This document shows, one piece after another, positions 1-64,000 of a stretch of 64,000 nt of DNA. Source of the stretch: an uncultured Bacteroidales bacterium (GTDB lineage: Bacteria; Bacteroidota; Bacteroidia; Bacteroidales; Paludibacteraceae); NCBI GenBank assembly GCA_944321745.1, contig CALUML010000001.1, positions 2,576 through 66,575 of the forward strand, in the 5' to 3' direction. Position 1 is the stretch's first letter. Each line of letters begins with the position of its first letter. The notes beneath the pieces are model-generated. The model was not told the origin of the DNA and ran no database searches. It saw only the letters and a list, made by a program, of their open reading frames with translations. A program made the position numbers and the translations under genes.

Positions 1-1014
1 AGCTACCTGCAAACCGACTGGTACATCGACCAGATGAAGCGCGAAGCCTACGAGTCGGCCCCGCTGCCCATCTCGTGGGAGCCGCAGGACTACATCACCG
101 GCAAGAGCGACGTGGCCTACGTGCAGGAGGTGGTGAAGCAGCCCCTCGATGTGCAGACGGTATATAACTTCATCCGCGACGAGGAATTGCAAAGCCGCTA
201 CGACGGCGTGTCCATCATCCCCACCAAGCACCTGTACATCCCCGTGGATGCCGACCAGGTGGTGAAGACGGGCACCGTGCCGGAAGAACGCCGGGCCGAC
301 ATCGTGCCGCGCCTGGACTTCGAAGTGGACCGGATGCTCAACAAGAGCGAGATGATGGTCATCGAAATGTTGAAGGAGAACCGCTGGGAACGCCCCATGT
401 ACTTTGCCGCCACCGTGGGCGACGACTATTATTTAGGATTGAAGGAAAAAGGACACTTCGAACTGACGGGGCTTGCCTACCGCATCGTGCCCGTGAAGTC
501 GGAGACGGGCGTGGCCGTGGATGAGATGTACGACAACATGATGCACAAGTTCCGTTACGGCAACGTGGCCGACCCGGACATCTACATTGACGAGAACTCC
601 ATGCGCATGTGCCGCACGCACCGCCTCATGTTCAACGAACTGGTGCAGGCGTTGCTCCAGACGGGCGACACCGTGCGTGCCCGCCAGGCGTTGGACTACT
701 GCGAGGAAGTGCTGCCGGGAACGACCGTGCCTTACGACTACACGGCCACCTTCACGGCTGATTACTACTACCAGCTGGGCGACATGGAGCACGGCGACCT
801 CATCACCGACACCGTGGCCGCCACCTGTGTGGAATACCTTGACTGGTTCTTCGGACTCGCCCCTGCCCGGCAGGCGCAGGCGAAAGGCTCCATCGGGCGG
901 CAGTTCGCCGAATTCAACCACGTGCTCCGCATCTGCCAGGACAACAACCGCACGGCCTTGCTGGATAAATACTATCCGAAGTACGCGGAATACAGCAAGA
1001 AGATGGGATACTGA
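1..1014 (+). CDS. DUF2723-like membrane glycosyltransferase-family protein, C-terminal part (5' end outside the window)
   Basis: Frame is open from base 1 (SYLQTDWYIDQMKREAYES...). The motifs 'W.RP.YFA.TV' and 'MY.N.M.KF.YG...Y.DEN..RM' match the Bacteroidales DUF2723 C-terminus. Confidence 0.8.
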   Translation, partial: SYLQTDWYIDQMKREAYESAPLPISWEPQDYITGKSDVAYVQEVVKQPLDVQTVYNFIRDEELQSRYDGVSIIPTKHLYIPVDADQVVKTGTVPEERRADIVPRLDFEVDRMLNKSEMMVIEMLKENRWERPMYFAATVGDDYYLGLKEKGHFELTGLAYRIVPVKSETGVAVDEMYDNMMHKFRYGNVADPDIYIDENSMRMCRTHRLMFNELVQALLQTGDTVRARQALDYCEEVLPGTTVPYDYTATFTADYYYQLGDMEHGDLITDTVAATCVEYLDWFFGLAPARQAQAKGSIGRQFAEFNHVLRICQDNNRTALLDKYYPKYAEYSKKMGY

Positions 1015-1109
1015 AACAGTGATTAACGGTTAGTGATTAGTGATTAGTGCTGCGCCGTTAATCGTTAATCACTAACCGTTAATCACTAACCGTCAATCAC
1101 TAACCGTTA
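1015..1109. repeat. Inverted pair of heptamer tandem tracts (GTGATTA/ACGGTTA, then TAATCAC/TAACCGT)
   Basis: The 7-bp periodic tract at 1015-1049 is the reverse complement of the tract at 1055-1109. Confidence 0.85.
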
Positions 1110-1116
1110 TAACGGG

Positions 1117-1722
1117 ATGTTTGCAAGGGTACCGTTCATCATACGGATGTTCTTCCGGGGCTGTACTTGGCGGCGGAAGACCAGGGAGAAGGTGATATAC
1201 CTCACTTTCGATGACGGACCCGTGCCCGAAACCACCCCCTACTTGCTCGACCTGCTGGACGAATACGGCTGGAAGGCCACTTTCTTCTGCGTGGGTGAGA
1301 ACGTGCAGCGGCATCCCGAGCTGTACCGTGAAATACTGGCACGGGGACACCGCACGGGCAACCACACCTTCAACCACTTGCGGGGCACGCACTGCGGCAT
1401 CGAGGAATACGTGGACAACGTGTACAAGGCCGCCGAATACATCGACAGTCCCCTGTTCCGTCCGCCGCACGGACGCATGAAGGCCAGGCAGCGGCGTAAG
1501 CTGCGCGAACAGTACGAAATCATCATGTGGGACGTGCTCACGCAGGACTACAACAAGCTGCTTTCGCCCGACTACATCCTGGGCAAGATCAGGCGGCTGT
1601 CGCGCAATGGCTCCATCGTGGTGTACCACGACTCGGCGAAAGCCCGCAACAACCTGCTGGCCACCCTGCCCCGCGCCATCGAGTTCTGGAACGAGCAAGG
1701 CTTCCGCAGCGGACTGCTGTAG
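1117..1722 (+). CDS. Polysaccharide deacetylase (CE4/NodB)
   Basis: LTFDDGP, GNHTFNH, FRPPHG and IVVYHD motifs. Confidence 0.93.
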   Translation: MFARVPFIIRMFFRGCTWRRKTREKVIYLTFDDGPVPETTPYLLDLLDEYGWKATFFCVGENVQRHPELYREILARGHRTGNHTFNHLRGTHCGIEEYVDNVYKAAEYIDSPLFRPPHGRMKARQRRKLREQYEIIMWDVLTQDYNKLLSPDYILGKIRRLSRNGSIVVYHDSAKARNNLLATLPRAIEFWNEQGFRSGLL

Positions 1723-1745
1723 AGACGCAGTGTGCCGGTCTCTAC
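1719..1745. repeat. GTAG-type REP palindrome (GTAGAGAC-N-GTCTCTAC)
   Basis: gtagagacgcagtgtgccggtctctac; similar copies at 53946 and 54052. Confidence 0.75.
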
Positions 1746-1755
1746 AGCCCGCCCG

Positions 1756-1789
1756 TCATTGTTCATTATTAACTGTTCATTATTCATTG
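1756..1789. repeat. Heptamer tandem tract (TTCATTG/TTCATTA)
   Basis: tcattgttcattattaactgttcattattcattg; same unit as at 51073-51354. Confidence 0.7.
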
Positions 1790-1791
1790 CT

Positions 1792-2061
1792 ATGAACTTC
1801 TTCAAACTGTACAAACCCAAGACGTACAACTACCGGTACATCTACTACGACCCCAAGAAGGAGGCGCAAAAGGAGCGGGAGGAAAAATACGCCTCCAAGG
1901 ACGGTAACGAGGAATACAAACCCTCCATCAAGCGCGGTTCGTTCCGTGCGGAGTTGGACCGGCGCAACAAGACCTACCGCGACAACGCCCGCCAAGCCAA
2001 CATCCGCCTGATAATCATCATCGGCGTGCTGCTGCTTATCGGGTATTATCTGTTAAAATAA
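1792..2061 (+). CDS. Conserved small Bacteroidota protein with a C-terminal TM helix
   Basis: MNFFKLYKPKTYNYRYIYYDPKKE... ending in a hydrophobic tail; ATG 1792 lies just after the repeat tract. Confidence 0.8.
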   Translation: MNFFKLYKPKTYNYRYIYYDPKKEAQKEREEKYASKDGNEEYKPSIKRGSFRAELDRRNKTYRDNARQANIRLIIIIGVLLLIGYYLLK

Positions 2062-2065
2062 ACAT

Positions 2066-2132
2066 CCCGGTTTCCCGGTTTCACAATTCCCCGTTTCAGC
2101 GATTCAGCGATTCAACGATTCAGCAATTCCCC
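2066..2132. repeat. Octamer tandem tract (CCCGGTTT/CAGCGATT)
   Basis: About 8 degenerate 8-bp units immediately before the mutL ATG. Confidence 0.75.
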
Positions 2133-3989
2133 ATGAGCGATATCATCCACCTGCTGCCCGACTCCGTGGCCAACCAGATAGCCGCCGGAGAAGTCATCCA
2201 ACGCCCGGCATCCGTGCTGAAGGAATTGGTGGAGAACGCCATCGACGCCGAGGCCACCCATGTACAGATACTCGTCAAGGATGCCGGGCGCACGCTTATC
2301 CAAATCGTGGACGATGGCAAGGGCATGAGCGCGACCGATGCGCGCATGGCATTCGAACGGCACGCCACCTCCAAGATATCGGACGCGGCCGACCTTTTCG
2401 CCCTGCACACCATGGGCTTCCGGGGCGAGGCGTTGGCCTCCATCGCCGCCGTGGCTCAGGTGGAAGTGCGCACCCGCCCCGCCGCCGACGAGCTGGGCAC
2501 GCGCATCGAGATAGCCGGGTCGCGCGTTTTTGCCCAGGAGAGCGTGCAATGCCCCGCAGGCACGTGCTTCCTGGTGAAGAACCTCTTTTTCAACGTGCCC
2601 GCACGCCGCCGCTTCCTCAAGTCGGACAACGTGGAGAAGACGCACCTGCTCAATGAGTTCTACCGCATCGCGCTGGTCAACCCCCGTATCGCCTTCACCT
2701 TCATCGACGGCGACGAGGAATTGTTCCGCCTCGAACCTTCCAACGTCAAGGTGCGCATAGAAAGCATCTTCGGCAAAGCCTCCCGGAAACGCTGGGAACA
2801 GCAGCTCCTGCCCGTGGAGACCGAGACCGGCCTGGCCCGCATATATGGTTACATTGGCAAGCCGGAATACGCCCAGAAGTCTGCCAACCAGTACTTCTTC
2901 GCCAACGGACGCTACATGCGCCACCCCTACTTCCACAAGGCCGTGATGGCCGCCTACGACCGGATGCTGCCCTCCGGAGCCAACCCCAACTACTTCATCT
3001 ACTTCGAGGTGAACCCGGCCGCCATCGACATCAACATCCACCCCACGAAGACCGAAATCAAGTTCGAGCACGAGCACGCCCTGTGGCCCATCCTGTCGGC
3101 TGCCGTCAAGGAGACGCTTGGCAAGTTCAATGTGGTGCCCTCCATCGACTTCGACACCGAAGGCGCGCCCGACATGCCCGTGATGCACCCCAGCACGGCC
3201 ATCCGCCCCCCGCAGACCACCTTCAACCCCGCCTACAACCCCTTTGCCCGCACCCCGTCGGCGCGCGGCAGCCGCCCCACGCTGGCGCAGGATTGGGAGA
3301 AACTCTACGCCGGGTTTGAACGCGCTGCCACCCCGGCAAGCACGGACGAGGCCACGCCGCCCGAGGGCGAAACCCTCGAAAGCTCCCTTGCCTTCGCCCC
3401 CCCGGCCGCAGACGGGAAGCCGGAAGGCGCGAGCACGAAAAACCTGCAACTGCGCCACCGCTACATACTGACCGGCATCAAGTCGGGCCTGCTCGTGGTG
3501 GACCAGCAGCGGGCGCACATGCGCATCCTGTACGACCGCTACATGGCGCAACTGGAGCAGCAGCAAGGCGCGTCGCAGCAACTGCTCTTCCCCGAAGGCC
3601 TCACCCTGACCCCCGACGAAGCCCTCACCCTGACCGAGGTCATGCCCGACCTGCGCCACGTGGGCTTCGACCTGGCCGACGAGGGCGAAGGCCGCTACCG
3701 GGTCAACGGCATCCCCGCCCAGCTGGAAGCCGTGAGCGCGTCCGGACTGCTGCATCACGTGCTGGCCGACGCCCGCGCCGCCCTGGCCGACCCCGCCCGC
3801 CGCATACGCGAGTCCATCGCCGCCTCGCTCGCCACCGCCGACAGCCTCAAGCCCGGCCAACCCCTCACCAATGAGGAAATGAGCGACCTCATCGACCGAC
3901 TTTTCGCCTCGTCCAACCCCAACTATGCCCCCGACGGCAGGAAAATCGTCGCCACCCTGCCATTCGAAGAATTGGAACGGCTATTCTAA
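2133..3989 (+). CDS. mutL: DNA mismatch repair endonuclease MutL
   Basis: NQIAAGEVIQRPASVLKELVEN, GFRGEAL, DINIHPTKTE and DQQRAHMRILY motifs. Confidence 0.97.
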   Translation: MSDIIHLLPDSVANQIAAGEVIQRPASVLKELVENAIDAEATHVQILVKDAGRTLIQIVDDGKGMSATDARMAFERHATSKISDAADLFALHTMGFRGEALASIAAVAQVEVRTRPAADELGTRIEIAGSRVFAQESVQCPAGTCFLVKNLFFNVPARRRFLKSDNVEKTHLLNEFYRIALVNPRIAFTFIDGDEELFRLEPSNVKVRIESIFGKASRKRWEQQLLPVETETGLARIYGYIGKPEYAQKSANQYFFANGRYMRHPYFHKAVMAAYDRMLPSGANPNYFIYFEVNPAAIDINIHPTKTEIKFEHEHALWPILSAAVKETLGKFNVVPSIDFDTEGAPDMPVMHPSTAIRPPQTTFNPAYNPFARTPSARGSRPTLAQDWEKLYAGFERAATPASTDEATPPEGETLESSLAFAPPAADGKPEGASTKNLQLRHRYILTGIKSGLLVVDQQRAHMRILYDRYMAQLEQQQGASQQLLFPEGLTLTPDEALTLTEVMPDLRHVGFDLADEGEGRYRVNGIPAQLEAVSASGLLHHVLADARAALADPARRIRESIAASLATADSLKPGQPLTNEEMSDLIDRLFASSNPNYAPDGRKIVATLPFEELERLF

Positions 3990-4148
3990 AATTCCCCATC
4001 ACCCCCACTCTCCAATGCGGTCCGGCACGGGCGACGGACGGGACAAAAGTACCTCCGAGGGCGAAAACATGTTGTAAAACATATTTCCCGTGCTTCGTTT
4101 CTTGCACTTTTTAAACCTTGTACTGTTAACGGAAGCAGCAAAAAGTGG

Positions 4149-4156
4149 TAACTTTG
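4149..4156 (+). promoter_or_regulatory. Bacteroidota -7 promoter element (TAACTTTG) for the MFS gene
   Basis: Matches TAnnTTTG about 60 nt upstream of ATG 4218. Confidence 0.6.
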
Positions 4157-4217
4157 CCCGTCAAAAATCGTAGGACTATCATTTATTATAATAATTCATT
4201 TAAAACAATTAACAACA

Positions 4218-5483
4218 ATGGACACACAAAAGAAAAACTACACGCTGCCCATCATCATGATGATAGCCTTGTTCGCCATGATTTCGTTCGTGACGGGCTT
4301 GGCCAACCCGATGGGCGTAATCGTTAAAAACCAGTTCGGTGCGACGAACTTCATGTCGCAGCTGGGCACACTGGCCAACTTCATCGCCTACGCCTTCATG
4401 GGCGTGCCCGCCGGACTGATGTTGCAGAAAATCGGCTACAAGAAGACGGCCTTGGCCGCCGTGGCCATCGGCTTCATCGGGGTGGGCATCCAGTACCTGT
4501 CGGGCGTGGCCGAAAGCTTCTACGTGTACCTGCTCGGCGCGTTCGTGGCGGGCTTCTCCATGTGCATGCTCAACACGGTGGTGAACCCCATGCTCAACAC
4601 CCTGGGCGGTGGCGGCAAGAAGGGCAACCAGCTCATCCAGATTGGCGGCACGTTCAATTCGCTGATGGCCACCATCATCCCCGTATTGGTAGGTTACCTG
4701 ATGGGCGATGTGGCGCAGGCCACCATCAAGGATGCCAACCCGGCCATGTTCATCGCCATGGGCATCTTCGCGCTGGTATTCATCGTGCTGATGTTCGTCA
4801 ACATTCCCGAACCGGATGCCGCCACCGAGGGCGAAAAGCTGTCCTACCGCACGCTGTTCAAGTTCCGCCACTACGTGCTGGGCATCATCGCCATCTTCAT
4901 CTACGTAGGCGTGGAAGTGGGCATCCCCAACATCATGAACCTGTTCCTGACGCACCAGGACGTGGGCATGGAAGCCGCCGCGGCGGGTGCCATCGTGGGC
5001 ACGTACTGGTTCCTCATGCTTGTAGGCCGCTTCGTGGGCGGTGCCATCGGCGGCAAGGTATCGAGCAAGACGATGCTCGCCGTGACCTCGCTGTGCGGGC
5101 TGGTATTCGTGGCCGTTGCCATCTTCGCCTCCCCCACGACCACGGTCAACATGCCGGTGTTCAAGTCCGACATCTCCTTCGGCCTCACGGAAGCGCCCAT
5201 CAACGTCCTCTTCCTCGTACTGTGCGGCTTGTGTACCTCGGTGATGTGGGGCAGCATCTTCAACCTGGCCGTGGAAGGCATAGGGAAGTACGTGACCCTG
5301 GGTTCGGGTTTCTTCATGGTGATGGTGTGCGGCGGCGGCATCCTGCCTACCATCCAGGGCGCGATAGCCGACGCTTCGACCTACATGACGAGCTACTGGA
5401 TTATCTTCGCCGGGCTGGCCTACCTGCTGTATTACGCCGCCATCGGTTGCAAGAACGTGAACAAGGACATCAAGGTGGATTAA
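4218..5483 (+). CDS. MFS sugar transporter (FucP/GluP/NagP-like)
   Basis: About 12 TM helices; NP and 'IFIYVGVEVGI' motifs of the fucose/glucose-galactose permease family. Confidence 0.88.
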   Translation: MDTQKKNYTLPIIMMIALFAMISFVTGLANPMGVIVKNQFGATNFMSQLGTLANFIAYAFMGVPAGLMLQKIGYKKTALAAVAIGFIGVGIQYLSGVAESFYVYLLGAFVAGFSMCMLNTVVNPMLNTLGGGGKKGNQLIQIGGTFNSLMATIIPVLVGYLMGDVAQATIKDANPAMFIAMGIFALVFIVLMFVNIPEPDAATEGEKLSYRTLFKFRHYVLGIIAIFIYVGVEVGIPNIMNLFLTHQDVGMEAAAAGAIVGTYWFLMLVGRFVGGAIGGKVSSKTMLAVTSLCGLVFVAVAIFASPTTTVNMPVFKSDISFGLTEAPINVLFLVLCGLCTSVMWGSIFNLAVEGIGKYVTLGSGFFMVMVCGGGILPTIQGAIADASTYMTSYWIIFAGLAYLLYYAAIGCKNVNKDIKVD

Positions 5484-5512
5484 GCTGGGAATTTCAAGTT
5501 TCACATAATTGG

Positions 5513-5541
5513 GGCTGCCTCCGATTGGGGGCAGCCTTTTT
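5513..5541 (+). terminator. Intrinsic terminator
   Basis: GGCTGCCTCC-gatt-GGGGGCAGCC stem followed by a T-tract. Confidence 0.8.
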
Positions 5542-5547
5542 ATTATA

Positions 5548-5735
5548 GGTACGCAAAGACGCGGGGTATTGGTACGCAAAGACGCGAAGACGCGAAGATT
5601 TAAAGGAAATGACCTTCCGCGTTTATCCGTTTAATCCGGCGTTATCCGTGTTCCGAGCCTGGGCCGCGAGGGGGCAAAAGAAAACGGATAAGCACGGGCG
5701 GGAACGTTTGCTCCCGAAGCCGTGCTTATCCGTTT
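5548..5735. repeat. Nonamer-type tracts (ACGCAAAGACGCG; TTATCCGT) and a long hairpin at 5682-5734
   Basis: ggtacgcaaagacgcg occurs twice; aaacggataagcacgg...ccgtgcttatccgttt is an inverted pair. Confidence 0.7.
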
Positions 5736-5762
5736 CTTCTATGCGGCGCGTGGGCAGTTGCT

Positions 5763-7895
<2,133 letters not shown>

Positions 7896-7912
7896 ATTAT
7901 TGGTTATTTCGT

Positions 7913-8803
7913 TCATTTCCACACTACAGTCCATCCATAATCGACGTAACGCCAAGACACCTCGTTGTACTCGTCTACCTCGACCAGCAAAAAACCTTCT
8001 TCGGTAGTGAGCAAAGGGCCTTTCCACCAGTCAGCCGACACGGCTCCCGCCGTGACGAACCACAGGTCGCGTTCGTAAATCTGCTCATAAAGATGCTGAT
8101 GTCCTTGCAACACAAGCCGCGTGTCGTACTGTTTCAGCAAATCGACCACTGCCTTTGAGTTGTACACCATGTCCCACGCCTTCATCGTGCCATCCACTAC
8201 AGGATAGTAGAGCGACAATAGCGGCACATGAGTGGAGAGGATAACCGGTATCTCCCCACCAACCTGCTCCAAGTCGGCTTGTAACCAAGCCAGCTGCTCA
8301 TCGTCCACCCAATAGGGCTTGCCTTGCGCCGGATGCAAGGCGTTCAGCACCACGAAATGAACGCCTTGCCGGGTAAACGAGTAGCAGGTCGCACCGTAAT
8401 GCTTCTCAAACATGCGGAAGCCAAGCGTGTCCCGCTGCCCGTCGCATTCATAAAAACGGTCATGGTTGCCCATTGTGAAGTAGGCCGGGATGCCGCTTCC
8501 GTCTACTATTCGTTTGAAGCGGGCATGGAGGCTGTCGGCCTGTGCCTCGTCCTTCATTCGGTCGGTTTCCGCGTTGTCTCCACCAAACAGCACAAACTCC
8601 GCCCCCAAGTCGGCTGCCGTGGTAAGGGCTTTTTGCAATCCCTCATCGCCATTCCCCCGATTATGTTGGTTCAGATGCACGTCCGTCAGGTATGCAAATC
8701 TTAATTTTACATCCGCAGGCTTCTGCTTCTGTGCATTTCCGCACGAGGCAAAGAGGTATAATGCACACAGAACCACTACTGTCATGTTGAAAGGTTGTTT
8801 CAT
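7913..8803 (-). CDS. Calcineurin-like metallophosphoesterase lipoprotein
   Basis: TDVH, GGD, GNHD, THVP and GHQH motifs; lipobox FASC. Confidence 0.88.
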   Translation of the reverse strand: MKQPFNMTVVVLCALYLFASCGNAQKQKPADVKLRFAYLTDVHLNQHNRGNGDEGLQKALTTAADLGAEFVLFGGDNAETDRMKDEAQADSLHARFKRIVDGSGIPAYFTMGNHDRFYECDGQRDTLGFRMFEKHYGATCYSFTRQGVHFVVLNALHPAQGKPYWVDDEQLAWLQADLEQVGGEIPVILSTHVPLLSLYYPVVDGTMKAWDMVYNSKAVVDLLKQYDTRLVLQGHQHLYEQIYERDLWFVTAGAVSADWWKGPLLTTEEGFLLVEVDEYNEVSWRYVDYGWTVVWK

Positions 8804-8808
8804 ATTTT

Positions 8809-8836
8809 CAGTTACGAGTTACAAGTTACAAGTTGC
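8809..8836. repeat. Heptamer tract (AGTTACA)
   Basis: agttacgagttacaagttacaagttgc. Confidence 0.7.
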
Positions 8837-8847
8837 GCAAGCCCCCT

Positions 8848-10386
8848 TTAAGGGGTTAGGGGGTCGTCCGCCACTGGCTTCAGCTGGAATTCCCGCTCCG
8901 CCACGTCGAGCATGTACTGGCGGGCGGCTTCGTATTCGTTGGGGATGACCCCGTCGAGGATGGCATCCTTGATACGCATCTTGATGTCGCCCACCGTGGA
9001 GCAGGCGGGCAGGTTGAACGTGCGCATGATTTCATCGCCTTTGACGGGCGGCTGGAAGTTGCGGATGCGGTCTTTTTCCTCCAGCTCCTTCAGCTTTTGG
9101 CGCACTATCTGGAAGTTCTGCTTGAAGCGGCGCACCTTCTCCACATTCTTCGAGGTGATGTCGGCCTCGCACAACAGCATGAGGTCGTCGATGTCGTCGC
9201 CCGCGTCGAACAGCAGCCGTCGCACCGCCGAGTCGGTTACCGCGTCCTCGCTCAGCGCAATGGGGCGCATGTGGAGCGACACCAGCTTCTGCACGTACTT
9301 CATCTTCTCGTTCATAGGCAGCTTCATGCGGCGGAAGATGTCGGGTATCATCTTCATGCCCACGAAGTCGTGGTTGTGGAACGTCCAACCCAGCCGCCGG
9401 TCATACCGCTTCGAGCGGGGTTTGCCGATGTCGTGCAGCAGGGCTGCCCAACGCAGCCACAGATTGTCGCTCGTGCGGCTCAGGTTGTCGAGCACGAGCA
9501 GCGTGTGGCGGAAATTGTCCTTGTGGCCGATTCCTTCCTTCGTTTCCACTCCCTTCAAGGCCGCCAGCTCGGGGAATATCAATTCCAGCAGTCCCGTCTT
9601 GTCCAGCAGGAGCAGCCCCACCGAGGGACGGGGCGAAAGGATGATTTTGTTCAATTCGTCGGCGATGCGTTCCCGCGAGATGATGCCGATGCGCTCCCTA
9701 TTCCGTGCGATGGCATCGAACGTGTTCACTTCGAGGAAGAAGCCCAGTTGCGAGGCGAAGCGTATGCCGCGCATCATGCGGAGCGGGTCGTCCGAGAAGG
9801 TGATGTCCGGGTCGAGGGGCGTGCGGATGACGAGGTTCTCCAAGTCGTTCATGCCGCCGAAGGGGTCTACCAGTTCGCCGAAGCGCGCCCGGTTGAGGCA
9901 CAAGGCGAGGGCGTTGATGGTGAAGTCGCGGCGGTTTTGGTCGTCCTCCAGCGTGCCGTCCTCCACGATGGGTTTGCGCGAATCGTGGCGGTACGACTCG
10001 CGCCGCGCTCCCACGAACTCCACCTCCACATCGCCCGACTTGACCTGCGCTGTGCCGAAGTTCTTGAACACGGCCAACGTGGCCTTGCGCCCCAGCCGTT
10101 TCGCCACTGCCTCGGCCATGGCGATGCCGCTGCCCACCACCACCACGTCGATGTCCTTCGACGGGCGGTGCAGGAACAGGTCGCGCACGTATCCGCCTAT
10201 CACGTAGCACTCCACACCCTGTGCATCGGCAATTTCGGAGATGAGGCGGAAGATGGGAGCCGACAAGGCCGAAGCCCCCGAAGCCCCCTCAACTCCTACT
10301 GCCCCCTCAACTCCCCCCGAGGGGGAGCTTGGATTAGTCTTGCTATCTATTATACTACTATTATATGTATCGTTGTTACTTGTCAT
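8848..10386 (-). CDS. cca: CCA-adding tRNA nucleotidyltransferase with HD domain
   Basis: GGYVRD, DIDVV, RRDFTINA, DDPLRMMR and LLHDIGKP motifs. Confidence 0.93.
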   Translation of the reverse strand: MTSNNDTYNSSIIDSKTNPSSPSGGVEGAVGVEGASGASALSAPIFRLISEIADAQGVECYVIGGYVRDLFLHRPSKDIDVVVVGSGIAMAEAVAKRLGRKATLAVFKNFGTAQVKSGDVEVEFVGARRESYRHDSRKPIVEDGTLEDDQNRRDFTINALALCLNRARFGELVDPFGGMNDLENLVIRTPLDPDITFSDDPLRMMRGIRFASQLGFFLEVNTFDAIARNRERIGIISRERIADELNKIILSPRPSVGLLLLDKTGLLELIFPELAALKGVETKEGIGHKDNFRHTLLVLDNLSRTSDNLWLRWAALLHDIGKPRSKRYDRRLGWTFHNHDFVGMKMIPDIFRRMKLPMNEKMKYVQKLVSLHMRPIALSEDAVTDSAVRRLLFDAGDDIDDLMLLCEADITSKNVEKVRRFKQNFQIVRQKLKELEEKDRIRNFQPPVKGDEIMRTFNLPACSTVGDIKMRIKDAILDGVIPNEYEAARQYMLDVAEREFQLKPVADDPLTP

Positions 10387-10476
10387 GCTTTTTACGCTTT
10401 ATCGTTTGTCTCTTCTTGGCTATCCAAAGCTCCCCCTTGGGGGGAGTTGAGGGGGCCGAGGGAGTTTGAGGGGGCT
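10274..10476. repeat. Inverted pair of CCCCCTCAACTCCCCC-N-GGGGGAG palindromic elements inside two adjacent CDSs
   Basis: 10301-10334 is the near-exact reverse complement of about 10422-10456. Confidence 0.8.
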
Positions 10477-12536
10477 GCGGCCGTGGTATTATTCGCCTTC
10501 GGATAAGCAATCCTTGTGTGGTAGATGTTGATGAGTTTCTCCGTGAACACGGCTTTGACCGCTTCCACGTCCTGGAAGGTGATGGGCGCGTCCTTGAACT
10601 GCCCGTCGGCTATCTGCGAGTCGATCATGTCCTCCACCATGTCGGCGATGGCCTTTTCCGTGTACTCTTTCAGGCTGCGCGAGCGGGCTTCCACCGCGTC
10701 GGCCATCATCAGGATAGCCGTCTCTTTGCTGTTGGGCAACGGGCCGGGATAGGTAAAAGCCGCCTCGTTGGGCTTCACGCCCGGGTGGGCGTTGATGAAC
10801 GAGTTGTAGAAATACTTCGCCTTGCTCTGACCGTGGTGCGTGCTGATGAAGCTGATTATCTGCTCGGGCAGGTGGTATTTCTTGGCCATCTGGATGCCGT
10901 TGGGCACGTGGTCGATGATGATGCGTGCCGCTTCCTCGTAGTCCTTTTCCGTCAGCGGGTTCTTGCCGCCCAGCTGGTTTTCGGTGAAGAAGCCGGGTGT
11001 CTTCATCTTCCCGATGTCGTGATACAACGCCCCGGTGCGCACCAGCAGGCTGTTGGCACCAATCTTCTTGGCCGCCTCGGTGGCGATGTTGGACACCTGG
11101 AGCGAGTGCTGGAACGTGCCGGGAGCCGTCTCGGCAAAGCGCAGCATCAGTTCGCTGTTGATGTTCGTCAGTTCCACCAGGGTCACGCTGGATATCAGCC
11201 CGAATATCTTTTCAAACAAATAAATGAGGATGTAGGCAAACAGCAGGAACATGCTGCTGATGGCGAAGTAGACCAGCACCACCCAGTCGATGCGCCCCAG
11301 GCCCCCTTCCGCCATGAGCCCGTAGGCCACGTACATCACCGTGTACGTGATGAAGACGTACAAGGCCGTTTGCGCCAGTTGCGAACGTTGCGCCAGGTCG
11401 CTCAGGCTGGTCACCGCCAACATGCCCACCGCCACCTGCAGCATGAGGAAGAGGAACGGGTCGGCCACCATGAACGAGATGATGATTGAAGCCACCATGT
11501 GCACGAACAAGGCCGTGCGCGAGTCGAAGAACACCCGGATGATGATGGGTATCAAGGCGTAGGGCACCATGTAATAGCTGATCATGCCGCTTTGGAAACG
11601 CACGGTGAGCGAGGCCAGCGCGACCACGATGAGCAGCAACAGGAGTACCAGCAGCAGGTTTCCGTAGCTGTCGTATATGCGGGGGCGGAACACGTAGAAG
11701 TAGGCAAACAGCAGCATCATGAAGCTCAGCACCAGCACTACGCGGCCTGTCGTGCCCGCCACCAGTTGCGGTTTGCTGTCGACCGCCTGGTCATCGTACT
11801 GCATCTTCAGGGAGGCCAGCACGGCACCAATCTCCGGAGTCACGATTTCACCCCGGTCAATGATGCGTTCGCCCGCCTGCACCACTCCCATGGTGAGCGA
11901 CAGGCTGCCCAGCAATTCCGCCTCGGCCGTTGACGAGGCCACCGTGTCGCGGCTCACGTTTTCCACCACGTACTCACTCAGGTTGTACGAGGCCAGCACG
12001 TTGCGGTCGGTCGCCACGTCCGTGTTCAGCAACTCTTCATAAGCCTCCTTGGGCGTGAGGAATCCGTCCACCGGCATCGAGCGCGTCATGCGGTCCGGGT
12101 AGATGCAATACACCCGCTCCACGCCCTGCTGCCGCAAGGCCTCGCGGTCTTCCGAAGCCATCACCCCCCGGGCATACACCTCGCCCAACCGTTGCCGCAC
12201 CATCTTCTTCTGCATCGGCTGGTAGCCGTTGCGCCGTTGGAAGTCGGCCACGAACCGCTCGTACTGCATCGAAGCCTTGGCCGTGTCCATGCGGTAATAA
12301 GGAACGAAGTCGCGCAGTAGTTCCGCGCGGTCGTGCGCCAGCTGCTCGTCGCTTTTGTACACCGGGAAGTCGAACGGCGCCACCACTTGCTCGTGCATCC
12401 ACGGCCTGCCTACCTCGTACTTGTAACGGAACGCATCGTGCGAAGGGAACAGCTGTACGATGATGATGACCGTGCACACGAACAGACCGCACTTGAACAC
12501 GTTCTGCATGTGCCGCTTCGTCAGTTGGAGTTTCAT
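10392..12536 (-). CDS. 7TM-HD membrane phosphohydrolase (PgpH/YqfF-like cyclic nucleotide phosphodiesterase)
   Basis: Extracellular 7TMR-HDED region, 7 TMs, APGTFQHS, YHDIGK and ADAVEA motifs. Start placed at MKLQL because the TTG at 12560 lies in a repeat. Confidence 0.9.
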   Translation of the reverse strand: MKLQLTKRHMQNVFKCGLFVCTVIIIVQLFPSHDAFRYKYEVGRPWMHEQVVAPFDFPVYKSDEQLAHDRAELLRDFVPYYRMDTAKASMQYERFVADFQRRNGYQPMQKKMVRQRLGEVYARGVMASEDREALRQQGVERVYCIYPDRMTRSMPVDGFLTPKEAYEELLNTDVATDRNVLASYNLSEYVVENVSRDTVASSTAEAELLGSLSLTMGVVQAGERIIDRGEIVTPEIGAVLASLKMQYDDQAVDSKPQLVAGTTGRVVLVLSFMMLLFAYFYVFRPRIYDSYGNLLLVLLLLLIVVALASLTVRFQSGMISYYMVPYALIPIIIRVFFDSRTALFVHMVASIIISFMVADPFLFLMLQVAVGMLAVTSLSDLAQRSQLAQTALYVFITYTVMYVAYGLMAEGGLGRIDWVVLVYFAISSMFLLFAYILIYLFEKIFGLISSVTLVELTNINSELMLRFAETAPGTFQHSLQVSNIATEAAKKIGANSLLVRTGALYHDIGKMKTPGFFTENQLGGKNPLTEKDYEEAARIIIDHVPNGIQMAKKYHLPEQIISFISTHHGQSKAKYFYNSFINAHPGVKPNEAAFTYPGPLPNSKETAILMMADAVEARSRSLKEYTEKAIADMVEDMIDSQIADGQFKDAPITFQDVEAVKAVFTEKLINIYHTRIAYPKANNTTAAAPSNSLGPLNSPQGGALDSQEETNDKA

Positions 12537-12547
12537 ATCTTTCTTTA

Positions 12548-12705
12548 TTTCAGATTTCAAATTGCAGATTGCAGATTAAGCGTTCCCGCAGATGGCGCAG
12601 ATGGGACGCAGATGGTTTTCTCTGCCGTAGGGCGATGCCCTACGCTGAGTGCCACAAGGCCGTTGGCCTTGCTACCCCTCGCCTCTCACTCCTTACCCCT
12701 CGCCC
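12548..12705. repeat. Composite repeat: TTTCAGA heptamers, CGCAGAT nonamers, a 46-bp REP (12626-12671) and CCTCTCA heptamers
   Basis: Read directly; the same modules recur at 21201, 28990 and 62816. Confidence 0.85.
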
Positions 12706-12816
12706 CTGCATGGTGGCTCCGTATCTTGCGCAAAAATAGGGATATTATTTAAAAGCCGCAACGTCAGCGCGGGAGGTTTTCCATTTCGCGGACCCGGCTT
12801 TGTTTCCCCCTGCTGC

Positions 12817-13599
12817 CTATTCTTCCTTCTTCGCTTCCTCCCATATCGCGTCCATTTCGGCGAGGGACATCTGCTTCAGGTCCTTGCCTTGGGCGAGGGT
12901 GCGGCTTTCCAGGTAGTTGAACCGCTTGATGAACTTGCGGTTGGTGCGCTCCAGGGCGTTCTCGGGGTTGATGCCGTAAAGGCGGGCGGCGTTGACCAGG
13001 CTGAACAGCAGGTCGCCGAACTCGGCCTCCATGCGGTCCTCGTCCATCGAGGCAACCTCGGCCTTCAGCTCCCCGTATTCCTCGGCCACTTTGTCCCACA
13101 CCTGGTCGCGCTGCTCCCAGTCGAAGCCCACGCTGCGCACCTTGTCCTGTATGCGGTGCGCCTTGATGAGGGCCGGCAGCGAGCGGGGCACGCCCGCCAG
13201 CACCGAGCGGTTGCCGCCTTTTTCCTTCAACTTGAGCTTCTCCCAGTTCTGCATCACCTGCTCGCTGCTGTCGGCATCCACCTGGCCGAATATGTGCGGG
13301 TGGCGGTATATGAGCTTTTCGCACAAGGCGTTGCACACGTCGCAGATGTCGAAGTCGCCCGTTTCGCTGGCTATCTTGGCGTAGAACACGATGTGCAGCA
13401 ACACGTCGCCCAGTTCCTTCTTGATGTTGGCCATGTCGTGGTCGGCTATGGCGTCGGTCAGTTCGAAGCACTCCTCGATGGTGTTCGTGCGCAGGCTGTC
13501 GAACGTCTGTTCCCTGTCCCACGGGCATTTCACGCGCAGTTCTTCCAATATGTCGAGCAGCCGCCCGAACGCTTGCAGTTTTTCTTCTCTCGTATGCAT
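12817..13599 (-). CDS. mazG: Nucleoside triphosphate pyrophosphohydrolase MazG
   Basis: CPWDREQT, ELGDVLLH, HPHIFG and EFGDLLFSLVN motifs; TACCTTTG promoter at 13638-13631 supports start MHTREEK. Confidence 0.95.
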   Translation of the reverse strand: MHTREEKLQAFGRLLDILEELRVKCPWDREQTFDSLRTNTIEECFELTDAIADHDMANIKKELGDVLLHIVFYAKIASETGDFDICDVCNALCEKLIYRHPHIFGQVDADSSEQVMQNWEKLKLKEKGGNRSVLAGVPRSLPALIKAHRIQDKVRSVGFDWEQRDQVWDKVAEEYGELKAEVASMDEDRMEAEFGDLLFSLVNAARLYGINPENALERTNRKFIKRFNYLESRTLAQGKDLKQMSLAEMDAIWEEAKKEE

Positions 13600-13702
13600 G
13601 TCTGTCGGATATATATTTGTTAAAGATGTGCAAAGGTACGCCATTTTGCCCGCCTTTGTTCCACGGATTAAGGAGAAAATGCGGATATTTGCAAATGGTA
13701 GG

Positions 13703-13864
13703 GCACACGGATCAGACCGATCAAACGGATTAACACGGTTTTTTTCAGGGAACGCGAATAACGCAAACAAGCACAAATAGGCGCAAATCTGCGTTCATCT
13801 GCGCCTGTCTGCGGGAAACAATCCATCCGCGTCATGCCGTTCCATCCGCTCCATCCGTGTTCCC
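13703..13864. repeat. Nested inverted nonamer tracts (CACGGAT...ATCCGTG; CGCGAAT; ATCTGCG)
   Basis: Outer cacggatc..acggat arms pair with atccgc..atccgtgttccc; inner aatctgcg tract. Confidence 0.7.
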
Positions 13865-13887
13865 ATTTTCGTAAAACATCACAGCGT

Positions 13888-14778
13888 ATGGACAAAATCG
13901 TGGAATGCGTGCCCAACTTCAGCGAGGGGCGCGACTTGCAAAAGGTGGAACAAATCGTAGATGCTTTCCGTGGCCGCGAAGGCGTGAAACTGTTGGATTA
14001 CAGCAACGACCGCGACCACAACCGCATGGTGGTGACCGCCGTGGGCGCACCCGAAGCCATGAAGGAGGCCGTCGTGGATGCCGTGGGGCGGGCGGCGCGG
14101 CTCATCGACCTGACGCGGCACACGGGCGGGCATCCCCGCATGGGGGCGGCAGACGTGGTGCCCTTCATCCCCGTGCGGGGCATGGAGATGGACGAGGCCG
14201 TGGCCCTCTCGCGCGAAGTGGGGCAAGCCGTGGCCGAGCGGTACGGCATCCCCGTGTACCTGTATGAAAAATCGGCCTCCGCGCCCCACCGGGAGAACCT
14301 GGCCGACGTGCGCCGGGGGCAGTTCGAAGGGCTGGCCGAGAAGATGGCACGCCCCGAGTGGCGGCCCGACTTCGGCCCCGCACGCCCTCACCCCACCGCC
14401 GGGGCGTGCATCGTGGGGGCCCGCATCCCGCTCATTGCCTACAACATCAACCTCAACACCGACCGGCTCGACGTGGCGCAGGCCATCGCCCGGCGCGTGC
14501 GCCACTCCGGTGGCGGGCTGCGCTACTGCAAGGCCATGGGGGTGGCGTTGCACGAGAAAGGCATCGTGCAGGTTTCCATGAACCTCACCGACTACACGCA
14601 CACGGCCATCTACCAGGTGCAGGAGCTGGTGCGCATCGAGGCCGCACGCTACGGGGTGACGCTGGCCGGGGGCGAGCTCATCGGCCTCATGCCCCTCGGC
14701 GCGCTGCTCGACACGGCCTCCTACTACCTGGGGCTGGACAGCCTCACCCCCGACCGCATCCTGGAGATGAACTGCTGA
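13888..14778 (+). CDS. ftcD: Glutamate formimidoyltransferase
   Basis: ECVPNFSEGR, DHNRMV, HPRMGAADVVPF and QVSMNLTD motifs. Confidence 0.94.
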   Translation: MDKIVECVPNFSEGRDLQKVEQIVDAFRGREGVKLLDYSNDRDHNRMVVTAVGAPEAMKEAVVDAVGRAARLIDLTRHTGGHPRMGAADVVPFIPVRGMEMDEAVALSREVGQAVAERYGIPVYLYEKSASAPHRENLADVRRGQFEGLAEKMARPEWRPDFGPARPHPTAGACIVGARIPLIAYNINLNTDRLDVAQAIARRVRHSGGGLRYCKAMGVALHEKGIVQVSMNLTDYTHTAIYQVQELVRIEAARYGVTLAGGELIGLMPLGALLDTASYYLGLDSLTPDRILEMNC

Positions 14779-14827
14779 GGGGCGTGTGTCTCCCGTTTTG
14801 ATGCCCCACCATGCGCCCGTTATTTTC

Positions 14828-14915
14828 GTGCCTGCGGAAATTTTACGGCGTTACTACGGAATTTCCGCCGCGTGCCTACGGAATTTCCGCCGCGTGCCTA
14901 CGGAAATTTCACGCC
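14828..14915. repeat. Four tandem 22-bp units (GTGCCTACGGAATTTCCGCCGC)
   Basis: Units start at 14828, 14850, 14872 and 14894; internal CGGAA-T-TTCCG palindrome. Confidence 0.85.
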
Positions 14916-15034
14916 GGACGGACAAAAAAATCACGTGCCCCGCGCCCCATCTCTTGCCGCGTGGCACGATTGTTGTTATTCCATACATGGAAAAACATCC
15001 CCACACCAAACAAATAAAACAGGAGGAACATCAT

Positions 15035-16408
15035 ATGAAACGCTTTCAACTTATCGCAACCGCCCTGTTGCTCCCGCTGCTGGGACACGGGCAAGCGTTC
15101 GTGGACGACATCTATTATTCGCCCGGCGATGAAAACGCGCAGGCGGAAACTCCCAAGGCCGAACCGGCCAACTACAAGAACGGTGCCAAGGAAATCGTGT
15201 TCATCGACAGCAACTCAGGCGAGGAGCTGTATCTGGACACGGACACCATTTTCCTGGACAACGGCCCGGCGGAAGACGAAACGGCCGAAGCCGACGCGCA
15301 ACTGGCCGAAGCCGACGCGCAGGTGGCCGAAGCCGCCGGGGAAGAACCCCTGCCCGACGGCGAATACACCACCCGCATCAAGCGGTTCCACCGCCCCGGC
15401 ACCATCATCATCACGGATGCCGACTACGTGGACGTGGCCTATGACGACGATGGCGGCACGGACGTATATATAAATATGTATGGCGACTACGACCCCTTCT
15501 GGTGGGATTACCCGTCGTCCTGGTGGTACTGGGGAAGGCCCTACTACGCCGGCTACTGGGGATGGTACGACCCGTGGTACTGGAACTGGGGCTGGAATTG
15601 GGGCTGGAACTCCTACTGGGGGTGGTACGCCGGCTGGGGATGGTACGACCCGTGGTACAGCCCCTATTGGGGATGGGGGTACCCGCATTACCATCACCAC
15701 CACCATTACTACCACCCGCACTACTACCACGACCACCACTACGCCTACAACGGCAACCGCCGCACATCGAGCGGCACGGCCAGCCGCACGGCAGCCACCA
15801 CAGGCAGCCGCACCACCGCCTCCGCCACGCGCACGGCAGCCGCCTCCACCACGGGACGCACCGTGGCGGGACGCAACACCTACACCATCGTGGGCGGCAG
15901 CAGCAACGGGCGCACCGTGCTGCGCACCACGGGCAGCCGCACGGCCACCACCACGGCCACGGCCCGCACCAACGCCACCGCCGTAAGAAGCTCGGCCACC
16001 GCCTCGCGCACCGCCACCGCCACCCGCAGCTCGGCCACCGCCGGCACCCTGCGGAGCAATGCCACCACGGCGCGCACGGCCACGCGCTCCACGGCCACCA
16101 CGCAGCGCAGCACCATCAGCACGCAGCCGCGCACCACGACCTCCTCGTCGCGCAGCACGTACGCCACCCCGCGCAGCAGCAGTAGTACGACCCGCTCGTC
16201 CTACTCCACGCGCAGCACGTACAGCTCGCCCAGCCGGTCGTCCTACTCGTCTGGGCGGTCGTCCTACTCGCCCAGCCGTTCCTCGTACTCGTCCGGACGG
16301 TCGTCGTCCTATTCCCCCAGCCGTTCATCGGGCGTGAGCCGTTCATCGGGCTTCTCCGGCGCACGCAGTAGCGGCGGAGGCGGACGCAGCAGCGGAGGAA
16401 GAAGGTAA
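15035..16408 (+). CDS. Secreted low-complexity protein (Trp/Tyr/Gly-rich core, poly-His, Ser/Thr/Arg tail)
   Basis: Signal peptide MKRFQLIATALLLPLLGHGQA; DDIYY and EYTTRIKRFH motifs; codon usage is typical of the window. Confidence 0.8.
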   Translation: MKRFQLIATALLLPLLGHGQAFVDDIYYSPGDENAQAETPKAEPANYKNGAKEIVFIDSNSGEELYLDTDTIFLDNGPAEDETAEADAQLAEADAQVAEAAGEEPLPDGEYTTRIKRFHRPGTIIITDADYVDVAYDDDGGTDVYINMYGDYDPFWWDYPSSWWYWGRPYYAGYWGWYDPWYWNWGWNWGWNSYWGWYAGWGWYDPWYSPYWGWGYPHYHHHHHYYHPHYYHDHHYAYNGNRRTSSGTASRTAATTGSRTTASATRTAAASTTGRTVAGRNTYTIVGGSSNGRTVLRTTGSRTATTTATARTNATAVRSSATASRTATATRSSATAGTLRSNATTARTATRSTATTQRSTISTQPRTTTSSSRSTYATPRSSSSTTRSSYSTRSTYSSPSRSSYSSGRSSYSPSRSSYSSGRSSSYSPSRSSGVSRSSGFSGARSSGGGGRSSGGRR

Positions 16409-16416
16409 GTGCGAGT

Positions 16417-16515
16417 TTAAAGGTGGAAAGTATAAAGGTGAAAGTATAAAGGGAAAAGTATAAAGGGAAAAGGGTGAAAGCGCTACCCGCTCCTCGCTAC
16501 CCGCTTCCCGCTACC
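16417..16515. repeat. Heptamer tracts (TAAAGGG/AAAGTAT, then GCTACCC)
   Basis: 7-bp periodicity throughout the gap. Confidence 0.75.
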
Positions 16516-16532
16516 AAATAAAAATCCAAACA

Positions 16533-18158
16533 ATGAAAAGAAACATCATATCCGCCCTGCTGCTATGCGGATGCGTAGGCTGGGCACAAGCGCAAATCAC
16601 CGAGTTCGACGCCATGGCGGCGGCCAAGACCGACCTCAACGGCACTGCCCGCTACATGGGCATGGCCGGGGCGTTCGGGGCATTGGGCGGCGACGTGTCC
16701 GCCATCAAGGACAACCCCGCCGGGCTGGGCATCTACCGCAGCTCGGAAGTGACGGCCACTTTCGGCTTCCGCACGCAGAACACCGCCTCCAACTGGAACG
16801 GCTCGACAGACAGCGACGGACGCTTCAAGTTCACGTTCGACAACGTGGCCGCCGTCACCGCCTTCCCCACCTGGGCGGGGCGCAACGGCGGCAGCGGCCT
16901 GCTGCAATCCAACTGGAGCCTGTCGTACAACCGGCTGAAAAGTTTCAACCGCCGCATGAGAGTGGGGGCAAACGGCTTGGGAAGTTCCATGACCGACTAT
17001 CTGGCAGGCTTCACCAACGGGCTGACTCCCTACGACCTCACGTATGTGAACAATGAAACGGAGTATTACGACCCGTTTGAAAGTGCCGATATACCTTGGC
17101 TTTCGACCATGGCATATGAGACGTTCCTTATCAATAATATCTCCGGCACAGACCCTGCAACGGGCGCAACCGTGGATACCGACCAATGGGCATCGGCCTT
17201 GTTTGAAGGCGAAACCGTGAATTCCAATTATTACCTGGAGGAAAGCGGCGGCATCAGCGAGTTTGCCGTCAGCTGGGGCGGCAACATCAGCAACGTGGTA
17301 TACCTGGGGGCTACATTGAACTTTCAAAGTGTGAACTACCGCATGACGAGCCGCTATGCTGAAGACTTCGGGATGGGAACTGAACTGGGCGAAGGCTTCA
17401 CGCTGGACAACAACATTCGCACCAGCGGGCTGGGCATCAACGGCAACTTCGGCATCATCGTGCGCCCGGTGGACTTCCTGCGCATCGGGCTGGCTTATAA
17501 AACACCCATGCGATACAACCTGACCACGACCAACGACGGCGAAATGTATTCCACCATGCTCACCGATGGGAGTGTGCGCATCGCCGAGGGAGAAGGCTCG
17601 TTGCAGGATTACAACTCTGCCCCTGCCTCGGAAAACCAATATGATTACGAAATCCACGTGCCGGGCAAGCTCACCGTGAGCGCGGCGTGGATTATCGGCA
17701 AGAAGGCCATCGTGAGTGCCGACTTCGGCTATACGAACTACCGCAACTTGAAGATGTACGATATGGAAAACGCGTACTACTACGACGAGTACAACGATGC
17801 CATCCGCGAGACGTTCAGCAACGCCTACGAAGTGAACGTGGGGGCGGAATACCGCATCACCGACCATGTGTCCGCCCGCCTGGGCTACGCCCTGGAAACG
17901 GCCACGATGAAGCAATCGGCCATCAAGATACCGCAACTCAACACCGCCCGCACCGACCTGGAATACTTCCGCAACCGGGGTACGAACTACATCACCGCCG
18001 GGCTGGGCTACCGGGGCAACGTGTGGTACATCGACGCGGCCTTCGTGTACAGCGACCTGCACGAGGACTTCATCCCCTACAACACCCTCGACAGCGACCC
18101 CGCCACCCTGCACACCCGCCACTACAACGTGGTGGCCACGATAGGTTTCCGCTTCTGA
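16533..18158 (+). CDS. OmpP1/FadL/TodX-family outer-membrane beta-barrel
   Basis: GTARYMGMAGAFGALGGD...NPAG motif and C-terminal IGFRF. Confidence 0.88.
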   Translation: MKRNIISALLLCGCVGWAQAQITEFDAMAAAKTDLNGTARYMGMAGAFGALGGDVSAIKDNPAGLGIYRSSEVTATFGFRTQNTASNWNGSTDSDGRFKFTFDNVAAVTAFPTWAGRNGGSGLLQSNWSLSYNRLKSFNRRMRVGANGLGSSMTDYLAGFTNGLTPYDLTYVNNETEYYDPFESADIPWLSTMAYETFLINNISGTDPATGATVDTDQWASALFEGETVNSNYYLEESGGISEFAVSWGGNISNVVYLGATLNFQSVNYRMTSRYAEDFGMGTELGEGFTLDNNIRTSGLGINGNFGIIVRPVDFLRIGLAYKTPMRYNLTTTNDGEMYSTMLTDGSVRIAEGEGSLQDYNSAPASENQYDYEIHVPGKLTVSAAWIIGKKAIVSADFGYTNYRNLKMYDMENAYYYDEYNDAIRETFSNAYEVNVGAEYRITDHVSARLGYALETATMKQSAIKIPQLNTARTDLEYFRNRGTNYITAGLGYRGNVWYIDAAFVYSDLHEDFIPYNTLDSDPATLHTRHYNVVATIGFRF

Positions 18159-18172
18159 TGCAGAAGGCGAAC

Positions 18173-18252
18173 AACGCAAACAACACGAATGGACGCAAAT
18201 GCTTGAACCAGTTTGACGGTTCTTATTTGCGTCCATTCGTGTTGTTTGCGTT
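18173..18252. repeat. Perfect 28-bp inverted repeat built from nonamer units
   Basis: aacgcaaacaacacgaatggacgcaaat (18173-18200) pairs with 18225-18252. Confidence 0.85.
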
Positions 18253-18416
18253 CTTGTCTTATTCCACCACAAGCTTGCACTGGGCGGGCCATTCCGCGTG
18301 CTTCCTTATTTCGACACGCCTTCATGTCAGACCACAAAATCGGGCTTATAACGCGTTCTTATCCCAAACGAGCACCAATCCAAGACCTAAAATCCCCGAA
18401 ATTCCCCTTTATTTCG

Positions 18417-18424
18417 TACTTTTG
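18417..18424 (+). promoter_or_regulatory. -7 promoter element (TACTTTTG)
   Basis: TAnnTTTG about 25 nt before GTG 18448. Confidence 0.6.
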
Positions 18425-18447
18425 CAACCGGCAAAAACATTCCACCC

Positions 18448-19449
18448 GTGAACAAGATAAAATTCTGGTTTAACAACGCACGCCCCACCTCGCTGCCGCA
18501 AAGCCTCGTGCCTTCCGTACTGGCCGTGTGCATGGCCTTACAGGCCGATGGCTTCTCCTGGTGGCTGAGCACCTGCGCGGTGCTGGGAGTCATGGCCGCC
18601 CATCTGGCCCTGAACCTATTCGACGACTATTTCGACTACATCAAGAAGCAGTCCGGATACCGGGACGAACTGAAGCACGAAGGCTTCCGGGCGCGCATCG
18701 GCAAATGCCCTTATCTCACTTCAGGACAGGCCACACTGAAGCAACTGCTTGCTGCCTGCGTCATCCTGTCCATCATCGCCTTCTCGTTCGGCTCCGTAGT
18801 GCTTTACTTTCGGGGCGACCTCGTGCTTTACATCGTGGGTGCCACCATCTTGCTGGGCTTTTTCTATTCCGCCCCTCCATTGCGACTGAGCTACCACGGA
18901 CTGGGCGAATTGGTCATCGGCACGATATTCGGCCCGCTCAACATGGCGGGCACGTACTATGCCGCCTGCGGCGAGATGAGCAACGCCGTCGTACTGGTGT
19001 CCGTGCCGGTGGGGCTTCTCATCATGAACATCATCTATGTGCACTCCATCCTGGACTTCGTGCCCGACAAGAAAATTGGTAAAAAGACGCTGGCCGTGCT
19101 GCTGGACAACCCCACGGCTATGCTGGCGGTGCAAGGAGTCATCGTGTTCGCACCGTTTGCCCTCGTGTCCTATGGCATCGTGACGCACCTGCTGCCGCCC
19201 GCCTATTGGTTCACCTTTCTTACGCTGCCGCTGGCCGTGTCGCTATTCTACATGATGGTGGAGTATGTGAAGCACCCCGAGCGTACCTTCACACCCAAAC
19301 CCTGGATGGGACCGTTCAACGGCTGGGAGCGCATCACCCGGGCCGGCATCGAGTGGTTCATGATACGCTGGCTGTCGGCACGCAACCTGTTGGCATTCTT
19401 CTGCCTCATCATCATTATCATTAACATAGTCACGTCCATCTTGAAATAA
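18448..19449 (+). CDS. UbiA/MenA-family prenyltransferase
   Basis: ARPTSL, NLFDDYFD, FFYSAPPL, GLGEL and DKKIGKKTLAV motifs; multiple TMs. Confidence 0.88.
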   Translation: MNKIKFWFNNARPTSLPQSLVPSVLAVCMALQADGFSWWLSTCAVLGVMAAHLALNLFDDYFDYIKKQSGYRDELKHEGFRARIGKCPYLTSGQATLKQLLAACVILSIIAFSFGSVVLYFRGDLVLYIVGATILLGFFYSAPPLRLSYHGLGELVIGTIFGPLNMAGTYYAACGEMSNAVVLVSVPVGLLIMNIIYVHSILDFVPDKKIGKKTLAVLLDNPTAMLAVQGVIVFAPFALVSYGIVTHLLPPAYWFTFLTLPLAVSLFYMMVEYVKHPERTFTPKPWMGPFNGWERITRAGIEWFMIRWLSARNLLAFFCLIIIIINIVTSILK

Positions 19450-19458
19450 CCCCGGCTT

Positions 19459-20361
19459 ATGAAATCGCTCCGTTCGTTCCTTTACCTCCCCGCGTGGTTT
19501 GTCAAGACCCGCGTTTTCGGAAAGAAGATACCGCTGCAGACCGTCCTGTTCGTCTCCGACCAATGCAACCTGCGGTGCAAACACTGCTGCGTCTATGCGC
19601 AAAAAAGCATCACGAAGAAAAGTTATGAACAAATCAAGGAAGAACTGCAATACGCCTACGGCCTAGGGTCGCGCTTCGTGGATTTCGAAGGGGGCGAACC
19701 GACCTTGTGGCGCGACGGCGAACACGACCTGAACAGCCTGATACGCCTGGCCAAGGAAATAGGCTTCTTCTCGACCACGGTGACGACCAATGCGGTGATG
19801 CCATTCCACGGGCTGGAGGCCGACTCCATCTGGGTAAGCATGGACGGTGTCGGCCCGTATCACGACCGGGTGCGGGGCGAAGGGGTATTTGACCGCCTGG
19901 TGCGCAACATCGAGACCTGCGGCCACCCTCACCTGAGCGTGAACATGGTGGTGAGCAAGCTGAATTATGAGTCGCTGGACGATGCCATCGAATTTGCCCG
20001 TACCAACCCGCACATCCGCTCCATCTCCATCAACTTCCTTACACCCTACCCCGGCACGGAAAGCCACCAGTTGGACTGGGACACGCGCCGGGCGTTGATA
20101 GACAAGGTCATCGCGTACAAGAAGCGGGGCTACCCCATCATGAACTCCGTTTCAGGACTGAAACTCATGAAGACCAACCAATTTAAAAAATATTGCTGGA
20201 TATCCAACTTCATCACCGTGGACGGCAAAAACCACCCCGACTGCGGCGGCTCGGAACTAGGCTTGTGCGACCAATGCGGCTTCTGCATGGCGGGCGAGAT
20301 GCACAGCGTGATGACCTTGCGCCCCGATACGATATTGGCAGGACTGAAATTGAGGATGTGA
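19459..20361 (+). CDS. Radical SAM protein with a Cys-rich C-terminal extension
   Basis: CNLRCKHC, GGEP and VSMDG motifs; C-terminal C...C..LCDQCGFC. Confidence 0.88.
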   Translation: MKSLRSFLYLPAWFVKTRVFGKKIPLQTVLFVSDQCNLRCKHCCVYAQKSITKKSYEQIKEELQYAYGLGSRFVDFEGGEPTLWRDGEHDLNSLIRLAKEIGFFSTTVTTNAVMPFHGLEADSIWVSMDGVGPYHDRVRGEGVFDRLVRNIETCGHPHLSVNMVVSKLNYESLDDAIEFARTNPHIRSISINFLTPYPGTESHQLDWDTRRALIDKVIAYKKRGYPIMNSVSGLKLMKTNQFKKYCWISNFITVDGKNHPDCGGSELGLCDQCGFCMAGEMHSVMTLRPDTILAGLKLRM

Positions 20362-20375
20362 CAAGGAGGAAAGAA

Positions 20376-20410
20376 AATAAAAAATGGTCGCCTCACGGCG
20401 ACCATCCTTT
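20376..20410. terminator. Intrinsic terminator hairpin (probably bidirectional)
   Basis: ATGGTCGCC-tcac-GGCGACCAT with an A-tract on the left. Confidence 0.8.
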
Positions 20411-20447
20411 GTTAACCTTAAATCTAATACACTATGAAAAAAATCAC
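20376..20447 (-). ncRNA. Candidate ~70-nt small RNA
   Basis: Minus-strand TTTG-20nt-TACCTTTG promoter, no plausible ORF, ends in a GNRA-capped stem plus U-tract. Confidence 0.65.
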
Positions 20448-20451
20448 GATG

Positions 20452-20483
20452 CAAAGGTACGTTTTGCAGGACAGACGTGCAAA
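20452..20483 (-). promoter_or_regulatory. Canonical Bacteroidota -33/-7 promoter
   Basis: TTTG at 20483-20480, 20-nt spacer, TACCTTTG at 20459-20452. Confidence 0.7.
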
Positions 20484-20544
20484 TATCTTCAGGCTTAAAT
20501 AATAATTATAACATTTTTTTGCACGGGTCATCGTCCTCAACTCC

Positions 20545-21201
20545 CTACTCCGCCACCTCAGCCTCGTCGGGCACTGCTCGGCGGCGGTAGAAGCAGGTGA
20601 GTCCCCTCACCCGGTCATCGAAAGTGAGCACGGACTGCTCGCCGTAGTTTTGGAACACGCACAGCAGCCCGAAGTCGCCAGCGCAGCACAAACCGTGCAG
20701 CCCCAACACCGCCAGGAACGAGTAAAATAGCGGCTGGTTGTAGCATACGGCCATGCCCGCCAACGCCAGCACGGTGATGGTCACAGCAGGAGCCAACGCC
20801 ACGATGCGGAAGCGGCGGTAGTCGAGCACCTCACCATCGGCCTGCACGTAGAACTGGAACTTGCGCGGGTTCGCGCCCCACGACACGTGCCGCGCCCCCA
20901 CATAGCGGTAGGCCAAGGCATGAATGGCCTCATGCAGCACGATACCCACGGTGAACAGAGCCACCGCACCGCCCAGCAGATACAATAAATACAGGTATTC
21001 CCGCTTCGTGTAAAACGGCATGAACGCCTTGAACAGCCCCAGCATGATAACCAGCCAACCTGTCAGTTGGTACATGTTGGCCACCCTCGCCCAGCCTTCG
21101 TTACGCTCCATTTCCCTTTTGACGAAAGGCTTCACCTCGTCATGCTTCACAGCCGCCACCAGTTCGTAATCGGGGCTGCCTGTCAGTTCTTGGATATTCA
21201 T
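20545..21201 (-). CDS. DUF3267-like membrane protein (putative zincin peptidase)
   Basis: LHEAIHA (HExxH), 'VALAP' and 'GDF' motifs with TM helices. Confidence 0.8.
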   Translation of the reverse strand: MNIQELTGSPDYELVAAVKHDEVKPFVKREMERNEGWARVANMYQLTGWLVIMLGLFKAFMPFYTKREYLYLLYLLGGAVALFTVGIVLHEAIHALAYRYVGARHVSWGANPRKFQFYVQADGEVLDYRRFRIVALAPAVTITVLALAGMAVCYNQPLFYSFLAVLGLHGLCCAGDFGLLCVFQNYGEQSVLTFDDRVRGLTCFYRRRAVPDEAEVAE

Positions 21202-21340
21202 TTCAAATTTCAGATTTCAAATTTCAGATTTCAGATTGTTCCCGCAGATTTCGCAGATTGACGCAGATTGTTACTTGCAATTTGTTTACTTGTTTACTTG
21301 TTTACTCGTCTACTTGTTTACTCGTTTACTCGTCTACTCG
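21201..21340. repeat. Composite: TTTCAGA heptamers, CGCAGAT nonamers and TTTACTTG/TCTACTCG octamers
   Basis: Three consecutive periodic tracts at 21201-21237, 21241-21269 and 21281-21340. Confidence 0.85.
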
Positions 21341-21343
21341 TAG

Positions 21344-23299
21344 CTATATCCTATTGATAATCCGTTCGCCCAAGGCTTTGGCCAGTTGCTTTTTCACTTC
21401 GTCCAGCTGCTTTATTTCCTCCATGAGGATGTCGATGCGTGCGTAATCCTTGGCCTCCCCGGCGGCTTTCATCTCCAGCAGTTTCTGCTTGATGTGATCC
21501 AGCACCACGCTGTTCTTCAGTTCCAACACCAGGCGGGGCACCAGTTCCAGCAAGCGTTCCTCGTCGGTCGGCAGGGCGCGGCTGCGCGTGTGCACCCTGC
21601 TCAGCACATACTTGTCGGCAATGAGGTCGGCGGCCAGGCGGCTGATGCGTCCATCGGGGTGGTTCAGGAAATGACGCTCGGCCTGGAAGCCCGCCTCGCC
21701 CAGGTGTTGCCGGCACTCGTCGAGCATCTGGCGGTGGAGCGGGTTCTCCAGCACCAGCCCGTCGCAGTCCAGTTCCTCCACGATGTACTCCGCCACGGTC
21801 TTGTCCCGCTGCGCCTCTTCGTCCTTGAACAGGGGCAAATGGCCGTATTTTATCAAGACCTGAAGTAAGTTGCGCTCCTCCTGCTCGAACCGGCCCGCCG
21901 CCACCTCCTGCAAGGTCGGCAGGGGCGTTTCCGGGGGGACTGGTGCAGGGGCAGACGTGCCTTGCCGATGCTGCTCGGCGAAACGTTTCTCGCGTTCGCG
22001 ACCTTTTATCTTGTTTATTTCATAATATAAAGTCTGTTCGCCCACGTTCAGCAGGTTGCTGCACTCGCGCACGTATTCGGCGCGGATAATCTGGTCGGGG
22101 ATGATGGCGATGCTGCGCACGATGTCCGTCACCAGCCCGGCCCGCTTGATGGGGTCGTTGCCCGCGTCCTCCATCAGCAGCTTGGTCTTGAAACGGATGA
22201 AGTCGGTGGAGTTTTCCTTGATGAAGGCGATGAAGTCCGACGCGTTGTGGCTTTTGGCGAAGGAGTCGGGGTCGTCGCCGTCGGGCAGCAGCAGCACCTG
22301 GATGTTCATCCCCTCCTCCAGCAGCAGGTCGATGCCCCGGATGGAGGCCTTGATGCCCGCCGCGTCACCGTCGTAGAGCACGGTCACGTTGTTGGTGAAA
22401 CGGTGGATGAGGCGTATCTGCCCGCCCGTGAGCGAGGTGCCCGACGAGGCCACCACGTTCTCGATGCCGCACTGGTGCATGGAGATGACGTCCGTGTAAC
22501 CCTCCACCAGGTAGCAGCGGTCCTCGCGCACGATGGCCTGCTTGGCGAAGTAGATGCCGTACAGCTCGTTGCTTTTGTGGTAGATGTCGCTTTCGGGCGA
22601 GTTGACGTACTTGGCCATCTTGTCGCTCTTGCGCAGCACGCGCCCGCCAAAGGCCACCACCTTGCCCGAAAGCGAGTGCACGGGGAACATGACGCGCCCC
22701 CGGAAGCGGTCGTTGAGGCGGCCGTCGTCGTACTCCATCGTGAGGCCGGTCTTGACCAGGTAGTCCTTGTTGTAACCGGCCTTCAGGGCGGCGCGGGTGA
22801 AGGCATCGCGCTGGTCGAGCGAGTAGCCCAGCTGGAATTTCCGGATAATGTCGTCGCGGAAGCCGCGTTCGTGGAAATAACTCATCCCCACGGCCTTGCC
22901 GTCCACGTGCCGCCACAGCGTGTCGGTGAAGTACTTCTGCGCGTACTCGTTCACCAGGAAGAGGCTTTCGCGCTCGTTGCGGGCGGCGACTTCCTCGGGC
23001 GTAAGCTCCTTCTCGTGCACCTCGATGTGGTACTTGCGTGCCAGGAACTTGAGTGCCTCGTAGTAGTTGAGCTGCTCGATCTCCATAATGAAATGCACGG
23101 CGTTGCCCCCCTTGCCGCAGCCGAAGCACTTGAAAATGCCCTTGGCGGGCGACACGTTGAACGAGGGCGTCTTCTCGTTGTGGAACGGGCACAACCCGAT
23201 GAGGTTCACCCCGCGCCGCTTGAGCGTGACGTAGTCACCCACCACGTCCTCGATGCGTGCCGCGTCGTTTATCCGGTCTATCGTAGCCTGGTCTATCAT
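21344..23299 (-). CDS. dnaG: DNA primase
   Basis: CPFHNEKTPSF...CFGC zinc finger, KYVNSPE, VEGYTDV and YDGDAAG motifs; TACTTTTG at 23327-23320. Confidence 0.97.
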   Translation of the reverse strand: MIDQATIDRINDAARIEDVVGDYVTLKRRGVNLIGLCPFHNEKTPSFNVSPAKGIFKCFGCGKGGNAVHFIMEIEQLNYYEALKFLARKYHIEVHEKELTPEEVAARNERESLFLVNEYAQKYFTDTLWRHVDGKAVGMSYFHERGFRDDIIRKFQLGYSLDQRDAFTRAALKAGYNKDYLVKTGLTMEYDDGRLNDRFRGRVMFPVHSLSGKVVAFGGRVLRKSDKMAKYVNSPESDIYHKSNELYGIYFAKQAIVREDRCYLVEGYTDVISMHQCGIENVVASSGTSLTGGQIRLIHRFTNNVTVLYDGDAAGIKASIRGIDLLLEEGMNIQVLLLPDGDDPDSFAKSHNASDFIAFIKENSTDFIRFKTKLLMEDAGNDPIKRAGLVTDIVRSIAIIPDQIIRAEYVRECSNLLNVGEQTLYYEINKIKGREREKRFAEQHRQGTSAPAPVPPETPLPTLQEVAAGRFEQEERNLLQVLIKYGHLPLFKDEEAQRDKTVAEYIVEELDCDGLVLENPLHRQMLDECRQHLGEAGFQAERHFLNHPDGRISRLAADLIADKYVLSRVHTRSRALPTDEERLLELVPRLVLELKNSVVLDHIKQKLLEMKAAGEAKDYARIDILMEEIKQLDEVKKQLAKALGERIINRI

Positions 23300-23470
23300 C
23301 CTTCCTCCCTAAACGGACACAAAAGTACGGAATTTTCTCGTTCCGCGCCGATGCCTTTCCGCTTTCGTGCGCACAAGTTTTCCAAAACGTGAGCAGATGT
23401 TTTTACTGCCCACAAACATTAAGTTTAACATTTATCCCAAATCGTTCATTAGGCTTTATCTGATTTTTGT

Positions 23471-23558
23471 TCTTGTGGCGAGCGGTTTTTGCCGGCTTTT
23501 CTCGAAGGCATAGCGGGCTATGTCGAGAGGAAAGTCGGCAAAAAACGCCGTCACAAGA
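23471..23558. repeat. Long imperfect hairpin (~40-bp arms)
   Basis: tcttgtggcg...ctcgaaggcatagc-gg-gctatgtcgag...cgtcacaaga. Confidence 0.7.
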
Positions 23559-23620
23559 CGGAAAGCAGGCAAAGATATTCACAGAATGGTCTAATGACCG
23601 GTTTGGGATTATTCCACCTG

Positions 23621-24316
23621 CTACCTGATGCTGTCGTTGGGGGCTTTGTAATAGCTGATGATGCTGTCCATGCCGAGTTGGAAAGCATCGTTGTTGACAA
23701 GAAGCAATTCCGCACGCAGCATGTCCGGGGCGGTTTCCAGGTTCTTTTTCACCGTCTTTATCAACCGCTTGCTCTGCCTGCCCATGAACACCGGCCACAT
23801 CACCACCACCGTGTAGTCGACCGGAGAGGACTGGCAGGTCGGCGTTTCCCCGGCAGGGGTCTTCACATGGGGCAGCAAGTCTTGCAAACTTACCAGCGTG
23901 TCGAGCGGCGAGACACTTGCCGGAGGGAAGGAGGAAAAAGCATCGTCATGGTTCCACTTCAAGTTGGGAAAGCCGCCCGCATAGCAATTCACGTGGTAGG
24001 AAACGAGCCGCCCTGACCTATCGAAATACAGGGCTTGCAAGGGCTGCACGTGGTTGTTCACGGCATCCCGATACAGGTTCTGTTCCGCCGAATCACGTCC
24101 GGCAAGGTAATGTTGTATCAGATATTCCGCAAACGTACCATCCAATTCATACCATTCATCGAGGGGCACACCGTAATCACGGGCATAATCCGCCCGCGTC
24201 TCGTCGGACACGGCTTCATAGCGCGTACGCAACCCGTACATTCTCGTCAATACCGCATTGCAACTGGTGAGCAGGCAAGTGAAAACAAGCAGAAACAAAA
24301 ACGGCTTTTTCATCAT
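23621..24316 (-). CDS. Hypothetical lipoprotein
   Basis: Lipobox LLTSC after a basic/hydrophobic N-terminus. Confidence 0.75.
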   Translation of the reverse strand: MMKKPFLFLLVFTCLLTSCNAVLTRMYGLRTRYEAVSDETRADYARDYGVPLDEWYELDGTFAEYLIQHYLAGRDSAEQNLYRDAVNNHVQPLQALYFDRSGRLVSYHVNCYAGGFPNLKWNHDDAFSSFPPASVSPLDTLVSLQDLLPHVKTPAGETPTCQSSPVDYTVVVMWPVFMGRQSKRLIKTVKKNLETAPDMLRAELLLVNNDAFQLGMDSIISYYKAPNDSIR

Positions 24317-24403
24317 AAGGAGAAATAAAACTGGTGTTTTGAACTTGTACCAAAGGAAGGCAAGCTACTTGTCCTCATCGCACTTGTTCAGATAAGTACA
24401 CCG

Positions 24404-24754
24404 TTACTCTACTTCGAACTTCCCCTCCACGGCTTGTCCTTCATATTCCACTTCAAGCATGTATTGTCCATCGTCCAGCATGGTGGCATCAATCACATGC
24501 ATGGAGGTTGCTTGCGTGTCCACCCAGTCGGACACGACCATGCCGAACCGATCCTTTACATTTACTTGGGCAACACCGCCAGGCTGCTTGAAGTCAATGT
24601 ACAACCGTCCATCTTCATAGTCGGCATCAATAGGGATGTCACGATGAGTTGGCGGATCGGAAGTGGGTTCTTTTTCTTTAAGTATAAGCTTTTCTGCCCA
24701 TGCGGGCGATGCTGCCCATGCGAAGCAGACCAAAGAAAAAACAAAATGTTTCAT
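24404..24754 (-). CDS. Small secreted beta-sandwich protein (DUF3244-like)
   Basis: Signal peptide MKHFVFSLVCFAWAASPAWA; Ig/CTD-like tail 'G.Y.LEV.....GKF'. Confidence 0.75.
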   Translation of the reverse strand: MKHFVFSLVCFAWAASPAWAEKLILKEKEPTSDPPTHRDIPIDADYEDGRLYIDFKQPGGVAQVNVKDRFGMVVSDWVDTQATSMHVIDATMLDDGQYMLEVEYEGQAVEGKFEVE

Positions 24755-24948
24755 ATCATATAAAATTAGTTGATTAACTGTCACAAAAATAATAGAACGA
24801 ATATCACAAAGCAAATTTCCAAAGAAAATAAAACTGTACAGTTCATCTCTGAAACAACAGAAACACAGTGCGTTATTCTTTAATTCAAAAACAAAAACTG
24901 TACACCTTGTTCCGTAACGGGAAAAATAGGGGAAATAAGGTTGTTTTG

Positions 24949-26613
24949 TCAAGATCGGTCATCGTGTTCCGCAAACTCTTGCAGTGCTTCATGGGCGAGC
25001 GATTGCAAGAAAGTATCCAGTTTGCGGGCACTACCTAAACCAAATTTTAATGCCAGACGATTGCGAGTGCGTTCCACGCTTCCCGGCTTGCAATCAAGCA
25101 CGGCGCATATATCGCTTTTGCTTACATCAAGTAACAACAGATAGATGTAGAGCAATCTACCAGAGCGCAATTTGTAAGGCATAAGTTTTTTAGTCAATGG
25201 ACCAAAAAGCGAGCACATAAGCCGGGCATATTCACCGGGTTTATCCAAAAAGAGTTGCGCAGTATACAATTTCCTCAATTCTTCGGGTGGTATGGGGCGC
25301 CCTTTGTGTCGCTGTTCAAGCTTTTGGCGGTTCAATTCTAAGTGGTGCAACAAATGGCTTCGCTTCAGTTGTCGTTCCGCCACCATATCCAAACGGGCTA
25401 CTACCTGCTCCCGCTTCGATTCTTCATGCGTTTCCACTTCATGCAATTTAGCTTGATGACGTTTGTGCTGCCAATACCAACCGGCAACACTGGCAACAAG
25501 CACGGCAAACAGCAAAAAAGCAGCTACCATGATACCTTCCCGTCCACGTCGGGCTTCGTCTGTTGCCTCCTGCAAATCCTGCAACGTGGATGGCTGGGGA
25601 ATGCTTTGTGCTATGCTATCGACTTGCTGGTCATATTGCTGGTACATATCCAAATAAACTGGCACCTTATCCCATTCTTTCTTAGTATAAACAATATTGG
25701 TCAACAAGCGGTAAGCATTTTTTTGGACAAGGGCGTTATTTGGATAATCCACCACTAGCTGGCTGGCATAATGGTATGCCGAGTCGTATTGTTCCGTATC
25801 GAAGAAAATATCGGCCAACGTAATCACGTGGAAAGGATAACCGGCCGGCCATATCGGATATTGGAAACTGGCTCGTATGTAATGTCCGGCTGAGTCGTAT
25901 TGCCCCATGTCATGGTAATTCTCGGCCAAACGTCCCAATATGCTGGCAATACGCAAGGAGTCTGTAGCCAACCGCAGAGCACGATGATAATACACGGTTG
26001 CCGAATCGTCCTGATCGGAAAGAAAAAAAGTGTACCCCATGCTACAAATCACAGCAGCCTGGTTGTTGGCATTACCGGTTTGCTTAAAGTGCTGCAAGGC
26101 TATGTCGTATTGCTCGCGGGCAAGATCGTATTTCCCCCGTTTGTTATAAACATCGCCCATTCCATCGTACAGCTTGCCCAGCAAGTCGTGGTCGTCGGTT
26201 GGGGCATAGTGGCAGGCCTCTGCCATGGAGGTTACGGCTTCCTCTTCCCGTTGCTGTTGCTGGCAAGTTCGCGAATAATACAGCAACGAACGGGGCAACA
26301 AAGCATATTGCCCATGCCGTCGGTAATATTCCGCTGAAAAACGAATCAGCTTCTCCGGCTGCAAAGACTTGAACGTTTTGTCCAAGGCAATGAAATACAA
26401 CAAACCGAAGCGGGCTTTTTCCTCGGCAGGCAATTGACGGTAATGCGGCAACACCTCATGCAGCAACACATAGGCTTTTTCCGCTTGACCGCCATGCAAC
26501 AGCACTTCTGCCTGCTCCATCACATGCTTGCCGTGTAAAGCGCATCCGCACAAGCAGACAACAAACAAAGCCAAAATATATCTTTTTGCACCCATTCCGG
26601 CCATATTCAACAT
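24949..26613 (-). CDS. TPR-repeat membrane-anchored regulator with a C-terminal HTH
   Basis: N-terminal signal, TPR repeats, one TM, then 'SKSDICAVLDCKPGSVERTRNRL..K' LuxR-like HTH; TATCTTTG at 26637-26630. Confidence 0.8.
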   Translation of the reverse strand: MLNMAGMGAKRYILALFVVCLCGCALHGKHVMEQAEVLLHGGQAEKAYVLLHEVLPHYRQLPAEEKARFGLLYFIALDKTFKSLQPEKLIRFSAEYYRRHGQYALLPRSLLYYSRTCQQQQREEEAVTSMAEACHYAPTDDHDLLGKLYDGMGDVYNKRGKYDLAREQYDIALQHFKQTGNANNQAAVICSMGYTFFLSDQDDSATVYYHRALRLATDSLRIASILGRLAENYHDMGQYDSAGHYIRASFQYPIWPAGYPFHVITLADIFFDTEQYDSAYHYASQLVVDYPNNALVQKNAYRLLTNIVYTKKEWDKVPVYLDMYQQYDQQVDSIAQSIPQPSTLQDLQEATDEARRGREGIMVAAFLLFAVLVASVAGWYWQHKRHQAKLHEVETHEESKREQVVARLDMVAERQLKRSHLLHHLELNRQKLEQRHKGRPIPPEELRKLYTAQLFLDKPGEYARLMCSLFGPLTKKLMPYKLRSGRLLYIYLLLLDVSKSDICAVLDCKPGSVERTRNRLALKFGLGSARKLDTFLQSLAHEALQEFAEHDDRS

Positions 26614-26716
26614 ATTTTTGTTACGTGAGCAAAGATAATGCAAAAAACAGAAATGAAACAGTACCACCTATGTACACACCCGCCCCCGAACAGTAGAGAC
26701 ATCATTCCCCATAACA

Positions 26717-26751
26717 AAGGCGGCCGCCGGACTTTCTCCAGCGGCCGCCTT
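26717..26751 (-). terminator. Intrinsic terminator after the LRR gene
   Basis: AAGGCGGCCGC...GCGGCCGCCTT hairpin. Confidence 0.7.
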
Positions 26752-26777
26752 GCTCTATCTTAACGGGAAGTGTGCGG

Positions 26778-28793
26778 TTACTTCACCGCCTTGAATGTGT
26801 ATGAAGCACCCTCGCAACTTACCTGGACAAACAGCAGGCCTTCGGCAGGCGCGTCCAGCGACACAATGCCCGAAGCATCGGTCACGGTGCGGAGCAAGCG
26901 ACCCGTGCTGTCGTACAGCCGCACGTCGCACCCCGTGAGCGAACCGAGCTGCAACTCCATGCGGTCACCGTAGCTCAGCAGCACGCAATTGTCGGTAATG
27001 AGGTCGCAAATGCCCGTGCCTTCACCCTTGCCCGTGAAGTGCAGCACGATTTTCTGGTTCAACGCGCCACTCGCGCTGCTGAACGTGCCGGCAGGGATGA
27101 CGAAGCAATACGCCTGCCCGGGCTCGAGGGCAAACGTCTGGTTGAAGGTGTCAAAATCCAGCCCCACGATGCCCACCGTATTGTTACCTTCGTCTGTGGC
27201 CAGCCAATAGCTGTCCGGCTCTATCAGTTCGCCCGTGAGTTCATCGCCCTTGATCAGTTGCGCTTCCGGCTGGGTGGTTACGATGGTAACCGCTTCAGGG
27301 AACGTGATTAGCACCTTTTCGATCTGCTCCAGCTCCGCCCCGTCGGCAGGGTTGAACGAGGTGGGCACGAACACGGCTGCTTCACCCTCTACCATCGAGC
27401 TGAAATAGTCGCCCCAGTCGTAACTGTCCTCATAAGCTTCGAGGCAGCCTTTGGGCACGCTGAGCACGGCTTCACTGCTGATGCCATAGAAGGGGTGGTC
27501 GTAGCCCTCATAATAGTTGAGCACAGGCGGCTCGGTAGCCAGGCAGTGCACGTCCTTCAAGGCCGAGCATTTATTGAACGCATACATGTCAATGTCCGTC
27601 ACGGTGCTGGGGATGGTTACGGAGGTCAACTTTTCACAACCGGCCATCAACCCTTCGCTGATGTAAGTCAGGTTTTCAGGAAGCGCCACGTCGGTCAGCT
27701 GCGTGGCGGCAAGAGCCTGCGCTCCCATATATACCAGCGAGCTGGGGAAGTTGATTTCGGCCAGTTGCGATTCGCAGAACGCAAATTCGTCGAATGCACG
27801 CATGGTTTCGGGCAAGGTCACTTTCTGGATGTCGCAGCCATTGAATGCCCCGCCGCTGATACCCCGGCAACCGTCCTCCACTGTCAGTTCGGTCGTGGCC
27901 GATTTCGGGGGGAATGCGTACAGGAGCACCTTGTCGGCACTATACACTGCCTCGTTGATGACGGCCAGCTTGTCGTTGCCCTCGGCCAACTTGAAGGCCG
28001 ACACCTGGGTCTTGCCAAAAACCGCATTACCGAAACTTTCCACACTTTGGGGAATGGTAACCTCACCCGACAAGGCCGTTTCCAGGAACAGGTAGGTGGG
28101 CAATGACTGCAGGTTGACCGCATCGCTCAAGTTGACTTCAGACAACTTGTGGCATTCGCGGAACACCCCTTCACCCAGCACGCGGATGGCCGGGTTGAGC
28201 ACCACCTTCTGCAATCCCTCGCAGGTTTGGAACACGTTGTTGCCCGTGCTGTCGCACGCTGCCGGGAAGGTAAATTCCGTCAACTGGTCACAACCATAAA
28301 ACGCACCACTCCCAATGGTCTTGATGGTCGAAGGCAGGTTGACCGACTCCAACGACAAGCAGGAAGCAAAACTGCTGATACTCACGTGGTCGAGCCCCTC
28401 GGGCAGCGTAATGGTCTTCAAACTGTCGCAGTAGGCAAAGGCGAAATCACCCAACGTGCGCAGGTTGTTGGACACTACAATTTCCTTCACCGCTTCCGCG
28501 CCGTACATGCCAGCGTAGGCTATCTCGGTAATCGTGTTCGGCATCACCACCTTAGTGGTAGAATCATTGTAATTGAAGGCATCCTCCAGGATGCTCGTTA
28601 CCGTGTACGATTTCCCATCATACGTTACGGTTGCAGGTATGTTGGCTTCCAACACTCCTACATTGCTCAAACCGGCAGTATTTTCACCGGTTACCGTGAA
28701 CTCCATCCCATCTTGTGTAAACACAATAGGATCTTGCCCTTTCGCAACACAAAACGCAGCCGAAGCAAGCGCAAAAAGTAACATTTTCCTCAT
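26778..28793 (-). CDS. BspA-type leucine-rich-repeat surface protein with a T9SS C-terminal domain
   Basis: Repeated 'L..I.LP..L..I...AF..C' units, signal peptide, CTD 'VRLYDSTGRLL...FKAVK'; TATCTTTG at 28835-28828. Confidence 0.9.
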   Translation of the reverse strand: MRKMLLFALASAAFCVAKGQDPIVFTQDGMEFTVTGENTAGLSNVGVLEANIPATVTYDGKSYTVTSILEDAFNYNDSTTKVVMPNTITEIAYAGMYGAEAVKEIVVSNNLRTLGDFAFAYCDSLKTITLPEGLDHVSISSFASCLSLESVNLPSTIKTIGSGAFYGCDQLTEFTFPAACDSTGNNVFQTCEGLQKVVLNPAIRVLGEGVFRECHKLSEVNLSDAVNLQSLPTYLFLETALSGEVTIPQSVESFGNAVFGKTQVSAFKLAEGNDKLAVINEAVYSADKVLLYAFPPKSATTELTVEDGCRGISGGAFNGCDIQKVTLPETMRAFDEFAFCESQLAEINFPSSLVYMGAQALAATQLTDVALPENLTYISEGLMAGCEKLTSVTIPSTVTDIDMYAFNKCSALKDVHCLATEPPVLNYYEGYDHPFYGISSEAVLSVPKGCLEAYEDSYDWGDYFSSMVEGEAAVFVPTSFNPADGAELEQIEKVLITFPEAVTIVTTQPEAQLIKGDELTGELIEPDSYWLATDEGNNTVGIVGLDFDTFNQTFALEPGQAYCFVIPAGTFSSASGALNQKIVLHFTGKGEGTGICDLITDNCVLLSYGDRMELQLGSLTGCDVRLYDSTGRLLRTVTDASGIVSLDAPAEGLLFVQVSCEGASYTFKAVK

Positions 28794-28989
28794 AAATCTT
28801 TTGTTTTTGAAAATTATTTTATTGGCGCAAAGATATTGCATAACATCCGATAAATGCGACCTAAATACTAAGTTTAACATTTATTCCGCACATTTCGTAC
28901 ACGAGTCCGATATAAGAGACACCTCACCTATAGAGGAATCTAAGTTGACGTGGAAAATTGACATTGACAGTGTGCCTGGGTGGAACGAC

Positions 28990-29205
28990 CAAGGCCAACG
29001 GCCTTGCGGCGTTCAGCACAGGGCAACACCCTACAGATAGAGGTAAGAGGTAAGGAGTGAGAGGCGAGAGGCGAGCAGTTCTCCATGCAGATTCCTTTCA
29101 ACCTGTGTTATCCGCATGCAAAAATTTCCGCGCCCATTCGCACGATTTGCGTTCATTCGCGTTCCCCAAATTTGAAATCTGAAATCTGAAATCTGGAATC
29201 TGAAT
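28990..29205. repeat. Composite: 46-bp-family REP (28990-29034), GAGGTAA heptamers, ATTCGC nonamers and TCTGAAA heptamers
   Basis: Read directly from the sequence. Confidence 0.85.
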
Positions 29206-29210
29206 CCCCC

Positions 29211-30338
29211 TCAAAACGCCTCGGTGGCCGTGATGTAGAACTGCAGTTTGTCGTGGTAATTATTCTTGGCAATGTCGAAACGCACATGTACCCGGGCATC
29301 GTTCACCCGGCAGCGGATGCCTGCCCCATAGGCGAATTTCCACTTATCGCTCGCACGGAAAGCGGGAGCTTCAAACACCTCGCCCGTGGCGCAGAACACC
29401 GAACCTTTGAACCGCCAGAACAGGGGGAAGCGGTACTCCGCCTGCGCCGCCACCAACAGGTTGCCCCGGTACATACCCTCACGAAAGCCACGCATCACGT
29501 CGCGCCCGCCCAGCGTGGGCAACAACTGGAAGGGCACGCCCCGGCGGCCAAACGCCCCCTCGGCCAACAACTGCACGGCCAATACCTGCCGCTTGAAGAG
29601 GGGGAAATAATGCCGCACGTCCGCCGACACCTGCTGCACGGAGTAGGTACTGCCCCACCCCGCCACCGCCACTGCCGCCACACCCTTGGCATACACGCCC
29701 CGGTAGGGATAAAAAGCATTGTCGCGGCTGTCGAACGTGGCCGCCACGCCCACAGCGGTCTGCACATAGGGCGTCCAGCCTGCCAGCCCGTAGCGGTCGT
29801 ACACGGCGGCTTCGGCCTCAGGCGAACCAAACGTGGTCTTCACATGCTCGAAATGCGCCTCCACATGCGGTCCCACGTAGAAATGGCGCGTCACGGCATA
29901 CTGCGGCTGCAACAACACCGACACCGCCCGCGACGTGTAGGCCTCCTCCACCGGCTGGCGGTCGCCCCCCACCCCGTAAAAATAATCGGGGTATTTGCGC
30001 ACGTTGAGGTTGGAGTACAAATACCATTGGTGCTCTTTGCCAAAGTAGAGCTTAGGCTCGGCATGGAACATGAACTGATGTCGGAGAGTATAAACCACAC
30101 TGCCGGAAATGGAACTGATGCGGCTCAGGTCGCGGCTCTTGAAGTAATAGCCGTAGGCCACCCCCGGCGCCCAGCTCGTTTCCTGCTGGTACGAGGCGTG
30201 CGGAATGACAAACAGACTGCTGCGCGATGCGATGCTGTCCGCCCCGCCCGCCCGCAGGGAGACCGCCAAGACCAGGTACAAGGCCAGCAGGCACACGGCC
30301 CTTTCCCCACGTAACCGCGCAAAAACGACATCAGCCAT
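29211..30338 (-). CDS. Omp85/BamA-TamA-superfamily barrel-only outer-membrane protein
   Basis: FDSRDN.FYP.RG, LGG.DVMRG and EYRFP motifs; C-terminal EAF. Alternative start at 30401. Confidence 0.85.
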   Translation of the reverse strand: MADVVFARLRGERAVCLLALYLVLAVSLRAGGADSIASRSSLFVIPHASYQQETSWAPGVAYGYYFKSRDLSRISSISGSVVYTLRHQFMFHAEPKLYFGKEHQWYLYSNLNVRKYPDYFYGVGGDRQPVEEAYTSRAVSVLLQPQYAVTRHFYVGPHVEAHFEHVKTTFGSPEAEAAVYDRYGLAGWTPYVQTAVGVAATFDSRDNAFYPYRGVYAKGVAAVAVAGWGSTYSVQQVSADVRHYFPLFKRQVLAVQLLAEGAFGRRGVPFQLLPTLGGRDVMRGFREGMYRGNLLVAAQAEYRFPLFWRFKGSVFCATGEVFEAPAFRASDKWKFAYGAGIRCRVNDARVHVRFDIAKNNYHDKLQFYITATEAF

Positions 30339-30397
30339 CCCAAACTCCTTGAGATGGCTGGCTGGTTCTTTTTTATGAAAATTTATCGGCATCCGCC

Positions 30398-30958
30398 TCA
30401 CACCGTCATGATTTCCTTCTCCTTCTCGGCAAGCATTTCATCCACTTTCTTGATGTACTTGTCGTGTATCTTCTGCACTTCGGCTTCGGTGTCCTTGCCC
30501 ACGTCTTCGGGCAGCCCGTCTTTCACCAATTTCTTAATCTGCTCGATGGCATCACGGCGGGCGTTGCGCACGCTTATCTTGGCATCTTCACCTTCGCTGC
30601 GGGCCTGCTTCACCAGCTGCTTGCGCCGTTCCTCCGTGAGAGGGGGAATGGCCAGGCGTATCACCTCACCGTTGTTGGCCGGGGTAATGCCCACTTCAGA
30701 GTCCAATATCGCCTTTTCTATCACGGGAATCATGTTTCGCTCCCACGGCTGGATGGCTATCGTCTTCGCATCGGGCGTGGTGACGGTCGCCACATTGCTC
30801 AAGGGAACGGACGAACCGTAATAATCCACCCGGATACCGTCCAGGATGCGGGGATTGGCTTTCCCCGCCCGGATATGTGCCAAAGCCTCGTCCAGGAACA
30901 GCACCGTGCCGTCCATGCTTTCCCGCGCTTTGTCCAAATAAGGTTTTACATCTACCAT
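30398..30958 (-). CDS. frr: Ribosome recycling factor
   Basis: [20 protein letters not shown] and RNARRDA motifs. Confidence 0.97.
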
Positions 30959-30989
30959 AATCAGAGTCGTTTTATTGTTTGTTTCCAGT

Positions 30990-31700
30990 TCAATTCTTCA
31001 CTAATGTGCCGATCTTTTCACCTCGCAGCACCTTCATCAGGTTACCGGGCGTGTCCATGTCGAACACGTAAATCGGCATGTTGTTCTCCTTGCACATGGT
31101 CGTGGCGGTCAGGTCCATCACCCGCAAGTTGCGGTTGTAAATCTCATCATAGGTGATTTCGTCAAACTTCACCGCCGTGGGGTCTTTCTCCGGGTCGGCC
31201 GTGTAGATGCCGTCCACACGCGTACCCTTAAGCATCACGTCGGCCTCCACCTCGATGGCCCGCAGGGACGAGCCGGTGTCGGTAGTGAAGAACGGGTTGC
31301 CCGTGCCCCCCGACAAGATGACCACTTCACCCTGCTCCAAGGCCGCTACCGCCTTCTGCTTGCTGTAATACTCGCCTATCGGCTCCATGCGGATGGCCGT
31401 GAGCACGCGCGACTTCACGCCCGCCGCCTGCAAGGCCGAATTCAAGGCCAAACTGTTGATAACCGTGGCCAACATCCCCATCTGGTCACCCTGCACGCGG
31501 TCGAAACCTTTCGCCGTGCCGCTCAACCCACGGAAAATATTGCCCCCGCCTATCACGATGGCTACCTGCACGCCCATGCGCACCGCCTCGGCTATCTGGC
31601 CTGCATACTCGGCCAACCGCTTCTCATCGATGCCGTACTGCTTTGCCCCCATCAAGGACTCGCCGCTTAACTTCAGCAATATACGTTTGAACACTGCCAT
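30990..31700 (-). CDS. pyrH: UMP kinase
   Basis: [15 protein letters not shown] and GNPFFTTD motifs; TACATTTG at 31727-31720. Confidence 0.97.
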
Positions 31701-31885
31701 ATCGAATGTAAAAGTCGGACAAATGTAGGGATTTTGATTTGCATATACAAGAGTCTGGGCAAATAACCCGCACAAGTCCGGGGATAAGATGCCATATCCG
31801 CGCAAAGCAGGCACTTTATCTTTCGGGGAAATGGGCGAAGCGCGTTTCTGTTTTCGCCAGCAGATATTTTCCCGTTCATGCGGGA

Positions 31886-32031
31886 ATGTTTTCCCATTTA
31901 TGCGGATAAGTTTTACTGCCCACAGTTATGGGTCGTACAACCCATAACTGTGAGTTGTACGACCCACAACTGTGGGTTATATAACCCATAACTGTGGGCA
32001 GTAAAACTTATCCGTATAAATGGGAAAACAT
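31886..32031. repeat. Large palindrome containing four 22-bp palindromic units (CCCAYA-NN-TRTGGG)
   Basis: Near-perfect ~47-bp arms; units start at 31919, 31941, 31963 and 31985; flanked by further 22-bp AAACATCTGCTG repeats. Confidence 0.85.
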
Positions 32032-32302
32032 CTGCTGGCAAATAAGCAAACATCTGCTGACAAATTGGAAAACATCCGCGCACCATCCAGGAAACATGTG
32101 CTTGCAGATGAGCCGGGAGGGGGAAGAGCATGGGATGACAAACTATCCTGGTACCGCCTCTACATGTCTTTATCGCGCCCCACATGGCATGAGAAAAACC
32201 AGTCGCACGGACAGCAAGAAGCCGGAACGAGGAGACTGCACACATTGTCCACCCCACGTTCCACCACGCCAGGCTCGCATTGCCAATCGCGCAACCAGCA
32301 AC

Positions 32303-32339
32303 AAAAAAAGGCGAGATAAATAATTATCTCGCCTTTTTT
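32303..32339 (-). terminator. Bidirectional intrinsic terminator after rplQ
   Basis: AAAAAAGGCGAGATAA-ataa-TTATCTCGCCTTTTTT. Confidence 0.9.
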
Positions 32340-32364
32340 GTTATCCATTTCAAGGGAAATCGTC

Positions 32365-32892
32365 TTATTCTGCGGCTTTTTCTTCCGCTGCCGGTTCAGC
32401 TTGCGCTGCGGGTTCATCAGCTACAACTTCCGTTTTAGGAGCCTCCTCCGGCTTGGCCGCATCCGCTGTTGCCTTGGCACCACCACGACGCGTACGTCTG
32501 GTTTTCTTCGCCGCCTTTTCCTTCAACATGTTTTCATTGTAATCCACCAGCTCGATAATGCACATCTCCGCACCGTCACCTTGACGGAAACCCGTGCGCA
32601 GAATACGCGTGTATCCACCCGGACGATCCGCTATCTTCACACTTATCTCGCGGAACAATTCCGTCACAGCATATTTATTCTGCAAGTGCTTGAACACTTG
32701 GCGGCGCGAATTGGTCGTGTCCTCTTTAGACTTGGTCAGAAGCGGTTCCACATAAACTCGCAACGCCTTTGCCTTGGGCAAGGTGGTCGCAATGCGCTTG
32801 TGCATAATCAGCGAACAAGCCATGTTCGAGAGCAATGCATGGCGGTGAGCCGACTTACGGCCTAAATGATTAAATTTCTTATTATGTCTCAT
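32365..32892 (-). CDS. rplQ: 50S ribosomal protein L17
   Basis: [12 protein letters not shown]...RPGGYTRI. Confidence 0.97.
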
Positions 32893-32898
32893 TTTGTA

Positions 32899-33891
32899 CT
32901 ACTCTTTATCCAATTTATACTTAGAAATATCCATTCCGAAAGACAGGTTCAGACTTTCCAGTTTCTCGTCCAACTCCGTCAACGACTTTTTGCCAAAATT
33001 GCGGAACTTCAACAGATCATTGCGATGATATGAAACCAATTGCCCTAATGTTTCCACATCAGCTGCTTTCAAACAATTCAACGCACGAACAGACAAATCC
33101 AAATCCGTCAGCTTTTGCTTCAACAATTGGCGCATGTGCAAAATTTCCTCATCGAATTCTTCGCTTTCTTCCGTCTTGGTTTGCTCTATGGAAATCTTTT
33201 CATCGGAGAAAAGCATGAAGTGATAAATCAAGATCTTCGCCGCTTCCTTCAACGCTTCTTTCGGATGAATCGAACCATCCGTACTGATTTCCAACACCAA
33301 CTTTTCATAATCCGTCACTTGTTCTACACGGTAGTTTTCCACCGAATATTTCACGTTACGGATTGGTGTGAAGATGGCATCGACAGGAATAACTCCGATT
33401 TCCGCATTCGGATTGCGGCTTTCTTCCGCCGGAAGGTAACCACGTCCTTTGTTGACAGTTATTTCTATTTGGAAATTAGCCGTTTCATCCAATGTACAAA
33501 TAACCAATTCCGGATTAAGCACTTCGAAACCTGTAAAATGCTTACCAATATCACCCGCTTTGAAAACAGTGGCTCCCGAAACCGCGATTGTCACTTTTTC
33601 AGTGTCCATGTTTTCGACAACCTGCTTGAAACGCACCTGCTTCAAATTCAAAATGATATTTGTAACATCATCGATGACACCGGGAATGGTTGCAAACTCA
33701 TGGTCGACTCCCTCAATTCGGATGGAAGTGATAGCAAAACCTTCCAACGAAGACAAAAGGATACGACGCAGAGCGTTACCGATAGTGATACCATAACCAG
33801 GTTCCAACGGACGAAATTCAAATTTGCCTTGAAAAGCATCCGCTTCCAACATGATCACTTTATCGGGTTTTTGAAATGCCAATATAGCCAT
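32899..33891 (-). CDS. rpoA: RNA polymerase alpha subunit
   Basis: [22 protein letters not shown] and LSVRALNCL motifs. Confidence 0.98.
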
Positions 33892-33956
33892 GGATATTTT
33901 ATAATTTGAATTTTACTTGAAGTTCTTTAATTGTCAAAATGCACCGAAACTATTCA

Positions 33957-34565
33957 CTAGTTCTTAGAATACAATTCAACAATCAACTGCTCTTTAATGT
34001 TTTCTGGAATGTCTTCACGTTCCGGAACATGCAAGAAAGTTCCTCCCATGATAGCGGCATTCCATTCAATCCAAGGATATTTGCTGTGGTTAAAACCATT
34101 CAACGCATTGGCAATAACTTCCATCGATTTGTCCTTTTCACGAACAGCAACCACATGCCCCGGCTTCACTTGGAAAGACGGTATGTTCACCACCTTACCA
34201 TCCACCGTGATGTGCCGGTGAGACACCAATTGACGGGCGGCAGCGCGAGTCGGTGCAAGTCCCAACCGATAAACCACATTATCCAAACGGCATTCCAGCA
34301 ACTGTAACAATATAACCCCCGTCACACCCGGAGTACGCTGAGCTTTTTCATAGGTAATGCGGAATTGTCTTTCCAACACCCCATATGTATATTTTGCTTT
34401 TTGCTTTTCGCGCAACTGAACACCGTATTCCGAAGTTTTACGACGACGCGTATTGCCATGCTGTCCAGGAGGATAGTTTTTCTTAGACAAAACCTTGTCT
34501 GGACCGAAAATAGGTTCACCAAACTTGCGCGCAATCTTTGATTTTGGGCCAATATATCTTGCCAT
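33957..34565 (-). CDS. rpsD: 30S ribosomal protein S4
   Basis: PPGQHG and [13 protein letters not shown] motifs. Confidence 0.98.
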
Positions 34566-34724
34566 TTTATTTCTATTTTAAGTTGATTAAATCATCCTTC
34601 CGATGAAACCATAAAGCTCATTACAGCCGCAGTTGCCGAGAGGTAAAAAGGCAACCCAAAATGCTCCCCACAGCCACATCGCAGGATATTCATTATCCGA
34701 TCACAAAATAGGATAGCGGTTTTA
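34566..34724 (-). promoter_or_regulatory. Putative S4 ribosomal leader RNA upstream of rpsD
   Basis: 159-nt gap with GCAACTGCGGCTGTAAT resembling the 16S 530 region; position fits the S4-Bacteroidia leader. Confidence 0.45.
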
Positions 34725-35114
34725 TTAAACTCTTCTGCGCTTAGGCGGCCGACAACCATTATGCGGAAGCGGAGTAACATCGATGATTTCCGTCACTTCC
34801 ACCCCGGCACCATGCACGGTACGAATGGCAGATTCACGACCGTTGCCAGGTCCCTTTACATAAGCTTTCACTTTCCTCAAGCCCAAGTCGTAGGCCACTT
34901 TCGCACAATCCTGCGCAGCCATCTGAGCTGCATAAGGTGTATTTTTCTTCGAGCCACGGAACCCCATCTTACCTGCAGAAGACCACGAAATGACTTGTCC
35001 GTCCCCGTTCGTAATTGTCACTATGATGTTGTTGAATGACGAATGAACATGCAACTGTCCGACCCCATCCACTTTAACAACTCTTTTTTTGGCTGCAACT
35101 GTTTTCTTTGCCAT
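34725..35114 (-). CDS. rpsK: 30S ribosomal protein S11
   Basis: [13 protein letters not shown] and [18 protein letters not shown] motifs. Confidence 0.98.
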
Positions 35115-35156
35115 GTCTATAGTTTTACTAAAATTCGCTAATTGTTAACACCTCAA

Positions 35157-35537
35157 TTATTTGGTTGCTTTCTTCTTGTTGGCAACAGTCTTCTTCTTGC
35201 CTTTGCGGGTGCGAGCATTGTTCTTCGTACTCTGGCCACGCACAGGAAGACCCAGACGGTGACGGATACCACGGTAACACCCGATATCCATTAAGCGCTT
35301 AATGTTCAACTGAACTTCAGAACGCAAATCACCTTCCACCTTGTATTGGGCACCGATAATTTCACGTATTTTAGCTGCTTGGTCATCAGTCCAATCTTTT
35401 ACCTTGATGTCAAAATCGACACCAGCTTCAGTCAAGATTTTTCTTGCACTACTGCGACCTATTCCGTAGATATAAGTCAATCCAACTTCCCCTCTCTTGT
35501 TTTGGGGCAAATCTACTCCGACGATTCTTATTGCCAT
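35157..35537 (-). CDS. rpsM: 30S ribosomal protein S13
   Basis: IYGIGR and [18 protein letters not shown] motifs. Confidence 0.98.
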
Positions 35538-35563
35538 AAACTATTCTTTTGCAATTAATTTTG

Positions 35564-35680
35564 TTATCCCTGACGCTGTTTAAACTTAGGGTTCTTTTTG
35601 TTAATAACGTACAAACGTCCTTTTCTGCGAACTATCTTGCAGTCTTCAGAACGCTTTTTGATAGAAGCTCTTACTTTCAT
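35564..35680 (-). CDS. rpmJ: 50S ribosomal protein L36 (type B, zinc-free)
   Basis: Manual translation [38 protein letters not shown]; below the ORF-track size cutoff. Confidence 0.95.
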
Positions 35681-35751
35681 ATTGTCTCTTAATTATTTCA
35701 GAATTTCCACTTACGAAAAACGACACGCCGCAAGGCATGCATTCTTTACTC

Positions 35752-35970
35752 TTATTTATACCTAAACGAAATTCGTCCTTTGGATAAGTCATACGGGGAC
35801 ATTTCCACTTTCACCTTATCTCCGGGCAAAATCTTGATGTAATGCATACGCATTTTTCCTGAAATATGGGCTGTTATCACATGCCCATTTTCCAACTCAA
35901 CACGAAACATCGCATTAGACAATGCCTCGATAATAGTACCATCTTGTTCTATTGCTTCTTGCTTCGCCAT
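35752..35970 (-). CDS. infA: Translation initiation factor IF-1
   Basis: [11 protein letters not shown]...[18 protein letters not shown]; internal TACTTTTG promoter at 35999-35992. Confidence 0.97.
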
Positions 35971-36042
35971 AAGCCATTTTCTTTCGGACTGCAAAAGTAC
36001 AACTTTTTCACCAGTATTCAATACTTCTCCAGCTATTTATAA

Positions 36043-36828
36043 TCAAATCGCCTTGTCTCCCAGCACTTCTTCTATATATTGAAAACCGGATAAAATATCG
36101 GCTTTCCCATGACGTATCGCAACCGAATGCTCAAAATGCGCAGAAGGCTTGCGGTCAATCGTGCGAACCGTCCATCCGTCTCGTTCAAAAACAACATTCC
36201 GCCGACCCAAATTAATCATGGGCTCAATGGCAATTGTCATGCCCGACTTTAACACCGGTCCATTGCCCTTACGCCCATAATTCGGAACCTCCGGCGATTC
36301 ATGCAATTCTCGTCCGACTCCATGACCAACCAATTCGCGCACCACTGAGTAACCTCTTGCTTCGCAATACGTTTGGATGGCATTTCCTATATCGCCTAAC
36401 CGATGTCCCTCCACCGCACACTCAATCCCTTTGTACAAAGACTCTTTTGTGGCTTTCAACAAAGCCACTGTTTCAGGAGCAACCTCCCCCACACAGAAAG
36501 TGTAAGCAGAATCTCCGTGGAAACCATTGATATATGCTCCAACATCAACAGACACAATGTCCCCCTCCTGCAAAACAACCTTCTCGGATGGAATGCCATG
36601 CACAACTTGTTCATTTACCGATGTGCAAATGGATTTTGGAAAGCCGTCCTGACCCAAAAAGCCAGGCACGGCACCATTATCCCGAATAAATTCGTCTGCA
36701 ATCTTATCCAAATAAGCCGTTGTAACACCAGGAGCAATTATCTTGGCCAACTCACCCAAAGTCTTTGCTATGATCTGATTGCTTATGCGAAGCAGCTCAA
36801 TTTCCTCGTCAGACTTCAAGAAAATCAT
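36043..36828 (-). CDS. map: Methionine aminopeptidase type I
   Basis: VVHGIP, GHGVG, AIEPM and SAHFEH motifs. Confidence 0.97.
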   Translation of the reverse strand: MIFLKSDEEIELLRISNQIIAKTLGELAKIIAPGVTTAYLDKIADEFIRDNGAVPGFLGQDGFPKSICTSVNEQVVHGIPSEKVVLQEGDIVSVDVGAYINGFHGDSAYTFCVGEVAPETVALLKATKESLYKGIECAVEGHRLGDIGNAIQTYCEARGYSVVRELVGHGVGRELHESPEVPNYGRKGNGPVLKSGMTIAIEPMINLGRRNVVFERDGWTVRTIDRKPSAHFEHSVAIRHGKADILSGFQYIEEVLGDKAI

Positions 36829-36842
36829 TCGGTATTCCTCCC

Positions 36843-38183
36843 TTAATAAGCAGCCACACTACCTGTTCTCCCTTTAATTCTACCCGATTTAAGCAGACCA
36901 TCGTAGTGGTGCATCAGCAGATGGCTTTCAATCTGCTGCAACGTGTCCAATACAACACCTACCAAAATCAGCAAGGAAGTACCTCCAAAGAATTGGGCGA
37001 ATTCTTGGTTAATTCCCAACAAGGAGGCCAAAGCCGGCATCACCGCCACTATAGCCAAGAAGAAAGACCCAGGCAAAGTAATACGCGACATGATTGTGTC
37101 AAGATATTCCGCAGTCTTTTTACCCGGCTTAATACCCGGGATGAAGCCATTGTTCCGCTTCAGGTCTTCGGCCATCTGCGTCGGATTTATCGTCACCGCG
37201 GTGTAGAAATAAGTAAACGCAATGATCAATATCGCAAACACCAGATTATACCAAAAACCATTATTGTTCATAAAGGCAGCCCAAAAGCCCCCGATGCCTT
37301 CCGAATTGGCAAAACCAACTATCGTAATAGGAATAAACATAATAGCCTGGGCAAATATGATAGGCATAACCCCTGCCGCATTCACTTTCAATGGAATGTA
37401 TTGGCGCACACCTCCATATTGCTTATTTCCCACGACCCGCTTGGCATATTGCACAGGTATCTTGCGAGTGCCTTGCACCAACAAAATAGAAGCAGCAATA
37501 ACGAACAGCAAGAAAATGATTTCCAGCAAGAACATGATCAAACCGCCTCCCTGGTCGGTCAGACGGAAAGCAAACTCCGTGACAACCGCACTCGGGAAAC
37601 GGGCGATAATCCCCACCAAGATAATAAACGAAATACCATTGCCGATGCCTTTGTCCGTTATGCGTTCACCCAACCACATGACAAACATGCTTCCCGCACA
37701 AAGAATCAAGGTAGACGACAGGCTGAACCAGAACCCAGAGGGGAAAGCTGCACCCGCCTGAGCCATCTGCACTTTCAGGTTTACCAAATAAGAAGGTCCC
37801 TGCAACAGCAAAATGGCAACAGTCAAGTAACGGGTTATCTGATTCATCTTGCGACGTCCGCTTTCGCCTTCACGTTGCATCTTTTGGAAATAAGGCACTG
37901 CTATCGTAAGCAGCTGGATCACGATGGATGCTGAGATATAGGGCATAATACCCAATGCAAAAATAGATGCATTGGCAAACGCCCCTCCCGAAAACATGTT
38001 TAATAAGCCCAGCAAGCCTCCACTGGTCTGAGCCTTCAAGGCCGTCAAAGCTCCGGGATCGATACCTGGAAGAATAACAAAAGAGCCAAAGCGATAGATT
38101 AAAACAAACAAGAACGTTGTTATTAACCGACCACGCAGGTCTTCTATCTTCCAAATATTTTTAATCGTCTCAATGAATCTCAT
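36843..38183 (-). CDS. secY: Preprotein translocase subunit SecY
   Basis: FALGIMPYISASI, GIGNGIS and GGTSLLILVGV motifs. Confidence 0.98.
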   Translation of the reverse strand: MRFIETIKNIWKIEDLRGRLITTFLFVLIYRFGSFVILPGIDPGALTALKAQTSGGLLGLLNMFSGGAFANASIFALGIMPYISASIVIQLLTIAVPYFQKMQREGESGRRKMNQITRYLTVAILLLQGPSYLVNLKVQMAQAGAAFPSGFWFSLSSTLILCAGSMFVMWLGERITDKGIGNGISFIILVGIIARFPSAVVTEFAFRLTDQGGGLIMFLLEIIFLLFVIAASILLVQGTRKIPVQYAKRVVGNKQYGGVRQYIPLKVNAAGVMPIIFAQAIMFIPITIVGFANSEGIGGFWAAFMNNNGFWYNLVFAILIIAFTYFYTAVTINPTQMAEDLKRNNGFIPGIKPGKKTAEYLDTIMSRITLPGSFFLAIVAVMPALASLLGINQEFAQFFGGTSLLILVGVVLDTLQQIESHLLMHHYDGLLKSGRIKGRTGSVAAY

Positions 38184-38186
38184 GCG

Positions 38187-38633
38187 TTATAATTTTGTTA
38201 TGGTTCCACCTGCTGCAGTGATGGCTTCTTCTGCAGATTTCGAGAAAGCATGTGCTTCAACATCCACTTTCTTGGTCAAAGTACCTTTGCCCAATATTTT
38301 CACCAAAGTTGACTTCGAAGCATACCCGGCTTCCCTCAATTCGTTCAAACCGATCTTAGTCAGATTCTTGTCGGTAGCCAACGCTTCCAGAATCTCAATA
38401 TTGATCGCCTTGTATTCAACGCGGTTGATATTCTTAAAGCCGTATTTGGGCAAGCGACGCTGAATAGGCATCTGCCCGCCTTCAAACCCAATCTTGTTGG
38501 AATATCCAGAGCGCGACTTTGCGCCCTTATGACCTCTTGTAGATGTGCCACCCAATCCAGAACCAGGACCACGCCCTATTCTTTTTCTTGACCTTACAGA
38601 ACCGGCAGCCGGGGTTAAGCTATTTAAATTCAT
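38187..38633 (-). CDS. rplO: 50S ribosomal protein L15
   Basis: GRGPGSG and GFEGGQMP motifs. Confidence 0.98.
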
Positions 38634-38731
38634 ATTTCTAAACCTATTTTCATGGAATTAAAATTAAGAAGCAAGAACACTTTCGCCATTCTTGACTTCT
38701 TAATTTATCATTCCATCGTTGTTAATACATT

Positions 38732-38908
38732 TTATTTTATAACCTCAACCAAGTGTCTTACTTTTTGCACCATTCCCAAAATAGAAGGAGTTGCCTCATG
38801 CTCAACTACGGCATTTATTTTTCTCAAACCAAGAGCTTCCAACGTCCGTCGCTGATCCTTGGGAACATTAATTTTACTCCTAACTTGCTTTACTTGTATC
38901 TTTGCCAT
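38732..38908 (-). CDS. rpmD: 50S ribosomal protein L30
   Basis: MAKIQVKQVRS...ALGLRKIN. Confidence 0.95.
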   Translation of the reverse strand: MAKIQVKQVRSKINVPKDQRRTLEALGLRKINAVVEHEATPSILGMVQKVRHLVEVIK

Positions 38909-38918
38909 AATCTTACCA

Positions 38919-39437
38919 TTATCCATTAAACACTTTACTTAACGACACACCTCTGTTTTGAGCAACCGTGTTGGCATCACGCAGTTCCGCCAAAGCCGCC
39001 ATGGTAGCCTTCACCAAATTGTGCGGGTTGGAAGACCCCTTCGACTTGGCCAACACATCGGTAACGCCCACGCTTTCCAGTACGGCACGCATAGCACCAC
39101 CTGCCTTCACGCCTGTACCGGGAGATGCCGGCTGGATGTATACTTGCGCTCCCCCAAACTTGGCCAACTGTTCATGCGGGATGGTGCCTTTCAGCACCGG
39201 CACTTTAATCAAGTTTTTCTTCGCGGCCTCGGTTCCCTTAGCTATCGCGGCAGTAACTTCACCCGCCTTGCCAAGACCCCAACCTACAATGCCATTCTCA
39301 TTACCAACGACGACTATCGCAGAAAAGCTGAATGTACGCCCCCCCTTTGTCACTTTCGTGACACGGTTCACGGCAACCAGCCGATCTTTCAATTCCAAGT
39401 CACTTGTTGTCTTAACTCTATTCATATTTGTTGCCAT
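38919..39437 (-). CDS. rpsE: 30S ribosomal protein S5
   Basis: [10 protein letters not shown] motif. Confidence 0.98.
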
Positions 39438-39443
39438 ACCTGA

Positions 39444-39788
39444 TTAAAATTTAAGCCCGCCTTCACGTGCAGCGTCAGCCAATTGTTTAACACGTCCATG
39501 ATACAAATAACCATTGCGGTCAAATACCACTTCCTTTACACCAGCTTCCTGCGCCACCTTTGCTATCAAGGCACCGACCTTGGCGGCCTGTTCGGTCTTG
39601 TTCATTTTTTCTTTCATGCCCAACGATGAAGCAGCCGCCAATGTTTTTCCAGCCACATCATCTATTACTTGGACATAAATCTGCGTGTTACTGCGGAACA
39701 CGCTCATACGGGGTCTTTGAGCCGTACCCGACACTTTGTGGCGGATATGGGCTTTTATTCTTTTTCTTCTATCTGTTTTTGCACTCAT
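39444..39788 (-). CDS. rplR: 50S ribosomal protein L18
   Basis: [13 protein letters not shown] motif. Confidence 0.98.
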
Positions 39789-39809
39789 AATTTCACAAGT
39801 TTACGTAGA

Positions 39810-40361
39810 TTATTTTCCAGCAGACTTACCTGCTTTACGACGAACAACTTCACCTTGGAAGCGAACACCTTTCCCTTTGTAAGGTTCAGGTCTGCGGAAA
39901 GAACGAATTTTTGCGCAAACTTGCCCCAACAGCTGCTTGTCGCAACTGCTCAACGTGATGAGAGGATTTTGGTTGCGTTCCATCTTGGCTTCCACCTTGA
40001 TTTCATTAGGCAACTTCAAGTATATGCTGTGTGTATATCCCAAAGACAATTCCAGCACTTGACCCTGAGCCGAGGCACGATAACCTACGCCTACCAGTTC
40101 CAATACTTTCGTGTAGCCTTCTGAAACCCCTACTACCATATTGTGAATCAATGCGCGATACAAACCATGCATGGCGCGGTTTGCCTTTTCATCGTTCGGA
40201 CGCGTCACATGCACTTCGTTCCCGTCCACGGCGACATTGATATTCGGATTGATCTCTTGTGACAATTCTCCTTTAGGCCCCTTTACGGTGACTACATGAT
40301 CTTTTACCGTTACAGTTACACCGGCAGGAATGTGAACAGGCAATTTCCCAATTCTAGACAT
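39810..40361 (-). CDS. rplF: 50S ribosomal protein L6
   Basis: MSRIGK and PEPYKGKG motifs. Confidence 0.98.
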   Translation of the reverse strand: MSRIGKLPVHIPAGVTVTVKDHVVTVKGPKGELSQEINPNINVAVDGNEVHVTRPNDEKANRAMHGLYRALIHNMVVGVSEGYTKVLELVGVGYRASAQGQVLELSLGYTHSIYLKLPNEIKVEAKMERNQNPLITLSSCDKQLLGQVCAKIRSFRRPEPYKGKGVRFQGEVVRRKAGKSAGK

Positions 40362-40379
40362 ACTACTTTCCTCCTTCCA

Positions 40380-40775
40380 TTAATAGATGTAACATAAAAC
40401 TTCACCACCAACTTTCAACTCCCTCGCTTCTTTATCGCTCATCACGCCTTTGGAAGTAGAAAGAATTGCGATGCCTAAACCATTCAATACACGGGGCATG
40501 TCTTTATAGCCCACGTAACGACGAAGCCCCGGGGTGGAAACCCTCTTCAAATTCCTGATGGCATTCACCTTGTTGACGGGGTCGTACTTCAAAGCAATCT
40601 TGATGGTTCCTTGCGGGCCATCTTCTACAAATTTGTAATTCAGAATATAGCCTTTCTCGTGCAATATTCTGGTCATCTCTTTCTTGAGATTGGATGCGGG
40701 AACTTCCACCACGCGGTGGTTTGCCATAATGGCATTCCGCAATCTGGTCAAATAATCAGCTATTGGATCTGTCAT
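40380..40775 (-). CDS. rpsH: 30S ribosomal protein S8
   Basis: [15 protein letters not shown] and STSKG motifs. Confidence 0.98.
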
Positions 40776-40858
40776 ATAACATTGTTTTAAATTGATCCCG
40801 GCTTTCGGGACAATATTTAATCGTTCTATTTTCTCTTCAGAGGTTAAGTCCTCACTTG

Positions 40859-41128
40859 TTACCAACTGGCTTTCTTTACGCCAGGGATAAGACCTTGCGA
40901 AGCCATTTCACGGAACTGGATACGCGAAATGCCAAACTGACGCATGTAACCTCTCGGCCGACCGGTCAGCTTACAGCGATTGTGCAGACGCACATACGAG
41001 GCGTTTTTCGGAATAGTCTGAAGTGCCTCATAATTTCCCTCTGCAATGTACTTGGCACGTTTTTCAGCATACTTCGCAACCAGTTTCGCTCTTTTAACCT
41101 CGCGAGCTTTCATTGATTCTTTTGCCAT
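40859..41128 (-). CDS. rpsN: 30S ribosomal protein S14
   Basis: [11 protein letters not shown]...PGVKKASW. Confidence 0.98.
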
Positions 41129-41137
41129 ATTCTTCTC

Positions 41138-41683
41138 TTAATTTTTCTTGAAAGGTAAGCCAAATTCTCTTAACAAAGCGAAGCCTTCTTCATCGGTTTG
41201 GGCTGTTGTCACAAAAGTAATATTCATCCCCAAAATACGCGCAACATTGTCGATGTTTATTTCGGGAAATATAATTTGTTCTTCAATGCCCAAAGTGTAA
41301 TTGCCACGACCGTCCAACTTGTTTTCAATTCCCTTGAAGTCACGAATACGAGGCAAGGCAACACGCACAAGGCGTTCCAAAAATTCATACATCCTGTTGC
41401 CACGCAAGGTTACACACACACCGATCGGCATTTTCTTGCGCAGCTTGAAATTTGAAATATCCTTCTTGGACACCGTGGCCACCGCTTTCTGCCCCGTAAT
41501 GGCAGTCATCTCGTTGATGGCCACTTCGATGATTTTCTTGTCTGCAACAGCGATACCCAATCCTTGATTGAGGACTATTTTCTGAAGTTTTGGCACCTGC
41601 ATCACAGAAGAATAGCCAAATTCCTTCATCAATGCGGGAACAATGCGTTCCACATAATCTTTCTTTAAACTTGCAGTATCCAT
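41138..41683 (-). CDS. rplE: 50S ribosomal protein L5
   Basis: [13 protein letters not shown] and DGRGNY motifs. Confidence 0.98.
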
Positions 41684-41684
41684 T

Positions 41685-41996
41685 TTATATTACTTCTCCT
41701 GTTTTTTTTGAAATACGGACTAGCTTTCCTTCCTCATTCCGCTTACGACCCACACGAACCGGTTTCCCGTTTTCAACCAAGTTCAAGTTGGAAATATGGA
41801 TGGACGCTTCTTTCTTGATTATGCCTCCCTGCGGGTGCTTGGCACTGGGTTTGGTGCTCCTCGACACCATGTTGATTCCCTCTACTATGGCACGCCCTTT
41901 CTTAACTTCTACAGCCAATACACGGCCAGTCTTGCCTTTGTCGTCGCCTGCGTTTACGTAGACGGTATCACCCTTTTTAATATGCAACTTACTCAT
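41685..41996 (-). CDS. rplX: 50S ribosomal protein L24
   Basis: KKGDTV...GDDKGK and EASIHISN motifs. Confidence 0.98.
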
Positions 41997-42014
41997 TACG
42001 CTATTTTTTGAGAG

Positions 42015-42380
42015 TTAAAGTACTTCCGGTGCTAACGATATGATTTTCATATTGGTGGCACGCAATTCACGGGCAATCGGACCGAAGATGCGGCTGCCGC
42101 GAATTTCACCTGCGTTGTTCAGCAACACACATGCGTTATCATCGAAACGGATGTAAGAGCCATCGGCGCGGCGTATTTCCTTCTTGGTACGAACCACAAC
42201 CGCTTTCGACACGATGCCTTTTTTGATATCGCTCGAAGGGATTACACTCTTCACCGCTACAACAATAATGTCGCCTACTGTTGCATAACGCTTACCCGTG
42301 CCTCCAAGCACCCGGATGCAAAGAGCTTCCTTTGCACCGCTGTTATCTGCCACTACCAGCCTTGATTCTTGTTGTATCAT
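42015..42380 (-). CDS. rplN: 50S ribosomal protein L14
   Basis: VADNSGAK and FDDNACV motifs. Confidence 0.98.
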
Positions 42381-42381
42381 A

Positions 42382-42639
42382 TTATTTAGCTCTTTCGATT
42401 ATTTCTGTTAATCTCCATCTTTTCGTTTTACTCAAGGGACGAGTTTCCATGATGCGTACCGTATCACCGATATTGCATTCATTTTTTTCGTCATGAGCAT
42501 GATATTTTTTCGTCTTGTTCACGAACTTTCCGTAAATGGGGTGTTTTTCTTTCCATTTTACCACAACCGTAATGGTTTTATCCATTTTATTGCTGTAAAC
42601 GACACCCGTTCTCTCTTTTCTTAAATTTCTTGTTTCCAT
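42382..42639 (-). CDS. rpsQ: 30S ribosomal protein S17
   Basis: KMDKTITV and [11 protein letters not shown] motifs. Confidence 0.98.
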
Positions 42640-42651
42640 CAGGCCCTAACT

Positions 42652-42846
42652 TTACTTGTTTATTTCTCTCTGACGTAACTCCGTAGCCATGCGCGCAATG
42701 TCCCGGCGTGTTTCCTTGATCTGCATCGGGTTGTCCAGCGGGGAGATAGCATGATTCATCTTCAAACGTTCTAATAACTCTTTTTGAGCATTCATTCTTT
42801 CCGTCAATTCCTTTACGGAAAGTTCCTTTATTTCTGTCGATTTCAT
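42652..42846 (-). CDS. rpmC: 50S ribosomal protein L29
   Basis: Operon position plus 'NPMQIKETRRDIAR'. Confidence 0.95.
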   Translation of the reverse strand: MKSTEIKELSVKELTERMNAQKELLERLKMNHAISPLDNPMQIKETRRDIARMATELRQREINK

Positions 42847-42861
42847 ATCTCTTAATTGTTA

Positions 42862-43290
42862 TTAGTTAGTTGTTCCATCATAATCATGTCTCACTACGAA
42901 CTTGGTAGACACCGGCAACTTTTGCGCAGCCAAGCGCAAGGCTTCCTTGGCCACATCGAACGGTACACCTTCCACCTCTATCAAGATGCGACCCGGCGTA
43001 ACGGGAGCCACGAACCCTTCGGGCGAACCTTTCCCTTTACCCATACGTACTTCGGCTGGCTTTTTGGTAATCGGCTTATCCGGGAATATACGAATCCATA
43101 TCTGGCCTTGACGTTGCATATAGCGTGTCACAGCAACACGGGCAGCTTCAATCTGACGTCCGGTCAGCCACTTGGAGTCCAAACATTTGATTCCAAACGA
43201 ACCAAAAGCCAATTGATGACCCCGCTGGGCATTACCTTTCATGCGCCCTTTCTGCTGTCTTCTGAACTTTGTCTTTTTAGGTTGTAACAT
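42862..43290 (-). CDS. rplP: 50S ribosomal protein L16
   Basis: [11 protein letters not shown] and RMGKGKG motifs. Confidence 0.98.
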
Positions 43291-43327
43291 AATTCAATTG
43301 CTTAAATCAAATTGCTTAACAGTCGTA

Positions 43328-44062
43328 CTATTTTCTTCTCTTTCTGAAGCCTTTGCCGGCACCAGCACGGTTGTCATGACGGTCGCCGCCACGCAGGAAA
43401 TCCTTCTGTGCGGTGAACGACGGAGCCAAGTCTTTCTTACCATAGATTTCCCCACGGCAAATCCAAACCTTGACACCGATCAGCCCTACCTTGGTCAACG
43501 CTTCGGCAAGCGCATAATCTATGTCAGCACGGAATGTATGGAGCGGCGTGCGCCCTTCCTTGTACATTTCCGAACGAGCCATTTCGGCACCATTCAGACG
43601 GCCGGACACCTGGACTTTGATGCCTTCAGCCCCCATGCGCATGGTCGAGGCAATCGCCATCTTCACAGCACGACGGTAAGCCATCTTCCCTTCTATCTGG
43701 CGGGCAATATTGTTGGCTACGATCACCGCATCCAATTCGGGGCGCTTGATTTCGAAAATATTGATTTGAATTTCCTTGTCGGTAATTTTCTTCAATTCTT
43801 CTTTCAGCTTGTCCACTTCCTGACCTCCCTTTCCGATGATAATACCGGGGCGAGCCGTGCATACGGTTATGGTCACGAGCTTCAGCGTGCGTTCTATCAC
43901 AATGCGCGATACGCTGGCCTTTGCAAGACGGGCATTCAAATACTTCCTGATTTTGCTATCTTCCAATATGGTCTCGCCATAATTCTTTCCGCCATACCAG
44001 TTAGAATCCCATCCACGGATGATTCCTAAACGGTTACTTATCGGATTTGTTTTCTGTCCCAT
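43328..44062 (-). CDS. rpsC: 30S ribosomal protein S3
   Basis: [16 protein letters not shown] and [10 protein letters not shown] motifs. Confidence 0.98.
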
Positions 44063-44069
44063 CTAACAA

Positions 44070-44486
44070 TTAATTTTGGTTATCGTTATCATTTTTTTTC
44101 TTCGCATCAACGAACAACGTCACGTGATTAGAACGCTTGCGGATTCTATAGCCGCGCCCTTGCGGTGCCGTACGCAACCGTTTCAGCATGGTAGCCGAAT
44201 CTACATAAATGGCACTTACGTACAATTCGGCATCATCTGCACGCTGTTCGGTCTTCTGCTCCCAGTTGGCAATGGCCGAACGCAGCAATTTTTCAAGTTT
44301 GTTGGAAGCTTCCTTCGTCGAAAACTTCAGCACACCCAAGGCCTTGTTCACTTCCATCCCGCGAATCATGTCGGCCACGAGGCGCATTTTCCGAGGAGAA
44401 GTCGGCACGTTATTAAGCTTCGCAAAGTAAAGCGACTTCTTCGCTTCTTTTCTTTGTTCGGCCGATATTCTTTTTCTTACACCCAT
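44070..44486 (-). CDS. rplV: 50S ribosomal protein L22
   Basis: [14 protein letters not shown] motif. Confidence 0.98.
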
Positions 44487-44523
44487 TTTATCAAAATATT
44501 TTACGGATTAATGTTTCAATGGA

Positions 44524-44790
44524 CTACTTTTTCTTTCCTCCATGTCCACGGAAAATACGGGTAGGTGCAAATTCTCCCAATTTGTGTCCCACCATGTTTT
44601 CCGTCACATACACAGGTATAAATTTGTTTCCATTGTGAACTGCAATTGTGTGACCTACAAAGTCAGGCGAAATCATCGAAGCACGAGCCCATGTCTTTAT
44701 CACGGATTTCTTTCCGCTTTCATTCATCGCCAAGACTTTCTTCTCGAGCTTCAAATTGATATATGGTCCTTTTTTTAATGAACGGCTCAT
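44524..44790 (-). CDS. rpsS: 30S ribosomal protein S19
   Basis: [10 protein letters not shown] and [11 protein letters not shown] motifs. Confidence 0.98.
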
Positions 44791-44811
44791 ATTATTTACT
44801 TACTATTTCTG

Positions 44812-45636
44812 TTATTTTTTCTTTCTTTCAATAATATACTGGCTCGATTGCTTCTTTGGCGCGCGCGTCTTGTAACCCTTCGCCAACAAGCCCTTGCGAG
44901 AACGAGGATGTCCACCGGAAGCACGGCCTTCGCCACCACCCATCGGGTGATCAACCGGGTTCATGGCAACCCCTCTCACTCTCGGACGACGACCCAACCA
45001 CCGCGAGCGACCCGCCTTACCTGACTTTTCGAGTGCATGGTCAGAATTTCCGACACTCCCTACCGTGGCCTTGCATGCCGCCAAGACCTTACGCACTTCA
45101 CCCGAAGGCAATTTGATAATCGCGTATTTGTCTTCACGCGATGTCAACTGGGCAAAAGTCCCAGCCGAGCGAACCATCGCGGCCCCTTGTCCCGGACGCA
45201 ATTCAATGTTATGAATAATCGTACCCAAGGGGATGTTCTGCATAGGCAGCGCATTTCCAACTTCAGGAGCCACGTCAGCTCCGGAAATCACTTTCTGACC
45301 AACCTGCAATCCGTTCGGTGCAAGGATGTACCTTTTTTCTCCATCGGCATAGAAAAGCAACGCGATACGAGCCGAGCGGTTCGGGTCGTACTCGATTGTC
45401 TTCACTGTAGCCGGCACACCATCTTTGTTGCGCTTGAAGTCAATTACTCTGTATTTTCTCTTGTGTCCGCCACCGATGTGACGTGCGGTCATTTTCCCGG
45501 AATGGTTGCGACCACCCGTTTTGCTCTTCCCGAAAACAAGAGATTTTTCTGGCGCACTCGCAGTAATTGTTTCGAATGAGCCAATAATCCTGTGTCTCTG
45601 CCCCGGCGTTGTGGGCTTTAATTTACGTACAGCCAT
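44812..45636 (-). CDS. rplB: 50S ribosomal protein L2
   Basis: EYDPNRSA and [18 protein letters not shown] motifs. Confidence 0.98.
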
Positions 45637-45710
45637 TTATCCTATTATTTAATCATTCGGGAGAAAAAGGGGAAAGCTGTCAACAGCTTTTTCCCTTCCC
45701 GACTATCTGT

Positions 45711-46001
45711 TTAGATGTTGCTATAAAAATCAATCTGTTCTCCTTTCTTCAGGGTCACAATCGCTTTCTTGTAAGCAGCGGCCCGTCCTTCGACCACGCC
45801 CGACTTGGTATAACGGGTTTTCGTCTTCGGACACACAACCATGGTGTTCACGGAAGTCACCGTCACATTGTACATGGCTTCCACTGCCTTCTTTATTTCC
45901 ACCTTATTGGCATCCCGTTGAACCCTAAAGCCGTAACGGTTGAGTTTATCACCCAATCTTGTCATTTTCTCCGTTACTATCGGTTTTATGATAATTTCCA
46001 T
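45711..46001 (-). CDS. rplW: 50S ribosomal protein L23
   Basis: PIVTEK, ANKVEIK and KKAIVTL motifs. Confidence 0.97.
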   Translation of the reverse strand: MEIIIKPIVTEKMTRLGDKLNRYGFRVQRDANKVEIKKAVEAMYNVTVTSVNTMVVCPKTKTRYTKSGVVEGRAAAYKKAIVTLKKGEQIDFYSNI

Positions 46002-46014
46002 CTGTCTCTACCTC

Positions 46015-46650
46015 CTATGCTTTAAATAATTGTTCAATCACAGATACCGAATCTTCGCTCAACACCAGCGATTTTGCATCCAGCAATTCGTAAGTGTTTA
46101 TATTCGAAGCAATTGAAACTCTCACTTTGGGAAGATTACGAGCCGACAAATATACATTTTTATTTGCTTCCGGCAAAACAAAAAGCACCTTTTTATCAGC
46201 CACTTGCAAGTTTTTCGTCAAAGCCACGAAATCCTTTGTCTTGGGTGCTTCGAATGCCGCTGCGACATTTTCTACGACCACGATGGCATTTTCTTTCGCT
46301 TTGTAAGTAAGAGCCGACTTGCGGGCCAGTTGTTTTACCTTCTTATTCAGCTTGAAGCTGTAATCGCGCGGCACCGGACCGAACACACGACCACCACCCA
46401 CACGAACCGGTGAGTTGATGTCGCCGGGACGGGCACCGCCCCCCCCTTTTTGACGGCCTAACTTACGCGTACTGCCTGACACTTCGCTACGAGCTTTCGC
46501 CTTGTGAGTACCTTGACGACGATTAGCCAAATATTGCTTCACATCCAAATAAATAGCATGGTCATTTGGCTCAATACCGAACACCGCATCACTCAGTGAC
46601 ACTTTTCTACCGGTGTCTTTTCCTTTGATGTCTAAAACTGATAATTCCAT
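46015..46650 (-). CDS. rplD: 50S ribosomal protein L4
   Basis: [12 protein letters not shown] and GGGRVFGP motifs. Confidence 0.98.
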
Positions 46651-46652
46651 GA

Positions 46653-47273
46653 TTATTTATTGATGTAAACGATTGAATTTTTTGCTCCCGGCACCGAACC
46701 CTTCAGCAACAAAAGGTTGTGTTCCGGAATAACCTTTAATATCTGCAAGTTCTGCACCGTCACACGGTCACCGCCCATGCGTCCGGCCATGCGCATCCCC
46801 TTGAACACACGCGAAGGGAACGAAGACGCACCAACAGAACCCGGTGCACGCAAGCGGTTGTGCTGACCGTGGGTAGACTGACCTACCCCACCGAAACCAT
46901 GGCGTTTTACCACGCCCTGGAAACCTTTACCCTTGGATGTACCCACGACATCCACGAAAGTGTCCGCTTCGAACAGCATGTCGACAGTCAACTTGTCGCC
47001 CACTTTCAAGTCCTGTTCAAAGTCTTTGAACTCAACCAAGTGTCTCTGCGGGGCTACTCCGGCCTTCTTGAAATGTCCGGCTTCCGGCTTGTTCGTGTGC
47101 TTTTCAGTCTTTTCCTGAAAGCCCAACTGAACAGCTGCATAGCCGTCCGTTTCTACGGTCTTGATTTGAGTAACCACACAAGGACCTGTTTCGATAACAG
47201 TGCATGGCAGATTTTTACCATCGGCACTGAAAACGGAAGTCATTCCGATTTTTTTTCCAATCAATCCTGGCAT
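46653..47273 (-). CDS. rplC: 50S ribosomal protein L3
   Basis: GKKIGMT and [12 protein letters not shown] motifs. Confidence 0.98.
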
Positions 47274-47380
47274 TTCAAATAATTATTATACCTCCAGCCG
47301 CCCGGGCTTCAAGAGGTGTTGTTTACAGATTTCTATCAATTAACGTTTTCTTCGCGGCGCACAGCCAAACAGACCTGTCA

Positions 47381-47686
47381 TCACACCTTGATTTCCACTT
47401 CCACGCCGCTCGGCAATTCCAGCTTCATCAATGCATCAACCGTCTTGCTCGTCGAGCTGTAGATGTCGATCAGACGCTTGTAGGATGACAGTTCGAATTG
47501 TTCGCGCGACTTCTTGTTCACGAAAGTCGAACGGTTCACCGTGAAAATACGCTTGTGCGTAGGCAACGGTATCGGGCCGCTGACCACGGCACCCGTGCTT
47601 TTTACCGTCTTCACAATCTTCTCGGCCGACTTGTCGACCAAGTTGTGATCGTAGGATTTCAGTTTGATTCTGATTTTTTGACTCAT
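47381..47686 (-). CDS. rpsJ: 30S ribosomal protein S10
   Basis: [10 protein letters not shown] and GPIPLPT motifs. Confidence 0.98.
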
Positions 47687-47721
47687 TCCTTTTAAAATTA
47701 CAATTATTCAAATTATGATGG

Positions 47722-47766
47722 AAACGCTCCCGGTTAAGAGTCATTCGCTAACCGGGAACGTTTTTT
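47722..47766. other. Hairpin between fusA and rpsJ
   Basis: AAACGCTCCCGGTTA...TAACCGGGAACGTTT; may be a terminator or a stability hairpin. Confidence 0.55.
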
Positions 47767-47770
47767 CCTC

Positions 47771-49888
47771 TTACAGCAATTCTACCCGTCCCTTGGCTTC
47801 GGCAACCACTTCCTTGGCGATGGCCGTGGACACTTCCGCATAGTGCGAGAATTCCATGGACGAAGTGGCACGACCCGAAGTAATCGTACGCAAAGCCGTC
47901 ACATAGCCGAATGTTTCCGCCAAAGGCACTTTGGCCTTCACGATGCGGGCACCGGTGCGGCTGGTTTCCATGCCTTCCACCTGGCCGCGACGTTTGTTCA
48001 AGTCACCTATCACGTCGCCCATGCTTTCTTCCGGGGTCACCACTTCCAATTTCATAATCGGTTCCAGCAACACCGGCTTGGCCTTGGCGCAAGCCGTCTT
48101 GAACGCCAGCTGGGCGCAGATTTCAAACGACAACTGGTCGGAGTCCACCGGGTGGAACGAGCCGTCGAGCAGCGTCACTTTCAGCTTGTCTACCGGGAAA
48201 CCGGCCAGCACGCCGTTGCGCATGGCCATCTGGAAGCCCTTCTGTACCGACGGAATATATTCCTTGGGCACGTTGCCACCCTTCACCACATCGACAAACT
48301 GCAAGCTACCTTCGAAGTCGGCATCAGCCGGTTCCACGCGCACGATGATGTCGGCAAATTTACCACGACCACCCGTCTGCTTCTTGTACACTTCGCGTAT
48401 TTCGACAGGCTGCGTGATGGCTTCGCGGTAAGACACCTGCGGACGACCCTGGTTGCACTCTACCTTGAACTCGCGTTTCAGACGGTCGATGATGATTTCC
48501 AAGTGAAGTTCGCCCATACCGCTGATGACGGTCTGCCCCGTCTGTTCGTCGGTGCGCACCGTAAAGGTCGGGTCTTCTTCCGCCAGCTTGGCCAGGCCGA
48601 TACCCAACTTGTCCAAATCCTTCTGCGTCTTGGGTTCTACCGTGATGCCGATTACCGGATCGGGGAAGTCCATCGCTTCCAGCACAATCGGGTTGTTTTC
48701 ATCGCACAAGGTATCACCCGTGCGGATGTCCTTGAAGCCTACACCCGCGCCGATATCGCCCGCGCTGATGCAATCCACCGGGTTCTGCTTGTTCGAGTGC
48801 ATCTGGAAGATACGCGAAATGCGTTCCTTCTTGCCCGAACGGGGATTGTACACATACGAACCCGCGTCCAGCTTGCCGGAATACACGCGGAAGAAGCACA
48901 AACGGCCCACATACGGGTCGGTCGCTATCTTGAAAGCCAAGGCGCACAAGGGTTCCGTTTCCACCGGGTGACGCACCACTTCCTTTTCTTCGTCGCGCGG
49001 GTCTTTTCCCTTGATTTCCGGCGTGTCGAGCGGGCTGGGCAAATAGGCGCACACGGCATCCAGCATCGTCTGCACCCCTTTGTTCTTAAACGAGGAACCG
49101 CAAATCATCGGGTAGATTTCCATCTTCAACGTAGCCGTGCGGATAGCCCGTTTCAGTTCCTCTTCCGTGATGGTCGAGGGGTCGTCGAAGAATTTTTCCA
49201 TCACCACGTCATCGTGCTCGGCCACCGTTTCTATCATCTTGTCGCGCCATTCCTGTGCTTCAGCTACAAGGTCGGCGGGGATTTCTTCCACGCTGTATTC
49301 CGCGCCCATCGTTTCATCGTGCCAGAAGATGGCTTTCATCTTCACCAAGTCCACCACGCCTTTGAAGTTCTCTTCCGCACCGATGGGAATTTGTATCGGG
49401 CAAGGGGTAGCACCCAGCACGTCGCGCACCTGGCGCACCACTTCGAAGAAGTCGGCACCCGAGCGGTCCATCTTGTTCACATAGCCAATACGCGGCACGT
49501 TGTACTTGTCGGCCTGGCGCCACACGGTTTCCGACTGCGGCTCCACACCACCCACGGCGCAGAACGCAGCCACCGCCCCGTCGAGGATGCGCAGCGAACG
49601 TTCCACTTCCACCGTGAAGTCCACGTGCCCCGGGGTGTCGATCAAGTTGATCTTATACTTATTGTCCTGATACTTCCAATAAGTAGTAGTCGCCGCCGAG
49701 GTAATCGTGATGCCACGTTCCTGTTCCTGCTCCATCCAGTCCATTGTGGCGGCACCGTCGTGCACCTCGCCAATCTTATGGGTCAAACCGGTATAGAACA
49801 AAATACGCTCGGAAGTCGTCGTCTTCCCCGCATCGATATGCGCCATGATACCGATGTTGCGCGTATATTTCAAATCAGCTTTTGCCAT
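47771..49888 (-). CDS. fusA: Elongation factor G
   Basis: [19 protein letters not shown] and NKMD motifs; str operon position. Confidence 0.98.
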
Positions 49889-49917
49889 TTAACGTATATC
49901 CTTTCTTGCTTAGTGAA

Positions 49918-50394
49918 TTAAAATTTAAAATACGCGAATGCACGGTTAGCTTCCGCCATGCGGTGCATGTCTTCCTTGCGCTTGAAGGCACCGCCTTGGT
50001 TGTTGTATGCATCTACGATTTCTGCGGCCAGCTTTTCGGCCATGGAACGTCCGCCGCGTTTGCGTGCGTACGTGATAAGATTTTTCATTGAGATGGATTC
50101 CTTCCTGTCAGGACGGATTTCGGTGGGGACTTGGAAGGTTGCGCCACCGATACGGCGCGATTTCACCTCTACCAACGGGGTGATGTTCTCGAGGGATTTC
50201 TTCCAAATTTCGAGGGGGGTCTTTTCTTCGTTGGGCAACTTGTTCTTCACAATATCCAGCGAAGAGTAAAAAATATCGAAAGCAATCGATTTCTTGCCAT
50301 CATACATCAAATGGTTCACGAACTTGGTAACCATCGACTCGTTAAAAACCGGGTCCGGCAAAATAACCCTTTTTTTCGGTTTTGCTTTTCTCAT
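49918..50394 (-). CDS. rpsG: 30S ribosomal protein S7
   Basis: [11 protein letters not shown] and [10 protein letters not shown] motifs. Confidence 0.98.
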
Positions 50395-50543
50395 TTTTCT
50401 AAAATTTCAGTTTTTGTTTGGTTGCTTTTAAGTCTGCTTCAACGGCTCCACCGAGCCATTTACTCAACCCTCATCAGGCACCTAAACTCAAACAAGTTTG
50501 TTTTGACTTGAATTGTAATCTGTTGTCAGGCCAAGGCACGGAT

Positions 50544-50951
50544 TTATTTCTTCTTGGCCGGAGCAGCGGCAGTCTTGCCCGCTTTCGGACGCTTGGCACC
50601 GTACTTCGAGCGGCGTTGCAGACGACCGTTCACACCGGCCGTGTCCAACGTGCCACGCACGATGTGGTAACGCACACCCGGAAGATCCTTCACACGACCG
50701 CCACGCACCATCACGATGGAGTGTTCCTGCAGGTTGTGTCCTTCGCCCGGGATGTAAGCATTCACTTCCTTCTGGTTGGTCAACTTCACACGGGCAACCT
50801 TGCGCATGGCCGAGTTCGGCTTCTTCGGGGTCGTCGTGTACACGCGCAGGCAAACGCCGCGACGCTGCGGGCAAGAATCCAACGAGGGAGACTTACTCTT
50901 GCTGACAAGCTCTGCTCTTCCTTTTCTAACTAATTGTTGAATTGTAGGCAT
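50544..50951 (-). CDS. rpsL: 30S ribosomal protein S12
   Basis: [10 protein letters not shown] and [10 protein letters not shown] motifs. Confidence 0.98.
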
Positions 50952-51017
50952 TTTCTAATCTTGTTTATACTTAATTACTTTATTTACATTCCACTTCAGA
51001 TTATCCAAAATGGCTTG

Positions 51018-51025
51018 CAAAGATA
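51018..51025 (-). promoter_or_regulatory. -7 promoter element (TATCTTTG) of the ribosomal superoperon
   Basis: TAnnTTTG about 67 nt upstream of rpsL. Confidence 0.7.
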
Positions 51026-51072
51026 GATGTTTTTTTTTTATTGGCAATGAATCAAGCGAAAATATTTATTCC

Positions 51073-51428
51073 AATGAACAATGAGCAATAAACAATGAAC
51101 AATGGACAACGCAATTTAATTGAAAATGGATAATTGAAAATTGGAAACGCACGGACGATACGACCAAGGCCAAAGGCCTTGCAGCATTCAGCGTAGGGCA
51201 ACGCCCTACGGGGGCAGGGTACGTCCGCCCGTGCGTTGTTCATCGTGCGTTGTTCATTGCACGTAGGGCGTTGCCCTACGCTGAACGCCACAAGGCCTTT
51301 GGCCTTGACCGTGCCGACCGCGCATTGTTCATTGTTCATTGTTCATTATCCATTAAATAAACCACGGAGACACAGAGGCACAGAGGGATGTTACCCATCG
51401 ACTCTGTCTCTCCGCGTCTCCGTGGTTT
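51073..51428. repeat. Nested inverted composite: AATGAAC heptamers, REP (51165-51210), inverted REP (51262-51307), GTTCATT heptamers, then a CACGGAG/CACAGAG nonamer hairpin (51359-51428)
   Basis: Read directly from the sequence. Confidence 0.9.
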
Positions 51429-51468
51429 ATTCTATATTATTATATGTATGCCTGCGGCAAGGGGCAGG

Positions 51469-53178
51469 TTACTTCACAACCACCTTGCCTACGCTGTTGC
51501 CCACTTTCACGACCACGATGCCGGCTTCCACAGCCACGCTGTTCAGGCCGTCAACAGTCGCGCCCGCGTATACGCATTGGCCGAGGGTGTTGATTACTTC
51601 CACCCGTTCGCCTGCAACGGCGTTGAAGTAGATGGTGCCGTTCACGGCATAGAGGCCGTCAAGGGTTACCGAGGCAATGCCCGTACCGGGACCTTCATCG
51701 TTCAACGTAGTTACGGATATTTCATTCGACACAGGCGAAGTTTCTTCATTGGCTTTGGCCGTTACCGCGTAGGAGTATTCCGTGGCCGGGGTCAAGCCGG
51801 TTACTTCGTGCGAAGTGCCGTTTACATCTTGCGGATAGCCGTCTACTCTAACTAAATTATCCACCATTATGTCATCCAAGAAGAAACGTTCACTGCCACT
51901 GAATGTTATTTGGGTGTTTTCTGTCCCGTTGGCAATGACGATACTATATTCAGTAAATTCATTATTCTTCATTTCCACAGTTGATTGGGCGAGCTCTCCA
52001 CCTCCTGAGATGGCCACGGATAACGTTGTATTGTCCTTATTCCAAGCTCCAGCCCTGAATGTAAGCGTAGCATCGCCATCCAGTCCCAATGCAGGAGTGG
52101 TAATATGACCTGCATCGCTTGATGTTCCCAATTTGATGCAACCATTAGCTTTGTATACCCGTTCGATTTCCCAACCAGGAAAATCCGTGGCACTTGCTGG
52201 TGCAGAGGCAATGCTTCCACTCCATTCCCCATCGTTTCCTCCTGTACCATCCATGTTGTCGAATGCTTCTGCAAGGAATACTTCACCAGAATACACATCC
52301 AGCGAATAAGAGGTGGCTCCGTCCAGCTCTTCCCACTTAGCCACAAACGAATTGGCGGTTACGCTCTCGGCATCCAAAGCTGCAGGAGTACCCAAGACCG
52401 CATTGCCCGACAAAGCAACGGTAGCTGTGGTTTCTCCGCTTGTTAAGGTGAGCGTGCCCGTGTGTGAACCTAAAGCAGCAGGGCTGTAGGAAACTTTCAA
52501 CGTACCTCCTGTTGCTTCCATTTCTGTTGCACCAGTTGCAAATCCTTCGCCTGTAACTGCAACCGCAATTTTGTCGGTTAAATTAGCTGCAATAACGGTG
52601 ATTTCTTGTTCGGCTGTAGCACCTACGGCTACATCTGTAAAGGTGATGTTTTCAACCGTTTCTATTGTGGGAAGTGTTGCTTTCCCTGTTAAAACAACAT
52701 CATCGATGCGCACATTGCTGGAACTCGTATTTGTAAAAACCAACACCATTTCGGTCGTACCGCTCGCTATGGTAATGGGATAAGTAGTTACTTTGTCCAC
52801 AGATGTATCACGAGTTCCGATTGTAATGCCCTCCGATGTAGATGACACTGTAGTGCGTGTGTTGTCATTGTTTTTGAAAGTCAGAGTAGCTTCCCCTTCC
52901 GCTCCTTTTAGGTCGGTCAAGGTAACCGTCCACGTTGCATCGTCTTTGGATAACAACAATTCCGGCGCAGTACCTCCTGCAAGCTTTTCATTATATAGCT
53001 TTGTTTTGCTATTACTTTGGGTATACATTGTGCTGTTGATTTCGCTCGGAGTATCATTCGCACTTCCTGATGACCAATCTTCGCTCCATATGGTCACATT
53101 TTGCCCCCATGCGCTTCCGCTCCCCACTGCCAATACGGCGGCGAGGAACAAACTTTTCAAAAGAGTAAATCTTCTCAT
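51469..53178 (-). CDS. Secreted surface protein with Ig-like, FN3 and beta-sandwich domains and a T9SS-type CTD
   Basis: Signal peptide; FN3 motifs 'SFVAKW..V' and 'VTGLTPATEYSYAV.A'; CTD 'VEVINTLGQ...KVVVK'. Confidence 0.85.
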   Translation of the reverse strand: MRRFTLLKSLFLAAVLAVGSGSAWGQNVTIWSEDWSSGSANDTPSEINSTMYTQSNSKTKLYNEKLAGGTAPELLLSKDDATWTVTLTDLKGAEGEATLTFKNNDNTRTTVSSTSEGITIGTRDTSVDKVTTYPITIASGTTEMVLVFTNTSSSNVRIDDVVLTGKATLPTIETVENITFTDVAVGATAEQEITVIAANLTDKIAVAVTGEGFATGATEMEATGGTLKVSYSPAALGSHTGTLTLTSGETTATVALSGNAVLGTPAALDAESVTANSFVAKWEELDGATSYSLDVYSGEVFLAEAFDNMDGTGGNDGEWSGSIASAPASATDFPGWEIERVYKANGCIKLGTSSDAGHITTPALGLDGDATLTFRAGAWNKDNTTLSVAISGGGELAQSTVEMKNNEFTEYSIVIANGTENTQITFSGSERFFLDDIMVDNLVRVDGYPQDVNGTSHEVTGLTPATEYSYAVTAKANEETSPVSNEISVTTLNDEGPGTGIASVTLDGLYAVNGTIYFNAVAGERVEVINTLGQCVYAGATVDGLNSVAVEAGIVVVKVGNSVGKVVVK

Positions 53179-53419
53179 AACCGTAAAATTTAAATTGTTT
53201 GTATTCCTATTATATATAATGTATAAGTTGATTTCCGCTCCTACATATTCAAACGCAAAGAAAGGCACAAGGCATTACCCATCTGTTGCGTACACGTTAA
53301 GATATGGTTAAGAAGCACGCCGTCGCGTAAAGACAGACAAAAGTACGTGCTTTCAGTGTAGCAAACAAATAACGGGCGGATTTTGTTTGGATTTTTGTGA
53401 AAGATGAAAGAGAAAAAGT

Positions 53420-53427
53420 TATCTTTG
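53420..53427 (+). promoter_or_regulatory. -7 promoter element (TATCTTTG) for the two small genes
   Basis: TAnnTTTG with TTTG at 53394-53397; a divergent TACTTTTG lies at 53345-53338. Confidence 0.6.
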
Positions 53428-53477
53428 CACAGGGAAACAATCATAGTCCCTCGGGCGGCTGCCCCACCGAGTGCCAT

Positions 53478-53723
53478 ATGGGAAACTTTACGAAACAGCA
53501 AGAAGAAAGAAAAGAAGTCAGGGAAAGGGAGAAACTGAGCCGGGAAACGCTGGGCAAGTTCTTCTACGACCTGGCTAAAATCACATTCACCGCATTGGTC
53601 GTGGGGAGTGTCGCATCAATCATAACCGGACAGGAACAACTGGAGTATTGGCTGCTAATGGCCATAGGGACAACAGCGACTTGTCTGCTTGCTTATATTG
53701 GGTATAAAACAATAAAACTATAA
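53478..53723 (+). CDS. Small 2-TM membrane protein (DUF6722-like)
   Basis: MGNFTKQQEE...RETLGKFFYDLAKITF followed by two hydrophobic helices. Confidence 0.75.
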   Translation: MGNFTKQQEERKEVREREKLSRETLGKFFYDLAKITFTALVVGSVASIITGQEQLEYWLLMAIGTTATCLLAYIGYKTIKL

Positions 53724-53726
53724 ATT

Positions 53727-53831
53727 ATGGAAGGATTGATAGGGCTTTTTTCCATCGTGGCAATCATAGCCTTGGGCATTGCCATTTGGATGAATACCAA
53801 GCGCGGCAAGAAATGGCTGGAGAATTTGTAG
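53727..53831 (+). CDS. 34-aa single-TM peptide
   Basis: Manual translation MEGLIGLFSIVAIIALGIAIWMNTKRGKKWLENL; starts 3 nt after the previous stop. Confidence 0.7.
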   Translation: MEGLIGLFSIVAIIALGIAIWMNTKRGKKWLENL

Positions 53832-53846
53832 ACGTTTTCAGCTTCT

Positions 53847-54079
53847 AACCGCAAAGGGCGCAAAGGAATGAAAGACTACGGCAGACCGTGGTTCTTATAT
53901 TCCTTTGCGCCCTTTGTGCGGTTGTCATTCTTCCTGCAGCACACCGTAGAGACAAAGCATGCCTTGTCTCTACAACAACGCGCATCCAAGGCCTACGCCC
54001 TTGCGGCATCCAGCGTAGGGCAACGCCCTACGGAGGATAGAGGCACACACCGTAGAGACAAGGCAGGCGTTGTCTCTAC
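53847..54079. repeat. Composite: CGCAAAG nonamer hairpin (53847-53923), GTAGAGAC REP (53946-53973), 46-bp REP (53987-54032) and GTAGAGAC REP (54052-54079)
   Basis: Read directly from the sequence. Confidence 0.85.
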
Positions 54080-55046
54080 AATGTGTCGGATGGGCGGCCT
54101 TTTTCTGGGGATGGGGGTGTAGTTGGGGACATGGTTGAGGAAAGCTTCTCCATAAGTGTGTCGGACGTGCCTGTGGCGAATTTACGGGCGAACATTTTGC
54201 CGCTGGCCATTAGCTCGTCGTAGTCATCGAGGGAGAACACCTTGATAGCCCGCCCATATTCGAAGTAGGTGATGGCCGAGAGGGATTGCAAGCCCTCGTA
54301 GCAAGGGCGGGGGTACACGGTGCAGCGGTCGCGCCAGGGCGAGTTGAAAATGATGGTGGGGATGACCATTTCCTCGGGCACAAAGGCGTATTTGAAATAC
54401 TTCATCAATGCCTTGTTGTCGGTCATTTGGCGCAGTACGTAGCGGGCGAGGTCGGCGGTAAGGCACATATAGGAGGAAGATTGCCACACATGCCATCGTT
54501 CACCATCGGGCATTGCTATGTAAGTTTTTTTGCGGATGGGCAACACAACCATCAGCCCGCGCCAGGCTTTGGCGAGCAGGTGGGAATACTTGAAAGGTAT
54601 GTGCCGCATGTCGCGGAAGAAGTGATAGTGGGTGATTTTGCGCTGGCGAACCGGGTCGGACAGTGTGGTATGGTCGAGGCCGATGATGTATTCCTTGTCG
54701 GGATGGCGGGTCAGTTCATCGGCTATGCGGACGTTGCTCCACAGGGGATAGTCCTGCCCGGTGAGGATGAAGATGCGGTCGAATGCCTCATTGCTTTCCA
54801 AGCAGCAACGCAGCAGTTCCCGCTGGTAGAGCACTTGGTTGAAGCCTCCCCACGATACCTTATATCGTGTGGGTGTAAAGGTTAGATACTGACAAATAGG
54901 GGGTTAGTAGTGTTGATAAACGGCTTGATGTCCACATTGGCATCCACGTGGACGAAGAAACGGGTATCCTCCGTGTGCAAGGCCTGCACCATACGTGACA
55001 GCTGCTGGGGGTCTTTGTAGGCCGAAATCAAATAAGCTATCTTCAT
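54076..55046 (-). pseudogene. GT14 core-2/I-branching-type glycosyltransferase, frameshifted at a C5 tract
   Basis: N-part MKIAYLISAYKD...FFVHVD and C-part VSWGGF...LTGQDYPL...PEE...FARKF are in different frames; one extra C at 54899-54903 joins them. Confidence 0.8.
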
Positions 55047-55116
55047 GATTTTGACAAATAAACGATGTATAAGTAGCAATAGTTGCCTTCGCTTCCGCGA
55101 TTTATAGTTCCTCGTA

Positions 55117-56163
55117 TCAGTTGTTCCCTACTTCCAACCCGTCGAGCAAGGCTTTGTACAGGTCGAGGGCTTGGTCGATTTCGGCAGGGCGAATGTATTC
55201 GTCGGCGGTGTGGGAGCGGGCGGAGTCGCCGGGGCCTATCTTCGCGCTGGGGAAGGGCATGAGCGACTGGTCCGACAGCGTGGGTGAGCCGAACAGCTCC
55301 AGCCCCAGGCTTTGCGCCCGCTTCACCAAGGGATGGTCCAAGGGCGTGCGGCTGGAGTTGAGGCGCGTGGAGCGGGGCGTAACCTGGCAAGGCACGTGGG
55401 CGCGGATTTCGTCCAACAGCTCGTCGTTGCTATAGAGTTCGTTGCTGCGGACATCGACCGTGAACGTGCATCGGTCGGGTACAACGTTGTGCTGCGTGCC
55501 CGCTTGCACGATGGTAACGGTCGTTTTGACCGCCCCCAGCAGGGGGGAGCGTTTCGGAAATTCGTGCGTGCGGAACCACTCCATGCAGGGCAGGGCACGG
55601 TAAATGGCGTTGTCTCCCTCGTTGCGAGCGGCGTGTCCGGCACGTCCCGTCGCGGTGCAGTCCAGCACCATGAGTCCCTTTTCGGCCACGGCCAGCCGCA
55701 TGCCCGTAGGCTCGCCCACGAGGGCAAAGTCAATCTTCGGCAGTTCCGGCAGCAGGCGGCGCATGCCTCCCTCGCCCGACACCTCCTCCTCGGCCGAAGC
55801 GGCGAAAATGAGGTTGTACGGCTGCGGACGTTGCGCCAGGTAGAAGAACGTGTGCAGCAGGCTCACGAGCGAAGCACCGGCGTCGTTGCTTCCCAAGCCG
55901 TAGAGCCGGTCGCCCACACGGGTGGGGCTGAAGGGGTCGCGCGTCCAGCCAGCCACGGGCTTGACCGTGTCGAGGTGCGAGTTGAGCAACAGGGTGGGGC
56001 GCGCCGTGTCGAACCCCGGCCCCATTGCCCACACGTTGTTGCCCAGGCGCGAGGCGGTGTATCCCTCGGCCTCGATGTGGCGTTCGAGGCAGTCGGCGGC
56101 GGCGGTTTCCTCCCGGCTCACCGATGGAATGGCAATGAGTTGTTCGAGAAGCGAGATGAGCAT
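55117..56163 (-). CDS. argE: M20 peptidase, ArgE-like N-acyl-ornithine/citrulline deacylase
   Basis: NSHLDTV, GLGSNDAG, AEEE, VGEPT and SHTADE motifs; arg cluster context. Confidence 0.85.
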   Translation of the reverse strand: MLISLLEQLIAIPSVSREETAAADCLERHIEAEGYTASRLGNNVWAMGPGFDTARPTLLLNSHLDTVKPVAGWTRDPFSPTRVGDRLYGLGSNDAGASLVSLLHTFFYLAQRPQPYNLIFAASAEEEVSGEGGMRRLLPELPKIDFALVGEPTGMRLAVAEKGLMVLDCTATGRAGHAARNEGDNAIYRALPCMEWFRTHEFPKRSPLLGAVKTTVTIVQAGTQHNVVPDRCTFTVDVRSNELYSNDELLDEIRAHVPCQVTPRSTRLNSSRTPLDHPLVKRAQSLGLELFGSPTLSDQSLMPFPSAKIGPGDSARSHTADEYIRPAEIDQALDLYKALLDGLEVGNN

Positions 56164-56178
56164 AAGTGTAGAGTTTAC

Positions 56179-56250
56179 CTCTAAATCCCCTGAAGGGGAC
56201 TTTCCCGTCCGCTTGGAGTCGGATGAAAGTCCCCTTCAGGGGATTTAGGG
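56179..56250. repeat. Inverted pair CTAAATCCCCTGAAGGGGACTTT / AAAGTCCCCTTCAGGGGATTTAG
   Basis: Perfect 23-bp arms; same CCCC-N-GGGG family as 8842 and 10274-10476. Confidence 0.85.
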
Positions 56251-56253
56251 GTT

Positions 56254-57129
56254 TTATTTCATAAATCCGTTCTTCCGCATCCAGGGTTCGAGTGCCGAAG
56301 GCCATTCTTGCGAGTCGGCTCCGGTGCGGCGCAGACCGAAACCGTGTCCGCCGTGCTCGTACACGTGCAGTTCGGCAGGCACGCCCTTGGCTTGCAAGGC
56401 GTCGTAGAACATTTGGCTGTTGGTAATGGGCACCACGTTGTCGTCTTTGGCGTGTACGATGAAGGCGGGTGGGGTGTCTTCGGTTACTTGCAGCTCGTTG
56501 GAGTAGAGCGTCATCAGTTCTTCCGTGCGGTCAGACCCCAGCAGGTTGTCGCGCGATCCGCCGTGGGTGGCTTGCTGCATGGTAATGACAGGGTAGAGCA
56601 AAATCATGAAGTCGGGGCGGTTCTTTTTGGTGAAATGCGTGCCCGCGGTCGAGGCGAGGTGCCCGCCTGCCGAGAAGCCCGAAATGCCGATTTTATGCTT
56701 GTCGAGGTGCCATTTCCTGGCGTTCTTGCGCACGATTTCGATGGCCGTCTGTGCGTCGGTCAGGGGTATGGTGTGGTGGCCGTTGGGCATGCGGTAGTAA
56801 AGTACGAATGCCGACACGCCCCGTTCGTTGAGCCATTGGGCGTATTCCGAGCCTTCTTTCGTGGCGGCCAGTCCGGCGTAGCCACCGCCGGGGCAAATGA
56901 CAACCGCCGCCCCGTTGGACTTGTCCTGGGGGGCGAAGTAGGCGTACATGCGGGCATCGCTAATGTCGCTCACCCAGCCGTCGTCGCGGTTGGCCTTGTT
57001 TTCGGGACGGTTGAGTTCGTTGCTTTCTTTCGGTCCGTTGGGATAGAGCTTGATTTCCTGTTGTGCCACGAGTGGCGTGCCGCCCAGCAACAGGGCAGCG
57101 AGTGTGGTCAATGCCATGCGTTTCATCAT
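56254..57129 (-). CDS. Secreted alpha/beta hydrolase (acetyl-xylan/BD-FAE-type esterase)
   Basis: CPGGGY, GFSAGGH, DDNVV and GGHGFG motifs; signal peptide. Confidence 0.88.
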   Translation of the reverse strand: MMKRMALTTLAALLLGGTPLVAQQEIKLYPNGPKESNELNRPENKANRDDGWVSDISDARMYAYFAPQDKSNGAAVVICPGGGYAGLAATKEGSEYAQWLNERGVSAFVLYYRMPNGHHTIPLTDAQTAIEIVRKNARKWHLDKHKIGISGFSAGGHLASTAGTHFTKKNRPDFMILLYPVITMQQATHGGSRDNLLGSDRTEELMTLYSNELQVTEDTPPAFIVHAKDDNVVPITNSQMFYDALQAKGVPAELHVYEHGGHGFGLRRTGADSQEWPSALEPWMRKNGFMK

Positions 57130-57166
57130 GTTGAAAAATATTGTTTGTTGTTTTGTATTGTTAAGT

Positions 57167-57270
57167 AGCGGAGAGCGGGGAGCGGGGAGCGGGGAGCGGG
57201 AAGTTTAGCTACAAGCTACGAGCTACAAGCTACAAGCTACAAGTGCTTCCCGCTATTCGCTACTCACTAT
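57167..57270. repeat. Heptamer tracts (AGCGGGG, AGCTACA, CGCTAYT)
   Basis: Three consecutive 7-bp tracts; the last overlaps the argB stop. Confidence 0.85.
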
Positions 57271-58045
57271 CCGCTACGGTTATTTGTGTTCCCTCGTCCG
57301 GGCGGGCTATGTGGTCGGCGCGGGTAATGACCACGCGCTTCACGCCTGCCCGCAGGGCTTCGAAGGCGTTTTCGAGCTTGGGTATCATGCCGCCTTGTAT
57401 GGTGCCGCGTTCCACGCAGGCTTTGAAGGTGGCGGGGTCGAGGTGGGGAATGACGCTGTTGTCGTCCCGCTCGTCGGCCAGCACGCCTTTTTTTTCGAAG
57501 CAGAACATGAGCGTGACTTCGAAGTGCCGTGCCAATGCTTTGGCGGCCTCGGCGGCAATGGTGTCGGCATTGGTGTTGAGCAGGTGGCCTTGCCCGTCGT
57601 GGGTGAGCGGTGCCAGCACGGGCACCACGCCCCGGCTTATGAGGTCGGCCAGCAGGGCGGCGTTCACCTGGCGCACGTCGCCCACGAAACCGTAGTCCAC
57701 TTCGCCTGCCGGGCGTTTCGCGGAGCGCATGTAGTCCATGTCGGCCCCGGTCAGTCCGAGCGCGTTCACGCCCAAGGCTTGCAGCCCGGCCACGACTTGC
57801 TTGTTGACCAGTCCGCCGTACACCATCGTAACCACGCGCAGCATGTCGGCGTCGGTAATGCGGCGTCCGTTCACCATGCGGCTTTCAATGCCGAGGCGTG
57901 CGGCGAGGGCGGTGGCCGAGCGTCCGCCGCCGTGTACCAGCACCTTGTGCCCGGCTATCTGTGCAAAGTCGGCAAGAAGCTGCCGCAACGAGGCTTCTTC
58001 CTCTACTATCTTGCCGCCTACTTTGATAAGTGTGAGTTGGTCCAT
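57260..58045 (-). CDS. argB: Acetylglutamate kinase
   Basis: KVGG, VHGGG, LNTNAD and GGMIPK motifs. Confidence 0.95.
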   Translation of the reverse strand: MDQLTLIKVGGKIVEEEASLRQLLADFAQIAGHKVLVHGGGRSATALAARLGIESRMVNGRRITDADMLRVVTMVYGGLVNKQVVAGLQALGVNALGLTGADMDYMRSAKRPAGEVDYGFVGDVRQVNAALLADLISRGVVPVLAPLTHDGQGHLLNTNADTIAAEAAKALARHFEVTLMFCFEKKGVLADERDDNSVIPHLDPATFKACVERGTIQGGMIPKLENAFEALRAGVKRVVITRADHIARPDEGTQITVADSE

Positions 58046-58047
58046 TC

Positions 58048-58200
58048 AGTTACGAGTTACGAGTCAGCTACAAGCTACGAGTGGCTTGCAGCCTTCTTAC
58101 TTTTTACCCTTGTTCATAGGGCGTTGCCCTATGCTGAACGCCACAAGGCCGTTGGCCTTGGATGTTTCATTCTTTCCTTTTTCCTTTCACCCTTTCACTT
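58048..58200. repeat. Composite: AGTTACG heptamers, 46-bp REP (58115-58160) and CCTTTYA heptamers
   Basis: Read directly from the sequence. Confidence 0.85.
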
Positions 58201-59151
58201 TGCCTCTTCCAATATTCTCTTCAGCACCACTTCGGCGGAGATTTCGCGGTTGGCGGCTTCGGGTATGACGAGCGAACGGGGGCTTTCTATCACCTCGTCG
58301 GTTACAATCATGTTGCGGCGCACGGGCAGGCAATGCATGAAGCAGGCGTTGTTCGTCACGTCCATGTGCCGTTTGCTCACCGTCCAGCTGCGGTCGGTGG
58401 AGAGTATCTGCCCGTAGTGCGGGTCGCGGTAGGCCGACCAGTTTTTGGCATAGACGAAGTCGGCTCCCTCGAGGGCTTTCATTTGGTCGTATTCCACCCG
58501 GGCCCCGCGCACGAAACGTTCGTCCAGCTCGTAGCCCTTGGGGTGGGTAATGACGAAGTCCACATCGGCCTCGTTCATGAAGTCGGCAAACGAGTTGGGC
58601 ACGGCTTGGGGCAGGGCGCGGGGGTGTGGTGCCCAGGTGAGCACCACCTTGGGGCGTGCGGTGCGCTTGTGCTCCTCTATCGTGATGAGGTCGGCAAAGG
58701 CCTGCAGGGGGTGGGCGGTGGCCGACTCCATGCTGAACACCGGCTTGCCGGAGTAGCGGATGAATTGGTTGAGAATGGTTTCCTCGTAGTCGAACGCCTT
58801 ATCGTGCAGCCCGGCAAACGAGCGCACGCCTATCACGTCGCAGTACGACCCCATGACGGGAATGGCTTCGAGCAGGTGCTCGGACTTGTCGCCGTCCATG
58901 ACCACGCCACGCTCCGTTTCGAGCTTCCATGCACCTTGGTTCACGTCGAGCACCATGGTGTTCATGCCGAGGTTCATGCCGGCCTTTTGGGTGCTCAACC
59001 GGGTGCGCAGGCTGGAGTTGAAGAACACCATGAGCAGGGTCTTGTTCTCGCCGAGCGACTTGTAGGCGAAGCGGTCTTGCTTCACTTGCAACGCCTCTTG
59101 CACGGCCTGGTGCAGGTCGCCGAGGTCTTTTACGTTGGTGTAGGTATTCAT
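58195..59151 (-). CDS. argF: N-succinyl/N-acetylornithine carbamoyltransferase (ArgF')
   Basis: FNSSLRT, HPLQ, WAPHPR and HCLPVRR motifs of the AOTCase/SOTCase family. Confidence 0.92.
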   Translation of the reverse strand: MNTYTNVKDLGDLHQAVQEALQVKQDRFAYKSLGENKTLLMVFFNSSLRTRLSTQKAGMNLGMNTMVLDVNQGAWKLETERGVVMDGDKSEHLLEAIPVMGSYCDVIGVRSFAGLHDKAFDYEETILNQFIRYSGKPVFSMESATAHPLQAFADLITIEEHKRTARPKVVLTWAPHPRALPQAVPNSFADFMNEADVDFVITHPKGYELDERFVRGARVEYDQMKALEGADFVYAKNWSAYRDPHYGQILSTDRSWTVSKRHMDVTNNACFMHCLPVRRNMIVTDEVIESPRSLVIPEAANREISAEVVLKRILEEAK

Positions 59152-59166
59152 ATTATATATGTACAA

Positions 59167-59245
59167 TGTCTACGGTCGACAGTCAGCAGTCAACGGTCGA
59201 TGGCTTATGCTGCACGGTTGACTGTTGACCGTAGACTGTAGACTG
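59167..59245. repeat. Inverted heptamer tracts (GTCAACA / TGTTGAC)
   Basis: gtctacggtcgacagtcagcagtcaacgg ... gttgactgttgaccgtagactgtagac. Confidence 0.8.
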
Positions 59246-61255
59246 TTATTTCTTCGTTATTTTGGCTGCCCAGCCGCCGCCGGGGGCAAGTTTCACTCCA
59301 AATTTCATCGACATGGGGTCGCATGTCAGGGTGAAATTCTCTTTCCGGTAGTCGCGTGCGGCGCGGTCGGCGTTGATGCCGTCTTGGAATGCTTCTATGT
59401 CGTAGGAGCCTTCGGCGAGGAAAGCGGAGAGGTCGATGGTTACCTCGCGTGCGTCCCAGTTGTTGAGCGCGCCGACATACCAGGTGTCGCCGCTGCGGCG
59501 GGCGATGATGACGTATTCGCCTACCCGGCCGTCGAGCGCGACGGTTTCATCCCACACGGTGGGAATCCCGGTGATGAAGTCCGTGCATTCTTCCTCCTGT
59601 TCGTAATTGGACGGGCTGTCGCACAGCATGTTGAGCGGCGACTCGAACACCACGTACTCGGCCAGCTGGTGGCAGCGCGTGCCTTGGCTCATGGCCTCGC
59701 TGTTCACCGGGCGGTAGTTGCCGCGCGTGGCGTTGCGCATGGCCCCTTGCGTGTAGTCCATCGGCCCGGCCACCATGCGCACGAAGGGGATGGTTACGTC
59801 GTAAGTTACCTGGTCCACGTGCGTGCCGCCCCACTTGAGCTGTTCCAACCCGTGCACGCCTTCGTAGTTGATGACGTTCGGGTAGGTGCGGTGCAGGCCG
59901 GTGGGCTTGTAGGTGCCGTGGAAGTCAATGAGCAGTTTGTACTTGGCGGCCATTTCGGCGGCGCGGCGGTGGAAATCGACCATCATCTGGTCGTCGCGGT
60001 CCATGAAGTCGACCTTGAAGCCCTTGATGCCCATGTCGGCATAGTGGCGGCACACGCGCTCCATGTCGCGGTCGAAGGCGTAGTAACCGGCCCAGAGTAT
60101 CAGCCCTACGCCCTTGCTCCCGGCATAGTCGGCCAGCATGGGCAGGTCGATTTCGGGTATCACTTGCATGAGGTCGGCTTGCAGGTTCACGGCCCAGCCT
60201 TCGTCGAGGATGACGTATTCAATGCCCTGGCGTGCGGCGAAGTCGATATAATATTTATAGGTATCGTTGTTGATACCGGCCCGGAAGTCCACGCCGTAGA
60301 GGTTCCAGTCGTTCCACCAGTCCCAGGCCACCTTGCCGGGCTTCACCCACGAGAAGTCCATGTCCGCCTGCGGGGTGGCTAGGCGGTACACCATATCGCT
60401 GTCGGCCAGTTCGTGGTCCTGTTCCGAAACCACGAGGTAACGCCAGGGGAAGTCCGTGCCCCGGTCGAATGCGGCAATGTAGTCTTCGCGCTCCGTGACC
60501 ACCATTTGCAGGCGGTTGTGGCCGCCCTGCTCCATCTTGGCCGGGTAGGGGGCGAACACGCCTTGAAGCGACGTGCCGCCCGCCGTGTAGAGGTACATGC
60601 CGGGGTAGTTCATGAGGTCGGCTTCGCCGATGCACACCTTCTTGCCGTTGGCACCCTCGACCAGCAGGGGGAGGAAGGCGTATTTGCGCTTGTCCCAGTT
60701 GGAGAGCTTGTCGTGGGTGTAGGTGTTTTCAAATGAGTTGAAGAACTGCGACTCGAAGTCGGCCGTGCGGTCCTCGCGGATGTAGGGGATGTAGGCCGTC
60801 CAGTCGGCCGGGAAGTTGAACACGGCCTCCTCGCTCTTGACCTGGAAGGGCTTTTTCGACGTGCTGGTGAAGCGGTAGGCCACCCCGTCGTCGTAGGCGC
60901 GGAAGGTAATGCGGTAGTTGCCCCGGAACGTCATTTGCAATTCGTTGTAGCGGTCGAGCACTTCTTTCCGCTTGTACACCGGGGCGGCAATCACCTCGTC
61001 CACACTGCGGGTGGCGGCCTTCAGCAAGCGGGGGTTCACGCCCCAGGCCGTTCCGTCGGCCAACGTCATGGACAAGGGCGAGCGGTCGAGCAGCACGTCG
61101 CCATTGTGCGCCACGGTGTATTCCATCCGTTCGCCTACGCTGACCACGACGACCAGTTCGCGGTCGGGCGAGGTCAATGTGTAATCTTTGGCGGAAGCCA
61201 GCGGCAGTCCGCCCAAACATGCCAGTGCGGCAATGAAAAGCTTTCTCTTTTTCAC
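59246..61255 (-). CDS. Glycoside hydrolase family 97
   Basis: FRAYDDGVAYRF, SWVKPGKVAWDWW, LDEGW and GPMDYT motifs; TATGTTTG at 61307-61300. Confidence 0.93.
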   Translation of the reverse strand: MKKRKLFIAALACLGGLPLASAKDYTLTSPDRELVVVVSVGERMEYTVAHNGDVLLDRSPLSMTLADGTAWGVNPRLLKAATRSVDEVIAAPVYKRKEVLDRYNELQMTFRGNYRITFRAYDDGVAYRFTSTSKKPFQVKSEEAVFNFPADWTAYIPYIREDRTADFESQFFNSFENTYTHDKLSNWDKRKYAFLPLLVEGANGKKVCIGEADLMNYPGMYLYTAGGTSLQGVFAPYPAKMEQGGHNRLQMVVTEREDYIAAFDRGTDFPWRYLVVSEQDHELADSDMVYRLATPQADMDFSWVKPGKVAWDWWNDWNLYGVDFRAGINNDTYKYYIDFAARQGIEYVILDEGWAVNLQADLMQVIPEIDLPMLADYAGSKGVGLILWAGYYAFDRDMERVCRHYADMGIKGFKVDFMDRDDQMMVDFHRRAAEMAAKYKLLIDFHGTYKPTGLHRTYPNVINYEGVHGLEQLKWGGTHVDQVTYDVTIPFVRMVAGPMDYTQGAMRNATRGNYRPVNSEAMSQGTRCHQLAEYVVFESPLNMLCDSPSNYEQEEECTDFITGIPTVWDETVALDGRVGEYVIIARRSGDTWYVGALNNWDAREVTIDLSAFLAEGSYDIEAFQDGINADRAARDYRKENFTLTCDPMSMKFGVKLAPGGGWAAKITKK

Positions 61256-61381
61256 GATAGAAACAGTTAAATGTTATACATAACGGGGAAATTGCGTTGC
61301 AAACATACGGAAAAAAGAGCAAGCAGGCAAGCAGTCCGGGGATGAATATCCGCAACCGGCCCATTCTGCCTGCCACACTCC

Positions 61382-61651
61382 CCTCCCCGCCCTTCGGCAT
61401 CCAAACTTCCCCGCCTGCCTATCCAAACTTCCGCGCTTGCCCGACTATTCTTCTTGCTTTGCTCACGTATTCTACAAACTAAGTCTTAGTTTTTACAAAC
61501 TAAATCTTAGTTTTTATAAACCAAGTCTTAGTTTATACAAACCAAGCCTTAGTTTGTAGAATGTCTGCCCACGGTCGGAAGAATATCCGGGCAAGCGCGG
61601 AAGTATGGATAAGCAGGCTGGGAAGTTTGGATGCGGGAAAGGCGGGGGAGG
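61382..61651. repeat. ~270-bp foldback element: ~72-bp inverted arms around four 21-bp palindromic units (TACAAACTAAGTCTTAGTTTT)
   Basis: Arms at 61382-61453 and 61578-61651; units start at 61473, 61494, 61515 and 61536. Confidence 0.88.
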
Positions 61652-61765
61652 AATTAAGGAAGCATACGGCCTCGGCAAGGCGGTCGGGTGAAAAAGATAT
61701 TGGCAAAATGATAGGAATGTATCGGAAAAGAATTATCTTTGCCCTTGTTTCACGAGCAAAATGAC

Positions 61766-62806
61766 ATGGACCCCAACAGAGCCGTACTCTTGATATTCAC
61801 CGGCGGCACCATCAGCATGGCCGAGGACGCGGGCACCGGGGCGTTGCGCCCGATAGACTTCGAACGGCTGCAGGAACTGATGCCCGAACTGCGCCAGACG
61901 GGCATCCGCATCCACAGCGTGCCCTTCCTGCCCCTCATCGACTCGTCGGACGTGGAACCGCCGCTATGGGAGCGGCTGGCAGTCACCATACGCGACCATT
62001 ACGACCGCTACGACGGCTTCGTGGTGCTGCACGGCACCGACACGATGGCCTACTCCGCCTCCGCGCTTAGCTTCATGCTCGAGAACCTGGGCAAACCGGT
62101 CATCTTCACCGGGTCGCAGCTGCCCATCGGCATGTTGCGGTCGGACGCGAAGGAGAACCTGCTCACCGCCATCGAGATTGCCGCCGACAAGACTGCCGAC
62201 GGGCGTACCATGGTGCCCGAGGTGTGCATCTTCTTCGAGGACACGCTCTTCCGCGCCAACCGCACCACCAAAAAGAACGCCGAGCACTTCAACGCCTTCA
62301 ATTCGTACAACTACCCCCCGCTGGCCAAGGCGGGCGTGCACATCAAGTACAACATGGCGGCCATCCACCACCCCGACGTGGAGCGTCCGCTACGCATCCG
62401 CACCAAGACGGACACGAACATCGCCATCCTGAAACTCTACCCGGGCATCAACGAGGGCATGGTGAACGCCATATTGGGCATCCCGCACCTGCGGGCCGTG
62501 GTGCTGGAGTCGTTCGGCGCGGGCAACGCCCCCCGGCGCAGGTGGCTGTACGACGCGCTGAAAGCGGCCACCGACCGGGGCATCATCATCGTGAACAAGA
62601 CACCGTGCAGCACCGGCTCGGTGGAGATGGGCCGCTACGAGACCAGCCTCAACCTCATCAACGCCGGGGTTATCAGCGGCTACGACATCACCACGGAGGC
62701 GCTCGTCACCAAGCTGATGTACCTGCTGGGCGAATGCGCCTCCACCGACGAAGTGAAAGCCCTGCTCGGACGGAGCATCTGCGGGGAAATGACGGTGAAC
62801 GGATGA
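61766..62806 (+). CDS. ansA: L-asparaginase type I (cytoplasmic)
   Basis: TGGTI, HGTDTMAY and TGSQLP motifs; TATCTTTG at 61734-61741. Confidence 0.93.
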   Translation: MDPNRAVLLIFTGGTISMAEDAGTGALRPIDFERLQELMPELRQTGIRIHSVPFLPLIDSSDVEPPLWERLAVTIRDHYDRYDGFVVLHGTDTMAYSASALSFMLENLGKPVIFTGSQLPIGMLRSDAKENLLTAIEIAADKTADGRTMVPEVCIFFEDTLFRANRTTKKNAEHFNAFNSYNYPPLAKAGVHIKYNMAAIHHPDVERPLRIRTKTDTNIAILKLYPGINEGMVNAILGIPHLRAVVLESFGAGNAPRRRWLYDALKAATDRGIIIVNKTPCSTGSVEMGRYETSLNLINAGVISGYDITTEALVTKLMYLLGECASTDEVKALLGRSICGEMTVNG

Positions 62807-62815
62807 AAGGGGAGA

Positions 62816-63188
62816 GTTGAAAATTGAAAATTGAAAGTTGAAAGGGGAAAGGAGAAAGGGAAAAGCTCAAGGCCAACGGCCTTGTGGCGTTCAGCGTAGG
62901 GCAACGCCCTATGAACAGAGGCAAGGGGGAAAGGAAAAAGTCCAAGGCCAACGGCCTTGTGGCGTTCAGCATAGGGCAACGCCCTATGAACAGCGGTGAG
63001 GAATGAGAGGTAAGAGATGAGGTGTAAGGAGCAAGCATCTCTCTGTGCAAATCCATCCAATCCGTGTTGTCCGTGTGCTAATATAATAACTGAAGGTTGA
63101 ATAACAGATTAACTGAAAATCTGCGCTTATCTGCGCTATCTGCGGGAAATAATCTGAAATCTGTAATTTGAAATCTGACAATCTGAAA
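62816..63188. repeat. Composite: TTGAAAA/AAAGGRG heptamers, two 46-bp REPs (62868-62913, 62943-62988), GAGGTAA, ATCCGT/ATCTGCG nonamers and TCTGAAA heptamers
   Basis: Read directly from the sequence. Confidence 0.88.
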
Positions 63189-63198
63189 TATAAACGTT

Positions 63199-64000
63199 AT
63201 GGAACTACCTTTCGCTGAATCTTGGAAAATCAAGATGGTGGAGCCTATCCACAAGAGCACTCGCGAGCAACGCGAACAATGGCTGAAAGATGCCCATTAC
63301 AACGTGTTCCAGCTGCCCGCCGTGCAAGTGTACATCGACCTCATCACCGACTCGGGCACCGGGGCCATGAGCGACCGCCAATGGGCCGGCATGATGCTGG
63401 GCGACGAGAGCTACGCCGGTGCCACGTCCTTCTTCAAATTGAAGGACACCATCACCCGGCTCACCGGCTTCGAGTATGTCATCCCCACCCACCAGGGGCG
63501 GGCTGCCGAGAACGTGCTGTTCTCCTACCTCGTCCACGAGGGCGACATCGTGCCGGGCAACTCCCACTTCGACACCACGAAGGGGCACATCGAGGCCCGG
63601 CACGCCACCGCCTGGGACATCACCGTCGATGAGGCCCGGGATACCCAGCTGGAAATTCCTTTCAAAGGCAACGCCGATCCCCGCAAGCTGGAGGCCGTAC
63701 TGGCGGAACATGCCGACCGCGTGCCCTTCATCCTCGTCACCATTACGAACAACACGGCGGGCGGACAGCCCGTGTCCATGCAGAACCTGCGCGAAGTGCG
63801 CGCCATTGCCGACCGATACGGCAAGCGCGTCCTCTTCGACTCGGCCCGCTTTGCCGAAAACGCTTACTTCATCAAGACCCGCGAGGCCGGTTATGCCGAC
63901 AAGACCATCAAGGAGATAGCCCGCGAAATGTTCAGCTATGCCGATGGCATGACGATGAGTGCCAAGAAGGATGCCATCGTCAACATGGGAGGGTTCATCG
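63199..64000 (+). CDS. tnaA: Tryptophanase / beta-eliminating lyase, truncated by the window end
   Basis: Manual translation MELPFAESWKIKMVEP...DLITDSGT...GDESYAG...HQGRAAE...DSARFAENAYFIK...MSAKKD (PLP lysine). Tyrosine phenol-lyase is not fully excluded. Confidence 0.85.
   Translation, partial: MELPFAESWKIKMVEPIHKSTREQREQWLKDAHYNVFQLPAVQVYIDLITDSGTGAMSDRQWAGMMLGDESYAGATSFFKLKDTITRLTGFEYVIPTHQGRAAENVLFSYLVHEGDIVPGNSHFDTTKGHIEARHATAWDITVDEARDTQLEIPFKGNADPRKLEAVLAEHADRVPFILVTITNNTAGGQPVSMQNLREVRAIADRYGKRVLFDSARFAENAYFIKTREAGYADKTIKEIAREMFSYADGMTMSAKKDAIVNMGGFI

What the first reader, a model, noticed from the sequence alone, without database searches (positions are those of the whole stretch)
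1015..63188. Modular 'repeat grammar' filling almost every non-ribosomal intergenic gap
Seen: about 18 gaps outside the ribosomal operon are built from a shared kit of repeats. The kit has 7-mer tracts of at least ten different unit sequences (GTGATTA, TTCATTG, AGTTACA, TCTGAAA, AGCGGGG, AGCTACA, GTCAACA, TTGAAAA, AAAGGGA, GAGGTAA). It also has 8-mer tracts (2066, 21281), 9-mer tracts (CGCAGAT, CGCAAAG, CACAGAG, CACGAAT) and REP hairpins. Periods stay fixed while unit sequences differ, tracts often come as inverted pairs, and they abut start or stop codons. Module order recurs: 9-mer then TCTGAAA at 12548 (rev), 21201 (rev), 29133 and 63118; REP next to a GAGG heptamer at 12626, 28990 and 62943. 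The roughly 30 gaps of the ribosomal superoperon have none. Inference: independent slippage would not give this; it looks like footprints of period-specific mobile systems that nest into one another at gene boundaries. From memory, unverified, 7-mer tracts flank four-helix-bundle genes and 9-mers flank GxxExxY genes. No such gene is in this window.
Basis: partly seen in the sequence, partly recalled or inferred. Interest (0 to 1): 0.75.

Follow-up and report, generated by a model that had tools for sequence, protein, structure and literature searches.

The report
Repeat arms of hairpin gene cassettes
The short 7- to 10-base tandem repeats that fill many gaps between genes of this chicken-gut Bacteroidales genome are real, and they match the hairpin "arms" that elsewhere in the genome and its relatives enclose two small genes of unknown function, which links a long-unexplained class of bacterial repeats to specific gene families.

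Summary
Period-7 arrays number 870 in the genome against 64 in a Markov control. 80% of them lie in the 12% of DNA that is non-coding, and about 19% of non-coding DNA is such tracts. In the window, 16 of 26 gaps outside the ribosomal operon carry them and 0 of 9 inside do, so "almost every gap" is overstated.

All five four-helix-bundle genes (PF05635) and the one GxxExxY nuclease gene (PF13366) of this genome sit between inverted tandem tracts. So do 21 of 30 four-helix-bundle genes from 30 related genomes.

Congeners show filled and empty sites, a full cassette at a junction that is gene-less in the window, and 7-base unit gains and losses between strains. Gene-less hairpins keep the cassette polarity (67 of 73). 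Solo tracts upstream of start codons give unusually unstructured leaders.

My best reading is that these are gene-less derivatives and half-arms of two cassette families, reshaped by slippage and copied as composites. No mobilising enzyme, target duplication or movement was seen.

This scan has noted the same cassette-repeat link on other DNA many times. I found no paper that describes it.

The parts
1018..1109 (+). Gene-less foldback filling the gap between a stop (1014) and a start (1117). It consists of (AGTGATT)n, a 6-nt loop, then (TAACCGTTAATCAC)n.
   Evidence: TRF and sequence. The RNA fold has a 32-bp stem, -44.6 kcal/mol, z -7.3. G001 has the same units, while G003 and G005 have other units at the same junction.
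2065..2129 (+). Octamer tracts TCCCGGTT and TTCAGCGA between stop 2061 and start 2133.
   Evidence: G001 has diverged octamers at the same site, and G005 has AGATTCA heptamers there.
5540..5640 (.). ACGCAAAG/ACGCGAAG octamers (5574-5598) and CGTTTAATC 9-mers (5620-5638). These are GxxExxY-type arms.
   Evidence: The same ACGCGAAG unit flanks the genome's only GxxExxY gene at G000:C87. The gap content is not alignable with G001.
8810..8834 (.). AGTTACA heptamer tract, x3.6.
12547..12615 (-). Solo leader composite read on the minus strand: (CCATCTGCG)x3-GGAAC-(AATCTGC/AATCTGA)n, about 10 nt before the start codon of the gene 10392-12535.
   Evidence: The same order occurs at 21200-21270 and 63119-63189. 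It is conserved in G001 (93% identity up to 12602).
12624..12700 (-). REP-like double hairpin (12624-12671) followed by GAGG-type heptamers (12673-12700).
   Evidence: The REP has about 160 copies in the genome.
13753..13857 (.). 9/10-mer tracts CGCAAATAAG (13753-13788) and TCCATCCGC (13822-13857) around the divergent gap 13777-13833.
16414..16515 (+). AAAGTAT/AAAGGGA heptamers with a 14-nt higher order (16414-16474), then CGCTACC heptamers (16481-16515), ahead of start 16533.
   Evidence: G001 has related tracts plus an extra insert of about 250 nt.
21200..21341 (-). Three abutting solo tracts filling a stop-to-start gap: (GAGTAAAC)x7, (AATCTGCGN)x3, GGAAC, then (AATCTGA)x5 touching the start codon at 21201.
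   Evidence: The gap is 142 nt here, 88 nt in G001 (fewer units), 4 nt in G003, and 8 nt and 63 nt without tracts in two outgroups. As RNA the leader is less structured than all 200 shuffles, z +2.6.
28990..29204 (+). Composite of REP (28990-29034), GAGG heptamers (29039-29075), ATTCGCGTTC 10-mers (29133-29164) and AAATCTG x5.3 (29168-29204), abutting a stop codon.
   Evidence: Related composites occur at C3, C182 and C1:76097, 69-73% identical over 206-228 nt.
51072..51386 (.). Nested palindrome: (CAATGAA)n 51072-51109, REP 51164-51209, a 14-mer x2 centre at 51230-51257, inverted REP 51263-51307 and (CATTGTT)n 51323-51354. It is followed by CACAGAGG x3 at 51363-51386.
   Evidence: The self-inverted match 163-407 against 53933-53689 of C1 is 73% identical.
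57167..57276 (-). Nested hairpin. The outer arms are (AGCGGGG)n 57167-57200 and CGCTATT-type units at 57251-57276. An (AGCTACA)n tract at 57207-57243 lies in the loop.
   Evidence: Fold z -5.6. G001 has different tracts here and G003 has none. One 7-nt unit is missing in the strain of run X6. AGCTACA is the arm unit of the four-helix-bundle cassette at G000:C202.
58046..58198 (.). AGTTACG/AGCTACA heptamers (58046-58082), REP (58115-58161) and TTTCCTT/CCTTTCAC tracts (58173-58198).
   Evidence: The orthologous junction in G005 holds a complete PF05635 gene, a truncated copy and CTAGTGA-type arms.
59180..59247 (-). Gene-less foldback of GTCGACA/GTCAACG-type heptamers.
   Evidence: Fold z -7.4. 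G001 has an unrelated palindrome at this junction. A GACCGTT unit is inserted at 59240 in run X6.
62804..63189 (+). 392-nt composite. In order: TGAAAGT/GAAAGGG heptamers, two REP copies (62868-62913 and 62943-62988, a 75-nt tandem duplication), GAGG heptamers, ATCCGTGT 9-mers, (ATCTGCGCT)x2.7 and (AATCTGA)x5.4, ending 9 nt before start 63199.
   Evidence: G001 has the same module kinds in a different order, in 267 nt. The composite recurs at C19 (80% over 374 nt), C16, C2 and C1:79587.
31867..32076 (.). Arrays of 22-nt palindromic units. Further arrays lie at 14854-14916 and 61399-61555.
   Evidence: Genome-wide there are 287 period-22 arrays against 0 in the control. The orthologous G001 gap is about 100 nt against 644 nt here, while G001 holds dozens of copies elsewhere.

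Best explanation
Shown: the tracts match the arms of two families of small, promoter-less hairpin cassettes that sit between the genes of operons in this lineage. One family carries a four-helix-bundle gene (PF05635, the 23S rRNA intervening-sequence protein family) between inverted arrays, mostly of 7-mers and sometimes of 8-mers. The other carries a GxxExxY PD-(D/E)XK nuclease-fold gene (PF13366) between inverted 8-10-mer arrays. The window holds only gene-less forms:
- full foldbacks that span a gap from stop codon to start codon;
- nested foldbacks;
- half-arms that survive next to start codons, where a non-self-complementary tandem array gives an unstructured leader that suits Shine-Dalgarno-less Bacteroidota translation.

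Inferred: these gene-less forms derive from the cassettes by loss of the gene. After arrival the arrays grow and shrink by slippage in whole units, up to the neighbouring codons. New elements then land inside or beside old ones. Whole composites that include an abundant REP-like double hairpin are copied to new gaps. This gives the recurring "grammar".

The insertion chemistry is not shown. The nuclease-fold protein and the nucleic-acid-binding four-helix-bundle protein are the only candidates encoded by the cassettes.
For: Association in this genome. All 5 TIGR02436 genes and the 1 TIGR04256 gene are flanked by inverted tandem tracts of matching unit and are co-oriented with their neighbours. 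Only about 30 of roughly 2400 ORFs are so enclosed, and the rest of those are ordinary housekeeping genes.

Association in relatives. 21 of 30 four-helix-bundle genes from 30 genomes have strict inverted arms (19 heptamer, 2 octamer), and 4 more match loosely. GxxExxY genes carry 8-10-mer flanks, including TTACGCAGAT.

Genome level. Four genomes with 7-15 four-helix-bundle genes have 11-21 period-7 arrays per 100 kb. Four genomes with none have 0-6.

Shared polarity. 67 of 73 gene-less foldbacks between co-directional genes have the purine-rich arm first (p 4e-14). Cassettes show the same polarity in 19 of 25 cases.

Filled versus empty sites:
- The GxxExxY cassette is present in G000 and G005. 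G001, G002 and G003 have clean gaps of 57-69 nt at that junction.
- The window junction 58046-58194 carries a full gene plus a truncated copy in G005.
- Gap 21202-21343 is 4-8 nt, or free of tracts, in G003 and two outgroups.
- A related four-helix-bundle gene sits one junction further on in G003.

Slippage. Strains differ by 7-nt unit indels and G000 and G001 differ in copy number.

Leaders and hairpins. Leaders that contain a tract are less structured than leaders without one at matched GC. Foldbacks fold with z -5.6 to -7.4.

Composite copying is seen.

Precedent. The Coxiella 23S rRNA IVS has tandem heptamers next to its S23p ORF inside an RNase III-cut stem (PMC4990558).
Against: - No transposase, integrase, RAYT (PF01797) or reverse transcriptase (PF00078) was found in the 89%-complete assembly.
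- No target-site duplication could be read at the filled/empty sites.
- No coding remnants of either gene family lie in any G000 foldback. Derivation by gene loss is therefore documented only once, in G005.
- About three quarters of heptamer tracts have no inverted partner.
- Several abundant unit families (AATCACT, AACAATG, AACTCGT) have no resident gene with those arms.
- Resident cassettes bearing the commonest units is also what an abundance-weighted null would give.
- Different units at the same junction in different species could reflect evolution in place rather than replacement.
- The genome-level contrast is 4 against 4 related genomes, which are not independent.
Confidence: 0.55

Rival explanations
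1. Tracts first. The arrays arise and diversify in place, by replication slippage and concerted evolution. Selection acts for operon-internal RNA hairpins and for unstructured leaders. The four-helix-bundle and GxxExxY genes are passengers that preferentially settle in, or survive inside, pre-existing hairpins. They are not the source of the tracts.
For: - Strains differ by unit-sized indels.
- G000 and G001 differ in copy number.
- There are 14- and 21-nt higher-order periods.
- The same junction carries different units of the same period in four congeners.
- Related four-helix-bundle genes carry different arms.
- No coding remnants lie in the foldbacks.
- Polarity and low leader structure point to selection at the RNA level.
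Against: - Slippage alone does not explain why periods 7 to 10 dominate, or why matched inverted arms form.
- Multi-module blocks of 85-140 nt appear at junctions that are 4-8 nt in relatives.
- Composites of 200-370 nt are dispersed at 70-80% identity.
- Genomes without four-helix-bundle genes have near-background heptamer arrays.
Confidence: 0.25
2. Regulon sites. The arrays are binding sites for sequence-specific RNA- or DNA-binding proteins, possibly the four-helix-bundle proteins themselves. On this view they control translation or processing of the adjacent genes, as proposed for TAACTGA repeats in Beggiatoaceae and for paired repeats in Geobacter metallireducens.
For: - AAATCTG tracts lie next to start codons in the sense orientation 55 times and in antisense once.
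- The three such leaders in the window are kept in G001 while neighbouring modules change.
- One resident four-helix-bundle gene (G000:C201) carries the same unit as its arms.
- Published proposals exist (PMC4679880; PMC2700814).
Against: - Turnover between congeners is rapid, and many unrelated units occupy the same junction.
- Dozens of unit families stand against six candidate binder genes.
- The orientation rule is equally explained by cassette polarity together with tolerance of unstructured leaders.
- No binding and no co-regulation were tested.
Confidence: 0.15
3. Assembly or binning artefact of a metagenome-assembled genome.
For: The genome is a 207-contig MAG and contigs often end in repeats.
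Against: The same tracts are found in independently assembled relatives. They are also in contigs of public runs from several studies, which bridge the gaps at 57130-57259 and 59167-59245.
Confidence: 0.01

Closest known systems
ORF-bearing intervening sequences (IVS) of 23S rRNA (Coxiella burnetii S23p IVS; Leptospira), PMC4990558
   Same: The gene family is the same (PF05635). The gene sits in the loop of a long inverted-repeat stem, tandem heptamers lie next to its start codon with copy number varying between strains, and it is transcribed as part of a host transcript. These elements have long been suspected to be mobile.
   Different: Here the cassettes lie between protein-coding genes rather than in rRNA. 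Gene-less arms outnumber the genes by more than 100 to 1 and make up about 19% of non-coding DNA. RNase III processing was not tested.
Intergenic heptamer direct repeats (TAACTGA in Beggiatoaceae, Cyanobacteria and some Bacteroidetes, PMC4679880; cyanobacterial STRR heptamers, from my own knowledge)
   Same: Tandem heptamers lie in intergenic DNA, often a few nt upstream of start codons in the sense orientation. They are mixed with other heptamers, absent from orthologous gaps of close relatives, and break assemblies.
   Different: That work reported no mechanism and no associated gene. Here the units are many, and they are tied to arms of PF05635 cassettes in the same genome.
Inverted GGGAATC heptamer arrays of Xanthomonas (PMC4692102) and paired 9-mer/7-mer 'global regulator sites' of Geobacter metallireducens (PMC2700814)
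   Same: Convergent pairs of tandem 7-mers or 9-mers between genes, with length variation between close relatives.
   Different: Those were read as G-quadruplex or regulator sites with no cargo gene. Here polarity, cargo genes and filled/empty sites are documented.
REP/REPIN elements with RAYT transposases
   Same: Abundant intergenic hairpins, together with a small single-copy-per-type gene that is itself flanked by its own repeats.
   Different: No RAYT (PF01797) was found. The arms are tandem arrays of variable unit number rather than a fixed palindrome. The flanked genes are a four-helix-bundle protein and a PD-(D/E)XK-fold protein.
MITEs, including the BrickBuilt minisatellite MITE of Porphyromonas gingivalis (PMC4596501)
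   Same: Gene-less intergenic inverted-repeat elements with presence/absence between strains. The 22-nt arrays of this genome resemble BrickBuilt's 23-nt minisatellite.
   Different: No transposase-bearing parent and no target-site duplication were seen. The ends are tandem short repeats whose sequence differs from copy to copy while the period is kept.

Membership tests
IVS-like four-helix-bundle hairpin cassette | A PF05635/TIGR02436 gene lies between the arms. | tested here: not met
   No such gene is in the window. All hits in the genome lie on other contigs. The window holds only gene-less arms. The feature is met for 5 cassettes elsewhere in the genome.
IVS-like four-helix-bundle hairpin cassette | Inverted arms built of tandem 7-mers (or 8-mers) able to form a long stem. 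| tested here: met
   Foldbacks at 1018-1109, 59180-59247 and 57167-57276 fold with z -5.6 to -7.4. Arms occur around 21 of 30 family genes.
IVS-like four-helix-bundle hairpin cassette | Excision of the stem from the transcript by RNase III. | not testable with these tools
   Only assembled contigs of RNA runs were available, and none covers a gap.
GxxExxY (PF13366) nonamer-armed cassette | 8-10-mer tandem arms with a CRCRRA-type core flanking a PDDEXK_3 gene. | tested here: met
   G000:C87 has ACGCGAAG arms. Family genes have ACACGAAG, CACGAAT, CACAGAG and TTACGCAGAT flanks, though strict inverted pairs were detected in only 4-5 of 26. The window has the arms (12587, 21243, 63119, 5574) but not the gene.
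MITE | Terminal inverted repeats. | tested here: met
   Terminal inverted repeats are present in the foldbacks.
MITE | Target-site duplication. | tested here: inconclusive
   No duplication could be read at the filled/empty sites, because the flanks are too diverged.
MITE | A parent element that encodes a transposase. | tested here: not met
   The only cargo genes are PF05635 and PF13366. No Y1 transposase or reverse transcriptase was found. The assembly is 89% complete.
REP/RAYT (REPIN) | A RAYT gene (PF01797) flanked by its own REPs. | tested here: not met
   No PF01797 match in the assembly, although a REP-like double hairpin has about 160 copies.
Contingency-locus simple sequence repeats | Unit-number variation between strains. 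| tested here: met
   7-nt indels at 57167 and 59240 in run X6.
Contingency-locus simple sequence repeats | Placement in a promoter spacer or reading frame, so that unit number switches a gene on and off. | tested here: not met
   Tracts lie between stop and start codons inside operons, and 80% are non-coding. Gaps with conserved promoter sequence, such as 3990-4217, lack them.

The most novel reading that the evidence does not exclude
The 7-mer and 8-10-mer arrays are the recognition arrays of their own cassette proteins, namely pentameric four-helix-bundle binders and GxxExxY nucleases. On this reading each protein lineage maintains or spreads a family of gene-less arms in trans. That would be a REPIN/RAYT-like pairing of autonomous and non-autonomous elements, but built on tandem repeats and proteins that are not transposases. 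The host has taken over the arms as operon hairpins and as unstructured translation leaders. This would explain the general excess of heptamer repeats between bacterial genes and give a function to the IVS-protein family.
Probability: 0.3. Interest if true: 0.85.

Novelty: new variant of a known kind. Interest (0 to 1): 0.62.

Why it matters
Heptamer and nonamer tandem repeats between bacterial genes have been reported for decades, in cyanobacterial STRR, Beggiatoaceae, Xanthomonas and Geobacter, without an origin. The 23S rRNA IVS protein family and the GxxExxY family are large and have no known function. This genome puts the pieces side by side: the genes in their arms, hundreds of gene-less arms with the same polarity, filled and empty junctions within one genus, and a measurable effect on leader structure. 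That makes several things directly testable: binding or cleavage of cognate arms by the proteins, RNase III processing, and the effect of tracts on translation. It also matters in practice, because these tracts break short-read assemblies and can remodel the ends of neighbouring genes.

Tried and rejected
- Other cargo. About 30 ORFs in G000 lie between matched inverted tracts. The ten I annotated are ordinary genes (DUF3467, YgjP-like, MoxR ATPase, HAD, TPR, aspartate-semialdehyde dehydrogenase, exonuclease, PepSY-like, MscS) and one has no family. They are chance or polarity-driven flanking, not cargo.
- RAYT and reverse transcriptase. No match to either. DUF559 has two hits, neither a small gene armed with tracts.
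- Pseudogene remnants. tblastn with 35 four-helix-bundle proteins and 26 GxxExxY proteins finds only the six intact genes.
- Resident cassette units versus abundant gene-less families. The units are ranks 1 and 2 (AAATCTG, AAGCTAC), but this is not significant against a null weighted by abundance, so it is not used as evidence.
- Same-site GxxExxY cassettes of G000 and G005. The proteins are 59% identical and G015's copy is 62% identical. This cannot decide between vertical descent with three losses and independent insertions.
- Protein-arm correspondence. Pairs with similar arms have more similar proteins (54% against 41% mean identity), but shared descent explains this equally well, so it is no evidence for recognition.
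- Public reads. All runs were served as contigs. The RNA contigs cover genes only and say nothing about processing. Most 'joints' are cross-matches between repeat copies.
- Literature. I found no paper that links these gene families to intergenic tandem arms outside rRNA.


Full report
WHAT IS THERE

The window comes from contig C1 of a 2.66-Mb, 207-contig, 89%-complete metagenome-assembled genome with 57% GC. Its nearest named relatives are uncultured Bacteroidales and Paludibacter/Paludibacteraceae MAGs. Near-identical DNA is held by chicken-gut metagenomes from several studies.

Reading the gaps directly confirms two recurring orders. The first is (ATCTGCGNN)x3-GGAAC-(AATCTGA)n-ATG at 12548 (reverse), 21201 (reverse) and 63118. 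The second is a REP-like double hairpin followed by GAGG-type heptamers at 12624, 28990 and 62943.

IS IT MORE THAN CHANCE?

- period 7: 870 vs 64
- period 8: 306 vs 79
- period 14: 246 vs 9
- period 21: 161 vs 3
- period 22: 287 vs 0

I used a crude codon-model gene call, so starts are approximate. On that call, 696 of 870 period-7 arrays lie in the 11.8% of the genome that is non-coding. Such arrays cover 18.6% of non-coding bases. 736 of 1512 gaps of at least 40 nt carry one.

In the window I count 16 of 26 gaps outside the ribosomal operon with 7-10-mer tracts, and 0 of 9 gaps of at least 40 nt inside it (Fisher p 0.0015). "Almost every gap" is therefore too strong. The gaps without tracts include ones with conserved promoter sequence, such as 3990-4217.

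The empty ribosomal operon is not a special case. Genome-wide occupancy rises steadily from 14% where flanking genes are below 45% GC to 56% where they are above 62% GC.

THE LINK TO TWO GENE FAMILIES

The genome has five TIGR02436/PF05635 genes and one TIGR04256/PF13366 gene, none of them in the window. All six sit between inverted tandem tracts of matching unit, and all six are co-oriented with both neighbours.

The arms of the four-helix-bundle genes are:
- AGCTACA/TGTAGCT
- CAGATTT/AAATCTG
- AATTAAC/GTTAATT
- octamers GCGGAATC/CGATTCCG
- octamers GAATGACG/AATCAGTT

The GxxExxY gene has ACGCGAAG/CTTAGCGT arms.

In 30 genomes of the same taxonomic family, taking one gene per genome, 21 of 30 four-helix-bundle genes have strictly inverted arms (19 heptamer, 2 octamer). 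Four more match loosely. GxxExxY genes in those genomes are flanked by 8-10-mers such as ACACGAAG, CACGAATTTA, AACACAGAGG and TTACGCAGAT. These are the same unit types as the window's CGCAGAT, CGCAAAG, CACAGAG and CACGAAT tracts. TRF detects strict inverted pairs in only a minority of these imperfect arrays.

About 30 other ORFs in this genome are enclosed by matched inverted tracts. The ones I annotated are ordinary housekeeping genes.

At genome level, four genomes with 7-15 four-helix-bundle genes have 11-21 period-7 arrays per 100 kb sampled. Four genomes with none have 0-6. This genome has 33, against a Markov expectation of about 2.4. These genomes are relatives, so the contrast is suggestive and not a formal test.

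ANATOMY AND POLARITY

About a quarter of heptamer tracts, a third of octamer tracts and half of nonamer tracts have an inverted partner within 200 nt, mostly 20-60 nt away. These form long hairpins:
- 1012-1120 folds at z -7.3.
- 59165-59250 folds at z -7.4.
- 57160-57285 is nested, with an AGCTACA tract in the loop, and folds at z -5.6.
- 51072-51354 is a nested palindrome of heptamer arms around an inverted REP pair.

Each unit family obeys an orientation rule: one strand follows stop codons and its complement precedes start codons. Of 73 gene-less foldbacks between co-directional genes, 67 have the purine-rich arm first in the direction of transcription (p 4e-14). Cassettes that carry a gene show the same polarity in 19 of 25 cases.

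The remaining tracts are solo. The commonest family, AAATCTG, lies next to a start codon in sense orientation 55 times and in antisense once. The three-tract leader at 21198-21345 is less structured than all 200 shuffles (z +2.6). Genome-wide, leaders with a tract in the last 40 nt fold more weakly than leaders without one, within GC bins. In the 35-45% GC bin the means are -7.7 and -10.5 kcal/mol (p 6e-8).

From established knowledge, Bacteroidota largely lack Shine-Dalgarno-led initiation and favour unstructured leaders. This fits tolerance or selection of such half-arms.

TURNOVER

Three congeners were compared, with gene identities of roughly 90% (G001), 77% (G003) and 70% (G005).

- Junction 1015-1116 carries a foldback in all four genomes, but with different units in G003 and G005.
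- Gap 21202-21343 is 142 nt here and 88 nt in G001. The modules are the same, with 3 heptamers instead of 5 and 2 octamers instead of 7. It is 4 nt in G003, and 8 nt and 63 nt without tracts in two outgroups. The tract block was therefore gained in the G000/G001 lineage.
- Gaps 5484, 57130, 58046 and 59167 have unrelated content in G001.
- Gap 62807-63198 has the same module kinds in another order in G001.
- Junction 58046-58194 holds a complete PF05635 gene in G005. Beside it lies a truncated copy that keeps an arm and the last few dozen bases of the gene, closed by an inverted arm. This is the one direct example of a cassette decaying towards a gene-less element.
- The GxxExxY cassette of G000:C87 is also present in G005, with 59% protein identity and different arms. 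G001 (flanks 92% identical), G002 and G003 have clean gaps of 57-69 nt at that junction.
- The four-helix-bundle cassette of G000:C202 is present in G001 with 2 arm units instead of 11. G003 has gene-less tracts at that site and a related gene, 74% identical at nucleotide level, one junction further on with other arms.
- Between strains, contigs of run X6 that bridge the gaps lack one 7-nt unit at 57167 and carry an extra GACCGTT at 59240.

So whole-element gain, loss and replacement occur together with unit-by-unit slippage.

WHY MODULE ORDER RECURS

The REP-like double hairpin has about 160 copies. The whole content of gap 62807-63198 recurs elsewhere: 80% identity over 374 nt at C19, and 75-77% over 213-256 nt at C16, C2 and C1:79587. 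Part of the "grammar" is therefore composites being copied as units. It need not mean that each module finds the same neighbour independently.

WHAT IS NOT SHOWN

- No Y1 transposase (RAYT) and no reverse transcriptase were found in the assembly.
- No target duplication could be read.
- No coding remnants lie in this genome's foldbacks.
- RNA data were contigs only.
- Proteins with similar arms are more alike (54% against 41% identity), but common descent explains that equally well.
- Several abundant unit families have no resident gene.

COMPARISON WITH WHAT IS KNOWN

- The closest described thing is the ORF-bearing 23S rRNA intervening sequence. In Coxiella, the same gene family sits in an RNase III-cut stem, with tandem GACAGAT heptamers of variable number before its start codon. 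It has long been suspected to be a mobile element (PMC4990558).
- Intergenic heptamer arrays without a known origin are described in Beggiatoaceae, Cyanobacteria and a few Bacteroidetes (PMC4679880).
- Inverted GGGAATC pairs are described in Xanthomonas (PMC4692102).
- Paired 9-mer and 7-mer sites are described in Geobacter metallireducens (PMC2700814).
- The 22-nt arrays resemble the BrickBuilt minisatellite MITE of Porphyromonas gingivalis (PMC4596501).
- I found no paper that ties the arrays to these genes outside rRNA.
- Earlier notes of this scan report the same cassette-arm link on many other genomes. I treated them as leads and retested the claims here.

VERDICT

The mechanism of spread remains inferred.

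The window adds five things:
- a genome-scale view in which a fifth of non-coding DNA is such arms;
- a strong transcription-relative polarity shared by gene-less and gene-bearing forms;
- a link between solo tracts and unstructured leaders;
- several filled, empty and replaced junctions within one genus;
- unit-level polymorphism between strains.

Noticed in passing
window 31867-32076, 61399-61555, 14854-14916; G001 gap orthologous to 3990-4217: A separate class of arrays made of 21-22-nt palindromic units. Genome-wide there are 287 period-22 arrays against 0 in the control. The element at 31815-32364 is missing from the orthologous G001 gap (about 100 nt against 644 nt), although G001 has dozens of copies elsewhere. 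G001 in turn has an array of about eight 22-nt units at the 3990 gap that G000 lacks. The class resembles the BrickBuilt MITE of P. gingivalis.
   Followed up: partly
window 32000-48000 compared with the rest; L219-L223 (G005): The ribosomal-protein operon is 44-48% GC, while most other genes are 55-65% GC. A 42-kb sample of the congener G005 is only 37.6% GC against 57% for this genome. The G000/G001 lineage may have undergone a recent rise in GC that constrained genes lag behind. Tract occupancy tracks flanking GC.
   Followed up: partly
G000:C87 about 4765-4810 (L169), compared with G001, G003 and G005: The C-terminal tail of the gene next to the GxxExxY cassette differs between genomes (DTLRRFNELL* here, ATLQEF* in G001). 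Here it runs through ACGCTAAGACGC tract units, so arms can remodel the ends of neighbouring proteins.
   Followed up: no
window 56164-56253; L037 2860-2985; G001 gap orthologous to 59167-59245: Another dispersed palindrome family built on CCCCTNAAGGGG / GGGGTTGGGGG motifs. It is conserved between G000 and G001 at 56164, and in G001 it takes the place of the heptamer foldback at 59167.
   Followed up: no
window 62854-62993: A 75-nt tandem duplication (93% identical) that contains the REP-like double hairpin plus GAAAGG-type units. It shows that modules also multiply locally as larger blocks.
   Followed up: no
G000:C7:40145-40462 and C12:30591-30824: Two DUF559 (PF04480) matches. One lies inside a 1416-aa open frame. 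Neither is a small gene armed with tracts.
   Followed up: no
G000 genome, REP-like element (for example window 28990-29034): A double hairpin of about 46 nt (AAGGCCNNNGGCCTT plus TAGGGCNNNGCCCTA) has about 160 copies. No RAYT gene was detected in the 89%-complete assembly.
   Followed up: partly
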